64,000 bases of DNA from Squalus acanthias (taxonomy: Eukaryota). The stretch is taken from NCBI GenBank assembly GCA_030390025.1, contig CM059432.1:51090001-51154000 (forward strand), in the 5' to 3' direction. Shown piece by piece: positions 1-64,000 of the stretch (positions are counted from its first letter, which is position 1; each line of letters starts with the position of its first letter). The translations under genes were made by a program, and so were the position numbers. The notes under the pieces were generated by a model. The model saw only the letters and a program-made list of their open reading frames with translations, did not search any database and was not told where the DNA came from.

Positions 1-336
1 AGTTGTTCATGATGATCCCTTTAAATAGCGCTGCTGTTGGCTCCTTCCTGCTGCTGAATGCTTGCTCAGCTGGTCGTGATTAGGAGAGGGTGGTAAGTGG
101 AGCGGCGACATCCAAAATGGCAGATCATGCGCCAAATCAGCATTGCACACTGATTGACGTCATGATCTGCCTCATTTTCATTTCTGCAGCGAGCGCATGA
201 AACAGCAGCTCTGCCGACCTGCCCAAAATGGCGGCCGCTGCAGGACCTGGCGGAAGTGAGTGGAAACGAGTTGGCCGTGATATTTTCTTCAAAATGGGCC
301 TTAATGGCTGGTGCTAAACCTCCGAATTTCTAGGCC
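1..336. mobile_element. Terminal fragment of a Harbinger-type element, cut by the window edge
   Basis: GC-rich subterminal sequence with TGACGTCA, ending GAATTTCTAGGCC, similar to the AAATT/GGCC(C) termini of the other elements here. Confidence 0.5.
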
Positions 337-1411
337 TATGATTCTATGGGGGAGAAATTGGCCTCCTTTGCGCCTCCCGTTAGCGCATCCGGGGGGCGAT
401 AACGGGCGCTAAGGGCTTACCGACAGGGCGCGGCGAAATTACCGATGCCTGCGAACTTCCATAGCGGGTTAGCGCGGGTGCTAAAACTTACCATCTCGAT
501 CTCCTGCGCCCCTGAGATCGTGACGTCATCCAGTGCGCAGCGCCCCGTTATCGCCATGGATGCAAAATTCGCTTCTGCCGCCTGCAGCATTGCCAGGCGT
601 CAACAACGGCAGCTGCAGGAGGCGTTGTCACCTTGGCTGGCTGCTTGGGGAGCGCTAATTAAAGGCAGTGGTGGTCAGGTAGACAAAATTAGGGCACATG
701 GAATTGGGGGTAATATACTAGCATGGATTGAGAATTGGTTAACAGACAGAAAACAAAGAGTAGGGATAAACAGGTCTTTTTCAGGATGGCAGGCTGTGAC
801 TAGTGGGGTACCGCAAGGATCGGTGCTTGGGCCCCAGCTATTCACAATCTATATCAATGATTTGGATGAGGGGACTAAATATAACATTTCCAAATTTGCT
901 GATGATACAAAGCTAGGTGGCAGTATCAGTTGTGAAGAGGATGTGAAGAGGCTTCAAGAGGATCTCGACAGGTTCAGTGAGTGGGCAAGAACATGGCAGA
1001 TGGAATATAATGTGGATAAATGTGGAGTTATCCACTTTGGTAGAAAAAACAGAAAGGCAGAGTATTTCCTAAATGGTGAAAGATTGGGGAATGCAGATGT
1101 TTAAAGGGACCTGGGTGTCCTTGTACATGAGTCACTGAAAGTGAATGTGCAGGTGCAGCAAGCCATTAGGAAGGCAAATGGTATGCTGGCCTTCATTACA
1201 AGAGGATTTGAGTACAGGAGTAAAGAAGTCTTACTCCAATTATATAGGGCATTGGTGAGACCACACCTGGAGTACTGTGTACAATTTTGGTCCCCTTACC
1301 TAAGGAAGGATATACTTGCCAGAGAGGGAGTGCATCGAAGGTTCACAACATTTATTCCTGGGATGGCGGGACTGTCGTATGAGAAGAGATTGAGTAAACT
1401 AGGCCTGTATT

Positions 1412-1445
1412 CTGACGAAAGGTCTTCGACCTGAAACGTTAACTC
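1412..1445 (+). ncRNA. Minimal type I hammerhead ribozyme core (Penelope type)
   Basis: CTGACGA, then stem II AGGTC-TTC-GACCT, then GAAA, then palindromic AACGTT. The 5' strand of helix I is truncated in this copy. Confidence 0.7.
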
Positions 1446-1542
1446 TGTTTCTCTCTCCACAGATGCTGCCTGGCCTGCTGAGTTTTTCCAGCGTTTTCTG
1501 TTGTTATTTCGGATTTCCAGCATCTGCAGTATTTTGCTATTG
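1412..1542 (+). mobile_element. Solo Penelope-like pLTR fragment inserted in the CR1
   Basis: Flanked by a 14-bp direct repeat TAGGCCTGTATTCT (1400-1413 and 1543-1556); homologous to the Penelope end at 19910-20015. Confidence 0.85.
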
Positions 1543-4096
1543 TAGGCCTGTATTCTCTTGTATTCAGAAGAATGAGAGGGGATCTCATTGAAGCATACAA
1601 AATTATTACAGGGTTTGATAGGGTGGATGCTGGGAGAATGTTTCCCTTGGCTGGGGAGTCTAGAACCAGGGACCACAGCCTCAGGATAAAGGGTAGGCCA
1701 TTCAGGACTGAGATGAGAAGAAATTTCTTCACACAGAGGGTGGTGAATCTTTGGAATTCACTACCCCAGAGGGCTGTGGAGGCTCAGTCATTGGGTATAT
1801 TCGAAACAGAAGTCGATAGATTTCTGACTAGTAAGGGCATCAACGGATATGGCGATAGGGCCGATGAATGGAGTTGAGGCAGAAGATCAGCCATAATCTT
1901 ATTGAATGGCGGAGCGGGCTCGAAGGGCCGAATGGCCTACTCCTGCTCCTATTTCTTATGTTCTTATGTTCTTAAAATTTAATAACGTCCCCAGTGTGCT
2001 GTATTTTGATTTTTTTCCAGCCCGCGATTGATCAGCCCCACTGAGGCTGATATGCATGTATCGCAGGTGCTGTTGATGACCATTCCCAGCCTCAGCCTTC
2101 AATGACTGCAGCATTGGCCTTTCCCTTTAAGGGAGGGAAGGAGCCTGTAAAACCGACAGCGCTCCATGGAACATTGTTCAGCACACTGCCGCTACCACCC
2201 CTCTCGCTCCCTTTAAAGCTCTGAGGAAAGTGGTTAGCGCTTAATTGAGTGTTCCACTTCCCTCTTGGAGTGCTAAAGCTGAATTTCCCGTCAGGAGAGA
2301 ATCATTAGCGCCTAGCACTACTTTTCCTACTTTTCAACCGGGGCAATACCCAATTTCTAATACCCTCCATTTTCAACATAACTTATGCTGAAAAACATGA
2401 ATTTTGCCACTGGAAGATGTTAAGGGTAAGCATTCTAGTGATACCTTTAGTTTGAGAAATCTTAGTTGGGCAAAATTAAAGTATACAGATCCTTTAAATC
2501 AATTGTGTTTTCTTCAAGAGAAACATAAAAACTGGTAAATGCTGGAACTTTGAAATCAAAGCAGTTTCCCCACAAAGAGGAAGGAAGGATTACCCAAACC
2601 ACACTCAAACATAGCAATTACACAGCCACATTGGAAGGAGTCTGGGAACAAGGTTCTTCTCTGTGTTCTGCATGGTGTGGTGTGGAGTCCAAGAGTAAGA
2701 GGAGAAAAATATATCTATTTTTTGATCTACAATATTTTGTTTGCCAACTAAATACAAACTGGACTAATCATATCATTCCAGAAAGTGGAAATGCATGGCA
2801 GGCCTATTAGCGATTGCAAAGTGAAAAGATGGATTCATGTTTCATGTGCTGACCCTTCAGTGGAAGATATTTGATTTGTTTGTTCAAGTTATCTTATTTT
2901 TAAACTCTGTTTCAGATATAAGCACAGATTGCTCAGTAAGAAATTCCATAGTTATTAGTAACTGGAAATAACTGTGATATTAGTATATGAATGTTTGAAG
3001 CATTTATAAGAACATAAGAACATAAAAAATAGGAGCAGAAGTAGGCCATTTGGCCCTTCGAGCCTGCTCCACCATTCAACAAGATCATGGCTGATCTACC
3101 TCAACTCTACCTTCCCGCACTATCCCCATATCCCTTAATTCCCTTAGTTCCCAAAAATTTATCGACCTCTGTCTTGAATATACTCAACGACTGAGCATCC
3201 ATAGCGCTTTGGGATAGAGAATTCCAAAGATTCACAACCCTTTGAGTGAAGAAATTTCTCCTCATCTCAGTCCTAAATGGCCAACCTCTTATTCTGAGAT
3301 TGTGATGCCATGTTCTAGATTCCCCAGCCAGGGGAAACATTTTCTCAGCATTAACCCTGTCAACCCCTTAAGAATTTTATATGTTTCAATGAGATCACCT
3401 CTCATTCTTCTAAACTCCAGGGAATATAGGCCTTGTCTACTCAATCTCTCCTCATAGGGCAATTCCCTCATCCCAGGAACCAGTCTAGTGAACCTTCATT
3501 GTACTCCCTCTAAGGCAAATATGTATTTCCTTAGGTAAGGAGACCAGAACGGTACACAGTACTCCAGGTGTGGCCTCACCAGTGCCCTGTATATTTGTAG
3601 CAAGACTTCTTTACTCTTATACTCTAATCCCTTTGTAACAAAAGCTAACATACCATTTGCTTTCCTAATTGCTTGCTGTACCTGCATGTTAACTTCTGTG
3701 ATTCATGTACAAGAACACTCAGGTCCCTCTGAATGCAAACATTTCCCAGTCTCTCACCATTCAAAAAATATTCTGCTTTTTTGTTTTTCCTACCAAAGTG
3801 GATAACTTCACACTTCCCCACATTGGCCCACGATTTTGCCATAGAAGGCGGGTTCGCGTTGGGTTAGCTGGTCGGCGGATTCTGGTCCCGCTGCTGGTTT
3901 CAGCTGCACTGAAATAACTATTTTGACTTAACTGGGTTTATTAAGCCCGCCGTGCGCGTTACCCGGCTCAATCAGTGGGTTCGGGTCTGTTGCTCGCCTC
4001 TGCTGACGTCTTTGATTCAGCTGCATTTAAGGGGCACATGCAGCCTTGTGGTGTTTCATTCACATTCTGATGCTTCTCAGTCTTACTGATAGCGAG

Positions 4097-5965
4097 ATGA
4101 CTGCTTCAAGAGCCAAGGCTTCTCCCAGATTTGATGATGACTCCCTCCATGCTCTTGTGGAGGGAGTGAGAGGGCGAAAGGAGGTTCTGTTCCCCTCCAA
4201 TGGACATAGGAAGCCTCCTCAGCAAACCAAGGCAGCCTGGCTGCAAATTGCTGAGGAGGTTTGTGCCAGGTCTTTGTGTTCACGCACCTGGGTTCAGTGC
4301 AGGAAAAGGTTCAATGATCTGCTTACCTTCAATCTGCTGCCCATCTCTTCTCATCACCAGCACTCTGCATTGTCAACCTACTCATCCACATCCCAACTTA
4401 CCCTTACATCCCTTGTACCCTTAACCGTCCCTCTCTATGTACAGACTCACTCCACCATTCTACTGTGCACGCCTCACACTCGCTATCACTTTTATGCAAT
4501 GACAATAACTAATAACACACAGGAAGGGCCCTTGGTATTGGCACCTCACTCCGTCTTTGTCTCCCTCTAAGCATCTATGCTATGGATTCTCTACACTGAC
4601 TCCAGCATTCTCACTCAAACTCTACTTCTGTCCCTCATTGCAGGAAAAGAGAGCCCACAATAAGAGGGAGAGGGTGAGGACATGAGGAGGGCCACCTTCG
4701 ATGGCGCACTTAACCACCACTGAGGAGGCTGCTCGCGACATCGTCGGAGGTGCAGTGGAGCTGGAAGTGGGGGACGGAGAGATGGGCGCAGTAGAGCAAG
4801 CTGGTGACAGAATAGATTTGCAACCCTCTCATTTAGATTTCATGAGTGACTGATATGGCATCTGATGTTCATACAGACTAAGTTCTGATCATCTGCACAA
4901 TGGGATGTGTCTGCTACGTTAATATCACATATCTAACTCATGCCTTTACTCCCCCACAGGAGAGCCCCCCTCTCCACTGTCCAGGAGGAAGAGCCAGAAG
5001 ACTACTCAGAGGAAGCTGCAGCCTCTGAGGGTGCAGTGTCAGCAGAATTGAGCGCACCCAGCTCCAGCGCAGAGACGCACACTTTGGTGGGTCATTCGCA
5101 AGATAGGTTAGTGTTGTCAGCTGGTGTATCACAGCTCACAAGTGAGCATCAGCAGATAATAGAAACAGGGACAGCAGAGGAGTGTCCTCAGCGGAGGATT
5201 GTTGGATGCTCCTAGCTCTGCCCAGCTGCATGTGGACACTGTGCCTCTGGGGCCATCCAGAAAGAGAGCAGTGCTGGAACTTCAGGAACAAGTACAGGAA
5301 TCTCTGACAGGGTTTGCAACCACTGTAACTGCGAGTGTGCAGAGAATGGAGGAGTCCATCTCAAACATGAGCAATGCCATGGTGCACGCAATGGCGAATG
5401 TAGGTGCCGCCATGGAAAGGATGGCAACCTCCATGGAGGACATAAATCGCCAGACTCAAATGAACATGGTGACTCTTCTAAATAGATGGTCTGCTATGGG
5501 GGATAGATGGGCATCTATTGAGGAGAGGAACCAGAGGTACATGGATGTCCCCATTATGAGGACTGTCAGTACAGAGACGGATCCTCATGGCCCCACTGAT
5601 GTACAGCAAGGTGCTCTCCAGCTACTTGCTAGCAGTGAAGTGCGGGTGACCCATGAGAGGGATGTTGGTGGTCGACAGCAATGAAGTGTGGGCTCCTCTC
5701 CAAGTGCTCACACTCCCATGCCACTGCGGAGCCCTCAGAGCCCCAGATTCCTGAACCAACTGAGATGGCCGTCTCAGGCCCTGCACAGCCGCAGGAGGAG
5801 CAGACTGTTGCGGAGTCCTCCCATGCTCCCAAACCCAGAGGACACCCGCCAAAGGTGTCGAAGCAGTTGCAGCATAGAAGTGAGCAAGGTGCCTCTACAT
5901 CTGCTGAAGCCACAGGGGAAGCACCACGTAGAAGCATGCGTAAGAGAAAGTTAACACTCAAATAG
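4097..5965 (+). pseudogene. Harbinger Myb/SANT-like gene, copy A (exons ~4097-4325, 4644-4803, 4960-5965)
   Basis: PRFDDDSL...AWLQIAEEV...RTWVQCRKRFNDL; exon 2 is 160 nt as in the other copies; exon 1 donor deleted; internal stops. Confidence 0.85.
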
Positions 5966-6269
5966 TCATAAGGATAGTCACTTGGGTGTTTTGATCTAAT
6001 GCAAAGTTACGTTTCTCATCGTTATTTCAATTGTATTAAAGAAATGCGATGGTAAAGATTCAAAGAGTTGGCCTATGTGTGCTCAGAAATGGAAGTTATA
6101 CAGTGAGGGGTCAGGGCACCTTTCATCTGTAATGATGGTGGTGTGAGTGATAGGAACCCACAGTTTATTGTACAGATGCTGTATGGTGTGTTAAGAAGGT
6201 CGGTCAGGCACTCATTACCATGTGCCAGCCACATGTGTTTGATGTGTAATCTTACGCAAATCTGGCATG

Positions 6270-6826
6270 GATTAGTGTATCCCTTGCCTCACGGCCAGCA
6301 GTGTGCTCGCGTGCTGGTGGAAGTGGCACATCCACCTCCGCAAGGTCTTTCTCATCTGCCGCCTCCTCCTACTCCTCCTCCTCCTCTTCTGAGGAGGCTG
6401 TGCGCTGAGCCTCTTGTTCCTTGGGCAGCGGTAAGCCACGCTGCTGTGCGATGTTGTGCAGGGCACAGCAGACCACGATGATTCTGGAAACGCTGGCTAG
6501 TGCGTACTGTAGGGCTCCACCAGATCTGTCGAGGCATCTGTATCACATTTTGAGCAAGCCGATGGTTTGCTCTATGATGCTTCTGGTGGAAATGTGGCTC
6601 ACATTGTATCGCTCATCCTCGGCCTGTAAACCCTGTGTTGGGGGTATCTCCTGCGGCACGGAGCAGCCCTGCGCTGACACCCTCTGCCCTGTTCAGCATC
6701 AGGTGGCTGAGGAGAAGGTTGGCGCTCCTGTTGTGGCTGCTGCTGTTGTGCCCGGTTCTGCTGCTGCCGCGGCTGCTCTTCCTCCGATTCTGAGGACCAG
6801 GATGAGAGGGTATAAATGGTTCCCAT
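6270..6826 (-). pseudogene. HARBI1-type transposase remnant with internal deletion
   Basis: N-terminal RRRYPQHRVYRPRMS joined at ~6612 directly to C-terminal RYNVSHISTRSIIEQTIGLLKM*YRCLDRSGG...VCCALHNIA. Confidence 0.85.
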
Positions 6827-9800
6827 TCTGCTGGTATATATCTCAGTTGAGGAATAGATGTTATAAGCGCTCAGTCAATGTGGGGAGAGGGTTTTCCAAG
6901 GAGGTCACAGAGCATATGGATCTCAGATTAAACACTTACAAGCTCAATAGACCTGCAAAATGTGTTCCAAAACCTCAAAACAGGATGTTCTGCCATCTGA
7001 AAGTGAGCCATGTTGCAGGTCCGCTTTTATGCTGCAGGAGCAGCTGTCAAGTATTCAGCTAGTTGCTGAACCCGGCACAATCAGCTGGCGTGTTTGTCGC
7101 ACGACGTGGAACACACTGAAAATATAGCAAAATGGGAAGAGCCTCTTAAAATAGGATTATCCAGGTAGTTAACAAGCTGTTAACTGCCTTAAGTGGCTCT
7201 CTCGCCGCTTGGTGTCGGGTCTGATTGGAACTCGCAGACCCGACACTTTGTAAAGTTGCGTGGAGGTGGGATGGCAGCGGGTTTGCAACCCCCCATCAAT
7301 CAACCAAAGTTAAGGTAAGTAAAACTTTTTCCCACACTTAGCACTTACCTTACACACTTACCTCTGCACACATGCACCCATCACTCACCTGCCCACCGGA
7401 CATATCGACCCCTCCAACCCCTGCAGACCCATGGCCCGCCCCGATAACTTGGCGTGGTTGCCACCTGTCGGGAAGCCCACATTTCAGCAATGAAAATAGG
7501 GATTATGCAAAAAACTGCCTGTTAACTACCTGTTAACAGGCAGTTAATTGTCACTAATCCTTTCCCACCTCGGGGAGTCGGGTCTCAGCACAGGTCGGGT
7601 ACCCGCCGCCAGAGAAACTGGCATGGAGTCGGGTTGGAGGCGGGATGGGGTCGGGACCCCCGAATCTGCAACTTTAAACCCCCCCCCGCCTCCAAACCTG
7701 ACTCCACGGGTCATTGAAAATCCAGCCCATTGTATTCCATTTGCCATGTTTTTGCCCACTCAATCAACCTGTCTATATCTCTCTGCAGCCTCTTTGTGTC
7801 CTCCTCACAGCTTACTTTCCCACCTAACTTTGTATCATCATCAACTTGAATACGTTACACTCAGTCCCTTCATCCAAGTCATTAATATAACTGAGGCCCA
7901 AGCACTTATCCTTAGCTAGTTACAGCCTGCCAACCCGAAAAAGTCCTGTTTATTGCTACTCTCTGTTTTCTGTCCATTAACCAATCCTCAATCCATGCTA
8001 ATATATTACCCCCAATTCCATGAGTCCTAATTTTGTGTAATAACCTCTTGTGTGGCACCTTATCGAATGCTTTTTGAAAATCCAAATACACTACATCTAC
8101 TGGTTCCCCCTTATCCATCCTGCTAGTTACATCTTCAAAAAACTCTAACAGATTTGTCAAACACGATTTTCCTTTCATGCTGACTCTGCCTAATCATATT
8201 ACGATTTTCTAAGTGCACTGTTACCACGTCCCTAATAATAGATTCAAGCATTTTACCTACTACTGATGTCAAGCTAATTGGCCTATAGTTTCCTGTTTTT
8301 TCTCTTCCTCCTTTCTTAAATAGTGTGGTTATGTTTGATACCTTCCAACCCTTGGGGACTGTTCTAAAATCTAGGGAATTCTGGAAGATTAATACCAGTG
8401 CATCCACTATCTCTGCAGCTACCTCTTTTTAAACCCTAGGATGCAGGTCGTCAGGTCCAGAGGATTTGTCGCCACTTAGTCCCAGTAATTTCTCCAGTAC
8501 TATGTCTTCACTTATGCTGATTTCTTCAAGTTCCTCATTCTCTCTAGACCCTTGGTTCCCCATTATTTCCAGAATGATTTTTGTGTCTTCTACTGTGAAG
8601 ACAGATACAAAGTATTTGTTTAATGTCTCTGCCATTTCCTTATAATTTCTCCTGTCTTTGCTTCTAATGAGCCCACATTTGCTTTCACTAGTCTCTTCCT
8701 ATTTACATACCTATAGAAACTTTTACAGTCTGTTTTTATGTCTCTTGCTAATTTACTCTCATATTCTTTTTCCTCTTTCCTTATCCATCTCTTGGTCCTC
8801 CTTTGCTGAATTCTAAAATCCTCCCAATCCTCAGGCTTACTACTCTTTTTGGCAACATTATAAGCCTCTTCCTTTGATCTAATACTATCTTTAACTTCTC
8901 TTGTTAGCCACCTTTAGACCACTTTTCCTGTGGGGTTTTTGTGCCTTAAAAGAATGTATATTTGTTGTAAATTATGTATTAATTCTTTAAATGCTAGCCA
9001 TTGCTTGTCCACCATCATACCTTTTAATGTAGTTCCCAATCTACCTTAGTCAACTCGCCCCTCATACCTACGTAGTTTGCTTTGTTTAGATTTAAGACCT
9101 TAGTTTCAGACTTAACTAAATCACTTTCAAACTCAATATAAAATTCTATCATATTATGGTCACTCTTTCCCAAAGACCCCTTTACTACAAGGTTATTAAT
9201 TAACCCTTTCTCATTGCACAATACTAGATCTAAAATAGCCGGTTCCTTAGTTGGTTCCTCAACATACTGATCTAGAAAACTATCTTGTATACATTCCATA
9301 AACTCGTCCTCCACTCTATTACTGCAAATTTCATTTGCCCAGTCTATATTTAGATTAAAGTCCCCCATGATTACTGTATTACCCTTGTTACATGCACCTC
9401 TAATTTCCTGATTTATACTCTGCCCTACATTAAAACTATTGTTTGGGGGCCTATAAACAACTCCCACCAATGTTTTCTGCCTCTTGTTGTTTCTTAGCTC
9501 CACCCAAACTGATTCTACTTCTTGATTTTCAGAGCTAAGATCCTTTCTCTCTACTGTCTTTGTCCCATCTTTTGTTATCAGGGCTACCCCTCCTCCTTTT
9601 TGATTTTGCCTATCTCTTCTAAAAGTTAAGTATCCTGGAATATTTAGTTCCCAACCTTGGTCACTTTGCAACCATGTCTCCGTAATGGCTATTAGATCAA
9701 ACCTATTCATTTCTATCTGTGCTATTAATTCATTTATTTTGTTGCGAATGCTTTGCACATTCAGATATAGTGCCTTTAGCTTTGACTTTTTTCTATTTTT

Positions 9801-11495
9801 CCCTGATGTCACCTTAGTCATTGATGCCCTATTACCTTTGTTACTCTCTCTGTCCCTTCCTGACCCACTCTGCTTACTTTTAACCAAAACTCTGCTCTGC
9901 TCTAGAGCCTTGACATTTCCCTTGCTGCTTTTAAATTTACTCTTTCCTGAATCCTCCCTCCCCTCATTTCATTAGTTTAAAGCCCTATCTACTGCCCCAG
10001 TTATTCGATTCGCCAGGACACTGGTTCCAGCCTGGTTTAAGTAGAGCCCGTCCCAGCGGAACAGCTCCCTCTTTCCCCAGTACTGGTGCCAGTGGCCCAT
10101 GAAGCAAAACCCCTGCCTCCCACACCACTCTTTCAGCGATGCATTTAACCTTCTAACCTTCTTATCCCTATGCCAATTGACGTGTGGCTCAGGTAACAAT
10201 CCAGAGATTATTAGCTTTGAGGTTTTGCTTTTTAATTTGGACCCCAACTCCTCAAACTATCTCAGAAGAACCTCATTCCTAGTTCTACCTATGTCGTTGG
10301 TTCCTATGTGTATAATAGTTAATCTAGTTCTGAATTTAACCCACTAACCTAACCTAGAGAGCAAAAGAGCTGTAATACTCCCCAACCAGTCACCAACCTG
10401 CTGTCCTGTGACGTCACTCCTTGTTTTTTTATAAGTTGCCGCTCAGCTCCCTTTAAGCTGCCGCCTCCGCTGCTGCCGCTTCCGCTCAGGTCCACACTGT
10501 GTCCTGTGTTATATGATACTTCTCCGTACATTATCTGAATGGAGGTCTTAATCCATTTCTTTTTTGTATTCTAATGCTCCAAACTCTAATTTGTTGGATG
10601 ATCTAATCAGTTCAGTTAGTATTTAGTTGGCAGACAAAACATTATAAACCACCGTAAAAACTTATATTTTTTCTCCTCTCTGTCTTTCTTGAACTCCATG
10701 CTCCATACCCAGTTAAGAACATAGACAAGAAGCTCAGTCCCAGACTCCTTCCAATGTATTTCTGTAATTGCTCAGTTTGGGTAATCCTTCCTTCTTCTTT
10801 GTGGGGAACTCTTGAACTCCTTTCACTGTTTTCTTCAGGTGATATGGTTGAGATGGAGAAATTAATGCAAGGGGATCATGGATATAAAGTCACTGCTTGG
10901 TATTTGGTGACATAGTGCCCTGGTGCATCAACTCCTTGTACTGAAGGGTTACCTAATCGGAATTTCATATTATCTGTTCCAGAAATCTTATAAATATGGA
11001 ACATTATATTATATTTTAAAAACATCTGACAATAGCTCTTAAGGTGTGATTTTTATGTCGTGATCATGGATTTAACACATGGATGTTGACACTTAGCCCT
11101 CTATACATATGCATGTTTTTTTTTAGTTTGACATGATTGAAAATGTGCTAAACACTCTTTCTCCAGTAAAAATGTCATCCAGTGGCAGCTGATTCACCAG
11201 TAAATACATGGTGTAAGTAGGACAGGGAAAGATCTACTCTTCCGGATGGAGAAAATTAGCATGGAGATGAGCAGCTGCAGAAGTACCCAAACGAAAGCAA
11301 ACATTAAAGAAAGAAAGATAGAAAAAATGAACTTGCATTTATATATTTACTTCTATTTACATAAATTAGAATAAAGGAAATGACAGATGCATGAGTAAGA
11401 ATTTACCTGAAGATCTTCCCTTGTATTTTATGAAAACACACTCTGGGGCAACATAAACAATCTGCTGCTTATCATGCAATTTCAGTAAAATCAAT

Positions 11496-11850
11496 GGGGG
11501 AGAAATTGGATAGCGTGTGGACTGGCTGCAGAGAACAATCCCTGAACCAGGTAGGCCTGAGACCAGATCAAAATTGGACCTTGGGCCTCAATTAAATTAG
11601 ATCGATGAGCTGCGGATGCCTGTGGCACGTCCACAGGCAGCTTACTGGCGAAGCAAACATCAATTTCGGGCTCGGCCCTCAGGTAGGTCATGAGGGCGGG
11701 GGTGGGGGGTGGAGGCAATCAGGGCTGCAGCAGAGCCGGGAGCAGCAATCTCACTCCTCCGGGCTCCACATTCAGGTAATTCTTTTCACAAAGCTTACCT
11801 TGTTGGTGGCCAGCTCAAGCGATCCCTTTAAGGACTGTTGGTTAAGCAGT
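11496..11850. mobile_element. Left fragment of a Harbinger-type MITE, followed by an L2-type tail (11851-11900)
   Basis: Starts GGGGGAGAAATTGG as at 348; followed by CTACGTTAAAGGTGC..ATAAATACAAG(TTG)n. Confidence 0.55.
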
Positions 11851-12082
11851 GTTTTACTACGTTAAAGGTGCCATATAAATACAAGTTGTTGTTGTTGTTT
11901 ATGCTGAACACAGCAGGCCCGGCTCTCACTGCATCTGGTTGCCTGCCAACCCAGAGCCTGCACAGCCATAATCCACAAAATCATTACTAGGTAGGTATAC
12001 CTTTGCCTGTAGATGCTGGTGTCAATATCACAGTATTATGTCACTGTCTAGATGCTGTCATTGGGGTGTAATTTTAATATAA

Positions 12083-13581
12083 TTAACCTTAGTGTCATAT
12101 TTGACCCTGAAATGAGCTTTCGACCACATATCCGCAGCATTACAAAGACCGCCTACTTCCACTTCTGTAACATCACCCGTCTTCGCCCTTGCCTCAGCTC
12201 ATCCGCTGCTGAAACCCTCATCCATGCCTTTGTTACCTCTAGACTTGACTATTCCAACGCACTCCTGGCTGGCCTCCCACATTCCACCCTACGTAAACTT
12301 GAGGTCATCCAAAACTCGGCTGCCCGTGTCCTAAATCGCACCAAGTCCCGTTTGCCCATCACCCCTATGCTCGCTGACCTACATTGGCTCCAGGTTAAGC
12401 AACGCCTCGATTTGAAAATTCTCATCCTTGTTTTCAAATCCTCCCGTGGCCTCGCCCCTTCCTATCTCTGTAATCCCCTCAAGCCCACAACCCTCCGAGA
12501 TATCTGCACTCCTCTAATTCTGCCCTCTTGAGCATCCCTGATTATAATCGCTCAACCTTTGGTGGTCGTGCCTTCTGTTGCCTAAGCCCTAAGCTCTGGA
12601 ATTCCCTCCCTAAACCTCTCCGCCTCACTACCACTCTTTCCTCCTTTAAGACACTCCTCAAAACCTACCTCTTTGACCAAGCTTTTGGTCACCTGCCCTA
12701 ATTTAACCTTATGTGGATCGGTGTCAAATTTTTTGTCTTAAAATACTCCTGTGCAGCGACTTGGGACATTTTACTACGTTAAAGGCGCTATATAAATACA
12801 AGGGGGAAAACATTCAGTTGGTTTGCGCCTCCCGTTAGCACCTTAAGAGGGCGCTAATGGGGCGCAAAGCAACTAGCGCCTGGGTGCGGCGCCGCCCACA
12901 CCTCCCACGAAATTCAGTGGGAGGTTAGCAGCGGCACTAACCGGTAGCGCCCTGTGGCGCTGTGCCGCCGGCGATGATGACATCGCCGTGCGCAGTGCCC
13001 CGCTTGCGCTCCGGCCGCGGTCTTCGGTAGCGCCCCTTGACTTACCGCCGGACGCTAAGTCCGACGGGGTCAGGGGGGCGTACCTGCGGCCGGGACGGCG
13101 CTAGTTAAAGGGGAGGTGGCGGACGGCCATTTTTGTTGCTGGCCGCCTGCCAGCACCTGCCCCCGTTGCTGTCCCCGGCCCCCGTGAAGCCCCCCCCGTG
13201 AAGTGCCAGCTGCGCTCCAAGAGCCCGGCACTTCTCTTGAGTGCCGGGCTCTTTTGCCGGCATTCCTGATCCCCGGGGGCCCAGCTGGGCCCCGGTTCAC
13301 GCTGTGCAAGGCCCCCCCACTTTAAGAAGGGGAGGAAGGCCTGCAATACCGCGGTGCGACGTGCTGCAGCGCCTGGTGCTGCAGCACGTAGCGCCCCGAT
13401 ATTGACTCGCAGCGCCCCAAGAGGGATGAAGCGCCCCGCTTCCCTCTTGGGGCGCAACCACTCAATTTCCGGTGCGGGGGCGCTAATTTTTATGGGCCGC
13501 TAAAAGTAGCGCCCCGACGAAGTTAGCGCCCCAAAAGCGGCGCGACTCAATTTTCCACCCAAATTGTTGTTGTTGTTGTAA
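12083..13581 (+). mobile_element. L2 LINE 3' fragment with (TTG)n tail, interrupted by a MITE
   Basis: SRLDYSNALL...IQNSAAR...LHWL motifs; near-identical to 25010-25746. Confidence 0.92.
12802..13560. mobile_element. GC-rich Harbinger-type MITE
   Basis: Ends GGGGGAAAA and AATTTTCCACCC; splits the L2 tail (ATAAATACAA | TTGTTGTTG). Confidence 0.75.
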
Positions 13582-14512
13582 AACCCAGAGCCTGCACAGC
13601 CATAATCACTGTGGCTGAAACACCACTTGTGTTCCTCCTTGCAGGAAAAGGTAGCCCACAATAAGAGGGAGAGAGCAATGACTGGAGGAGGAACACCTAC
13701 CCTAGCAAAATTGACCAGTGCTGAGGAGGCTGCAAACGAGATTGTTGGCGGTGGTGAGGACCTGGAAGTGGGTGATGGCGAGACGGGCACACTAGAGGAA
13801 GCTGGTGACATAATAGAGTTTCATCCCTCTCAGACTGCAATGGCATATGATGTTCATAGACAATCGCATTGTATCATCTGCTCAAAAGGATGTGTCGGCT
13901 ACATCAATATCAGATGTCTAAATCATGCCTTTACTCTCCCACAGGACCATCGAGCGCCCCCCTCCCATGATCCAGGACGAAGAGCCGGACAACTCCTCAG
14001 AGGAATCTGAAGCCTCTGAGGGAGCAGCGTCACCAGGACTCAGCGCACCCAGCACTAGCGCAGCAACGCTCACCTCGGTGGGGCCATCGCGATCTGGAGT
14101 AGTGTTGCCACCTGGTCTATCACAGTTTACAAATGCGCATCAGCAGATGGTGGAGACAGCGACAGCAGTGGAGAGTTCTCGGCAGAGGTCGCAGGACGCT
14201 CCTAGCTCTGCTGAGCTGCATGCAGACACTGTGGGCTGGATTTTGTCAGTGTGGGCGGGCTAGGGCGTGTCAGGTGGAAATCGTGTCAGGACCCCGACTC
14301 CTAAGTGAAGTGCTGAAAAAGTCCGATTTTCCCCTAATTGGGCAATTGATTTCCTGCGTGTGGGAACACCTGGCCCAATGAGTCTTTTCATACAGAAAGT
14401 CGCCTCCGATGACATCATCAATGCTGCTGGATTTAAGACCTGCAAGCAGCCTTGCTTCCTCTGGAGACTGCAAAGGCTCTGCAAATTGTATGAAGGTGTT
14501 GATTTCCCGACA

Positions 14513-16500
14513 ATGTCCACGATCAAGCAAAAGTCTGCACCTCGGTTTGATGAGCCCTCCCTCCAAGCTCTGGTGCATGGAGCCAGATGTAATAAGGAGG
14601 TGCTGTTCCCTTCCTCAGGGAGAAAAAAGCCACCCCAGCAGACAAAAGCTGTGTGGCTGCAAGTGGCCCAGGAGGTCAACTCCATCTCGATGAGCCGCAG
14701 AACCTGGCTGCAATGCAGGAAGAGGTTTCATGACCTTCTCCGCACAGGAAAAGTGAGTATGACTTTCCCATCACCCTCAATCTGATCCCCATCGCCTCTC
14801 CTCACCAGCACTCTGCTTTGCCAACCTCTTCCTCCACATGCCACTTGACACTTACATGCCTGCACCCTTACCCATCCCTCTCTCTCTCGAAAGTCACATT
14901 CACTTAACTATTCGACCATGCAGCCCTCACACTCCCTCTCACTGTGATGCCATGACAACAACAACTTTCAACACACAGGGATGGTCCTTTGTATCCTTCT
15001 AAGCATCTATGCTATGGATTATCTACACTCACTCCTTCATTCTCACTCAAACTCCACTTGTGTCCCTCATTGCAGGAAAAGAGAGCCCACAATAAGAGGG
15101 AAAGAGCGAGGACAGGAGGAGGGCCACCCTCAGTAGCCCAGCTCACCGCCTGGGAGGAGGCGGCCCTGGAAATCACTGGGATCGAGGAGGATTCCCAAGT
15201 GGGGGACGGACAGATGGGCACATCGCAGCAAGCTGGTGACAGAATAGTTTGGCATCTCTCTCATTGACATTGCATGAGTCACTGATAATGAATCTGATGC
15301 TCTAACAGATTTACTTATGATCATCTGCACTATTCAATGTTCATGTAACCTTGACCTCACATCTCTAACTCTTTCCTTTACTCCCCCACAGGACCATCGA
15401 AAGCCCCCATCCCCACTGTCCAGGAGGAAGAACCTGAGCTTCCAGACTCCTCAGAGGAAGCTGCAACCTCTGAAGGCGCAGCCTCAGCAGAATTCAGCGC
15501 ACCCAGCACCAGCGCAGACACTCACACCTCGGTGGGACCTTCACGAGATAGAGTAGTGTTGTCACCTGGTGTATCACAGATCACAAGTGAGCATCAGCAG
15601 ATGGTGGAGACAAGGACAGCAGTGGAGAGTCCTCGTTGGAGGGCACAGGACTCTGCCAGCTCGGCTCAGCTGCATGTCGACCCTGTGCCTCCGGGTCCAT
15701 CCAGAACGAGAGCGGTGCTGGAACTCCAGGAAGAGGTGCAGGAGTCTCTTGCAGGTTTTGTCTCCAGGGTCGCTGCGAGTGTGGAGTGAATGGAGGAGTC
15801 CATCACGAACATGAGCAGAGCCTTTGTGGAGGCATTGGCACATGAACGCATCAACGTGGAAAGGATGGCAACCTCCGTGGAAAGGATGGCTACCTCCACG
15901 GTAAGGCTGGCTACCGTAGAGGAGAGGATGGCTACAGTAGAGGAGAGGATGGCTACGGCCATGGAGGAGCTTAGCCGCCAGGGTCTTGAAAACATGGTCA
16001 TTGTTCAGAATAGACTGGCATCTCTTGAGGAGTGATGGTCAGCTATTGAGCATAGAAACCAGACCTTCATGGAAGTCCTCTGGAGTAGGACTTCCAGTGC
16101 AGAAACGGGTCCTCATGGCCCCCCTGCTGTGCAGCAAGGTGCTGTCCAGCCACTTGCTAGCTCTGAAGTGGGGCTGACCCATGAGAGGGATGTTGGTGGC
16201 ATACAACAAGGAAGTGGGGGCTTCTCTCCAAGCACTCACATGACCATGCCACTGCAGAGCCCTCGGTCAGAGCCCCACCAGAGTCCCCACCCAACTGAGA
16301 TCGGCGTCTCAACCCCTGCACAGCCGCAGGAGCAGCAGACTGTTGCTGAGCCCTCACAGGTTCGCAACCCCAGAGGACGCCCGCCAAAGGTGTCGAGACA
16401 GGAGCAGCAAGAAAGTGAGCAAGGGGCCTCCACATCTGCTGAAGCCACAGGGGAAGCACCACGTAGGAGCACGCATAAGAGGAAGATAATGCACAAGTAG
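14513..16500 (+). pseudogene. Harbinger Myb/SANT plus coiled-coil gene, copy C (exons 14513-14752, 15076-15235, 15392-16500; about 502 codons spliced)
   Basis: GT-AG junctions join in frame (240 + 160 + 1109 nt); the only lesions seen are TGA stops at 15787 and 16033, which are CGA in copy D. Confidence 0.9.
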
Positions 16501-16689
16501 TCACTAGGGTTGTCATTCGGTGTAATGTGTTTAATTTTGAGAAGCCATCAGTTGCTTATTGTCGTAAAAAATTCTGATGGCAAACTGTTGAAGTTGTGGC
16601 ATGTGTCATTTCGCTAATGGGACTTCCACATTGAGGGCTTAGGGTGACTTGCAATTGTCAGTATGGTGGTCAGACTGAGAGGAATCCGC

Positions 16690-16981
16690 AGGTTCTTGTC
16701 CATTGTCGATGCTCTGGTAAGAAGGTGCGAGGCTAAACTGTTTGATTGTGCAGGCTAAGCATATGTGACCAACATGAGTGCGTCCCTTGCATCCCAGGCA
16801 GCAATGTGGTGGCGCTCTGGCGCCTTCTGGCCTGTGCATCTTCAGGTGGGTGACTAGCAGCTTGGCGCTCCTGTTGATGTTCCTGCTGTTGGTGCTGCTG
16901 TTGCTCATGGTTCTGCAGCTGCCGCGGCTGGTCTTCATCCGAATCTGATGTCCAGGAAAAAAGGAATTAAATGGTCGCCAT
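16690..16981 (-). pseudogene. Transposase stub of Harbinger C (Q-rich N-terminus only)
   Basis: Homologous to the start of 6599-6826; no DDE core between it and the Myb 3' end. Confidence 0.7.
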
Positions 16982-19900
16982 GCTTCTGGTATATGCCTCA
17001 GTTGAGGAAGCGCTTAGTCAAGGTAGGGAGAGGGGTTTCCAAGGAGGTCACACTGGAGATGGGTGTCAGGCTCCAAACTTCCACAACACTGAGTATGCCT
17101 GCTAAAAGTTCCCCCAGACCTGAAACAACAAAGTTCTGCCACCTGCAAATGATCATCGGTTAAAACTCCTTTGTAATGGTGGAGCTGCAGCTGTTCGTAA
17201 GCAATGCACTAGTGAGGCCGCCAGGATTACCTGGCATGTTCCAGAGGAGGCGTGTAGGATGGGGGAAATGTGTTAAAATCGGAAAGGCCTCTCAAAATGG
17301 GATTATAGAGGCAATTAAGTGGTTGTTAAGGGCCTTAAGGGCCTATCCCGCCTCTTGGAGGCGGGATGGAAAGCGGATCAGAAAACACGCACTTGGGAAA
17401 ATTGCTCGGAGGCGGGATGGAGGCGGGAATGGGCCCACCCGCCAGTTTTTGCGATTTTAACAACTCGCACGCCTCCAAACCCACCTCCTCAGGGCTGGGA
17501 AAATCGAGCCCTGTGCCTCTGGGGTCATCCAGAAAAAGTGCATCACAGGAAATACAGGAACAAGTGCAGGTGACTTTGGAAGGGTGTGAGTGTAGAGAGA
17601 ATGGAGGAATCCATCTGTAACATCAGCACTGCCATGGTGGAGGCAATGGCGCATGAATGCACCAACATGGATAGGATGGCAACCTCCGTGGAAAGGCTGG
17701 CTACCTCAGTGGAAAGGATATCTACGGCCATGGAGGAAATAAGTCGCCAGAGTCAGGAAAACATGGTGACTGTTCAAAATAGAATGTCATCTCTGGAGGA
17801 GCGATGGGCAGCTATTGAGCAGAGAGACCAGAGCTTCATGGATGTCCTTTTGATGAGGACTGCCAGTGCAGATACCGGTCCTCATGGCCCCCCTGAAGTG
17901 CAGCAAGGTGCTCTCCAGCCACTTGCCAGCACTGAGGTGCGGCTGACCCATGAGAGGGATGTTGTTGGCAGGACAGAAGGAAGTGTGGGCTCCTCTCAAA
18001 GCGCTCACACGACCATGCCACTGCGGAGCACTTGGTCAGAGACCCACTTTGCAGAGACAACTGAGATGGCCGTTTCAGCCGCAGGAAGACCAGACTGTTG
18101 AAGAGCCATCCCTGGCTTCCAAACCCAGAGGACGCCGGCAAAGGCGTCTAAGCAGGCGTAGCGGCCTAGTCAGCAAGGTGCCTCTACATCTGCTGAAGCC
18201 ACAGGGGAAGCACCACGTAGAAGCATGCGTAAGAGAAAGATTAAGCACCTATAGTCATAAGGGCAGTCACTTGGGTGATTTATCTTTTTTTTCTGACTAT
18301 TGCTGGTTTATTATCCTTTTGTAATGTGTAAAAGAAAAATTATGGCAAACAGTTGAATGTGTGGCCTATGTGTTATGGGAAATGGCAAAAGTGCCTTGAG
18401 GGCTCAGGGCCTCTTGCTTTTGTAATGCTGATGGTAAAAGTGATAGGAAATAACAGGGTATAGCAAAGATGATGTATGACATTGAACAAGTGTCGCCTGC
18501 AATTACAGAGCCATATGGTAGCCACCTATGGTCGAAGAATAAGCTTATGCTAATGTGGCATGGCAGTGTGCATACCCTGCTTGACGGGCAGCAGTGAACT
18601 GGAGGGATGCTGCATTGGTCACAACAGGGCATGTAAGGTGCCCCTCATCCTCCTCCTCCTCCTCTTCCCAGGAAGATCTGCGCTGAGCCACGCAGCTGCT
18701 ACTCCTCTGATTATGAGGACCAGGATGAGAGGGCATAAATGTTTCCCATCCCCTTGCTATAGATTTCATTTGAGGCAACAAGATTGCAAGCACACAGTCG
18801 AAGTGGGCTGAAATGATTCCATTCATGTCACACTGCAGATGGGTGTCAGCTTGAACAGACACATGGTCAGTACATGTGCAAAATCTTATCCCATACCTAC
18901 AACAGCAAAGTTGTTGCATTTGAATGTCAGCCATGTTTCAGGGGTGCTTTTAAAGCGCTCCACCAATGACTACAAATCATGTCCTCCAGCAACTCGTCTC
19001 CTTGAACCTGGCCTGTTTCTGACAAGACGGGAAACAGGAGCTAGAAGCACGAAAATAGGAAACCACTATGAAAATAGGATTAGCAAGGCAGTTAACAGGC
19101 TGTTAACTGCCTTAACTACCTGTCCCACTGGTTCCAATTGGGTCAGTTTGGGAGCAGCTGACCCGACACAAAAATCGGGTGGGGGCGGGATGGAGGCGGG
19201 TTGGGTGCCTGAAGCCATTTTTTCCAATTTTTGCTACAGACCCACCTCCAAACCCGCCTCCTCAGGGCTATTAAAATTGAGCCCTAAGTTTCTGTGCTGT
19301 AAATCTGGAGTCAGGACTGTAATGTCATTGTGAAGCAAAATCACTTCACACCAATGATTTAACCTTTAACCTGCTGAGGATAAATAACCACACATTAACT
19401 ATCAAAGAAATTAAAAATACTGATAAAATTCTTTCCCTGCTCGAAAGGCAATCATGTGAAACCTCCAACATTCTGATTTAACATAACAATCTGCCTTAAT
19501 CAACCCTGACCAACTTTTATTCCAGGAATTTTCTGGGAACAGCTACCACTCCACCTCCGTAACTTTGGCGGAAGTCCAGTGAAATTCCCGCCGTAACTTT
19601 GCTGGAAGTCCAGTGGAAACCCTGCCGTAATGGAGTCAGCTTCATTTTAATAACAGCCCAAATTGGGCCTGGTACTGGGAGAGGGGAACAGTAACCATAA
19701 AAGAGCTGCTGACAAGTATTGGTGGGAAACTTTAAAGGGAAGCAGCTGCATGTTGGGCAAAAGTTTTGTTCACCTTAAAAACAAAATAAATATTTTAATG
19801 CATATTTGAGACTTTCCACCTATGTTTGGTGGACGGGAGTAGGAACTGGTTGTAATCCAGTGGGCAGAGGTGAAAATAGCGCTGGAAGTCAGAACAAATG

Positions 19901-20338
19901 ATTTGAACTAAAAATAGAACATGCTGGAAATACTCAGCAGGTCAGGTGGGATCTGTGGAGAGAGAAACAGATTTTAACATTTCATTTCGATGACCTTTCG
20001 TCAGAACTGGAAAAAGTTAGAGATATAACAGACTTTCAACAAGTGCAGGGGCACGGAAAGGGGGGAGGGGAGGAAAGAACAAAGGGGAAGGTCTGTGATA
20101 GGGTGGAAGGCAGGAGAGATTAAATGACAAAGCTAGGTAGGAAAAAAAGATGTAAGGAGGATGCAAAGAGCGTGCAAAGAGATATAGACAGGTTAAGTGA
20201 ATGGGCAATAAGGTGGCAGATGGAGTATAATGTGGGGAAATGTGAAGTTATTCACTTTGGTCGGAAGAATAGAAAAATAGAATATTTTTTTAAATGGTGA
20301 GGAACTATTAAATGTTGTCCTATTACAAGAAACACAGA

Positions 20339-21207
20339 GGCCGCGATCTTACCTTTCGGTGCGAGTTGGGAGCGGGTCAGCTGCTTTCCGGGTTCCGATC
20401 CCGCCCCCAACGACACCCGATGCACAGATGTAATTTTACGTCAATTGGCCTTGTTAAGCCCGCCCTGCGGGCTTGCCGGCCAATTAAGAGAAAGCCGGTG
20501 TCAGATGACGTCAGTTCATGACGCGTCATCTGCCGGTTTTCTTAAAGGGGACACGCACATTTTTTTTTGACAGATGATTTTTCAGTGTTTGACAGCATTG
20601 AGGTGCTGCAAACACTGCCAATCACTGTACAAAGGTGAGCCCTTGCATCCAGGCTCTCCAGCGACTCTCTCCTTAGGATAAAACAGATGGCAGCTGCAGG
20701 TGAGGTTACAGAAGCGATCTGCCACTGGTGAGAGAGGTTCTCCCAATGAGATGGGACTACACAAACACGTCAAACCTACAGAAAAGTCTAAATACATTAA
20801 AAATGATTTCCCCAACATTTTCTTACCTCTGAAACTCACCAGTGTACCATTGGATCCTTCACCCCACTTCTGCAGCTGTCATCAATGCACAAACCTTACA
20901 GTAGACCCAAAGCACGTCACACTTACCCTGGCGTGGTGTCCAGACATCGGGAAGCCCGCAGTCGACCTGTCAAAATTGAAAAAAGCCTCTTAACTGCCTA
21001 ATAACTACCTGTTAACAGACAGTTAAGTGCCTATAATCCTCTTCCCGCCGCTAGGTGTCAAGTCCCTGCGCAAATCGGTGACCCGACACTTAGGAAGATT
21101 GATTGGAGGCAGTTTGACAGTGGGTTTGGGTCCCGCTGTCAATCTTTGCAATTTTACCAGCAGTCCCACCTCCAAATCTGCCCCCTGAGCGCTGGCAAAA
21201 TTCCCCC
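20339..21207. mobile_element. Harbinger-derived ~870 bp non-autonomous element
   Basis: Ends GGCCGCGATCTT and AAAATTCCCCC; shares TGACGTCA, TTTGACAG and TAACTACCTGTTAACAG motifs with the elements at 21682 and 53034. Confidence 0.75.
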
Positions 21208-21681
21208 AGAATATTTTTTAAATGGTGAGAAACTTTCAAATGTTGGTGTTCAGAGAGATTTGGGTGTCCTCATGCAAGAAACACAGAAAGCTAGCATGCA
21301 GGTACAGCAAGCAATTAGGAAGGCAAATGGCATGTTGGCCTTTATTGCAAGGGGGTTGCAGTATAAGAGTAAGAAAGTCTTGCTACAGTTGTACAGGGCT
21401 TTGGTGAGACCACACCTGGAGTACTGTGCACAATTTTGATCTCCTTATTTAAGGAAGGATATACTTGCCTTAGAGGCGGTGCAATGAAGGTTCACTCGAT
21501 TGATCCCTGGGATGAGAGGGTTGTCCTGTGAGGAGAGATTGAGTAGATTGGGCCTATACTCTGGAATTTAGAAGAATGAAAGGTGATCTCATTGAAACAT
21601 ATAAGATTCTGAGGAGGATTGACAGGGTAGATGCTGAGAGATTGTTTCCCCTGGCTGGAGAGTCTAGAACTAGGGGACATA

Positions 21682-22517
21682 GGGCTGGATTTTGTGAATG
21701 GAGACGAGTTGGAGGTGGGACTGCTGATTGTCATTTCAATGTCCCGCCTCCATCCTCGTCTGATCAACCAGAGGGATTTCCTCTGATTAACCTTGTTAAG
21801 CCTGCCCTGCGGGCTCAGCAGGCCAATTAGGGAGGAAGTCACTGACAGAGCACGTCAACGTCAGATGTGCTATCTGTCAAGACTTCTTGAAAGAAGAAAT
21901 GTCAGCCTTTGACAGCTCTGTGAAGCTGTCAAACACTGACATTCTCTGAAGTTTGATGAGGCCTTGTGTTCAGGACTCATCAAACCTTTCAACTTTGTAA
22001 ATTTAACATGGCTGTTGGTTCGGAGGATCCAACAGCCTGTTTGTGAAATCGACAAGGAGGATGTCGGGTCTCTCGATCCAGCGTGGCTGAAAGCTGTAGG
22101 AAGAAAACAAGGTAAGTGAACATTTTTTAAAACTTATCACTCACCTTACATACTTACCACTCCACACTTGCACCCATCACTCACCTCTATACCTTACTTC
22201 CAGGTGCCTCCGACCGCCGCAGACCTCCTTCACGTCTCCTCCAACCCGGCGGGGTTCTCCGAGGTCAGGAAGCCTTCACCTGTGGAGGTAAAATCCTTTT
22301 TTCTGCCTGTTAACTACCTGTTAACAGGCAGTTAAAAGGATTAAATGCCTTTCCCGCCTCCAGGAGACGGGACCCGAGGCAGCACATCTTCCCGCCTCCT
22401 GGCAAAAGGGCACGGAGGCGGGATGGGGGCGGGTTTGCCATCCGCCCCCACTTTCTGCTACTTTACCGGCAGTCCTGCCTCCATGCCCAACTCCGCGAGG
22501 CTTGGAAAATCCAGCCC
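21682..22517. mobile_element. Harbinger-derived MITE (GGGCTGGATTTT family)
   Basis: Perfect 12-bp TIR; ATA TSD restores the CR1. Confidence 0.92.
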
Positions 22518-23766
22518 ATAGTCTCAGGATAAGGGGCTGGCCTTTTAAGACTGAGATGAGGAGGAATTTCTTCTCTCAGAGGATTGTGAATCTTTGGAAT
22601 TCTCTGCCTCAAAGTTCTGTGCATGCTCAGTCGTTGAGTATATTCAAGACTGAGATAGATAGATTTCTGGACTCCAGAGGAATTAAGGGATATGGGGATA
22701 GGGCAGGAATGTGGAGTTGAGGTCAAAGATCACCCATGATCTTATTGAATGGCGGAGCAGGCTCAAGGGGCGGTAGGGCCTACCCCTGCTACTAATTCTT
22801 ATGTTCTTAAAAGGTATGATTGTACAAAGCAAAAGGAGATGGTAATGGGACAAGTAAAGAAACAAAAGATGGGTCTAGAAGAGGTGTAAATGGGTATAGC
22901 AGAATCATTAACAGCTGCCATCTGAAAAAATAGGGGCAGAAGTTATGGTCTGAATTTGTTGAACTCGATGTTCAGTCCAAAAGGCTGTAAAGTGCCTAAT
23001 CGGAAGATGAGGTGCTGTTCCTCGAGCTTACATTGAGCTTCGTTGGAACAGTGTAAGAGTCCGAGGACAGAGAGGTCAGAGTGGGAGTGGAGCGGAGAAT
23101 TAAAGTGACAGGTGACCGGAAGCTCCAGGTCATGCTTGCAGACTGAACGGAGGTGTTATGCAAAATGGTCACCCAATCTGCGTTTGGTCTCCCCAATGTA
23201 GAGGAGACCGTATCGTGAGCAGCGAATACAGTATACTAAATTGCAAGAAGTACAAGTAAATCGCTGTTTCACCTGGAATGAGATTTTGTGGCTCTGGACA
23301 GTGGGAAGGGGGGAGGTAAAAGGGCAGGTGTTGCATCTCCTGCGCTTGCACAGGAAGGTGCCGGGCGAAGGGGAGGGTTTCTTGGGGGTGATTGAGATGT
23401 GGACCAGGGTGTCGCAGAGCGAATGGTCCCTCCAAAATGTTGAAAGGGAAGGGGAAGATGTGCTTGGTGGTAGGATCATGCTGGAGATGGCGGAAATGGC
23501 GGAGAATGATCCGTTGAATGTGAAGGTTGGTGGGGTAAAAGGTGAGGACAAGGGGAATCTTATCATGGTTCTGGGAGGGAGGGGAAGGGCTGAGAGCAGA
23601 AGTGTGGAAAATGGCATGGATACGATTGAGGGCCCTGTCAACCATGGTAGAGGGGAATCCTTGGTTGAGGAAATAGGAAGAGATATTGGAAGCATTGTAT
23701 GGAAGGTGGCATCATCAGAAGAGATGCGACGGAGACAGAGAAGCTGGGAGAATGGAATAGAGTCCT

Positions 23767-25746
23767 TAGTATTCTTGTTCACTATAATTGCTCACTATTC
23801 CAGAATCATTCTGGAATGCAAAGATAAACCCCCGTTTCTTTTCTCCACTGCTAACCATCTTCTTAAGCCCCTGTCCCCTGTCTCCTCCACCCTCACGTCC
23901 AACAACAAGTGAGAGGAGCTCATGGACTTCTTTGTTTCTAAGATTGAGACCATCCATTCAGCTGCCTCTCCCACTTTCCTTCCTTCCCCTAGCCCACCAG
24001 GCCAAACTTCCTCTAAGGTTCCCCCCTGCCCTAGCCCTGAACTCTCATCTTTCTCCAGTTTCTCTCCGATCTCCCCTCATGACCTCTCTGTGCTCATCTT
24101 GTCCATGAGACCCACTTCCTGCTCCCTCGACCCTATTCCCACCAAGCTGCTGACCACCCATCTTCCTTTTCTGGCTTCCATGTTAGCTGACATTTTTAAC
24201 GGTTCTCTCCTTAGGTACTGTCCCCCTCTCCCTCAAATCTGCTGTCATCACCCCTCTCAAAAAAACCAAACCTTGACCCCTCTGTCCTTGCAAACTACCG
24301 CCCCATCTCCAACCTCCCTTTCCTCCCCAAAGTTCTTGAAAATATTGACACCTCCCAAATCCGTGCCCATCTTTCCCGCAACTCCATGTTTGCATCCCTC
24401 CAATCAGGTTTCCGCCCCTGCCACAGTACCGAAACGGCTCTCATCAAAGTCAGAAATGATATCCTTTGTGACTGTGATAAAGGTAAACTATCCCTCCTCA
24501 TCCTTCTTGACCTGTCTGCAGCCTTTGACATGGTTGACCACTCCATCCTTCTCCAACACCTTTCCACTGTTGTCCAGCTGGGTGGGATTGCACTCGCCTG
24601 GTTCCATTCTTTTCTATCTAGTCGTAACCAGAGAATCACCTGCAATAGCTTCTCTTCCCGCTCCTGCATCGTTACCTCTGGTGTCCCCCAAGGATCTATC
24701 CTTGGCCACCTCCTATTTCTCATCTACATGTTGCCCCTTGGCGACATCATCCGAAAACACTGCGTCAGTTTCCACATGTACGCTGATGACACACAGCTCT
24801 ACCTCACCACCACTTCTCTCGACCCCGCCACAGTCTCTAAATTCTCAGACTGCTTGTCCGACATCCAGTTCTGGATGAGCAGAAATTTTCTCCAATTAAA
24901 TATTGGGAAGACTGAAGCCATTGTTTTCGATGCCTGCCAGAACCTCTGTTCCCTAGCAACTGACTCCATCCCTCTCCCTATCATCTGTCTGAGGCTGAAC
25001 CACACTGTTCACAACCTTGGTGTCATATTTGACCCTGAAATGAGCTTCCGACCACATATCCGCGGCATAACTAAGACCGCCAATTTCCACCTCCGTAACA
25101 TCGCCCGTCTCCGCCCTTGCTTCAGCTCATCCGCTGCTGAAACCCTCATCCTTGCCTTTGTTACCTCTAGACTTGACTATTCCAACGCATTCCTGGCTGG
25201 CCTCCCACATTCTACCCTACGTAAACTTGAGGTCATCCAAAACTCGGTTGCCCATGTCCTAACTCGCACCAAGTCCCGTTCACCCATCAACCCTGTGCTC
25301 GCTGACCTACATTGGCTCCTGGTTAAGCAACGCCTCGATTTGAAAATTCTCATCCTTGTTTTCAAATCCCTCCATGGCCTTACCCCTCCCGATCTCTGTA
25401 ATCTCCTCCAGCCCCACAACCCCCCGAGATATCTGCGCTCCTCTAATTCTGCCCTCTTGAGCATCCCTAATTATAATCGCTCAACCATTGGTGGCCGTGC
25501 CTTCTGTTGCCAAGGCCCTAAGCTCTGGAATTCCCTGCCTAAACCTCTCGGTCTCTCTATCTCTCTTTCCTCCTTGAAGACGCTCCTTAAAACCTACCTC
25601 TTTGACCAAGCTTTTGGTCACCTGTCCTAATTTCTCCTCATGTGGCTCGGTGTCAAATTTGTTATCTTATAACACTCCCGTTAGCGCCTTGGGACGATTT
25701 ACTACGTTAAAGGTGCTATATAAATACAAGTTGTTGTTGTTGTTGT
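23767..25746 (+). mobile_element. L2 LINE, 5'-truncated, 414-aa RT ORF (24386-25630)
   Basis: QSGFRPCHSTETAL, LDLSAAFD, GVPQGS and YADDTQLY motifs; (TTG)n tail. Confidence 0.95.
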
Positions 25747-25937
25747 TAAAGGAAGCAGGGTGGGAGGAAGTTTAGTCCAGATAGCTGCTGGAGTCAGTGG
25801 GCTTATAGTGGATTATTTGACTCTGAGTACCATATATATATTCATGACGCTTCTGCTTGTTTCCAGCTTGAACTTTGGCCGACTGGATTGTGATCCAACC
25901 AAAAATCAGAAAGGATGGGAAATGGAGACAAACAGGG

Positions 25938-26453
25938 CATTTAGCAGTGGCGGTAACCGGTAGTGCTTCGCTCCGCTGCGCGCAGCACCCCGTTTTCGCT
26001 CCGCCTGCAAAGTTGTCCCGCGCCCCCTGAATCTGCGCCGGGCGATGGCAGCGACTGATTCAGGGGGCAGGAACAGAGCGACAGGAGGCTCGCGGGGCAC
26101 TAAGTAAAGGGGAGGTGGCGGGCGGGGAAAAAAAAATCGGCCGACTACTTGTCGCAGCCCGTTGCCTCTTTGAACGCGGGGTCCATGCTGCGATGTGGCA
26201 GCCTGGCACTCCACTCCCCGTTGGCCCAGGTAGGGCCCCTCAGAGTTGTGGGCTTGGGCCCTCCCCTTTAATGAGGGCTGGATCCCTTCCATGCGGCAGC
26301 GCTGCATGGCCCAGTGCTTGATTTAGTGTTCCACCTCCCTCTTGGGCCGCTAAAACTGAATTTAGCGATCGCAGGTGCTAATTTTCGCCGGGTGCTAAAT
26401 TTAGCACCAGGCGATGTTAGCGAACCAAAATGGTCGCTAGCGAATTTTGCCCC
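25938..26453. mobile_element. Partial GC-rich Harbinger-type MITE
   Basis: Related to 12802-13560; ends GAATTTTGCCCC. Confidence 0.6.
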
Positions 26454-27841
26454 TGTAATTTGTAATGTTTCTGCCCATTCGAAGTCAATGTGACTAAGGT
26501 TTTAAAAAGTGAAACACAGCAAACTGTGTTAAAGCAGTAATGCCAACCCCACTGTCTCATAAATCATGAGACAAACTCTTAAAAGTCACGAGATTGGTAA
26601 GAAATCATGAGTTGCTATTCTTTTCAAACATAAACCAATATAGAGGTACAGTTTGTTTATAAACCTCATTATTGGCTTTATTTAATCTGTAACAGGTCAT
26701 AGCTCTTTACAAAAACTATATCACTGCATCTGAAAATGCTTTACAAAAAACTTTTAAAACTCCTACCTGTTATCTCCACATTGCTACATTTGGGTACTCC
26801 TCTTGAGTTTCGGGTGGGTAATTTTCCAGTATGAGGTAAGCATAAAATTATTATATTCTAAACAAAATTAAGACTTTGTAATGCCCGGTTCTTCAAAGAT
26901 TCAGTGAGGCGTGTGACAATGCTAATGATATTGATGTGGGGTCTGATGATGGATGATATTTGGGCTCAGGCAGATGTGGGCTCGGGCTTGTTTCTGGAGT
27001 AACAGCCACAGCCACAGTCTCGCTCTGCAGCTCACTGTCTGCCCTATAGGCTGTTTACCATTCCCAGCACCAGCAGCTGCCTGTGCCGTCTTCCATGTCC
27101 GAAGTAATACTGTGTAAGATGCAGACTGACCTGCTGCACATGCTCAGTATTTTCTGAGTTACCTGCTCATGAGCAGTAATGACAAACATTGTAAGAATTA
27201 GAAACAAAAGAAGGCATTCAGTCTATCCAGTTTGCTTAGTCATCCAGGTTTTTTTCTCAGGATCTGATTAGACCATATTTTAAACATAATTTTACTATCC
27301 CTCTACTTTTACCCATCTACTCACATTCAACCTTTGAATTCTGTGGAAACTGAAAATATGCAAGAGTTTTTGAGATACAAAAATATAACTTTCCCTAAAA
27401 TAATATCAGCATCAGATATACATTACTGCAGTTTATGAATGAACCATCTGTACAATTATTTTGGCATATGGTTTATGCCATTAAATAGTCCAGTGAACCA
27501 CTGACTAATACCCACTGAATCCACCAATATGAAGGCTGCAATGGATTAGCAATGTGCTGTTACAGCAGAGATTTGATCCAATGCTTGTCATATTGGATAA
27601 AACTGATTTCAGACAAACGGGTATCTCTCAAAAAAAAACTGTATTAGCTATTTACAAATATCAAAAGAGCTCCAGTTTCACAATACTTATATGTCATATG
27701 TGCAAATATTTCATGATAATCCAATTGTGACGTAGCCCACCTAGAACTTCTTGTTCATTGATTATGTAATTATGTTATCATGGAATATTTTCCATATTTT
27801 GTCATATGTATATGTCATATAGTGTTATAGAGGTTTTTTAC

Positions 27842-27972
27842 CACTTGCTGAACTTTATCTGCCATGGAGACAAATTCAGGGATATCCTTTCTTCGATACT
27901 CAGGAACAAATTCAACATTAGCTATATGGAATAATCCAGCGAAATATAAAGCATTACTGTTTTGAGTCCGCC
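27842..27972 (-). CDS. TMPRSS7: Single coding exon: start of the SEA domain of a matriptase-3/TMPRSS7-like type II transmembrane serine protease
   Basis: Acceptor TTTCTTTCTGTTGTGCAG and donor GTAAAA; 131 nt, phase 1 to 0; reads RTQNSNALYFAGLFHIANVEFVPEYRRKDIPEFVSMADKVQQV versus recalled human KTESKDAFYFAGMFRITNIEFLPEYRQKESREFLSVSRTVQQV. Absent from the ORF track. Confidence 0.85.
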
Positions 27973-28019
27973 CTGCACAACAGAAAGAAAGTTACACTTT
28001 TAACATATATTTTTAATGA

Positions 28020-28570
28020 ACGTGACACTACATTTGACGCCGTCACCAGAGAAACATTTGCTCCGCTGTCTAATAGCGTGGCGTGAAACAAAAAGGGAAG
28101 AGCTTGTGGAGCAGGGAAACCCAGCGCCGCTGCACAAAGCTCATGGGGCCCAGAGAGAGCTGGGGTGGGGGGAGCTGGGGTGGGGGGGTGGGTGAGAGAG
28201 AGCACGGCACATGATCCGCTCGCCTCCACTCTGCCTCCGGCCGGGTGCCCAGCAACGTGAGCCACGAGTCGGGGTGCGCACGAAGAGAGCGCTGGGTGCA
28301 CGCAGCGCAGGAATGGAACACTCGCTACTGAAGGTTCCAATCCCTGTGCGCGTGCCGCCGGGGAGCGTTCCAATCTCCGTGACCAATGCTGAGCGGCGCT
28401 GCCGTGCACTGAATAATCGGAGTTATGCCGTGCTGTGGAATTCCCGCCCAGCATCATTGCGTCATTCCCTGAGAACAAAAACCCGCCAGATTTCACAGTT
28501 GAATCCCGAGATCGTGAGTTGGGTTAAATTTTAATTAAAAATCTTGTGTCTCGCAATTAATTTGCGAGAG
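28020..28570. promoter_or_regulatory. CpG-island-like segment
   Basis: Dense intact CpGs in AT-rich, CpG-poor surroundings; immediately upstream of the SEA exon on the minus strand. Confidence 0.5.
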
Positions 28571-30426
28571 TTGGCATTACTGTTATATGGCATTAACAAA
28601 TCTTAAAATAGCCCTTGCACATTAAGGATATTAAAAAAAAAACAAGATATAAAATACAATATCCTTAACCTTGCACAGACATTAACAGGAAAGATGGGAT
28701 CATTAAAACATAATAAAATATTAATATCCTCCAAAAGCTACATGGAAGCATGCTGTTTTCAGAAAAATATGGAACTGTAATTAAGGATATTTATTTAGAT
28801 TCAGTTCTGTATTTGAAACAGTATTATATTAGGTAAACAGGTATTGTAGTCTTCGCTGTACATGTTTAATTTGAGTATGGCAATGAGAAAGCTATTGTAT
28901 CCTAATGCCATGACAGGCTCTTCAGAAATGGCAGCATTTAATTAAGAGCAATTAGTTGTGTCCCTGCTGAGAAGGCTTCAAGTAGCAACTGTCCCCATAA
29001 AGGATCATTTGCAAATGACAGCCTTGGACGTCAGTCAGTTGTTCTCCAGTTCGAGATCAGTTTCAAAATAATTTTGTTAGGCAAAAAGGGCAGAAGAGAG
29101 ATTTTGCTCAGCAAATCTCTATTGTTGGACCTGGCCAAGCACTGAAGCAGGATTCCATTCTCAGCTGTTAAAGCCAACTGGTACTAAAACGTTATATTTA
29201 TCCACCCAATATCATGGTGTTTGTTGTAGGTGAGTGCCACTCTGTGATTGCTACCGCTTGACTATAAATGCTACATATTGCTTGTGTACTCAAAAAAAGT
29301 TTTTATGGGGACCAGAAAGGAGTCTACGAATCTCTAACTAGATATATTTAATAGGAAACAGCCTGGATGCCTTTAGATGAACCAATTTCAGTGATTATGT
29401 AATGGTGGTGCTGACTTCTTGACGTTGTTGAATGCAGATCCTAGCGTCCATTGTCCACATATCCTATTCTGACGTTGAAGTAAAATTTGACCTGTGCTGA
29501 TTGTTGATACCTCAATAATAACACTGAAGGGTTGTTCTGAACTGTTATATTTAGCATCCGGTCCCAGGAGTAGTCAGATATATCTTGGTTCAGCCAAGCT
29601 TATTGGATGCTCCTTTCTTCATGTACTCTTGATGTACTGGAGTCTATTGAATTTTCCTTACTTCTAAATGGATTTGTCTGCTCATTACATTTCATATTAC
29701 ATGTTGGTGGCAATACTTGGTGTGTTGTATACTTGCATACTGTCATCACCATTTTGAAATTGTGGATAAGTTTTATCTTTATTGTTCTGGTTTGCATAGT
29801 CTCCACTTCATTTTAATTTATAAAAATCTTTAAGGAAATGTTTTACAAAATACAAACAGGAAAAGAGTTCTTTAAATTATGTAATTAATAGGTGCTCTAA
29901 TAAAGATCAGTACGGTACAGGTACTGAGCAATATCAAGGCTTGGCATGACATCCTATGATAAATCCTATTTCTACACTTAACACGTGCAGTGTGATTTAT
30001 TACTCGCATACCACATTTTTGCATAAAATGTCCCAGAGACAGTCAAAATACCGGTTTCTGAGTAGAGCTGAATGATAACAAACCACTTACCCTCACTAAC
30101 ATTCAAACTTTTATAAACTAATCCCCATTTCAGGATTCCTGATTGTATGCACATTTGTATTTTAGACCTGCAAGCAAAATTACATCAATTCTTTGAAACC
30201 AAATTCTGTGATATTTAACATACATACACTGTTTTGCGAAAACACATGTGAAGGAAAATATTGGCATTGAGAATACACCGTGCAAATATTAATGCACTCA
30301 AGCTTAATGCATTTGTATCAAATTCCTTTGCCTCCTATTAAAACCTATTTTAAATGGATTGATGGCTCGAGTAAAATAATTTCAAGACCATCGTATTGTT
30401 TTCTGATACAGTACTTCTGAAACAAT

Positions 30427-31190
30427 GGGCCAGAAATTTGGGTCTCCACGGGTGAGTACGTGCTGTGTACTCACCCGTAGACCCAACGAAAGTGCCGGTT
30501 TCACGCATGCACTGCGCATGCGCTGGAAACCGGAACTTCCGTTCCCTTGAAGGAAGGAGTTCGGAGGTCAAACGCGTGCGCCGCAGAGGCAGCGCACACG
30601 CATCGGACATCCGTTTTTTTTTCAGGTTTCTGTGTGAGGGTAAGTCCCCAACAGCTGCGTGGGGAAAAAGCAGGCGCAAGGCCTGCTTTTAATAAGGTAA
30701 GTGGTGAATTAACTAAAATTAAAACATGTTTTCCACAGGTTTATTATTTTTAAATACTTTAAAGAAAGGTAAGTTTATTTTTAGCCCCGTTAAAAACTGT
30801 AATTATTTTTTTCAAAATTTAAAATTATTGTTTAAAATAGTAATTTTGTGTAATTTATAGTTATTTTAAAAATGAGATTTAAAAAAAATAATTATTTGAA
30901 GTTTTAGTGAGGTTTTGGGGCCGATCTCTATTCATAGATTTGACAGGTCTTCCTGTCAAATCTATGAATGGAGATTCCCTGCTCCGATTGGCTCTCCATG
31001 GCCCACATGATCCCAGGGGACGCTTTGAACTAACTGCGCCCCTGGGATACGCAAGCACTGCACACCGGTAGCTGGAGGAGGCCCAGGATCGGAATTCCAC
31101 GCGGGCCCAGAGCACAGCGGCAGGCGCGCTAGGTAAGTGCAGGTTGGGGACTTGCACCCGCGGGAAGCCTCCGACCCGAATTTCTGGCCC
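30427..31190 (+). mobile_element. MITE, GGGCCAGAAATT family, copy 1
   Basis: Perfect 12-bp TIR; AAT TSD; AT-rich core; internal 24-bp hairpin. Confidence 0.93.
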
Positions 31191-31335
31191 AATGTTTTTG
31201 TTAGGTTTTAGATAAGCAAAGCATGATGTTTGTTTCTAAAAGCTCATTTTGAGTCGTTTTGTGACCTTCGCTGCAATTGTAACTGAGAAGTTTTGTTGAG
31301 GTGAACATGATCTCTTGTATTCTGATAGGATATGA

Positions 31336-31696
31336 TAGGGTTGCCAACTCTGGTTGGATGTAATCCTGGAGGTTTCATCACATGACCTCCCCATGCTCCC
31401 GCCATTGGATGCCCATTATCACTGCGCACTGACTTCCCATGCCAATTGGAAAGCGAACAGACTCTTCATTAACCGATTGGATGGTTCTTGACTGTCAGTC
31501 AAACAGCCTTTGCAGCCCCCCCACCAACTCTGATATTTTTATAACTAATAAGCAGAATTGTTCAAAGAAAATGAAAAAATACATTTTTTTTTAATGCTCC
31601 TCTGGTTTTTCTCCCGAGTTGCCCGCAGCAGTGTCCTAGAGATTAATCTTAATTTCCTGGAGACTCCAGGACAATCCTGGAGGGTTAGCAACCCTA
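31336..31696. mobile_element. hAT-type MITE
   Basis: TIR TAGGGTTGCCAAC / GTTAGCAACCCTA; flanks GGATATGA and CCGTATGA look like a decayed 8-bp TSD. Confidence 0.75.
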
Positions 31697-32859
31697 CCGT
31701 ATGATGGCAGTTGTTTTCACACGCTATTGGGGTCACACAGGTCCTTAATAAAGTGGGAAGTAGAGAGCAATGCTGTTACACTTTACAAGTTCTATTTCTA
31801 CTTATCATCCACTGGAGCTTGCTAAACCTGTGAAGAAAATACTGTTGCCAAATAGTCTACTGAATGAGTGATATAACAGGCACCACAAACACACTGCAAG
31901 GTCTTGGATGATGTGACACTGCCAGTTAAAATTATCTGAGAAATAAGTCAAACACTAAACAAGAAAAATCTATGAAAAAAATACACAAGATATAATAAAA
32001 TCTTTTACTTCTTCGGTGTTGTGCGCTTGAGTATGGCTGAAGATGAATACAGATTTTGTTGTGGTGTTTGTTGTAAGCCATTGCATTTCTACTTTATTTT
32101 TATTAATATTTTATTGTTGAAGTGTCAGGAATAGAGCTGAGCTGAGGCAAAATGACAATCTGAAGTAGCCAGAATTATGGAATTTCACCTCAACCTCCAC
32201 ATCCCTCGATTTTGGTCAGTTAGTGATTCAATTTTCCTCTGCCATTAAAAATATAAACAAACATAAACAGGTACAAGAAATGCCTTTGTCCTGTAAACCA
32301 TTATTTTCCCTATTCCCTTGAGTTTCCCATCACTATAGCAGGAGTGGCATCAGAGAAATTGCCATTTTACTCAGTAACTTGCTTTTTTCCCAGCCTAATG
32401 GTCTTAGAGGCATTTGTTTTCTAGAAAGGTGTGTATATGTGTGTGGGAAGGGGAACAGAGTGTCTTGTAGCAGAGAGTGCAGTTATTATCCTTGATGTTG
32501 TTGGCAGAATGATTGATCCACTGCTAAAGACTCCATTCAATGGGGTGAGTATGCACTCATTTTGTTCTGTGCCTTATAGTTAATAGAAAAATGTGTCTAT
32601 GTTTCTTGGTAACCTAGGGAGGCTCATGCACCACTTAATGGCATTTGGATTGAATATTTGGATTTGGCTTTACAAATACCTCAGTATTGGACTCCTGCAG
32701 CTGAGTTTGAAAGTAAGCATTAAAAATAAATAAAATTCAAAGTGTTTAGGAAGGCATTAATCCTCTACTTAGCATAAATTTCACAGCATATTTATGGGAA
32801 CTCTTATGACACTGTGCATTAGCTGCAGCTCAGACACACATGGCAGTTCTAGTAAGCTT

Positions 32860-32953
32860 GTGAAGTCACCCAGGATTGCATCTTGGATGCATTAACACAG
32901 AAAAAGCATTGCTGCAGAATGTATATAAATACAAGTTGTTGTTGTTGTTGTTG
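32860..32953 (+). mobile_element. L2 or L2-dependent SINE 3' tail
   Basis: TATATAAATACAAG(TTG)n. Confidence 0.6.
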
Positions 32954-33469
32954 AGATATGGGCTCCAAACTGACTTGAGTTGCGATTCCAGCGATTACGC
33001 CAGGATCATGCCCGAAAGTATCCTCCAGTGCAGACCCTGCTGGAACTTGTGGTGTCAGGTGGGCGCAAGTGCTACTCCAAGAGCATCTCCAGCATCCGCC
33101 TGCCCATGATGAGGCGGGGTGGGAGGTGATGTTTTGTTGGGTAATTCAATCATATTCAGTGCTGGGGAACATAATGGTATATTTTACAAATTAGTACCTT
33201 GAGTGCAGAGCTGCATACCACGGAAATGTGGGCACATAGGTCAATGCAATCTTCATGATTTTTGTTCAAGGGATGCTTCTGGTCTTTAGCTGGAGTTACA
33301 GTGTGAGACTTGTGGAACCCCTGAAACACTTCTGGCCCAAGTAACTTTATTTTCATTTTTTAAATTGAATTGTGTTGATTTTTGAGACACTATGGAGTAT
33401 CTTTTATGAATTATTGCACCTGGCTTTCATATTACTGGACAGAAAATCATGTAGCTTCAAATGACGTAA

Positions 33470-33872
33470 AATTGAGGTCCTATCTGCATGTTCTGCTAAG
33501 TCAGGAAATTAAAGGCCCCATGGCACTGTTCAACGATGAGCAGAACTCTCCCAGTGTCAAGCTAACAATTCTCCTTATAGTATTTCCTATATTACAACAG
33601 TGATTACACTTCAAAAGTACTTAATTGGCTGTAAAGCGCTTTGGGACATCATGAGGTCATGAAAGGCACTATATAAATGCAAGTCTTTCTTTTGTTTCCT
33701 TCAAACAGCACCACCAAAAGAGCTTAACTAGTCATTCATCTCATAGCTGTTTGTGGAATCTTGCTATGTGCAAAATGGCTGCCATATTTGTATACATAGC
33801 AGACAATGCACTTCCAAATAATTCAACGTATGTGCAATATTTTGAGACATTTTAGTGATGCAAGTCTTTCTT
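33470..33872 (+). mobile_element. Old Deu-domain SINE with a nested second SINE 3' end (~33580-33692)
   Basis: CCCATGGCACT...GTCATTCATCTCAT..GCTGTTTGTGG..TCTTGCT..GCAAAATGGCTGCC resembles the AmnSINE1/SacSINE1 central domain; tail GCAAGTCTTTCTTT. Confidence 0.65.
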
Positions 33873-34204
33873 TCTCCATTCCTTGCTTGTTTAGAAATAA
33901 ATGAACGGTCCATCATATAGGATGAAATCTGTGACATCAGTTTGTCTATTTTTAGTATCCATTGCCCTCTTCAGGTAAAGAGAATAACAAATAGTTCAGA
34001 TAATAATAGACATGTCATTAACACTACAGTTTTGGATTCCACAGTGGGTAATTAGAAGCCATGTGAATTCAACTGCAATTTATTGTGGCTGGATAATGTA
34101 CCACTAAGCACTTGTTGCTCATTTAAGATATATATGCATGCATATTAAGGAGAGGAATTACGTGCTTGGAAATGCAAGATTTTACATTCAATGACAACTT
34201 TAAT

Positions 34205-34400
34205 TGGCTTCTCTGAATGGTTAGTAGTTAAATGGATCACCTGCTGTGCTACGAAACCATATAGATCAGGAGGTCCCAAGTTCAATTTATGTGCTTGTGT
34301 GACAGTAAGGCAGCAGTGGTCAGGGTCAGCAAAGAGAAGAATCAGCCAGGGTTCTCCTTGCTGAGTTCCCTGTGCCACTAAATGTGTGTATCTGGATCTC
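34205..34400 (+). mobile_element. Degenerate SINE-like repeat
   Basis: Box-B-like GGTCCCAAGTTCAATT and AATCAGCCAGGGTTC; recognised from memory only. Confidence 0.4.
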
Positions 34401-35263
34401 ACGTTGGGGCAGATTTTGCCTTTGAAATATACCGCATGTTAATCCAGAATTTGTGATCTGGTACCCCTTGACAGATGATCTGCACCGATGGGGAAATACT
34501 CATTGCTAGCGCAGAGCTGGGCTAATTGCCCACCAACTGCCTAGCAATTACATCCGAACATTTTACAGTTAGTGAAAGCAGGAGCCTGTTTCACTGTGAA
34601 AGAAACCCTTTTGTATTGAGCATTGAGAGCAAGCAGCGGATATAGTTGTAAGCAATACAACTTTTACCCTAAAACATGCAAAATCTGCAAATTGTTCAGT
34701 AAGTTTCAATAAAATTGAAATGATGCTGTTACCAGAAAACCACCCACAGAAACAAACTACTTGTACTGAACACATACCGCTTTTATTCGTAAAGTCCAGG
34801 ACCAGATGCTTAGTTACAACAATGAATACATTTATTGGTTTGAGCAGAGGCGGGATGTATACCATCTAATGTAAAATTATGTTGTACATTTAATTCTCAA
34901 TACCCTGGGAAACAGCCTTTGGAATAAAAAAAATGAATGAACCTACTACGCCTGAGTATGATCATCAACCTCAAAGTATCCTTTCCAACACCCTCAACAT
35001 TAGATAATTATATTTATCATGTGCATTTCCCCTTTACAATTATATCATATGTGTATACAATTTCGGCAGCACTGCAGCGTTCCTGCTCCTTTTACTTCCA
35101 TACCATTTCAGGTATAATTTATATATGTAAGAATCAGTCGCTGCTTTCTGTAATCTAGCTGATTCAGAAATAAAACCTTTCAGTTAATAGACGACTGTAA
35201 TTAAATATAACCACTTTTTCAAACGAAAATGATCTCATTGCTAAACCTCCAGCCAATTATATT

Positions 35264-36028
35264 GGGGCAGAAATTCAGGTCTCCACGGGTGAATACGCGC
35301 TGTGTACTCACCCGTAGGGCCACCGGAAGTGCCGGTTTCGCGCATGCACTGCACATGCACGGGAAACCGGAACTTCCGGTCTCGTGAAAGAAGGGGTTCG
35401 AGGGTCAACCGCGTACGCCGGAGAGGCAGCGCGCACGCAGCGAACTTCATTTTTTTTACAGGTTTTGGAGTGAGGGTAAGTACGGAGAAGCTGCGCGGGA
35501 AAAAAGGAGGCGCAAGGCCTGCTTTTAACAAGGTAAGTGGTGAATTAATTACAATTTAAACATTTTTTCAACAGGTTAATCTTTTTTACATACTTTAAAG
35601 AAAGGTAAGTTTATTTTTAGCACTGTTAAAAAGTGTAATTAATTTTTTCAAAAATTTAAATTTTTGTTTGAAGTAGTTAATTTATGCAATTTATAGTTAT
35701 TTTAAAAATGTGATGTTTTTTTCAAATTTATTTGAAGTTTTAAGTGAGGTTTTGGGGCCGATCTCTATTCATAGATTTGACAGGTCTTCCTGTCAAAATC
35801 TATGAATGGAGATTCCCTGCTCCGATTGGCTCTCCATGGCCCACGTGATCCCAGGGGACGCTTCGAACTAACTGCGCCCCTGGGATACGCAAGCACTGCG
35901 CACCGGCAGCTGCAGGAGGCCCAGGAGCCGAAGTCCACGCGGGCCCGAAGCACAACGGCAGGCGCGGTAGGTAAGTACACGCGCGATCCTTGCACCCGCG
36001 GGAAGCCGGAGAGCCGAATTTCTGGCCC
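35264..36028 (+). mobile_element. MITE, GGGCCAGAAATT family, copy 2
   Basis: Colinear with 30427-31190; flanks ATT and AAT. Confidence 0.92.
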
Positions 36029-36990
36029 AATGTTGCGTTTGAGTGGAATCTGATCAAATATAAAAAAAAGGAAAGGTCAAATTGTAACTTTAATCTTTGG
36101 AAGACTGCATAGCTGCTCACACACATGCACGAATGTGTACATTGCTAGATTATTCAAATAATACTGTAATTTGTAACTGTGCGTTATTTGTGTACTTTTA
36201 TTTGCACTTTATGATAATCAGTCGTGGATTTTTTAATGTACTTATTATGGAAACGTATATAAGCTGCAAAATAATTTAAAAATGAAATTTCAGTGCAAGA
36301 GTGAAAGAAGTTTCTGTGGGCGTGGTTTAGTTTTGACAGATTTTGTGGGCGTATTTCCCTTATGCATAGGCTGTACGCTACGCTCCTGGCCTTCGTGATG
36401 TAATACGCTGCGCACAACTCTGCAGCGCCGAACAGCAAGTCTACGTGTGGGGCCTCGCACAAGTTAAGTTCATATTCTTTTCGGAGGTCGGCGGCGTACT
36501 CCATAGCTACGCCGCCGACCACAATTTTTGGGCCATTATCTCCACTAGTGGATACTCCAGTGTCAAAAACCAGCTGCATTTTCCTCACTGCCAGTATAAG
36601 ACACACAACAGCTTACTGGACTCTCACTCAATGATATAAATTAGGCACACAACTCGTATCAGAAATAAAACTTATAAACAACAAGAACTCTGGCATCTAG
36701 TATTGTTGCTGTTGGTGAAGACCCAAGCAGCATTCAACATGATGAAACATCAAATGTGTCATTGATGCTGACACTTTTATAAAGGGTCAGGTAAGTGACA
36801 GTGAAGAAATCCAAATTTAGGGCAAATTCAAGTTTTTTGTGCAAAAGACTAAAAATTAATGGATTTGGGTCACTTTACGATTAAAATTCAATTTGGCATT
36901 GATCCGTAACACTGGCCTAACATGATAGAAAGTTGAAGGTTATGATGTTAGGACACTTGCTGCTACTATCACCACTATTCAAAACAATAT

Positions 36991-37841
36991 GGCCAGAATT
37001 TTCCACTTAAAAAAAGGGGTGGGTTTGGAGCATGGGGGCAGTTAAAATGTTAAAAATGGGATTCCTGACCTGATCCTGCCTCCAACCCGCCCACGTCCGG
37101 TTTTGCCGGAGGTGGGACGGGGGCAGGCGACCAATCCGCTCCCAGGTCACATTACCTCAATTTGAATATTGTAATGAGGCTGGAAACCTCTTTCTCCCCC
37201 GTCCATTTTGTTTTTAACTGCCTGTGGACGGAATTCACACAATTTGTGAAATCCGGCATTTAAACCAAGGCGGGGACTGCTGCATCCAGGAGATAAGTGG
37301 CTTTATACCTACCTCCTGGATCCAGGGTCCCGACCTTACCCACCTCCTGTGATCGGAGACCCCCCATAGGGCCTTTGATCACACCCCCCCCCAGGCCTCC
37401 CCCTACCCCAGGCCTCCCCCACTGCACCACCCCCAGACCTCCCCCTCCAAATGATGATGATGAGGCCAGCCACGAATCTCTGGTGGCCGGCCCCAATCCT
37501 CTCTATCCCCCTTCCGATCCCCGGCCAACCTCCCCCGCCCCCAATGATCCCCGATCCCGGCCGATCTTCTCCCCCCACCCCCGATCCCCGAACACGGCCG
37601 ATTGCCAACCCCCTCTCCTGCGATCCCTCCCTTGGGCTGGGCCCTCGCTTCTGAGGCCTACCCGCCCGCAACCAGCCAGCCTCTCAATCTGGCTGGCTGT
37701 GGGCGGGAATCCGAGGCCTCGCCTTCAAATCAGGCCCTGCCGTTAAAGTCGGCAGGGCATGCGGGAAACCCGGCCCCCCAGGTTTCCTGCTGCCTGGAGG
37801 CTCCCCGCCGCCAACCCGCCTCCCTTCAGAAAATGCTGCCC
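36991..37841. mobile_element. Harbinger-type MITE with a C-rich core
   Basis: Ends GGCCAGAATTTTC and GAAAATGCTGCCC; TAT TSD. Confidence 0.8.
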
Positions 37842-38700
37842 TATGACTTTTTCTCCCCTTTTAGGTACATTTCACATCATTTATCATTCTCCAACTCGAA
37901 CAGTAAATAGGCTATCCTATCGTTTCTCTGGAACTGGTTGCACTGAGGTGTACAAGAGTACCAAGGGTTGGCTGCTTCTCTCTGAGGGAATTGTATTACT
38001 CTCACTCATTAGAATGAACACATTAATCTTTCTCTTGTACTTCACCCTCACATCTGAAAAAAACTGCTTGCTGGAAGACCAAGTGACACATTGGCTCCGA
38101 TATTAACTGGGAGATGTGCTGGGAGTGGAGGGATCCGATATCGTGTAGGAAACTGGAAATTTATTCATCACATCTGTCATTGGCTTTTTAACTCAGCCAC
38201 CTCATTATGATTTTACTTCCGGGTTTTCTGTCCAATCAGTGACAGCGGGCATGTTGACGCAATCTCAACTGCAGTATTTAAAGGGCCAATCCAAAGATGC
38301 AATTTAGAGGAGTTGGAGTTGAGAAGGAGAGAGGAGCAGCTTCAACAATGGATTCAAAATGTTCAAAGGCTGTGCCCGGTTCACTGAGGCCTCCCTTGAT
38401 GTGCTGATGGGGGCTGTGAGGAGTCGGAGGGAGGAGAACACCTGTGGCAGAAACAAAAAAGGCGTGGTTGGAGGTTGCCTTGGAGGTGAGCAGAAGGAGT
38501 TTTTTTTTATTCGTTCATGGGATATGGGCATCGCTGGCAAGGCCAGCATTTATTGCCCATCCCTAATTGCCCTTGAGAAGGTGGTGGTGAGCCGCCTTCT
38601 TGAATCGCTGCAGTCCGAGTGGTGAAGGTACTCCCACAGTGCTGTTAGGGAGGGAGTTCCAGGATTTTGACGATGAAGGGAAGGCAATATACTTCCAAGT

Positions 38701-41177
38701 ACTTTAATCTACATATAGACTGGCCAAACCAAATTAGCAATAATACTGTGGAGGATGAATTGCTGGAGTATGTACAAGATGGTTTTTTAGACCAGTACAT
38801 TGAGGAGCCAACTAGGGAACAGGCTATCCTAGATTGAGTATTGTGCAATGAGAAGGGGTTAATTAATAATCTTGTTGTGCGGGGTCCTTTAGGGAAGAGT
38901 GACCATAACATGATAGAATTCTTCATTAAGATGGAAAGTGAAGAAGTCCAATCCGAAACTAGGGTCCTAAATCTAAACAAAGGAAACTACGAAGGTATGA
39001 GGAGTGAGTTGGCTATGATAGATTGCAGAACTTCATTAAAAGGCATGACGGTGGATAGGCAATGGCTAACATTTGAGGAACGAATGCATGAATTGCAACA
39101 GTTATACATTCCTTTCTGGCGCAAAAAACACAAAAGGAAAAGCGGCCCAAAAAATGACTAACAAAAGAAATGAAGGATAGTATTAGATCCAAAGAGGAGT
39201 CATATAAAGTTGCCAGAAAAAGTAGCAAGCCTGAGGATTGGGAGCAGTTTAGAGTTCAGCAAAAAAGGACCAAGAGATTGATTAAGAGGGGAAAAATAGA
39301 GTATGAGAGTAAACTTGCAAGGCACATAAAAATGGATTGTAAAAGCTTCTACAAGTATGTAAAAAGAAAAAGATTAGTGAAAACAAATGTAGGTCCCTAG
39401 CAGTAAGAAACGGGAGAATTTATAATGGGGAACAAGGAAATGGCTTAGCAATCAAACAAATACTTCGGTTCTGTCTTCATGGAAGAGGACACAAATAACT
39501 TCCCAGAAATGCTAGGGAACCAAGGGTCTAGTGAGAAGGAGGCATTAAAGAAGATTAGTATTAGTAAAAAAATAGTGCTGGAGAAATTAATGGGACTGAA
39601 AGCTGATAAATCCCCAGGGCCTGATAATCTGCATCCCAGAGTACTAAAAGAGGTAGCCATGGAAATAGTGGATGCATTGGTTGTCATCTTCCAAAATTCT
39701 ATAGATTATGGAACAGTTCCTGCAGATTGGAGGGTGGCAAATGTAACCCCACTATTTAAAAAAGGAGGGAGAGAGAAAACAGGGAACTACAGACCGGTTA
39801 GCCTAACATCAGTAGTAGGGAAAATGCTAGAGTCTATTATAAAGAATGTGATAACAGAACACTTAGAAAATATCAACGGGATTAGACAAAGTCAACATGG
39901 ATTTATGAAAGGAAAATTGTGTTTGACAAACCTACTGGAGTTTTTTGAGGATGTAACTGGTAGAATAGATAAGGGAGAACCAGTGGATGTGGTGTGTTTG
40001 GATTTTCAGAAGGCCTTTGATAAAGTTCCACGTAAGAGGTTAGTGTGCAAAATTAAAGCACATGGGATTGGGGGTAATATACTGGCACGGATTGAAAATT
40101 AGTTAACAGACAGGAAACAGAGAGTAGGAATAAATGGGTCTTTTTCGGGGTGGCAGGCGGTGACTAGTGCGGTACCGCAGGGATCAGTGCTTGGGCCCCA
40201 GCCATTCACAATATATATCAATGATTTGGATGAGGAAACCAAATGTAATATTTCCAAGTTTGCTGATGACTTAAAACTAGGTGGGATTGTGAGTTGTGAG
40301 GAGGATGCAAAGAGGCTTCAAGACGATTTAGGCAAGTTGAGTGAGTGGGCAAATACATGGCAGATGCAGTATAACGTGGATAAATGTGAAGTTATCCACT
40401 TCGGTAGGAAAAACAGAAAGGCAGAGTATTATTTACATGGTGATAGATTGGGAAATGTTGATGTACAGAGGGACCTGGGTGTGCTTGTACACCAGTCACT
40501 GAAAGCAAACATGCAGGTGCAGCAAGCAGTTAGGAAGGCAAATGGTATGTTGGCCTTCATTGCAAGAGGATTTGAGTACAGGAGCAAGGATGTCTTACTA
40601 CAGTTATACAGGGCCTTGGTGAGACCACACCTGGAGTACTGTGCGCAGTTTTGGTCTCCTTACCTAAGAAAGGATATACTTGCCTTAGAGGGAGTGCAGC
40701 GAAGGTTCACCAGACTGATTCCTGGGATGGCAGGACTGTCGTATGAGGAGAGATTGGGTCGATTAGGCCTGTATTCACTAGAGTTTAGAAGAATGAGAGG
40801 GGATCTCATTGAAATGTATAAAATTCTGACAGGGCTAGACAAACTGGATGCAGGGAGGATGTTTCCTCTGGCTTGGGGGTCTAGAACGAGGGGTCACAAT
40901 CTCAGGATACGGGGTAGGACATTTAGGACTGAGATGAGGAGAAATTTCTTCACTCAGATGGTGGTGAACCTGTGGAATTCTCTACCACAGAAGGCTGTGG
41001 AGGCCAAGTCACTGAATATATTGAAGAGGGATTTAGATAGATTTCTAGACACAAAAGGTATCAAGGGTATGGGGAGAGAGTGGGAATATGGTATTTAGAT
41101 AGAGGATCAGCCATGATCATATTGAATGGCGGAGCAGGCTCAAAGGGCCGAATGGCCTACTCCTGCTTCTATTTTCT
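38701..41177 (+). mobile_element. CR1 LINE (endonuclease end through RT to 3' UTR), nested
   Basis: ORFs 38841-41098 with canonical CR1 motifs; AAGT on both flanks. Confidence 0.95.
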
Positions 41178-41521
41178 AAGTCAAGATGGTGTGTGACTTG
41201 GAGAGGAACTTGGAGGTGGTGGTGCTCCCGTGCACCTGCTGCACTTGTCCTTCTAGGTGGTAGAGGTCGCGGGTTTGGTAGGTGCTGCTGAAGAACCTTG
41301 GCGACTTGCTGCAGTGCATCTTGCAGATGGTACACACTGCAGCCACAGTACTCCGGTGGTGGAGGGAGTGAATGTTTAAGGTGGTGGATGTGGTGCCAAT
41401 CAAGTGGGCTGCTTTGTCCTGGATGGTGTCAAGCTTCTTGAGTTTTGTTGGAGCTGCACTCATCCAGGCAAGTGGAGAGTATTCACACTCCTTATTTGTG
41501 CCTTGTAGATGGTGGAAAGGC

Positions 41522-42303
41522 TTTCCACAAGGACTTTCGTTGATCAGACAAAAATCCAAGCGAAAATTCAAGCGCCTGCCTTATGCACAATAGACCTGGT
41601 TTCAGTTAATACTCACATTCCCTTCGTGGTCACCAATTTGTTGCTTTTAAAAGCTCTTTAGAATAATTTGTCCGTGACTACACAAACCACTCCGGGTACA
41701 GCTATATTGTGTATAAGTAAAACAGGTTTATTAAGTATTAAACATCCTGTACAAAGAAGTAATACTTAACAAGAAGATAGTTGCAGTCTGTTCATCAAAC
41801 CCTGGCGTTCCTTCTGAGTGACTGTGGCGTGGTCTCTTTAATTCTCTTGCTGTGTTCTGTTGACTGAAGTTTCTTCTTCCTATGGCTTCGTGCTGCTTTC
41901 GGTGTTCAATATCTGTATTTTTATACCCTTTTTCTCCCTTTTGCCTACGTAGCAGTTAATAAGCAAGCTATCCTTATCTGAGAACAACCTTCACACTAAG
42001 TTCTCACAGATGTCTTTTTGCTTTTTAATCAGCTCATTGTTTACCGATTCTGCATTTTTGAGAAGACAGGGAGTGGTGACTGTCTCCAGCCCCCTATCTT
42101 CTTTTGCAATGTTGCTGAATTTCTTGTTCCCCACTACCTCCTTGTTTACTTAACAGACCATTTTACAGAATTACATCAAGTGGGCATAATTTCCCATCAT
42201 GCTTTGCTTCTCAGCCATTAGCCATTTTATACAGGCTTTTTAGGTTTTTAACATACAATTTCACATCTTACAGTTATTTAACAATGGTTAGAAAATCTTC
42301 ACA
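41522..42303 (-). mobile_element. Endogenous retrovirus 5' LTR (41639-42303) with PBS (41618-41635) and short leader
   Basis: On the minus strand: TG...CA ends, TATAAAA, AATAAA, then TGGTGACCACGAAGGGAA 3 nt after the LTR, followed by a GTGAGT donor. Confidence 0.75.
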
Positions 42304-44467
42304 ATATTTACTAAATCCTACAGGTAGATTCTATCCTACAGATATGCCATTGAATGTCAAGGGGCAGTGGTTAGACTCTCTCTTGTTGGAGATAGTCATT
42401 GCCTGGCACTTGTGTGGCGTGAATGTTACCTGCCACTTATCAGCCCAAGTCTGAATGTCGTCAAGGCCTTGTTGCATGCGGGCATGGACTGTTTCATTAT
42501 CTGAGGAGTTATGAATGGCACTGAATACTGTGTAGTCATCAGCGAACATCCCCATTTTTGATCTTATGATGGAAGGAAGGTCATTGATGAAGCAGCTGAA
42601 GATGGTTGGGCCTAGGACACTGCCCTGAGGAACTCCTGCAGCGATGTCCTGGGGCTGTGATGATTGACCACCAACCACCACAACCATCTTCCTTTATGTT
42701 AGGTATGACTCCAACCAGTGGAGAGTTTCCCCCCCCGATTCCCATTGACTTCAGTTTTACTAGGGCTCCTTGATGCCACACTCGGTCAAATGCTGCCTTG
42801 ATGTCAAGGGCAGTCACTCTCACCTCCCCTCTGGAATTCAGCTCCTTTACCCATGTTTGGACCAAGGCTGTAATGAGGTCTGGAGCCGAGTGGTCCTGGC
42901 GGAACCCAAACTGGGCATCAGTGAGCAGGTTATTAGTGAATAAGTGCCGCTTCATAGCATGGTCGATGACACCTTCCATCACTTTGCTGATGATTGAGAG
43001 TAGACTGATGGGGCAGTAATTTGCTGGATTGGATTTGTCCTGCTTTTTGTGGACAGGACATACCTGGGCAGTTTTCCACATCGTCGGATAGATGCCAGTG
43101 TTGTAGCTGTACTGTAGAGGTGCGGCTAGTTCTGGAGCACAAGTCTTCAGCACGACAGCTAGGATGTCGTTGGGGCCCACAGCCTTTGCTGTATCCAGTG
43201 CACTCAGCCGTTTCTTGATATCACGTGGAGTAAATTGAATTGGCTGAAGACTGGCTTCTGTGATGGTGGGGACCTCAGGAGGAGGCCGAGATGGATCATC
43301 CACTCGGCACTTCTGGCTGAAGATGGTTGCAAATGCTTCAGCCTTGTCTTTTGCATTCACGTGTTGGGCTCCACCATCATTGAGGATGGAGATATTCATG
43401 GAGCCTCCTCCTCCCGTTAGTTGTTTAATGGTCCACTACCATTCACGACTGGATGTGGCAGGACTACAGAGCTTTGATCTGATCCGTTGATTGTCAGATC
43501 GCTTATCCCTGTCTATAGCATGATGCTTCTGCTTTTTAGCATGCATGTAGTCCTGTGTTGCAGCTTCCCCAGGTTGGCACCTCATTTTTAGGTATGCCTG
43601 GTGCTGCTCCTGGCATGCTCTTCTACACTCCTTATTGAACCAGGGTTGGTCACCTGGCTTGATGGTAATGGTAGAGTGAGGGATATGCCGGTCCATGAGG
43701 TTACAGATTGTGGTGGAATACAATTCTGCTGCTGCTGATGGTCCACAGCGCCTCATGGATGCCCAGTTTTGAGCTGCTAGATTTGTTCTGAATCTGTCCC
43801 ATTTAGCATGGTGGTAGTGCCACACAACACGATGGAGGGTGTCCTCAGTGTGAAGATGGGACTTCGTCTCCACAAATACTGTGCGGTGGTCACTGCTACC
43901 AATGCTGTCATGGACAGATGCATCTGCGACAGGTAGATTGGTGAGGATGAGGTCAAGTAGGTTTTTCCCTCGTGTTGGTTCTCTCACCACCTGTCACAGG
44001 CTCAGACTGGCAGCTATGTCCTTCAGGACTCGGCCAGCTCGGTCATTAGTGGTGCTTCCGAGCCACTCTTGGTGATGGACATTGAAGTCCCCCACCCAGA
44101 GTACGTTCTGTGCCCTTGCTACTCTCAGTGCTTCTTCCAAGTGGTGTTCAACATGGCGAAGTACTGATTCATCAGCTGAGGAAGGGCGGTCAGTGGTAAT
44201 CAGCAGGAGGTTTCCTTGCCCATGCTTGACTTGAAGCCATGAGACTTCATGGGGTCCGGAGTCAATGTTGAGGACTCCCAGAGCCACTCCTTCCCGACTG
44301 GAAGGAGTGTAGTGCCATGCCACTGGATGTAGTGTAGGAAGTGGTTTAATGACCTAACCAGGTCAGGAAAGGTGAGTACAGTTGCACATTCATCTACATC
44401 CTGATGTGCATATTACCCCAAACCCCTCACTCTGTCTTCTCAAGCATACTCTATCACATCACTCCCA

Positions 44468-44540
44468 ACAACAACAACAACAACAACTTATATTTATAAA
44501 GCACCATTAACTTAATAAAACGTCTCAAGGCGCTTCACAG
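44468..44540 (-). mobile_element. L2-type SINE tail in intron 1 of the Harbinger E Myb gene
   Basis: (CAA)n followed by CTTATATTTATAAAGCACC. Confidence 0.65.
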
Positions 44541-45934
44541 GAGAGTTATCAAAGAAAACCATCCACTTACCTTGCAGGTGCACCCATCCTTCTCTGTCTA
44601 TGCACGTCCTCACATCCCCTTCTATCCAAACATCACTGCCACTCACCCTCATCCTTTAGCAATTTCATGCTTCTCCCCGATACCCTCACCAAATGCACTC
44701 CATCCATCGCTGAACACATGCCTTTAAACTCACTCATAGGTCTGTTCTTTCCCTCGTTGCAGGAGAAGAGCACACAGAACATGACGGAAAGAGAGAGAAC
44801 TGGAGGTGGTCCTCCGAACATCTCGCAACTGACAAGCACAAAGGAGGAGGCGCTGGAAATCAGTGGAGTTTCGGCATCCCTGGTCGTCAGCAATGGGGAG
44901 ACGGGGAGCTCCCAGCTATCTAGTGACACAATTAAATATTAGCAACCTACATGTCAGACAACACTCAGACATGTTGACTTAATTTCAACAGCAAGTGAAA
45001 TATGATCATCTTCATAATGATAACTTGCAACATATTCTTACCTTGCCAGGACTAATTCATGTCTTTTATCTCCGACTGGGACTTCATTTGTGCAGCAGAA
45101 GTTGGTGGAAATCGCTGCCACCGATTCCTTAGAGGAGCTGAATCCTTCTGAGGGTGCACCGTCACAGGCCTCGTGCATACCATGCACCAGCTCAGATACT
45201 TTGGTGGGACCACATAGGCAGGGTTTTTCCCCTGGTGACTCACACTTCACAAGTGAGCAAGAGCAGATGGTGGTGGTGGGGACAGCAGTGGAGAGTCTGT
45301 GTTGGAGGAAGCAGCTCTCTCCAAGCTCTGCTTAGCTGGACATGGATGTTGTACCCCGGGGGTTGTTGATGAAAAGGAGAATCATTGAGCAGCAGCAGAC
45401 AATGTGCGATGCACTGACAGGCCTTCCAAGCACACTGACTGTGACTGCAGAGAGAATGGAAGAGTCTGCCTCAAACATGAGTGGGTTGATGTCGCAGGGC
45501 ATTGTGACGATGTCTTCTTGCATGGATAGAGTGGCCAACTCCGTGGAACATTAAATGTGGCTGTCAACTGAGTCCATGCAGCCCGTGACTATGGCCGTGC
45601 AGACTCTGGATGACAACACCTTAACTAGGATGACAGATACCTTAGCCTTGACCTTACAATGCTGCCTTGATCTGCACCAAAGTGCTCACCACCACAGTGA
45701 TAGCAGTGAAAAGTGGCTGGCCATGAGAGGGATGATGGCGAAAGGGGACATGGAAGTGGGGACTCCACTCAAAAGTGCTTCCACTTCTCATCCATTATGC
45801 CTCCCTCAGTCAGTAGCCCACATTTTGCCTCGACTCCCGATGTCCAAGTTCGCCCCTGCATGGGTGCAGGTGGAGTAGTCTTTTGCGGGCCCCTCACAGG
45901 CTCCAAAACCCAGAGGATTTCGGACAAGAGCATC

Positions 45935-47459
45935 TCAGCAGTCAGAGCTTGGACTGCCGCAGGCCAAAAGCATCATGGCAGCTGCCTGGGAATCTTGCGC
46001 AAACCTGCAGAAATATCTTTATGTGGATGCGCACCAGCTGCATATTGACGGAGTGGAAGCCCTTGCCTTTTACGAATACTCCTGGGTGATTTGGGGGTGC
46101 CCGGATTTTCACGTGTGTATAGTCGGTGATGTCCTGCACCTGTGGGAAGCCAGCCAGATATGCAAACCTGAGTGCCCACTCATTCTGATTGGTGTCATCG
46201 CTGGCGAAGTTGACTTAATTGCTTGCCCTGGCAAACAAGCCATCAGTCACATGTCTTAGGTATTTGTGGGCCGCCGACTGGAAGATCCTGGATGTGTCTC
46301 TGGCAGAACCCTGGAAGGATCTGTAGGCAAAAATGTTGAAGGTGGTGGTCACTTTCACAGCCACTGGTAATGCATGGCCACCAGGTCCAGCAGGGAGCAG
46401 GCCTTCTTCTAGGAGGCTGCAGATATCTGCCACCACCTGACGTGACAACCTGAGCCTCCTGAGCTGTTCAGATATGTCAAGGAAACTGAGTCTCTGCCTG
46501 TAGACTCTGTTTTGTGCGTAGTGCCTCCTGTGCGCTGCACCCCTCTGCAGCTCCCCTCTCTGCTTGTCTCCTCTCTGCTACTCCCGATTCTGCTGGTCTC
46601 CTCTCTGCTATTCCCCTCTCTGCTGGTCTCCTCTCTGCTGGTCTCCTCTCTGCTGGTCTCTATTCTGCTGGTCTCCTTTCTGCAGCTACCCTCTCTGCTG
46701 GTCTCCACTCTGCTGGTCTCCACTCTGCTGCTCTCCTCTCTGCTGCTCTCCTCTCTGCTGGTCTCCTCTCTGCTAGTCTCCTCTCTGCTGGTCTCCTCTC
46801 TGCTGCTCCCCTCTCTGCTGGTCTCCTCTCTGCTGGTCTCCTCTCTGCTGGTCTCCTCTCTGCTGCTCTCCCCTCTGCTGCTCTCCTCTCTGCTGGTCTC
46901 CTCTCTGCTGGTCTCCTCTCTGCTGCTCCCCTCTCTGCTGGTCTCCTCTCTGCTGGTCTCCTCTCTGCTGGTCTCCTCTCTGCTGGTCTCCACTCTGCTG
47001 GTCACCTCTGCTACTCCCCTCTGCTGGTCTCCTCTCTGCTGGTCTCCTCTCTGCTGCTCCCCTCTCTGCTGGTCTCCACTCTGCTGGTCTCCTCTCTGTT
47101 GGTCTCTTGTCTGCTGGTTTCCTCTCTGCTGCTCCCCTTTCTGCTGGTCTCCTCTTTACTGGTCTCCTCTCTGCTGGTCTCCTCTCTGTTGGTCTCTTGT
47201 CTGCTGGTCTCCTCTCTGTTGCTCCCCTTTCTGCTGGTCTCCTCTCTGCTGGTCTCTTCTCTGCTGGTCTCCTCTCTGTTGCTCCCCTTTCTGCTGGTCT
47301 CCTTCTGCTGCTCCCCTCTCAGCTGTTCCCCTCGCTCCAGCTCCCCCTCTGCTGCTGCCCTTTCTGCTGTCCAGCTAAAGGTCTCTGAACAGCAGGCTGG
47401 TGCTGGTGCTGGTGGTGGTCATATTGGTCCTCATCCGAGGTCCAATCTAAGGCAGCCAT
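45935..47459 (-). pseudogene. HARBI1-type DDE transposase, N-terminal and central part, disrupted
   Basis: RVYRQRLSFLD..LRLSRQVVADIC, HALPVAVKVT, ITDYTHV, KGFHSVNMQLV, RFPGSCHDAF; truncated against the Myb 3' end. Confidence 0.9.
46540..47370. repeat. 15-bp minisatellite (CTGGTCTCCTCTCTG)n, roughly 50 or more units
   Basis: Seen directly; explains the SREET, LLVSS and SPLCW ORFs. Confidence 0.97.
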
Positions 47460-49230
47460 AGCACCACCTATCTTGATGTGATAGAACAAACATCCAAAGT
47501 GTAGAAAGTAAACTTTCAGCAAAACTATAGTGAATAAACCCTTTCTCACTAGCAGGCAAGAAAGCAGCTGTGAGTACTGAGTAGTTATTGCCATATTTCC
47601 ATGAGATTGATTGAACCCCTCAATTGCCGCTGTGCTCTTGTCTTGCTTTCACTGCCGAGTTTCAGGAAGCCCGGGAAACCCGTGGACCCGATGTTAAACT
47701 CAAAAATGTGTTTAAATATCACTCTAATTGAGCGATTAACATATGTTAATTGGTAATCCGTCTCTCCTGAGGGGTTTGTGCGCACACTGCCTAATGCACT
47801 TGAGTGAAATGCGGAAGTCCGTGGGTTGGATCCGCTTTCCTGGCGCTGGTTGTCAATTTCACCTGCTTTAACCCCTCCCCACCCGCATCCAAACCCACGC
47901 GCTCCACCATGTTAAAATTCCACTCATTGTCTTTATAAACTCTCTTTTTGTTCTTGGACCTGAGTTTAAACCTAACCCAGACTGATGAGATGTAAGTCTT
48001 CTGTCCCTGCTGGCTGTAAAGATCCTATGAATTTGGACAGGCTTTTTCCAGTTCCTACTGGGTATGAGCCATAGCATAAAATTGATCTTAATTTGGCAAT
48101 AACTGGTGATCAAGAGACTACAAAAATGACTGTTGTAAGAAATTCACGCTAGTGCTCAATCGGTAGATCATGTGCGCTGAGGTCAGAACTAAAGCAAATT
48201 GTTGGAGCTAAGTAGAAGGTGATTTACTTTTCACCTAATCCATGCTGTATGTGACTTTAGACTGCTGTTTTCCTTCCTTTTTCCACCAATTCTGTCCTCT
48301 CACCTTCTCCTTTCCTCAAGGTGTTGCTGCTTTGCTTGGATATGGACCAATGAACGCCTGTCATTCTCTAGTACCTCATCTAACTCACCTAATTTCTTCA
48401 CGTGCAAGTCAGGAAGTGAGTGCTAGCAAGCTATTTGATTACAGGGGAAGGGGAGGAGATTGGAAAGGTATTAAACTTGAGACCAATCCAGTCCTCACCT
48501 GACATATACACACACACGGGCGCACACGCACACGTGCCTACATGTACATGCACACTTCTACCAGGGGCCACTGGATAGTACTTAGCCATGTGAATCCTTA
48601 ATGACTTTCCCCTCCGTAATCCAGGGTGCTTAGGTCGACCAACTGAACCACTTGTAGGAGCTGTGACTCAGGACTGTCTTGATGCTGACAATGGATGACT
48701 GCAATTGGTTAGTGTTCCATTCCCAAAAGTCAAACGCCTCACAAAAAGGAAAAATATTGTTTGCCGCACAACTGTGACCATTCATCATGTCACTTGGTCA
48801 ATAAAGAGTGGAAATGAGCATTTGTACAGGTTTCAGTAAACCATGCAAGTTTGATTAATTTCACATTCCAACTGGAATAAATAGAAATTGGAGTCTTGTA
48901 ACAGTGCATCAAAAGCACAATTCAATGATTTATTTTGCTATTTTTTTTTATTAGAACAATCTTATTAATCACATCCTTACTGAAATTATTTAAAACTGAC
49001 ACAATTAAGACTTTTTTAATGCCCCATGAATATGTACTTGCATTAACATATGTACATTGTAATATTCCTATCTCATGAAGAGTGACATCTACAATAGGAA
49101 TAGCATCCAAACTATGGTCATGGGCTAGTTCCTTTCTTTGAGCCTTGGATGAAGGGACCGAGTGTATTGTAGCCAAATTTGCTGATGATACAAAGATAGG
49201 TGGGTTAGCAAGTTGTGAGGAGGACACAAA

Positions 49231-52200
49231 GGGCTGGATTTTGTCAGTGTGGGCGGGTTGGGGCATGTCAGGTGGAAATCGTGTCAGGACTCCTAAGTGA
49301 TGTGTTGAAAAAGTGGGATTTTCCCCAAACTGGGCAATTGATTTTCTGCGTGTGGGAACCCCTGGCCCAATGAGTCTTTTCATACAGAAAGTCGCCTCCG
49401 ATGACGTCATCAATGCTGTTGGATTTAAGGCATGCAAGCAGCCTTGATTCTTCTGGAGACTGGAAACGCTTTGGACATTGTATGAAGGACGTATTTTACC
49501 GACCATGTCCACCAGCAAGCAAAAGTGTGCACCTCGCTTTGATGAGCCCTCCCTCCAGGCTCTGGTGCAGGGAGAAAGATCTAATAAGGAGGTGCTCTTC
49601 CCTTCCTCAGGGAGAAAAAAGCCACCACAACAGACTAAAGCTGTGTGGCTGCAAGTGGCCCAGGAGGTCAATGCCATCTCTATGTGCGGCAGAACCTGGC
49701 TGCAGTGCAGGAAGAGGTTTCATGACCTTCTCCGCACAGGAAAAGTGAGTATGACTTTCCCATCACGCTCAATCTGATCCCCATCGCCTCTCCTCACCAG
49801 CACTCAGATTTGCCAACCTCTTCCTCCACATCCCACTTGACACTGACATCCCTGCACCCTTACCCATTCCCTCTCTCTCTATGGTCACATTCACTTAACT
49901 ATTCGACCATGCAGCCCTCACACTCCCTATCACTGTGACGCAATCACAACAACTTACAACACACAGGGAGGGCCCTTTGTCTCCTTCTAAGCATCTATGC
50001 TATGGATTCTCTACACTCACTCCTTCATTCTCACTCAAACTCCACTTGTGTCCCTCATTGCAGGAAAAGAGAGCCCACAATAAGAGGGAAAGAGCCATGA
50101 CAGGAGGAGGGCCACCCTCAGTAGCCCAGCTCACCACCTCGGAGGAGGTGGCCCTGGAAATTGCCGGGATTGAGGAGGATTCCCAAGTGGGGGATGGAAA
50201 GGCGGGCGCATCACAGCAAGCTGGTGACAGAATAGTTTGGCATCTCTCTCAATGACATTGCATGAGTGACTGATAATGATTCTGATGCTCTAACAGATTG
50301 ACTTATGATCATCTGCACAATTCAATGTGCATACAACCTTTACCTCACATCTCTGACTCTTTCCTTTACTGCCCCACAGGACCATCGAGAGCCCCCGTCC
50401 CCACTGTCCAGGAGGAAGAGCCTGAGCTTCCAGACTCCTCAGAGGAAACTGCAACCTCTGAGGGCGCTCCGTCAGCAGAATTAAGCGCACCCTGCACCAA
50501 CACAGACACTCACACCTCGGTGGGACCTTCGAGACATAGGGTAGAGTTGTCACCTGGTGTATCACAGCTCACAAGTGAGCATCAGTAGATGGTGGAGACA
50601 GGGACAGCAGTGGAGAGTCCTCGTCGCAGTGGAGAGGACGCTCCCAGCTCGGCTCCACTGCATGTCGACCCTGTGCCTCTGGGTCCATCCAGAAGGAGAG
50701 CGGTGCTGGAACTCCAGGAACAGGTGCAGGAGTCTCTGGCAGGTTTTGTCTCCAGGGTCGCTGCGAGTGTGGAGCGAATGGAGGAGTCCATCGCTAACAT
50801 GAGCAGAGTCTTTGTGGAGGCATTGGCGCATGAACGCATCACCACGGAAAGGATGGCAACCTCCTTGGAAAGGATGGCCAACTCCATGGTAAGGCTGGCT
50901 ACCATAGAGGAGAGGATGGCTATGGTAGAGGAGAGGATGGCTACGTCCATGGAGGAGCTTAGTCGCCAGGGTATGGAACACATGGTAATTCTTCAGAATA
51001 GACTAACATCTCTTGAGGAGCGATGGTCAGCTATTGAGCAAACAAACCAGACCTTCATGCAAGTCCTCTGGAGTAGGACTTCCAGTGCAGAAACAGGGTC
51101 CTCATAGCCCCCCTGCAGTGCAGCAAGGTGCTGTCCAGCCACTTGCTAGCTCTGAAGTGGGGCTGACCCATGAGAGGGATGTTGGTGGCATACAACAAGG
51201 AAGTGGGGGCTCCTCTCCAAGCACTCACACGACCATGCCACTGCAGAGCCCTCGATCAGAGCCCCACCAGAGTCCCCACCCAACTGAGATCGGCGTCTTA
51301 ACCCCTGCACAGCCGCAGGAGCAGCAGACTGTTGCTGAGTCCTCACAGTTTCGCAACACCAGAGGATGCCCGCCAAAGGTGTCGAGACAGGAGCAGCAAG
51401 AAAGTGACAAGGGGCCTCCACATCTGCTGAAGCCACAGTGGAAGCACCACGTAGGAGCATGCGTAAGAGGAAGATAATGCACAAGTAGTCACAAGGGTAG
51501 TCACTTGGGTGTAATGTGTTTAATTTTGAAAAGCCATCAGTTGCTTATTGTCATAAAAAATTCTGATGGCAAACTGTTGCAGTTGTGGTGTGTGTCATTT
51601 CCACATTGAGGGCTTAGGGCTACTTGCAATTGTCAATATGGTGGTCAGAGTGATAGGAATCCGTAGGTTCTTGGCCATTGTCGATGGTCTGATAAGAAGA
51701 TCTGAGCAAATCTGGCCAAGATGAGTGCATCCCTTGCATCCCGGGCAGCAATGTGGTCGCGCACTGGCGCCTTCTGGCCTGTGCAGCTTCAGGTGGCTGA
51801 GCAGCAGCTTGGCGTTCCTGTTGTTGCTGCTGCTGTTGGTGGTGCTGTTGTTCATGGTACTGCTGCTGCCACGGCTAGTGTTCATCCGAATCTGATGTCC
51901 AGGAGGAAAGGAAATAAATGGTTCCCATGCTTCTGGTATATGCCTCAGTTGAGGAAGCTGCTCAGTCAAGGTAGCGAGAGGGGTTTCCCAGGAGGTCACA
52001 CTGGAGATGGGTGTCAGGCTCCAAACTTCCACAACAATGGGTATGCCTGCTAAAAGTTCCCCCAGACCTGAGACAACAAAGTTCTGCCACCTGCAAATGA
52101 TGATTGCTGAAAACTCCTTTTTAATGGTGGAGCTGCAGCTGTTAGTAAGCAATCCACTTGTGAGGCCACCAGGATTCACTGGCGTGTTCCAGAGGAGATG

Positions 52201-52459
52201 TGCAGGACGTGGGAAAAGTGGTAAACTCAGAAAGGCCTCTCAAAATGGGATTATCGAGGCACTTAACTGGTTGTTAAGGGCATTAAGGGCCTATCCCGCC
52301 TCTTGGAGGCAGGATGGAAACGGGGTCAGAAAACACACATTTGGGAAAATTGCTCGGAGGCGGGATGGAGGCTGGATCGGGCCCGCCCGCCATTTTTTGG
52401 TGATTTTACCACCTCACACGTCTCCAATCCGCCTCCTCGGGTCTGGCAAAATTGAGCCC
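49231..52459 (+). mobile_element. Harbinger D, same family as C
   Basis: TIRs GGGCTGGATTTT and AAAATTGAGCCC; colinear with C; no TSD (AAA versus TTG). Confidence 0.93.
49505..51488 (+). pseudogene. Harbinger Myb/SANT plus coiled-coil gene, copy D (exons 49505-49744, 50064-50223, 50380-51488)
   Basis: Same exon sizes as C; TAG at 50586; +1 and -1 frameshifts near 51095 and 51406. Confidence 0.88.
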
Positions 52460-52960
52460 TTTGTGTCCAATTCTGGGCACCGCACTTTAGGAAGGATGTG
52501 AAGGCCTTAGAGAGGGTGCAGAAAAGATTTACGAGAATGGTTCCAGGGATGAGGGACTTCAGTTACGTGGATAGACAAGAGAGGCTGGGGTTGTTCTCCT
52601 TCGAGCAGAGAAGGTTGAGAGGAGATTTGATAGACGTGTTCAAAATCAAGAGGGGTCTGGACAGAGTAGAGAGAGAGAAACTGTTCCCATTGGTGGAAGG
52701 GTCGAGAACCAGAGGACACAGATTCAAGCTAATTGGCAAAAGAACCAAAAATGACATGAGGAAAAGTATTTTTACCCAGCGAGTGTTTAGGATCTGGAAT
52801 GCACGGCCTGAAAGGGTGGTGGAGGCAGACTCAATCTTGGCTTTCAAAAGGGAATTCGATAAGTACCTGAAGGAAAAAAATTTGCAGGGCTACGGGGAAA
52901 GGGCCGGGGAGTGAGACTAGCTGAGGTGCTCTTGCAGAGAGCAGGCATGGGTTCGACGAG
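52460..52960 (+). mobile_element. CR1 3' fragment
   Basis: CVQFW...RIWNA..., ending in the 3' UTR without a tail. Confidence 0.9.
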
Positions 52961-53033
52961 CTTAATACTCCAGTTGAGGCCAAACGAGTGTTTTATAAAG
53001 GTTCATCATAACTTCTTTGCTTTTGTACTCTAT

Positions 53034-53867
53034 GGGCTGGATTTTGTCAATGGGGACGTGATGGAGGCGGGACTCCTACTTTTTGGGTTGTAGTCCCGCC
53101 TCCATCGACTTGTGGCCAACCCACTGTATTTTCCCTTGATTGACCTTGTTAAGCCCGCCCAGCGGGCTTAGCAGGCCAATCAAGGGTCCCTTGACGTCAG
53201 CCATTGAAATTTTGTCTGTCAAGAGCTTTTGACAGATGAAATTTCAGCGTTTGACAGCTCTGTGAAGCTGTCAAACACTGACAATATAATTTCTAACGTG
53301 AGTCCCTGTACTTAGACTCAGTTAGAAATCAATCCAGCACAGAAAGCAGAGACTGCAGCTTTTGACAGCTCCGCGGCCATTCTGCTTTCTGTGCCGTGGA
53401 TGTGAGGGACTCCCGACACCTTAAGGAAGCTAGCCTGCAGGACAAAGTTAAGGTAAGTAAAAGTTCTTAAAACACTTTACACACACCAAACACACTTACC
53501 TCTGCACTCATGCACCCATCACTCACCTGCACACCGGACATCTCGACCCCTCCAAGCCCTCCAGACCGACGGTCCGCCTCGCTAAATCGGCATGGTTCGG
53601 AGCTGTCGGGAAGCCCTCACTTCAGGGCTAAAAATAGGGATTAGGCAAAAAACTGCCTGTTAACTACCTGTTAACAGGCAGTTTATTGGCACTAATCCCC
53701 TTCCCGCCTCGGGGAGGCGGGTCCCAACACAGGTCGGGTACCCGCCTCCTGTGAAACTGGCATGGAGGCGGGTTGGGGGCGGGATGGGTTCGGGATCCCT
53801 GAATCTGCTATTTTCACACCACTCCTGCCTCCAAACCCGCCTCCACGGGCCGGTGAAAATTGAGTCC
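53034..53867. mobile_element. Harbinger-derived MITE (GGGCTGGATTTT family)
   Basis: TAT TSD; right half matches 7306-7728. Confidence 0.9.
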
Positions 53868-54016
53868 TATGCCTCTATTTATGAAGCCCAGGATTCCGTA
53901 TGCTTTTTTAACCGCTTTCTCAACCTGCCCTGGCACCTTTAGCAATTTGTGCACATATACCCCCAGGTCTCTCTGTTCATGCACCCCCTTTAGGATTGTA
54001 ACCTTTAGTTTATATT

Positions 54017-54732
54017 GGGCCAGAAATTCGGGTCGGAGGCTTCCCGCGGGTGCAAGCCCCCAACCTGCACTTACCTAGCGCGCCTGCTGTTGTGCTCTGG
54101 GCCCGCGTGGAATTCCGATCCTGGGCCTCCTCCAGCTGCTGGTGTGCAGTGCTTGCATATCCCAGGGGCGCAGTTAGTTCGAAGTGTCCCCTGGGATCAC
54201 GTGGGCCATGGAGAGCCAATCGGAGCAGGGAATCTCCATTCATAGATTTGACAGGAAGACCTGTCAAATCTATGAATAGAGATTGGCCCCAAAACCTCAC
54301 TAAAACTTCAAATAATTTTTTTTTTAAATCACATTTTTAAAATAACTATAAATTACACAAAATAACTATTTTAAACAATAATTTTAAATTTTGAAAAAAT
54401 TAATTACAGTTTTTAACGGGGCTAAAAATAAACTTACCTTTCTTTAAAGTATTTAAAAATAATAAACCTGTGGAAAAAATGTTTTAATTTTAGTTAATTC
54501 ACCACTTACCTTGTTAAAAGCAGGCCTTGCGCCTGCTTTTTCCCCGCGCAGCTGCTGGGGACTTACCCTCACACAGAAACCTGAAAAAAATACGGAAGTC
54601 CGATGCGTGCGCGCTGCCTCTCCGCTGTCCCCCTTCCTTCAAGGGAACGGAAGTTCCGGTTTCCAGCGCATGCTGGGTCTACGGGTGAGTACACAGCGCG
54701 TACTCACCCGTGGAGACCCAAATTTCTGGCCC
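54017..54732 (-). mobile_element. MITE, GGGCCAGAAATT family, copy 3 (opposite orientation)
   Basis: Perfect TIR; ATT TSD; reverse complement of 30427-31190. Confidence 0.93.
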
Positions 54733-57700
54733 ATTGCCTTTCCTCGTTCTTCCTACCGAAATGTATCACTTCGCAATTTTCTGTGTTAAATTTCATCTGC
54801 CAGGTGTCCGCCCATTTCACCAGCCTGTCTATGTCTTCTTGAAGCCTATCACTATCCTCCTCACTGTTCACTATACTTCCAAGTTTTGTGTCATCTGCAA
54901 ATTTTGAAATTGTGCCCTGTACTCCCAAGTCCAAGTCATTAATATATATCAAGAAAAGCAGTGGTCCTAGAACTGACCCCTGGGGAACACCACTGTATAC
55001 CTTCCTCCAGTCCGAAAAACAACCGTTCACTACACTCTGTTTCCTGTCACTTAGCCAATTTCGTATCCAGGTCCCTTTAATTCCATGGGCTTCAACTTTG
55101 CTGGCAAGCCTATTATGTGGAACTTTATCAAATGCCTTTTGGATGTCCATATACACCACGTCAAGGCATTGTCCTCATCAACCCTCTCTGTTATCTCATC
55201 AAAAAACTTGATCAAGTTAGTTAAACACCATTTGCCTTGAACAAATCCAAGCAGGCTTTCCTTAATTAATGCACACTTGTCCAAGTGACTGTTAATTTTG
55301 TCCCTGATTATGGTTTCCAAAAGCTTCCCCACTACCGAGGTTAAACTGACTGGCCTGTAGTTGCTGGGTTTATGCTTACACCCTTTTTTGAACAAGGGTG
55401 TAACATTTGCAATTCTCCAGTCCTCTGGCACCACCCCCGTATCCAAGAAGGAATGGAAGATTATGGCGAGTACCTCCGCGAATTCCTCCTTAACCTCCCT
55501 CAGCATCCTAGGATGCATCCCATCCGGTCCTGGTTCAGACAGCCTTTCTAGTACCTCCTCTTTATCAATTCTTATCTCATCCAGTATCTCCACTACCTCC
55601 TCTTTCACTATGACTTTGGCAGCATCTTCCTTCTTGGTGACGACAGATGCAAAGCACCTCAGTCATACCCTCCATGCGTAGGTCTCCTTTATGGTCCCTA
55701 ATCGCCCCACCCCTCCTCTTACTACCCATTTATTATTTATATGCCTATAGAAGACTTTTGAATTCCCTTTTATGTTAGCTGCCAATCTATTCTCAAACCC
55801 TCTTTGCCCCTCTTATTTTCTTTTTCACTTCCCCTCTGAACTTTTTATATTCAGCCTGATTCTCACTTGTATTCTCAACCTGACATCTGTCATAGGTGCT
55901 CTTTTGCTGCTTTATCTTACTCTCTATCTCTTTCATCATCCAGGGAGCTCTGGCTTTGGTTGCCCTACCTTTCCCCCTTGTGGGAATGTACCTCACTGTA
56001 CCCGAACCATCTCCCCTTTAAAGGCAGCCCATTATTCGATTACAGTTTTGCCTGTCAATCTTTGATTCCAATTTACCGGGGCCAGATCCATTCTCAATCC
56101 ACTTAAATTTGCCTTCCTCCAATTAAATATCATAGAATCATAGAATCATAGAAGATAGGAGCAGGAGTAGGCCATTCGGCCCCTCTAGCCTGCTCCTACC
56201 ATTCAATGCGATCATGGCTGATCATCCAAATTCAGTACCCTGTCCCTGCTTTCTCCCCATATCCCTTGATCCCTTTAGCCTTAAGAAATATATCCAACTC
56301 CTTCTTGAATCTATTTAATGAATTGGCCTCTACTGCCTTCTGTGGCAGAGAATTCCACAGGTTCACCACTCTCTAGGTGAAGAAATTCCTCCTCATTTCT
56401 GTCCTAAATGGCTTACCCCTTATCCTTAGACTGTGACCCCTGGTTCTGGACTCCCCGACCATCGGGAACATCCTTCCTGCATCTAGTTTGTAAAAATATT
56501 TTTACTCTAGATTGCTCCCTGTCCTTTTCTATAGCTAGTCTAAACCTTATAATACTATGATCACTGTTCACTAAATGTTCCCCTACTGACACTTGCCCTA
56601 TTTGTCCCACCTCATTCCCCAGAACCAGATCCAACAATGCCTCCTTCCTCGTTGGGCTGGAAACGTACTGATCAAGAAAGTTCTCCTGAACACACTTCAG
56701 AAATTCTTCCATCTCTGCCCTTTACACTATTACTATCCCAGTCTATATTAGGAGAATTGAAGTCCCCCATTATTACTACTCTATAGTTCTTGCACCTCCC
56801 TGTAATATCCCTGCAAATTTGCTCCTCTATATCCTTCCCACTACTTGGTGGCCTATAGAATACACCTTGTAGTGTGATGGCACCTCTATTATTTCTTAAC
56901 TCTAACCAAATAGATTCTGTCCTTGACCCCTCCAGGACATCCTCTCTCTCCAGCACTGTAACATTCTCCTTAACCAATACTGCCACCCCACCTCCTTTCT
57001 TTCCTTCCCTATCTCTCCTGAACATCTTATATCCAGGAATATTTAAAACCCAATCCTGGCCTCTTTTGAGCCAGGTCTCCATTATCACCAAGACATCATA
57101 TTCCCATATGACTATTTGCGCCTGCAGCTCACCAACCTTATTTACCACGCATTGTGCATTTACACACATGCACTGTAAACCAGTCTTAGACCTTCTTGTA
57201 TTCTCTCTTAGTCTGACCCCCACTTAATACCTTACTATTTCTTACTCTAGTGCTATCTGTCTCCCCCCATCCTTTATGCACTTTGTTTCTCCTTTCTAAT
57301 GCTACATCCTGGTGCCCATCCCCCTGCCAAATTAGTTTAAACCCTCATATGTTATCCTCCATCTGGCATGCACCTCTTGGTTTCCCGCCCTTCCCTCACC
57401 ACAACTCCACCCTTGTGCCTTCCTCATTTCACACACCCAAGAAATGCAGCCTGCCCAGCCAGTGGTTGGCCAAGAAGAGGGAGAGGAGACTGAAGAAAAA
57501 GAAGAAGAAGAAAAACTCCGTCACTCAATGTCACACTCCCGGCCACCAGCTCCTCAAGGCCATTTGCAGTGTCCCCCACTGAAAGTCAGCAGCCTTCCAT
57601 CAGCCATGCTGCAGCCACTGAGGTAGCACTGCGTGATATCACTAGGGTAGGCAAATCACACACAAGACAGTCACAAAGGGAATGCATAAGGGTGGTGAGT

Positions 57701-57983
57701 TGATTTCTTGATGTCATATTGGATGGATCAATGTATTAAAGTTGGATTGGAAAGTTTGTTTGTGGTGGCTTTTATTTCAGCATTGTGGCCAAGAGGCTGC
57801 TGTGATGGTCAGTAACAGAGGGAAGGTAAGGTTTAGACTAATATTAAAAGGGGAAAGGGGGTTGTGGTCACTGGGACTGCAGGCGGATGATTCCATCCCA
57901 GATGTCCTGGCCAGAAAGGGGCTGTCTGGATTGCATCCTTCCTTCTGCTTCCTCCTCTTATGCTTCATCCTCTTTGGCTTCTT

Positions 57984-60489
57984 TAGAATCATAGAATCAT
58001 AGAATGGTTACAGCACAGAAGAAAGCCATTCGACCCGTCGAGCCTGTGCCGGCTCTCTGCAAGAGCACCTCAGCTAGACTCACTCCCCCGTCCTTTCCCT
58101 GTATTCGTGCAAAAAAAATTCCTTCAGGTACTTATCCAACTCCCATTTGAAAGCCGTGATTGAGTCTGCCTCCACCACCCTTTCAGGCATTGCATTCCAG
58201 ATCCTACCCACTCGCTGAGTAAAATAGTTTTTCCTCATGTCGCCTTTGGTTGTTCTGTCAATTATCTTAAATCTGTGTCCTCTGGTTCTCGACCCTTTTG
58301 CCAATGGGAACAGTTTCTCTCTATCTACTCTGTCCAGACCCCTCATCATTTTGAACACCTCTATCAAATCTCCTCTCAATCTTCTCTGCTCTAAGGAGAA
58401 CAACCCCAGGTTCTCTAGTCTATCCACGTAACTGAAGTCCCTCATCCCTGGAATCATTCTTAGAAATCTTTTCTGCACTCTCTCTAAGGCCTTCACATCC
58501 TTCCTAAAGTGCGGTGCCCAGTTGACACAATACTTCAGTTGAGGCCGAACCAATGTTTTATACAGGTTCATCAAAATTTCCATGCTTTTGTACTCTATAC
58601 CTCTATTCATGAAGCCCAGGATCCCGCAAGCTTTTTTAACTGCTTTTTCAACCTGCCATGCCACCTTCAACGATTTGTGCAGATGTACCCCCAGGTCTCT
58701 CTGTTCATGCACCCCCTTCAGGATTGTACCCTTTAGTTTATATTTCCTCTTTTCATTCTTTCTACCAAAATATATCACTTTGCACCTCTGCGTTAAATTT
58801 CATTTGCCACGTGTCCGCCCATTCCACCAGCCTGTCTAAGTCCTCTTGAAGTCTATCACTATCCTCCTCACTGTTCACTATACTTCTAAGTTTTGTGTCA
58901 TCTGCAAATTTTGAAATTGTGCCCTGTACACCCACATCCAAGTCATTAATATATATCAAGAAAAGCCGTGGTCCTAGAACCGACCCCTGGAGAACACCAC
59001 TGTATACCTTCCTCCAGTCCGAAAACAACTGTTCACCACTACTCTCCGTTTCCTGTCACTTAGCCAATTTCGTATCCATGGGCTTCAACTTTGCTGGCAC
59101 TTTGTCGAACACCTTTTGGAAATCCATGTACGCCACATCAACTGCATTGCCCTCATCAACCCTCTCTGTTACCTCATCAAAAAACTCGATCAAGTTGGTT
59201 AAGCACGATTTGCCTTTAACAAATCCATGCTGGCTTTCCTTAATTAATCCACACTTGTCCAAGTGACTGTTAATTTTGTCCCTGATTATTGTTTCTAAAA
59301 GCTTCCCCACTACCAAGGCAAACTGACTGGCCTGTAGTTGCTGGGTTTATCTTTACACCCTTTTTTGAACAAGGGTGTAACATTTGCAATTCTCCAGTCC
59401 TCTGGCACCACCACCATTTCTAAGGAGGATCGAAAGTTTATGGCCAGTACCTCCGTGATTTCTTCCTTCACTTCCCTCAGCATCCTAGGAAGTATTCCAT
59501 CTGGTCCTGCTGACTTATCTACTTTAAGTACAGCCAGCCTTTCTAGTACCTTCTCTTTATCAATTTTTATCCCATCCAGTATCTCCTCTACCTCCTCCTT
59601 CACTATGTCTATGGCAGCATCTTCTTCCTTGGTGAAGACAGATGCAAAGTACTCATTTAGCACCTCAGCCATACCCTCTGCCTCATGCGTAGATCTCCTT
59701 TTTGTACCTTAATTGGCCTCACCCTTCCTCTTACTACCCGTTTACTATTTATATGCCTATAGAAGACTTTTGGATTACCTTTTATGTTAGCTGCCATTCT
59801 ATTCTCATACCCTCTCTTTGCCCCTCTTATTTTCTTTTTCACTTTTCCTCTGAACTTTCTTTATTTAGCCTGAATCTCAGATGTATTCTCGACCTGACAT
59901 CTGTCATACGTGCTATTTTTCTGCTTCATCTTACTCTCTATCTCTTTTATTATCCAGGGAGCTTTGACTTTAGTTGCCCTACCTTTCCCCCTAGTAGGAA
60001 TGTACCTCGTCTGCACCCAAACTATTTCCTCTGTAAAGGCAGCCCATTGTTTGATTACAGTTTTGCCTGCCAATCTTTGATTCCAATTTACCCAGGCCAG
60101 ATCTGTTCTCAACCCACTGAAATTTGCCTTCCTCAATTAAATATTTTTACTCCAGATTGCTCCCTGTCCTTTTCTATAGCTAGTCTAAACCTTATGATAC
60201 CATGATCACTGTTCACTAAATGTTCCCCTACTGACACTTGCTCCACTTGACCTACCTCATTCCCAAGAACCAGATCCAGCAATGCCTCCTTCCTCATTGG
60301 GCTGGAAACATACTGATCAAGTGAGTTCTCTTTAACACACTTCAGAAATTATTCCCCCTTTCTTCCCTTTACACTATTACTATCCCACTCTATATTAGGA
60401 TAGTTGAAGTCCCCCATTATCACTATATACTTCTTGCACCTATCTGTAATTTCTCTGCATATTTGCTCCTCCATATTTTTCCCACTTTG
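57984..60489 (-). mobile_element. CR1 LINE, 5'-truncated
   Basis: 13-bp TSD TCTTTGGCTTCTT (57971-57983 and 60490-60502); (TAGAATCA)n tail; RT ORFs. Confidence 0.95.
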
Positions 60490-60532
60490 TCTTTGGCTTC
60501 TTCCTCTTCTGATTCTTCCTCTTTCCTCTGCG

Positions 60533-60665
60533 AGCAGATGCTGTGAATCTGAAATGACAGCATAAAATGCTGGAAGTACTCAGTAGGTCAGGCAGCATCT
60601 TGACCTGAGACGTGAACTCTGTTTCTCTCTCCATGGATATTGCCTGACCTGCTGAGCATTTTCTG
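60533..60665. mobile_element. Inverted pair of Penelope pLTR fragments
   Basis: CTCAGTAGGTCAGGCA ... TGCCTGACCTGCTGAG fold-back; homologous to 1412-1542. Confidence 0.75.
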
Positions 60666-61309
60666 TCTGCTCAGAGGCCTTCCTTCACCATCCGAGGCCT
60701 TGCAAACGTTCAGCAGCAAGCCACTACTTCAATAAAAAATTTTTTAAAACAGTCCAATAGCTTAAATGCAAACTTACCTGAAAGATGTGTGTGTCCCTTT
60801 AAGAGGTGCTGACAGTGCCTCTGTCAGTCTGCTTGCACGCTGGGTTTACCTTGAGTGCTTAGGACCTGGCGCTGAACTCAGTGCTAGGGTCAAAGTTCGC
60901 CATGGTGACGTTAAGTTGGCAGGTAGGCAATTTCTCCCCTTTTATTTTTTCATGAGAATATTGATTTAAACTTTATAGGGCCCAAATGTGTTTGAAAGAT
61001 GAGCTAGATGGGCCAAATGGCCTCCCTTAACTGTATTTATCTTTGTGAAATGGTGAGGCTCCACTTCCAGTGTAGAGCTTAGCTGGACATGAACACAAGA
61101 TGGAGAACTGGGGCTACACTTTTGTAGCCTTACCTCTGATTCATGCTTGGAAATTCTGCCCTTATATACTTGCTAAACAGCTGTATCACCCACAAAATGT
61201 CTTAAGTTCTTAACCTGTGTTAAAGGCATCGTCTTGGAGATGCTTTGTAACTGGTTCTCCTTTTCTCTTCCAAAAGGTTCTTCCCAAGATTCAGGCCAAG
61301 GACAACGTG

Positions 61310-62190
61310 GCCCCCACAGGCTCTCACACAGCATAGCAATTTGTATCAAGCAATTCTACTGCAACCAATACTAGCTCAGCTACTAGCACCCACATAAAGC
61401 AATTAGTGAGGCTGAAGAAGGAGCAATGAGTGAAGCACTACTCACAGATGAGGAAGAGCAAGTGAAGGGAATACGAAATGAATGTAAGAAATTGGAGCAG
61501 GCTTCCAGTCCACGCCATGCCCTCACACCACGAGCAAGGGATTGGTATCGTACTGGGCCTGATGACAGAGGACAATTGGTGCAAGAGCACAAGGCATTAG
61601 CTTTAACCTTGTTGTCTGCCATGAACAGGACGGAGCACTTGCCTGCGACTGTAGCAGAACACCTTGGATGTTACTGCAGCGCTATGGGAGGACTTTGTTG
61701 CAATTTATTGTATTGCAGAGAGTGGCTTCTTCACGGGATTACTAAAGCAGTGCGGGATCAAACACAGAATAGTATTCTCTCACGAGTGCTGTAATTACTG
61801 CCATTGAGACCTTGGGCTCTCAATTAGTTACAGGAGTCTGTCTCTGCTGGATGGGACAATTTGGAGATCTATTGGAGACAGCAGTAATGGTGGTCTTCAT
61901 CCACATAGATGTCCTTCAGACTGTTCTCAGGCAGCCCACTGAAAGGTCTGATGATGTGGCTTCTTCTCAAGGTGGCAACACATCTATTGTAGCTAGGTCC
62001 ACCAAAAATGAACAAATGCCTGAGAATGGGCAGGCACTGGTAAACACTGCATTGTTGCAGGGCCACCTTGTACGCTGTACCCAGATGATCATGGCCCAAT
62101 CATCCAGGGGGCTAGCAGCACATCACCTCCTCCTGCCACAACAGTTGCTTCTCCAATTGGAAAACACATTTTTACAGTTTAGAGATGCAA
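61310..62190 (+). mobile_element. Highly decayed Harbinger Myb-like remnant
   Basis: ALLTDEEE resembles exon 2 (LTSAEEAA); weak evidence. Confidence 0.3.
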
Positions 62191-62202
62191 ATTAGAGCTA
62201 GT

Positions 62203-64000
62203 ACATAAGAACATAAGAACATAAGAAATAGGAGCAGGAGTAAGCCAAACGGCCCCTCGAGCCTGCTCCGCCATTCAATAAGATCATGGCTGATCTGATC
62301 CTAACCGCCAATCTACTATCTATCACAGAACCATCTCCTGCATCTAACAGAATTGCACACACGAAATAGGAGCAGAATCAGGCTACACAGTCCCTGGGCC
62401 CGCTCCACTACCCACAGGGCCATGACCGATCCGAACCTAGACTCATGTCCAAATTCCTGCCCGCTCCCCGTAACCCTTAATGCCCTTTACTTCTAGGAAA
62501 CTGTCTATTTCTGTTTTAAATTTAATTAATGTTGTAGCTTCTACAGCTTTTTGTGGCAGCATATTCCATGGACCTACCACCCTCTGAGTGAAGTAGTTCC
62601 TCCTCATCTCAGTTTTGAAAGAGCAGCCCCTTATTCTAAGACTATGTCCCCTAGTTCTCGTCTCACCCGTCATCGGGAACATCCTCCCCGCATCCACCCG
62701 ATCCAACCCCTTCACAATCTTATATGTTTCAATAAGATCGCCTCTCATTCTTCTGAACTCCAATGAGTAGAGTCCCAATCTACCCAACCTCTCCTCATAT
62801 GACCACCCCCTCATCCCCGGGATTAACCGAGTGAACCTTTTTTGCACTGCCTCGAGAGCAAGGATGTCTTTCCTTAAGTAAGGACACCAAAACTGTATGC
62901 AGTATTCCAGGTGCGGTCTCACCAATACCTTGTACAACTGAAGCAATACCTCCCTATTTTTATATTCTATCCCCCTAGCAATGAAAGCCAACATTCCATT
63001 TGCCTTCTTAATCACTTGCTGCACCTGCATACTAACCTTTTGAGTTTCGTGCACCAGGACCCCCAGATCCCTTTGCACTTCAGTACTCTCCAGTTTCTTG
63101 CCATTAAGATAATAAATTGCTCTAGGATTTTTCCTGCCAAAGTGCATCACCTCACACTTTCCAGTGTTGTATTCCATCTGCCAAATCTCTGCCCACTTAC
63201 TTAGCCTGTCTATGTCCCCTTGCAGGTTTTTTATGTCCTCCTCACTCACTACTTTCCCTCCCATCTTAGTATCATCTGCAAATTTTGATATGTTACACTT
63301 GGTCCCTTCCTCCAAATCGTTAATATAGATTGTGAAGAGTTGGGGACCCAGCACTGACCCCTGTGGAACACCACTAGTTACTGATTGCCAGTCTGAGAAT
63401 GAACCATTTATCCCAACTCTTTGCTTTCTGTTAGATAGCCAATCCTCTATCCATGCCAGAATATTACCCCCAATCCCGTGATTTTTTACCTTAAGCAATA
63501 ATCTTTTGTGTGGCACCTTGTCAAATGCCTTTTGGAAGTCTAAATACACTACGTCCACTGGTTCCCCTTTATCCACTCTATATGTTACTTCCTCAAAGAA
63601 CTCCAGCAAATTTGTCAAACATGACTTCCCCTTCGTAAAACCATGCTGACTTTGTCCTATTAAATTATGATTATCCAAATGTCCTGTTACTGTTTCCTTA
63701 ATAATGGACTCCAAAATTTTACCTACCACAGATGTTAGGCTAACCGGTCTATAGTTACCAGCCTTCTGTCTACTGCCCTTTTTAAATAAGGGTGTTACAT
63801 TAGCAGTTTTCCAGTCTGCCGGGACCTTAGCGGAATCCAGGGAGTTTTGAAAAATTATTACCAATGCATCTACAATCCCTACCGCCACTTCCTTCAAGAC
63901 TCTAGGATGTAAGCCATCAGGTCCAGGTGATTTATCCGCCTTGAGTCCCATTATTTTACCGAGTACCACTTCCTTAGTGATTTTGATCGTGTTTAGCTCC
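62203..64000 (-). mobile_element. Young CR1 LINE with an uninterrupted RT ORF (62443 to at least 63969), running off the window
   Basis: 508 aa with no stops and all RT motifs; (TAAGAACA)n tail. Confidence 0.96.

Follow-up and report, generated by a model that had tools for sequence, protein, structure and literature searches.

Why would a Harbinger transposon that has lost its nuclease keep its Myb gene? Because the proteins that eukaryotic DNA transposons encode work in trans, a non-autonomous copy should gain little from keeping a gene. The question is raised here by a group of Harbinger elements within 64,000 nt of shark DNA (the whole stretch that was analysed, hereafter the window), and a signal of selection on the retained gene, if true, would make nuclease-less half-elements more than passive debris. 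An earlier note had proposed several such families, which would supply their own end-recognition adaptor and borrow a nuclease in trans. Since that note gave no coordinates for its letters, we take its A, C and D to be the elements so named in Table 1, its B to be the 3' part of element EB, and its E to be either the surviving 5' part of EB or element F.

Harbinger elements of the window and their deletions

The hallmarks of PIF/Harbinger elements are present, with 12-bp TIRs, of which 11 bases match in C and 10 in D, and with 3-bp target duplications in C (TGT) and A (ATT). D has none, being flanked by AAA on the left and TTT on the right. At 3.2-3.3 kb and with a 502-codon gene, C is not a Tourist-like MITE. 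The two parts of EB form a single element into which C inserted, with the TGT duplication, and empty-site joints (14224-14228 to 17511-17516) were found in three of the four runs aligned on C. A domesticated Harbinger Myb gene of the NAIF1 type was also considered for C/D and rejected, given the many copies, the presence of TIRs and the broken state of both copies in the window.

Table 1. Positions of the Harbinger elements, their Myb genes and their transposase remnants in the window
Feature	Position	Strand	Description
Element A	3825..7728	+	Target duplication ATT; Myb gene decayed (4097-5966); transposase deletion unlike that of C; 3' end derived from a MITE
A transposase remnant	6255..6826	-	Junction near 6610-6620
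Host element EB, surviving 5' part	13613..14232	+	Myb exon 2 and the beginning of exon 3; exon 1 absent
Element C, nuclease-less Harbinger	14233..17511	+	3279 bp; TIRs of 12 bp; target duplication TGT; inserted within EB
C Myb exon 1	14513..14752	+	80 codons; Myb/SANT-like domain PF13873, E 4.6e-09
C Myb exon 2	15076..15235	+	160 nt; frame continuous with full-length homologue P0040
C Myb exon 3	15392..16500	+	Contains an acidic region, heptad-like repeats and a basic tail; stops (TGA) at 15787 and 16033
C transposase stub	16758..16981	-	Out-of-frame fusion of about 55 codons from the N terminus with about 19 from the C terminus
Host element EB, 3' part	17512..19284	+	Remaining Myb exon 3; 3' TIR
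Element F	44324..47921		Begins near 38365; split by CR1 insertions
Element D, of C's family	49231..52459	+	90% identity to C; identical junction; both TIRs; without target duplication
D Myb gene	49505..51488	+	Exons 49505-49744, 50064-50223 and 50380-51488; PF13873 E 4e-10
D transposase stub	51701..51928	-	As in C, about 55 codons from the N terminus and about 19 from the C terminus; C's junction

The transposase remnants lie on the opposite strand, tail to tail with the Myb gene, and are homologous to HARBI1-like shark proteins. An intact catalytic transposase is absent: it is deleted in A, EB, C and D, and F retains the N-terminal half and has lost the C-terminal half, together with the 3' end of its Myb gene. 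With both genes damaged, F serves as a comparison case. As the earlier note had recognized, the deletions are of three different kinds, one in A, one in EB and one common to C and D. In A, about 72 N-terminal and 118 C-terminal codons remain, and the deletion joins residue about 68 to residue about 288 of the 408-aa shark transposase P0008, so that both catalytic Asp regions are absent; only positions 89-158 of the Pfam profile DDE_Tnp_4 are represented. In EB, about 20 N-terminal codons are joined to the acidic tail (near 18690), and the junction of C lies within a 7-nt imperfect microhomology at about 16814-16820. The closest relatives of the stubs are shark proteins, with 31 of the 33 matches named 'putative nuclease HARBI1', 31 of the 33 coming from sharks, and the best showing 63% identity. 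These are full-length gene models of other sharks, none of which is the C/D partner. The C/D junction motif had no match among metagenome contigs.

Both C and D keep the three Myb exons, with a 160-nt exon 2 and GT-AG sites at all four introns, in agreement with the earlier description, and PF13873 is above the cut-off in exon 1 of C, D and A. The 502-codon gene of C is broken by its two CGA-to-TGA stops only, and both codons are CGA in D. That D also kept the gene is correct for its exons, but not for its reading frame, which is broken by one stop (TAG at codon 203) and two frameshifts (+1 near 51095, -1 near 51408). The lesions of C and those of D do not overlap, and both are now dead copies. 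The full-length homologue P0040 aligns to residues 1-497 of the C protein across both splice junctions (38% identity, E 2e-89). A full HMMER search gave 11 relatives, none above 49% identity and hence none that is an intact member of the family. Word-seeded protein searches, run with C exon 1 against longer proteins and with C exon 3, had no match at E 0.001, both being weak negatives.

In A, the exon-1 donor was removed by a 32-nt deletion and the gene has further frameshifts, while the Myb gene of EB carries several frameshifts and its exon 1 was found nowhere in the 64,000-nt window. A and EB are decayed products of separate deletions, with no sign of Myb function at the level of a family, and retention of a readable Myb gene is shown for one family (C/D), not for several. 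Under a crude random-breakpoint model, that three of three deletions spare the Myb gene has a P of about 0.05, or 0.14 without EB. These values leave room for the alternative that the gene is a neutral passenger, carried along in one burst from a freshly deleted master and seemingly intact only through the youth of that master, with the synonymous excess described below arising by chance, although we consider this unlikely.

Family size, reading frame and splicing

We aligned on C one run of DNA contigs (X4) and two runs guessed to be RNA (X16 and X17), whose source organisms share about 0.57 (X4) or 0.23-0.27 (X16, X17) of words and may differ from the species of the window; a raw-read run (X22), with 73 reads on C, was left out. 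For X4, 46,395 contigs aligned on C, and the summed depth was 98,494-743,374 in the 28 bins wholly within C versus 6,073 in the host flank, with about 109,000 at the C/D junction. A third junction-spanning sequence is given by contig record 24 of X4, which covers 16755-16893 ungapped with 15 differences. The C/D family probably comprises roughly thousands of copies, and the claim that this form spread as a family is borne out by the two copies and by the many related X4 contigs, in which the junction is read through.

At the second stop of C (16033), X4 has a C in 216,236 of 218,363 of the summed depth, and the codon is thus CGA in 99%. Among the variant rows listed, none is a coding indel that reaches 20% in X4, and the first stop (15787) did not appear. 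Judging from the second stop and from such indels among the rows listed, the majority frame is probably that of C. D carries the majority letter at 29 of the 34 listed variant rows within C, and most of the listed rows are near-fixed differences private to C, as might be expected of a neutral passenger.

The intron-1 joint (14752 to 15076, GT..AG) was present in contigs of X16 and X17 and in none of X4. The likeness to C of an X17 contig that stops at the exon-1 donor is no more than 86%, and a sister family may thus be the source of the transcripts. In record 10 of X17, intron 2 is left unspliced, and the 15 joints listed do not include the one for intron 2.

Signs of selection on the Myb-domain exon

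In the comparison of C and D, the Myb-domain exon shows purifying selection, on a thin base of two copies and 19 substitutions in one exon. Eleven of these 19 are synonymous, whereas redistribution of the same base changes predicts 4.0 (P=0.0003), and the excess persists without CpG-type changes (10 of 18 versus 3.7, P=0.00085) and with D as the reference over 228 nt (10 of 19 versus 3.9, P=0.002). The dN/dS of exon 1 is 0.22 (95% bootstrap 0.06-0.57), or 0.28 (0.08-0.70) with transition weighting, and its residues 27-56 and 63-80 hold six synonymous and no amino-acid changes. With 15 transversions among the 19 changes and almost no CpG involvement, the pattern is unlike simple post-insertion decay. 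Besides, only 2 of the 14 indels between C and D fall in coding sequence, which makes up 46% of the compared length (P=0.014).

For the whole Myb gene, dN/dS between C and D is 0.60 (0.42-0.95) or 0.74 (0.52-1.17), and for exon 3 it is about 0.9-1.06 (permutation P=0.54). The transposase stub is near neutral (5 of 20 changes synonymous for C versus D, 5 of 27 for A versus D); being neutral in every comparison, it was dropped as a control for the time since the deletion. The neutrality of exon 3 and of the stub, and the broken state of both copies, argue for a neutral passenger. On the other hand, the P values of 0.0003-0.002 were obtained in an exon predicted beforehand as important, its changes are transversion-rich, CpG-poor and at third positions, and divergence is uneven, none of which favours that alternative.

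From the shared junction we infer that the selection postdates the deletion, which is old enough because 27 of 217 sites (12%) in the surrounding DNA are not the same in C and D. The dS of exon 1 (about 0.2) is not significantly above this junction-region rate (Poisson P=0.09) and is above the element-wide rate (P=0.008), while its dN falls short of a rate of 0.10 (P=0.005) and of the element-wide 0.081 (P=0.04). The check suggested in the earlier note, dN/dS between families, gave 0.48-0.62 for C and A, 0.55-0.69 for C and EB, and 0.71-0.92 for A and EB; these values cannot date the selection, because the deletions of A, EB and C/D are independent and the divergence among them thus includes time as two-gene elements.

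C and D do not diverge evenly over their length (chi-square 39.9, 21 df, P=0.008), and A differs from D by 18% in the stub and by 34% in exon 1. Together with the high dS of exon 1 and the chimeric 3' end of A, these observations point to segment exchange among lineages. It is possible, with a probability clearly short of even, that C/D is a passive derivative in which exon 1 was refreshed from two-gene relatives by gene conversion or template switching, or in which the deletion recurred at microhomology in two autonomous sublineages, so that the selection accrued beside an intact transposase. The uneven divergence, the chimeric end of A, the dependence of the A-D distances on region and the 7-nt imperfect microhomology at the junction all favour such a mosaic origin. 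However, the 12% difference in the junction region is compatible with the dS of exon 1, and C and D have accumulated similar numbers of derived changes, 7 and 5 in exon 1 and 91 and 99 in total. Moreover, no loose end at the C/D junction occurs among the 22 listed, so that at 85% likeness full-length elements close to C/D do not stand out. If C/D were a mosaic or a neutral passenger, it would be an ordinary deletion derivative.

A borrowed transposase and comparable systems

Based on these results, the simplest reading, to which we give about an even chance, is a semi-autonomous lineage that makes a working DNA-binding adaptor and borrows the transposase. The C/D family began with a deletion, bounded by microhomology, that removed almost all of the transposase gene, and it went on transposing, as is seen from the separate insertions and the many related contigs. 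Master copies would have continued to make the spliced 502-aa Myb/SANT protein, with its DNA-binding domain, judging from C and D, under purifying selection while the two sublineages diverged. Cutting would have required the transposase of a two-gene relative, as the known two-protein mechanism implies, and the most likely role of the Myb protein is to bind the G-rich subterminal motifs and to recruit the borrowed transposase to the ends, adding to the adaptor supply. A borrowed nuclease is suggested because two proteins are required and because Ping and Pong cross-complement each other (PMC2836001). The semi-autonomous proposal of the earlier note is thus partly supported, by C/D being a family, by its probable majority frame and by the selection on its Myb domain, but not for several families, A and B being single decayed copies in the window.

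The subterminal motif of C/D occurs at matching distances in gene-less MITEs, against the earlier view that private ends need their own adaptor, and a private adaptor is therefore not obviously needed. Gene-less MITEs with similar ends spread too, which agrees with a neutral passenger. No support was obtained for an anti-silencing role, also suggested earlier. As a regulator, the Myb protein would bind the ends to open, protect or repress them, as an anti-silencing factor or a host-useful repressor, and not to recruit a nuclease. Such a role would fit the finding of selection in the DNA-binding exon alone and not in the coiled and tail regions, which might bind transposase. However, exon 3 is weakly constrained between A and C (dN/dS 0.68-0.85), in lineages that once had the transposase, and the gene is not single-copy but present in many copies that are mobile and decayed; we regard a regulator as very unlikely.

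The Myb-only arrangement of Harbinger is not new, as it is already found in Caenorhabditis inopinata (PMC13668399) and in sea kraits (PMC8437027). For Harbinger-1M_cIno of C. inopinata, 258 copies include 19 MADF-only, 5 DDE-only and 1 with both; 14 of the 19 MADF loci are intact, the MADF-bearing derivatives still move, and supply in trans was proposed as hypothetical in that 2026 paper (PMC13668399). Like C/D, this element is transposase-less, MADF-bearing and expanded, but it is an active nematode element of tens of copies with one intact DDE donor identified (PMC13668399), whereas C/D is a shark family of probably thousands of copies, dead in the window, with a selection signal measured. 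In the main text of PMC13668399, the words 'purifying' and 'synonymous' are absent.

In sea kraits, both kinds of solo-ORF variant of Harbinger-Snek arise, as a neutral passenger would lead one to expect, and they are treated as probably non-autonomous; no selection test was found in the available text of PMC8437027. They differ from C/D in that transposase-only copies are about five times commoner than DNA-binding-only copies (2263 versus 452, and 35 versus 6; PMC8437027). The earlier note held that equally common nuclease-only derivatives would refute its reading, and elsewhere among vertebrates, in a sea krait, the count of 2263 versus 452 exceeds even that (PMC8437027).

For Harbinger3_DR of zebrafish and Ping/Pong of rice, the Myb-like protein binds both the ends and the transposase, and Ping ORF1 functions with the Pong transposase, and conversely (PMC2836001). 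These are two-gene elements or gene-less MITEs, with no Myb-only family found in the available text of PMC2836001, nor was one found in that of the rice and barley papers PMC4423477 and PMC5738225 or of the teleost survey PMC9179366. The rice paper among these describes Mutator copies in which parts of a second ORF persist next to a broken transposase. Subscription papers, Repbase entries and supplements apart, we found no shark Myb-only Harbinger in print.

With probably thousands of copies and diverged sublineages, the shark family offers enough branches to test adaptor-gene maintenance after nuclease loss, and C/D would yield a modular adaptor-nuclease pair. Rather doubtful, though of wider consequence, is a long-lived nuclease-free lineage, shared by distant sharks, whose own selected adaptor would redirect the transposase of another family to the ends of the lineage itself; if true, selection at the level of the lineage would be acting, in a non-autonomous DNA transposon, on a gene that works purely in trans. 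In the sawshark gene model P0005, the first 52 residues read like the antisense of the stub joined in the C/D register.

A shared Myb-only layout in two Harbinger elements

Elements C and D, two Harbinger copies with 90% identity, each carry a gene of three exons on the plus strand and, on the minus strand, a transposase remnant (stub). The earlier note had described both TIRs in each copy and a gene in C that is frame-intact except for two CGA-to-TGA changes. Both descriptions held, since 12-bp TIRs were found at each element and the joined exons of C form 502 codons whose sole interruptions are two TGA stops (15787 and 16033), both CGA in D. The gene of D is broken elsewhere, by a single stop and two frameshifts. 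Exon 1 encodes a Myb/SANT-like domain (PF13873), and an unlabelled 465-aa protein aligns with residues 1-497 of the Myb product, spanning both splice junctions. The product has a basic C-terminal tail, which we take to be a likely nuclear signal. In the stub, ~55 N-terminal codons are fused out of frame with ~19 codons of the C-terminal end; this joint (the junction) bears an imperfect microhomology of 7 nt.

A G-rich hexamer, which we infer to be the Myb binding site, is enriched at the ends of C and D. Its 3'-end distances of 164, 100 and 89 are shared in A, in EB (the host element split by C) and in two gene-less MITEs, and C and D have extra sites at 77 and 73. The heptad-like repeats of exon 3 are longer in C and D than in A (by 84 nt) and in EB (by 42 nt). 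Besides, residues 1-52 of the sawshark gene model P0005 resemble the antisense of a stub joined as in C and D (E 0.002, 41% over 51 residues); taken by itself, the left half is a weak match (shuffle P=0.03). The likeness may be due to a hot spot, to an old deletion that is shared, or to chance.

Coordinates of the features in the window
Feature	Position	Observation
Element A	3825-7728	
3' end of A	7303-7728	half MITE, 85% like 53441-53867
Duplicated stretch, ~25 nt	11949-11975; 13584-13610	brackets L2-like piece and MITE, by eye; just upstream of truncated start of EB
EB, 5' part	13613-14232	
Element C	14233-17511	
Exon-3 repeat region of C	15850-15990	
Exon-3 tail, C and D	16033-16500; 51022-51488	
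EB, 3' part (B)	17512-19284	
Gene-less TIR element, 720-770 bp	30427-31191; 35263-36028; 54017-54733	three copies, 3.6% and 12.8% divergent
Element F	~38365 to 47921	portions of both genes lost
Myb exon 1 of F	38365-38491; 44324-44371	interrupted by ~5.8 kb of LINE insertions
Transposase N-terminus of F	46525-47369	~55 copies of a 15-nt unit
Left flank of D	49145-49230	86-nt piece of one CR1 subfamily
Element D	49231-52459	
Stub region resembling P0005	51685-51837	
Right flank of D	52460-53033	3' part of another CR1 copy, inverted; the 5' part of that copy picks up again at 52964, opposite strand
Harbinger-like remnant	57340-57960	heavily deleted; pieces like Myb tail and transposase end, by eye

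Selection on the Myb gene and its possible origins

Between C and D, dN/dS is 0.22 (0.06-0.57) in exon 1, or 0.28 (0.08-0.70) with transition weighting, 0.45-0.55 in exon 2, with intervals that span 1, 0.88-1.06 in exon 3 and 0.60-0.74 over the whole gene. A permutation test for synonymous excess, in which the observed base changes were kept, gave 11 of 19 synonymous changes in exon 1 against 4.0 expected (P=0.0003), 6 of 15 in exon 2 against 4.3 (P=0.24), 19 of 74 in exon 3 against 19.0 (P=0.54), and 36 of 108 over the whole gene against 27.2 (P=0.03). Three sub-regions were tested besides the three exons, of which exon 1 was the one expected beforehand to matter; its excess persists without CpG-type changes and also with D as reference. 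Residues 27-56 and 63-80 have six silent and zero replacement changes. Indels between C and D number 2 in coding versus 12 in non-coding DNA (P=0.014), some of the non-coding gaps possibly being alignment noise. A Myb gene carried as a neutral passenger is improbable, and one kept as a regulator very improbable.

Since the junction is common to C and D, whose DNA around it differs by 12%, the simplest history is a deletion first and sublineage divergence next. The transposase would thus have been deleted before the C/D split, the two sublineages would have diverged while the DNA-binding domain still worked, and the C and D copies themselves would then have decayed. Master copies presumably made the Myb protein, which would have placed the transposase of a two-gene relative on the element ends. 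One published account reports that the Myb-like protein of zebrafish Harbinger binds the ends and the transposase and is required for nuclear entry of the latter, and that Ping and Pong proteins cross-complement (PMC2836001). We give a maintained adaptor with a borrowed nuclease about an even chance. Selection could have favoured a protein that better matches the ends of its own family, or it could have worked via adaptor dosage; the data do not tell the two apart. The semi-autonomous reading of the earlier note, proposed for several elements, is partly supported, and for the C/D family only.

C and D do not diverge evenly over the element (P=0.008); divergence is lowest in the exon-3 tail and introns, and the dS of exon 1 is above the element-wide rate (P=0.008), not significantly above that of the stub (P=0.09). 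The divergence of A from D is 18% for the stub versus 34% for exon 1, and the last 425 bases of A are half a MITE behind its own degenerate end. Judged from its sequence, A is a mosaic element, and segments evidently move between Harbinger lineages, so exon 1 could have come from two-gene relatives. Such a mosaic refreshment has a real but minor chance of explaining the exon-1 signal, whose origin the stub cannot decide because it is neutral in all comparisons. A long-lived, selected, nuclease-free Harbinger lineage is, overall, somewhat unlikely. C and D diverge least in the exon-3 tail (13 differences over 135 codons, dS 0.02), where dS between A and C is likewise low (0.16-0.18); either conversion or constraint at the DNA level may be responsible.

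The Myb-only configuration is already known; the additions made here are the shark family and its selection signal. For C. inopinata, a 2026 paper describes a Harbinger family that is Myb-only and still mobile, and terms trans supply hypothetical; the words 'purifying' and 'synonymous' are absent from its main text (PMC13668399). C and D have the same configuration and add a shark host and a selection signal. In sea kraits, solo-ORF variants of both kinds occur and transposase-only ones are five times commoner (PMC8437027), so a Myb bias is no superfamily-wide rule. Searches among the main texts of openly accessible papers turned up no shark Myb-only Harbinger.

Family copies in public sequencing runs

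Four public runs were aligned to 14150-17600 at a likeness of at least 85%, and the raw-read run X22 (73 matching reads) was left out. The contigs of run X4 contain 0.57 of the words of 13590-19290, i.e., they come from a close relative that is not provably the same species, and 46,395 of 21,695,765 records match. The 28 bins that C fully encloses have a summed depth of 98,494-743,374, versus 6,073 for the bin of the host flank; at the C/D junction it is ~109,000. Summed depth is itself no copy number; junction depth divided by a single-contig depth of 8-30 gives 3,600-13,000, so the family size may be stated only roughly, as thousands of copies. One listed X4 contig covers 16755-16893 gap-free with 15 differences and is a third copy with the junction. 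No loose ends at the junction were found among the 22 listed of 22+1166 (6 from X4, the best with 34 contigs).

At the second stop (16033), 99% of X4 depth has C. Among the 40 variant rows listed of 40+312, no coding indel reached at least 20% in X4, and the first stop (15787) does not figure. X4 contigs also include a 42-nt in-frame shorter form of the exon-3 repeat region. In X16 and X17, contigs guessed to derive from RNA, exon 2 has lost one base and gained another six bases away, so that the two changes cancel. Intron 1 is removed at its predicted GT-AG sites in both of these runs (depth 12.4 and 2.9), which is not the case in X4. Intron 2 is absent from the 15 splice joints listed, and one X17 contig runs through it unspliced.

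Other Harbinger elements and insertion sites

The window is repeat-dense, with many Harbinger derivatives lying amid what we take, from the sequence, to be CR1- and L2-like LINEs. The transposase remnant of A had 33 protein matches (best 63% identity); sharks account for 31, and the name 'putative nuclease HARBI1' likewise for 31, which marks the genome as that of a cartilaginous fish. Three distinct joints confirm three different transposase deletions: besides that of C and D, residue ~68 is joined to ~288 in A (numbering of a 408-aa shark transposase), and codon ~20 to the acidic tail in B. Three of three one-gene deletions striking the transposase gives P ~0.05, and two of two 0.14, under a crude model and with an eye-picked sample. 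The claim of families keeping the Myb gene stood for C and D and failed for A, which has lost the exon-1 donor and has frameshifts, and for B, the 3' half of an element split by the insertion of C with a TGT duplication. Myb exon 1 of EB was not found within the window, which also has at least five gene-less TIR elements. In F, the 15-nt array is mostly in frame, Gln/Arg/Gly-rich, and precedes the recognisable DDE_Tnp_4 start.

A palindromic context surrounds a 3-bp core at insertion sites (flanks of 3825, 14233, 21682, 49231 and 53034), with the cores ATT, TGT, ATA and TAT, i.e., not only TAA/TTA. D has no target duplication and both of its flanks match the palindromic target of the family, which suggests either a rearrangement anchored at the end of D by a trans-acting transposase or recombination between two copies.

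What the first reader, a model, noticed from the sequence alone, without database searches (positions are those of the whole stretch)
26535..28582. Orphan TMPRSS7 SEA-domain exon enclosed by hAT-type TIRs: candidate vertebrate Pack-type element
Seen: an intact, splice-flanked exon (27842-27972, minus strand) lies between a perfect 13-bp TIR pair. By eye I found neither the upstream transmembrane exon nor the next SEA exon in the non-repeat sequence of the window. Known: gene-fragment capture by TIR elements (Pack-MULEs and relatives) is best documented in plants. Inference: either a DNA transposon captured a host exon, or this is the real gene with very long introns and two independent element ends. 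The TSD is unconvincing (4/8).
Basis: partly seen in the sequence, partly recalled or inferred. Interest (0 to 1): 0.75.

Follow-up and report, generated by a model that had tools for sequence, protein, structure and literature searches.

The report
Shark transposon serially capturing gene pieces
A 2-kb jumping-DNA element in what is likely a shark genome carries a copied exon of the protease gene TMPRSS7 next to a piece of the DNA just upstream of the NOL4 gene, sits at five separate sites, and has sister elements holding pieces of other host loci, a likely step-by-step gene capture best known from plants, although the copied exon shows no sign of function.

Summary
The 2,048-bp element has a perfect 13-bp TIR. 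Its family makes 6-bp, not 8-bp, target duplications (12 of 30 complete copies perfect), which fits hAT6; no transposase was found. The complete TMPRSS7 gene lies on another chromosome without element ends. The element holds 882 bp of it at 89.5% identity, and this cargo occurs in 15 copies at five independent sites. The window copy also holds a remnant of NOL4 upstream DNA. Sister subfamilies carry the 5' UTR exon of the transgelin gene 47 kb from TMPRSS7, a methyltransferase exon end and three further single-locus pieces. The exon decays neutrally in the copies, and the insertion is shared with related species. Verdict: a multicopy, multi-donor Pack-TIR family; a new variant of a known kind. 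The scan noted other Pack-TIRs on other DNA of this genome; one shares these ends.

The parts
26529..26534 (.). left copy of a decayed 6-bp target-site duplication (TTAAAG)
   Evidence: 4 of 6 match to 28583-28588; the family TSD is 6 bp
26535..26547 (+). left terminal inverted repeat, 13 bp
26535..26780 (+). left end proper (about 245 bp), shared by the wider family
   Evidence: 1,034 first-look candidates for the terminal 146 bp; in most of the 30 best loci, homology to the window stops at about 220-260 bp
26789..26914 (+). 126-bp piece matching an isolated stretch in the first intron of NOL4 (C8:61,360,919-61,361,044); either an early capture or a stray element fragment at that locus
   Evidence: nhmmer E 4.9e-27; donor-copy identity 85.9%, copy-copy 89.0%
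26915..27153 (+). internal module B, shared by many sister copies; source not found
   Evidence: 85-86 first-look candidates; no end-free locus found
27154..28035 (-). captured TMPRSS7 DNA, 882 bp: 63 bp of upstream intron, the exon, 688 bp of downstream intron
   Evidence: 89.5% over 753 bp and 79% over 135 bp to C5:144,089,150-144,090,770, which lacks element ends; the 745-bp gap between the two blocks is a repeat present only in the donor
27842..27972 (-). copied TMPRSS7 coding exon (start of the SEA domain), 131 bp, splice sites intact
   Evidence: 40 of 43 residues as in the donor by the search's 93%, 4 amino-acid differences by codon count
28036..28234 (+). remnant of captured NOL4 upstream DNA (likely promoter and 5' UTR; donor C8:61,365,418-61,365,262), with a small G-rich expansion inside
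   Evidence: 91-92% in two blocks; the downstream frame is 97-99% identical to shark and ray NOL4 or NOL4-like proteins; sister copies hold up to about 600 bp of this region
28235..28495 (+). GC-rich inner right segment, shared by part of the family; source not found
   Evidence: 118 first-look candidates; absent from wider-family members that share only the last 40-85 bp
28496..28582 (+). right end proper (about 85 bp) with subterminal repeats
28570..28582 (-). right terminal inverted repeat, 13 bp
28583..28588 (.). right copy of the decayed 6-bp target-site duplication (TTATAT)

Best explanation
This is a non-coding cut-and-paste transposon copy that carries 882 bp of the TMPRSS7 gene, likely gained by a template switch during DNA repair inside an element that already carried NOL4 upstream DNA, and likely spread afterwards by a transposase supplied in trans. 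Shown: a complete donor gene elsewhere; cargo with introns on both sides, so it was copied from DNA, not mRNA; five independent insertion sites; a 6-bp family TSD; a sister layout (modules A-B-C-G-x-Rp-R) in which C and G stand where the window copy has TMPRSS7 (A-B-T-x-Rp-R); neutral decay of the exon. Inferred: the order of captures, the template-switch mechanism, the hAT6 transposase, and that the copy is inert.
For: Donor gene with TM, SEA, CUB, LDLa and trypsin exons in order on C5. No element end within 340 kb of it except one degenerate 97-bp right end 31 kb away. 16 matches to the exon region: the donor, the window, C2:109.02, C5:45.07, C10:133.44 and 11 copies at C5:73.2-74.4 Mb; 10 of the 11 were seen to share one left flank, the 11th's left end lay outside the fetched stretch. 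The C2 copy has a perfect TSD, CATTTA. The donor is 87.7-91.5% identical to the copies; independent copies are 85.5-90.2% identical to each other. Both junctions lie in short similar sequence: a shared AG within a 4-of-5 match on the left, and a shared ACGTGA followed by a shared CATT/ATT on the right (read by eye). Precursor-type copies: L150, L152, L154, L204. Other end-free single loci matching sister cargo: C5:144,042,243-599, C14:30,473,472-474,208, C28:21,207,715-208,030, C3:98,712,541-679, C25:6,834,175-448. Exon changes in five independent copies: pN 0.049, pS 0.064, intron 0.062, Fisher p 0.37; donor pN 0.010.
Against: No autonomous element or transposase was found, so the superfamily rests on TIR and TSD only. 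Microhomology lengths were not tested against chance. The window's own TSD is only 4 of 6, and only 2 of the 5 cargo sites retain both ends. No empty site was seen. No source was found for modules B, E and Rp. For the transgelin, NOL4-intron, methyltransferase and C24 pieces the donor is further from the copies than the copies are from each other (82-86% against 89-90%), which needs a long interval between capture and spread, or leaves room for some of these being stray element fragments. Genome searches scored at most 40 candidates each, so counts are lower bounds.
Confidence: 0.9

Rival explanations
1. The capture is real but arose by the plant route: two neighbouring insertions moved as one large element together with the DNA between them, and deletions later trimmed it.
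For: The TMPRSS7 and transgelin pieces come from loci 47 kb apart and lie in the same orientation in the element. The model is described for plant Pack-TYPE elements (PMC8903248 section 9).
Against: No element ends flank the donors; the single remnant is a right end on the wrong side. None of the copies examined carries both pieces. The two pieces differ in divergence from their donors (about 89% against 82%). No internal TIR remnant matched the window patterns, and the junctions lie in microsimilar sequence.
Confidence: 0.2
2. The window exon belongs to the real TMPRSS7 gene with very long introns, and the two ends are independent element fragments.
For: The exon and its splice sites are intact.
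Against: The whole gene is on C5. No other exon lies in 124 kb. A second copy with the same ends and cargo and a perfect TSD is on C2.
Confidence: 0.01
3. The copies arose by segmental duplication, not by transposition.
For: This holds for the 11 copies at C5:73.2-74.4 Mb: 10 share one flank, and the four compared are 96.7-98.4% alike.
Against: The other sites have unrelated flanks that start exactly at the TIR, and homology to the donor stops inside the element.
Confidence: 0.02
4. The window copy has been kept by selection, as an exon or regulatory piece of a host transcript.
For: It is one of two independent copies whose exon has no indel, and the only one of those with both AG and GT. It has 3 replacement changes where the intron rate would give about 6. 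The insertion is shared with other species.
Against: Pooled copies show no deficit of replacement changes (p 0.37). 131 bp is not a multiple of three. The only host exon identified nearby (an AKAP RII-binding motif 44 kb to the right) is on the other strand.
Confidence: 0.05

Closest known systems
Multicopy animal Pack-TIRs, e.g. Pack-hAT-N8_XT carrying the CAPSL 5' UTR (Tan et al. 2021, PMC8277862; read: parts 1-2 of 10 of the text, passages, one supplement row)
   Same: TIR element with host DNA inside, a parent on another chromosome without element ends, several copies with distinct TSDs, junction microhomology.
   Different: That survey found 4 multicopy cases (1.4%), in frog and alligator, and 0 Pack-TIRs in elephant shark. 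In the parts read, the examples have one parent. Here one family has at least six end-free donor loci, with 7 to 32 first-look candidates per cargo. The survey required at least 90% identity and an 80-120% length ratio to one parent, so old mosaic elements would be missed.
Plant Pack-TYPE elements: Pack-MULE, Pack-CACTA, Pack-hAT (Gisby and Catoni 2022, PMC8903248; read: passages and section 9)
   Same: Shared ends with variable interiors, DNA from several loci, nested subgroups gaining new pieces internally.
   Different: Vertebrate host, 6-bp TSD, and no sign here of the tandem-insertion intermediates proposed for plants.
hAT6 transposons (6-bp TSD; placed with hAT5 in a lineage that includes Blackjack, PMC12730594; read: passages)
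   Same: 6-bp TSD and a short TIR beginning CAG.
   Different: No transposase linked. IS3EU also makes 6-bp TSDs but ends in TAY..RTA (same paper), which does not fit. Repbase and Dfam could not be searched.
Gene-capturing bat Helitrons (Thomas et al. 2014, PMC4224331; read: passages)
   Same: Vertebrate DNA transposons with sequential capture and an excess of promoters, 5' UTRs and first exons.
   Different: Helitrons are rolling-circle elements (recalled: no TIR, no TSD); this family has both.

Membership tests
Pack-TIR (multicopy) | non-TE host sequence between two ends of one TIR element | tested here: met
Pack-TIR (multicopy) | identifiable parental copy without flanking element | tested here: met
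   complete TMPRSS7 on C5, no element end near the copied stretch; identity 89.5%, just under Tan et al.'s 90% search cut-off
Pack-TIR (multicopy) | several insertions with distinct flanks and TSDs | tested here: met
   five sites; both ends survive at two, with TSDs of 6/6 (C2) and 4/6 (window)
Pack-TIR (multicopy) | DNA-level capture, not retroposition | tested here: met
   intron on both sides of the exon
Pack-TIR (multicopy) | empty orthologous site in an outgroup | tested here: inconclusive
   organisms B and E have contigs across the right junction, so they carry the insertion; no empty site seen
canonical hAT (8-bp TSD) | 8-bp target-site duplication | tested here: not met
   0 of 30 perfect at 8 bp; identity 0.30 against control 0.26
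hAT6 | 6-bp target-site duplication | tested here: met
   12 of 30 perfect, 20 of 30 with at least 5 of 6
hAT6 | hAT transposase in an autonomous partner with the same ends | tested here: inconclusive
   no transposase domain in 21 + 34 interior frames scanned; four long interiors were largely generic repeat or microsatellite; the family was not surveyed in full
hAT6 | match to a curated Repbase or Dfam family | not testable with these tools
   no repeat library available
plant Pack-TYPE (works like) | DNA from more than one host locus in one element | tested here: met
   window copy: TMPRSS7 plus NOL4 upstream DNA; I-type copies: C28 plus C3 pieces
plant Pack-TYPE (works like) | capture through neighbouring insertions moving as one | tested here: inconclusive
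   adjacent donors in the same orientation, but no flanking ends

The most novel reading that the evidence does not exclude
This hAT6-like family is a vertebrate cut-and-paste gene-start shuffler. Source elements repeatedly copied promoters, first exons and exon-intron pieces from their neighbourhood (transgelin and TMPRSS7 47 kb apart; two NOL4 pieces 4 kb apart), stacked them, and spread each new mosaic. Its roughly 1,000 copies would then be a datable record of serial capture, and some would supply working promoters or exons to host genes.
Probability: 0.35. Interest if true: 0.75.

Novelty: new variant of a known kind. Interest (0 to 1): 0.55.

Why it matters
The one animal-wide survey read here found multicopy Pack-TIRs rare (4 cases) and concluded that most captures happen without transposition. 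This family shows the plant-like pattern in a vertebrate: capture, amplification, then replacement of part of the cargo by a new capture. The nested subfamilies with identifiable donors and junctions allow a direct test between template switching and the tandem-insertion model. Practically, such elements scatter intact-looking orphan exons and promoter fragments that can mislead gene annotation in shark genomes. No function is shown for the copied exon.

Tried and rejected
8-bp TSD: rejected. Protein-level source of modules B, C, E and F: no Pfam hit under E 0.03 in 21 frames, and none of 197 candidates scored for the 152-aa frame across B and C; a Thyroglobulin_1 hint (E 0.13) is treated as chance. 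The 43-aa exon gave nothing in the word-indexed protein search, the Atlas or the PDB; the profile search found the relatives. Donor for module B: 9 unplaced hits fetched, all held other element modules; C8:72.31 Mb, first taken for a donor, is an element copy. Further cargo from the TMPRSS7 neighbourhood: only two pieces in 340 kb. The 745-bp gap as a deletion in the element: rejected; it is a repeat with its own inverted ends in the donor intron. Many interior differences between copies are nested LINE or SINE pieces, not host capture. Kinase exons downstream of the C14 donor: none by motif in 63 kb and no PDB hit, so the STK32-like name is recall only. The AKAP7 domain search gave no hit near the window. 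Expression of the element: no RNA holder listed; this is no evidence either way. Element remnants near donors (one left-side piece, one right end, in about 590 kb of donor regions) are too few to show local origin. Literature searches listed no report of this family or of shark Pack-TIRs; subscription journals, Repbase and Dfam were not covered.

Full report
Observation. The exon is TMPRSS7: 81% identical to a Chiloscyllium SEA-CUB protein and 53-54% to pike and ground-squirrel proteins named TMPRSS7. The window is G000 C8:51,090,001-51,154,000 of a 3.7-Gb genome. Protein hits point to a shark or ray; this is an inference.

Donor. A search with pike TMPRSS7 finds collinear exons on C5. Local tblastn maps the gene from 144,081,196 to 144,151,503, from the cytoplasmic and transmembrane exons to the trypsin exons. 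Window 27154-28035 matches 144,089,150-144,090,770 and nothing beyond it: 63 bp of upstream intron, the exon and 688 bp of downstream intron. A 745-bp stretch missing from the full-length copies is a repeat with its own inverted ends and two relatives nearby, best read as a later insertion in the donor. No other TMPRSS7 exon lies within 124 kb of the window element.

Copies. The exon region has 16 matches among 16 candidates: the donor and 15 copies. They fall at five independent sites: the window, C2:109.02 Mb, C5:45.07 Mb, C10:133.44 Mb, and a cluster of 11 at C5:73.2-74.4 Mb, of which 10 were seen to share one left flank. Only the window and C2 copies keep both ends. Across 30 distinct complete family members with both TIRs recognisable at 10 of 13 or better, the flanks match at 6 bp (12 perfect, 20 at 5 of 6 or better; identity 0.81 against 0.30 in shuffles) and at no other length from 2 to 10. 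A 6-bp duplication defines hAT6 (PMC12730594, passages). No transposase was found, so hAT6 is inferred.

Age and fate. Contigs of organisms E and B span the right junction with 72 and 33 bases inside the element; one of organism C has 27, below the tool's threshold. The insertion therefore predates their separation. Against a majority-rule ancestor, five independent copies carry 7 synonymous and 20 replacement changes: pS 0.064, pN 0.049, intron 0.062, Fisher p 0.37; the donor's pN is 0.010. The cargo behaves as neutral DNA. The intact window exon needs no selection to explain it, though one copy gives little power.

The family is modular. Copies share the ends and differ inside. In a sample chosen by the terminal 146 bp (1,034 candidates, 30 loci examined), homology to the window mostly ends at about 245 bp on the left, and three members share only 40-85 bp on the right. 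Most of the 2 kb is thus not terminal sequence. The window copy reads A-B-T-x-Rp-R; sister copies read A-B-C-G-x-Rp-R. G plus x match, as one block, C8:61,365,262-61,365,860, 350-950 bp upstream of a frame 97-99% identical to shark and ray NOL4 or NOL4-like proteins. The window keeps the part at 28036-28234. The simplest order is NOL4 capture first, then replacement of C and G by TMPRSS7 DNA, with both junctions in microsimilar sequence (read by eye, not tested against chance).

Other donors. Each is a single locus without element ends in the stretch examined. (a) C5:144,042,243-599, in a subfamily with 20 candidates. It covers the end of a non-coding exon and its splice donor. One contig of a presumed RNA run (depth 3.1) joins this exon to the first coding exon of a transgelin gene, across a GT-AG intron. 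The name TAGLN3 and its synteny with TMPRSS7 are recalled. (b) C14:30,473,472-474,208, upstream of a short first coding exon (32 candidates; STK32-like by recall only). (c) C28:21,207,715-208,030 and (d) C3:98,712,541-679, the end of a methyltransferase exon, joined in one subfamily (9 candidates). (e) C25:6,834,175-448 (7 candidates). Less certain are a 126-bp piece in the NOL4 intron, C24:3.984 Mb and C1:103.88 Mb. Donor-copy identity exceeds or about equals copy-copy identity for NOL4 upstream DNA, C28, C14 and C25, but is 3-6.5 points lower for transgelin, the NOL4 intron, C3 and C24; this weakens those four. The NOL4, transgelin, C14 and C25 pieces have CpG observed/expected of 0.66-1.08; a 5' bias is suggested, not tested. 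With eight donor loci, the chance that a pair lies within 50 kb is about 1 in 1,000 (own arithmetic: 28 pairs times 100 kb over 3.7 Gb), and the transgelin hit came from a genome-wide search. A source element near that locus is therefore likely, though no resident copy remains.

Mechanism. Most likely a break or excision gap in a non-autonomous copy was repaired by synthesis that switched to a host template at short similar sequence and then returned, and the product was transposed in trans. Capture and spread are shown; the repair route is inferred, at about 0.65 against 0.2 for the plant tandem-insertion route (PMC8903248 section 9).

Comparison. Tan et al. 2021 (PMC8277862; parts 1-2 of 10, passages and one supplement row read) report 370 animal Pack-TIRs, 4 of them multicopy, and none in elephant shark; their filters favour young single-parent cases. 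Multi-locus and sequential capture is described for plant Pack-TYPE elements and bat Helitrons. Eight literature searches listed no account of this family; curated repeat libraries were not available, so it may already have a name.

Earlier scan notes list several other Pack-TIRs in this genome. I fetched six by their offsets. The one described as carrying TPR exon 1 has the same TIR, 89 bp of the left end at 92%, the right end, and a perfect 6-bp TSD; its gene name I did not test. One has a weak 40-bp end match; four show no similarity.

Verdict. A real, old, multicopy Pack-TIR from a family with repeated captures from several loci: a new variant of a known kind, with no evidence of function. 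Interest 0.55.

Noticed in passing
G000 C5:73.2-74.4 Mb (L025, L026, L029-L031, L033-L039): Eleven segmental duplicates include this element; four keep the full TMPRSS7 piece and seven only its upstream part. High-depth contigs in runs X5 and X7 hint that the expansion is shared with another species. What the duplicated unit encodes was not examined.
   Followed up: partly
G000 C5:144,089,903-144,090,647 (in L022): 745-bp miniature element with GGGCC-type inverted ends and a likely 3-bp duplication in the TMPRSS7 intron, absent from the captured copies; Harbinger-like by recall.
   Followed up: partly
L207:8573-8791 (+), G000 C8:51,162,573-51,162,791: Exon with a PKA RI/RII-binding motif (PF10470, E 3e-8) 44 kb right of the element. 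No AKAP7 catalytic-like domain maps nearby, so it may be AKAIN1 (recalled); the window may lie in its intron.
   Followed up: partly
   Followed up: partly
L088, L233, L234, L164-L169: GA- and G-rich microsatellite arrays of up to about 8 kb expanded inside some copies; similar repeats lie beside the C3 and NOL4 donor pieces, so they may have grown from captured seeds.
   Followed up: no
L240, L242, L249 and relatives (L269-L302): Further interior types in the wider family, each with dozens of copies; no donor among the 14 N-type loci examined, one candidate (L282) among 20 M-type loci.
   Followed up: partly
window 46543-47369: 15-bp tandem array of about 55 copies.
   Followed up: no
L086 (G000 C5:131,954,000-131,956,700): Family copy with an internal inversion and a tandem run of a roughly 34-bp unit near the right end.
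   Followed up: no
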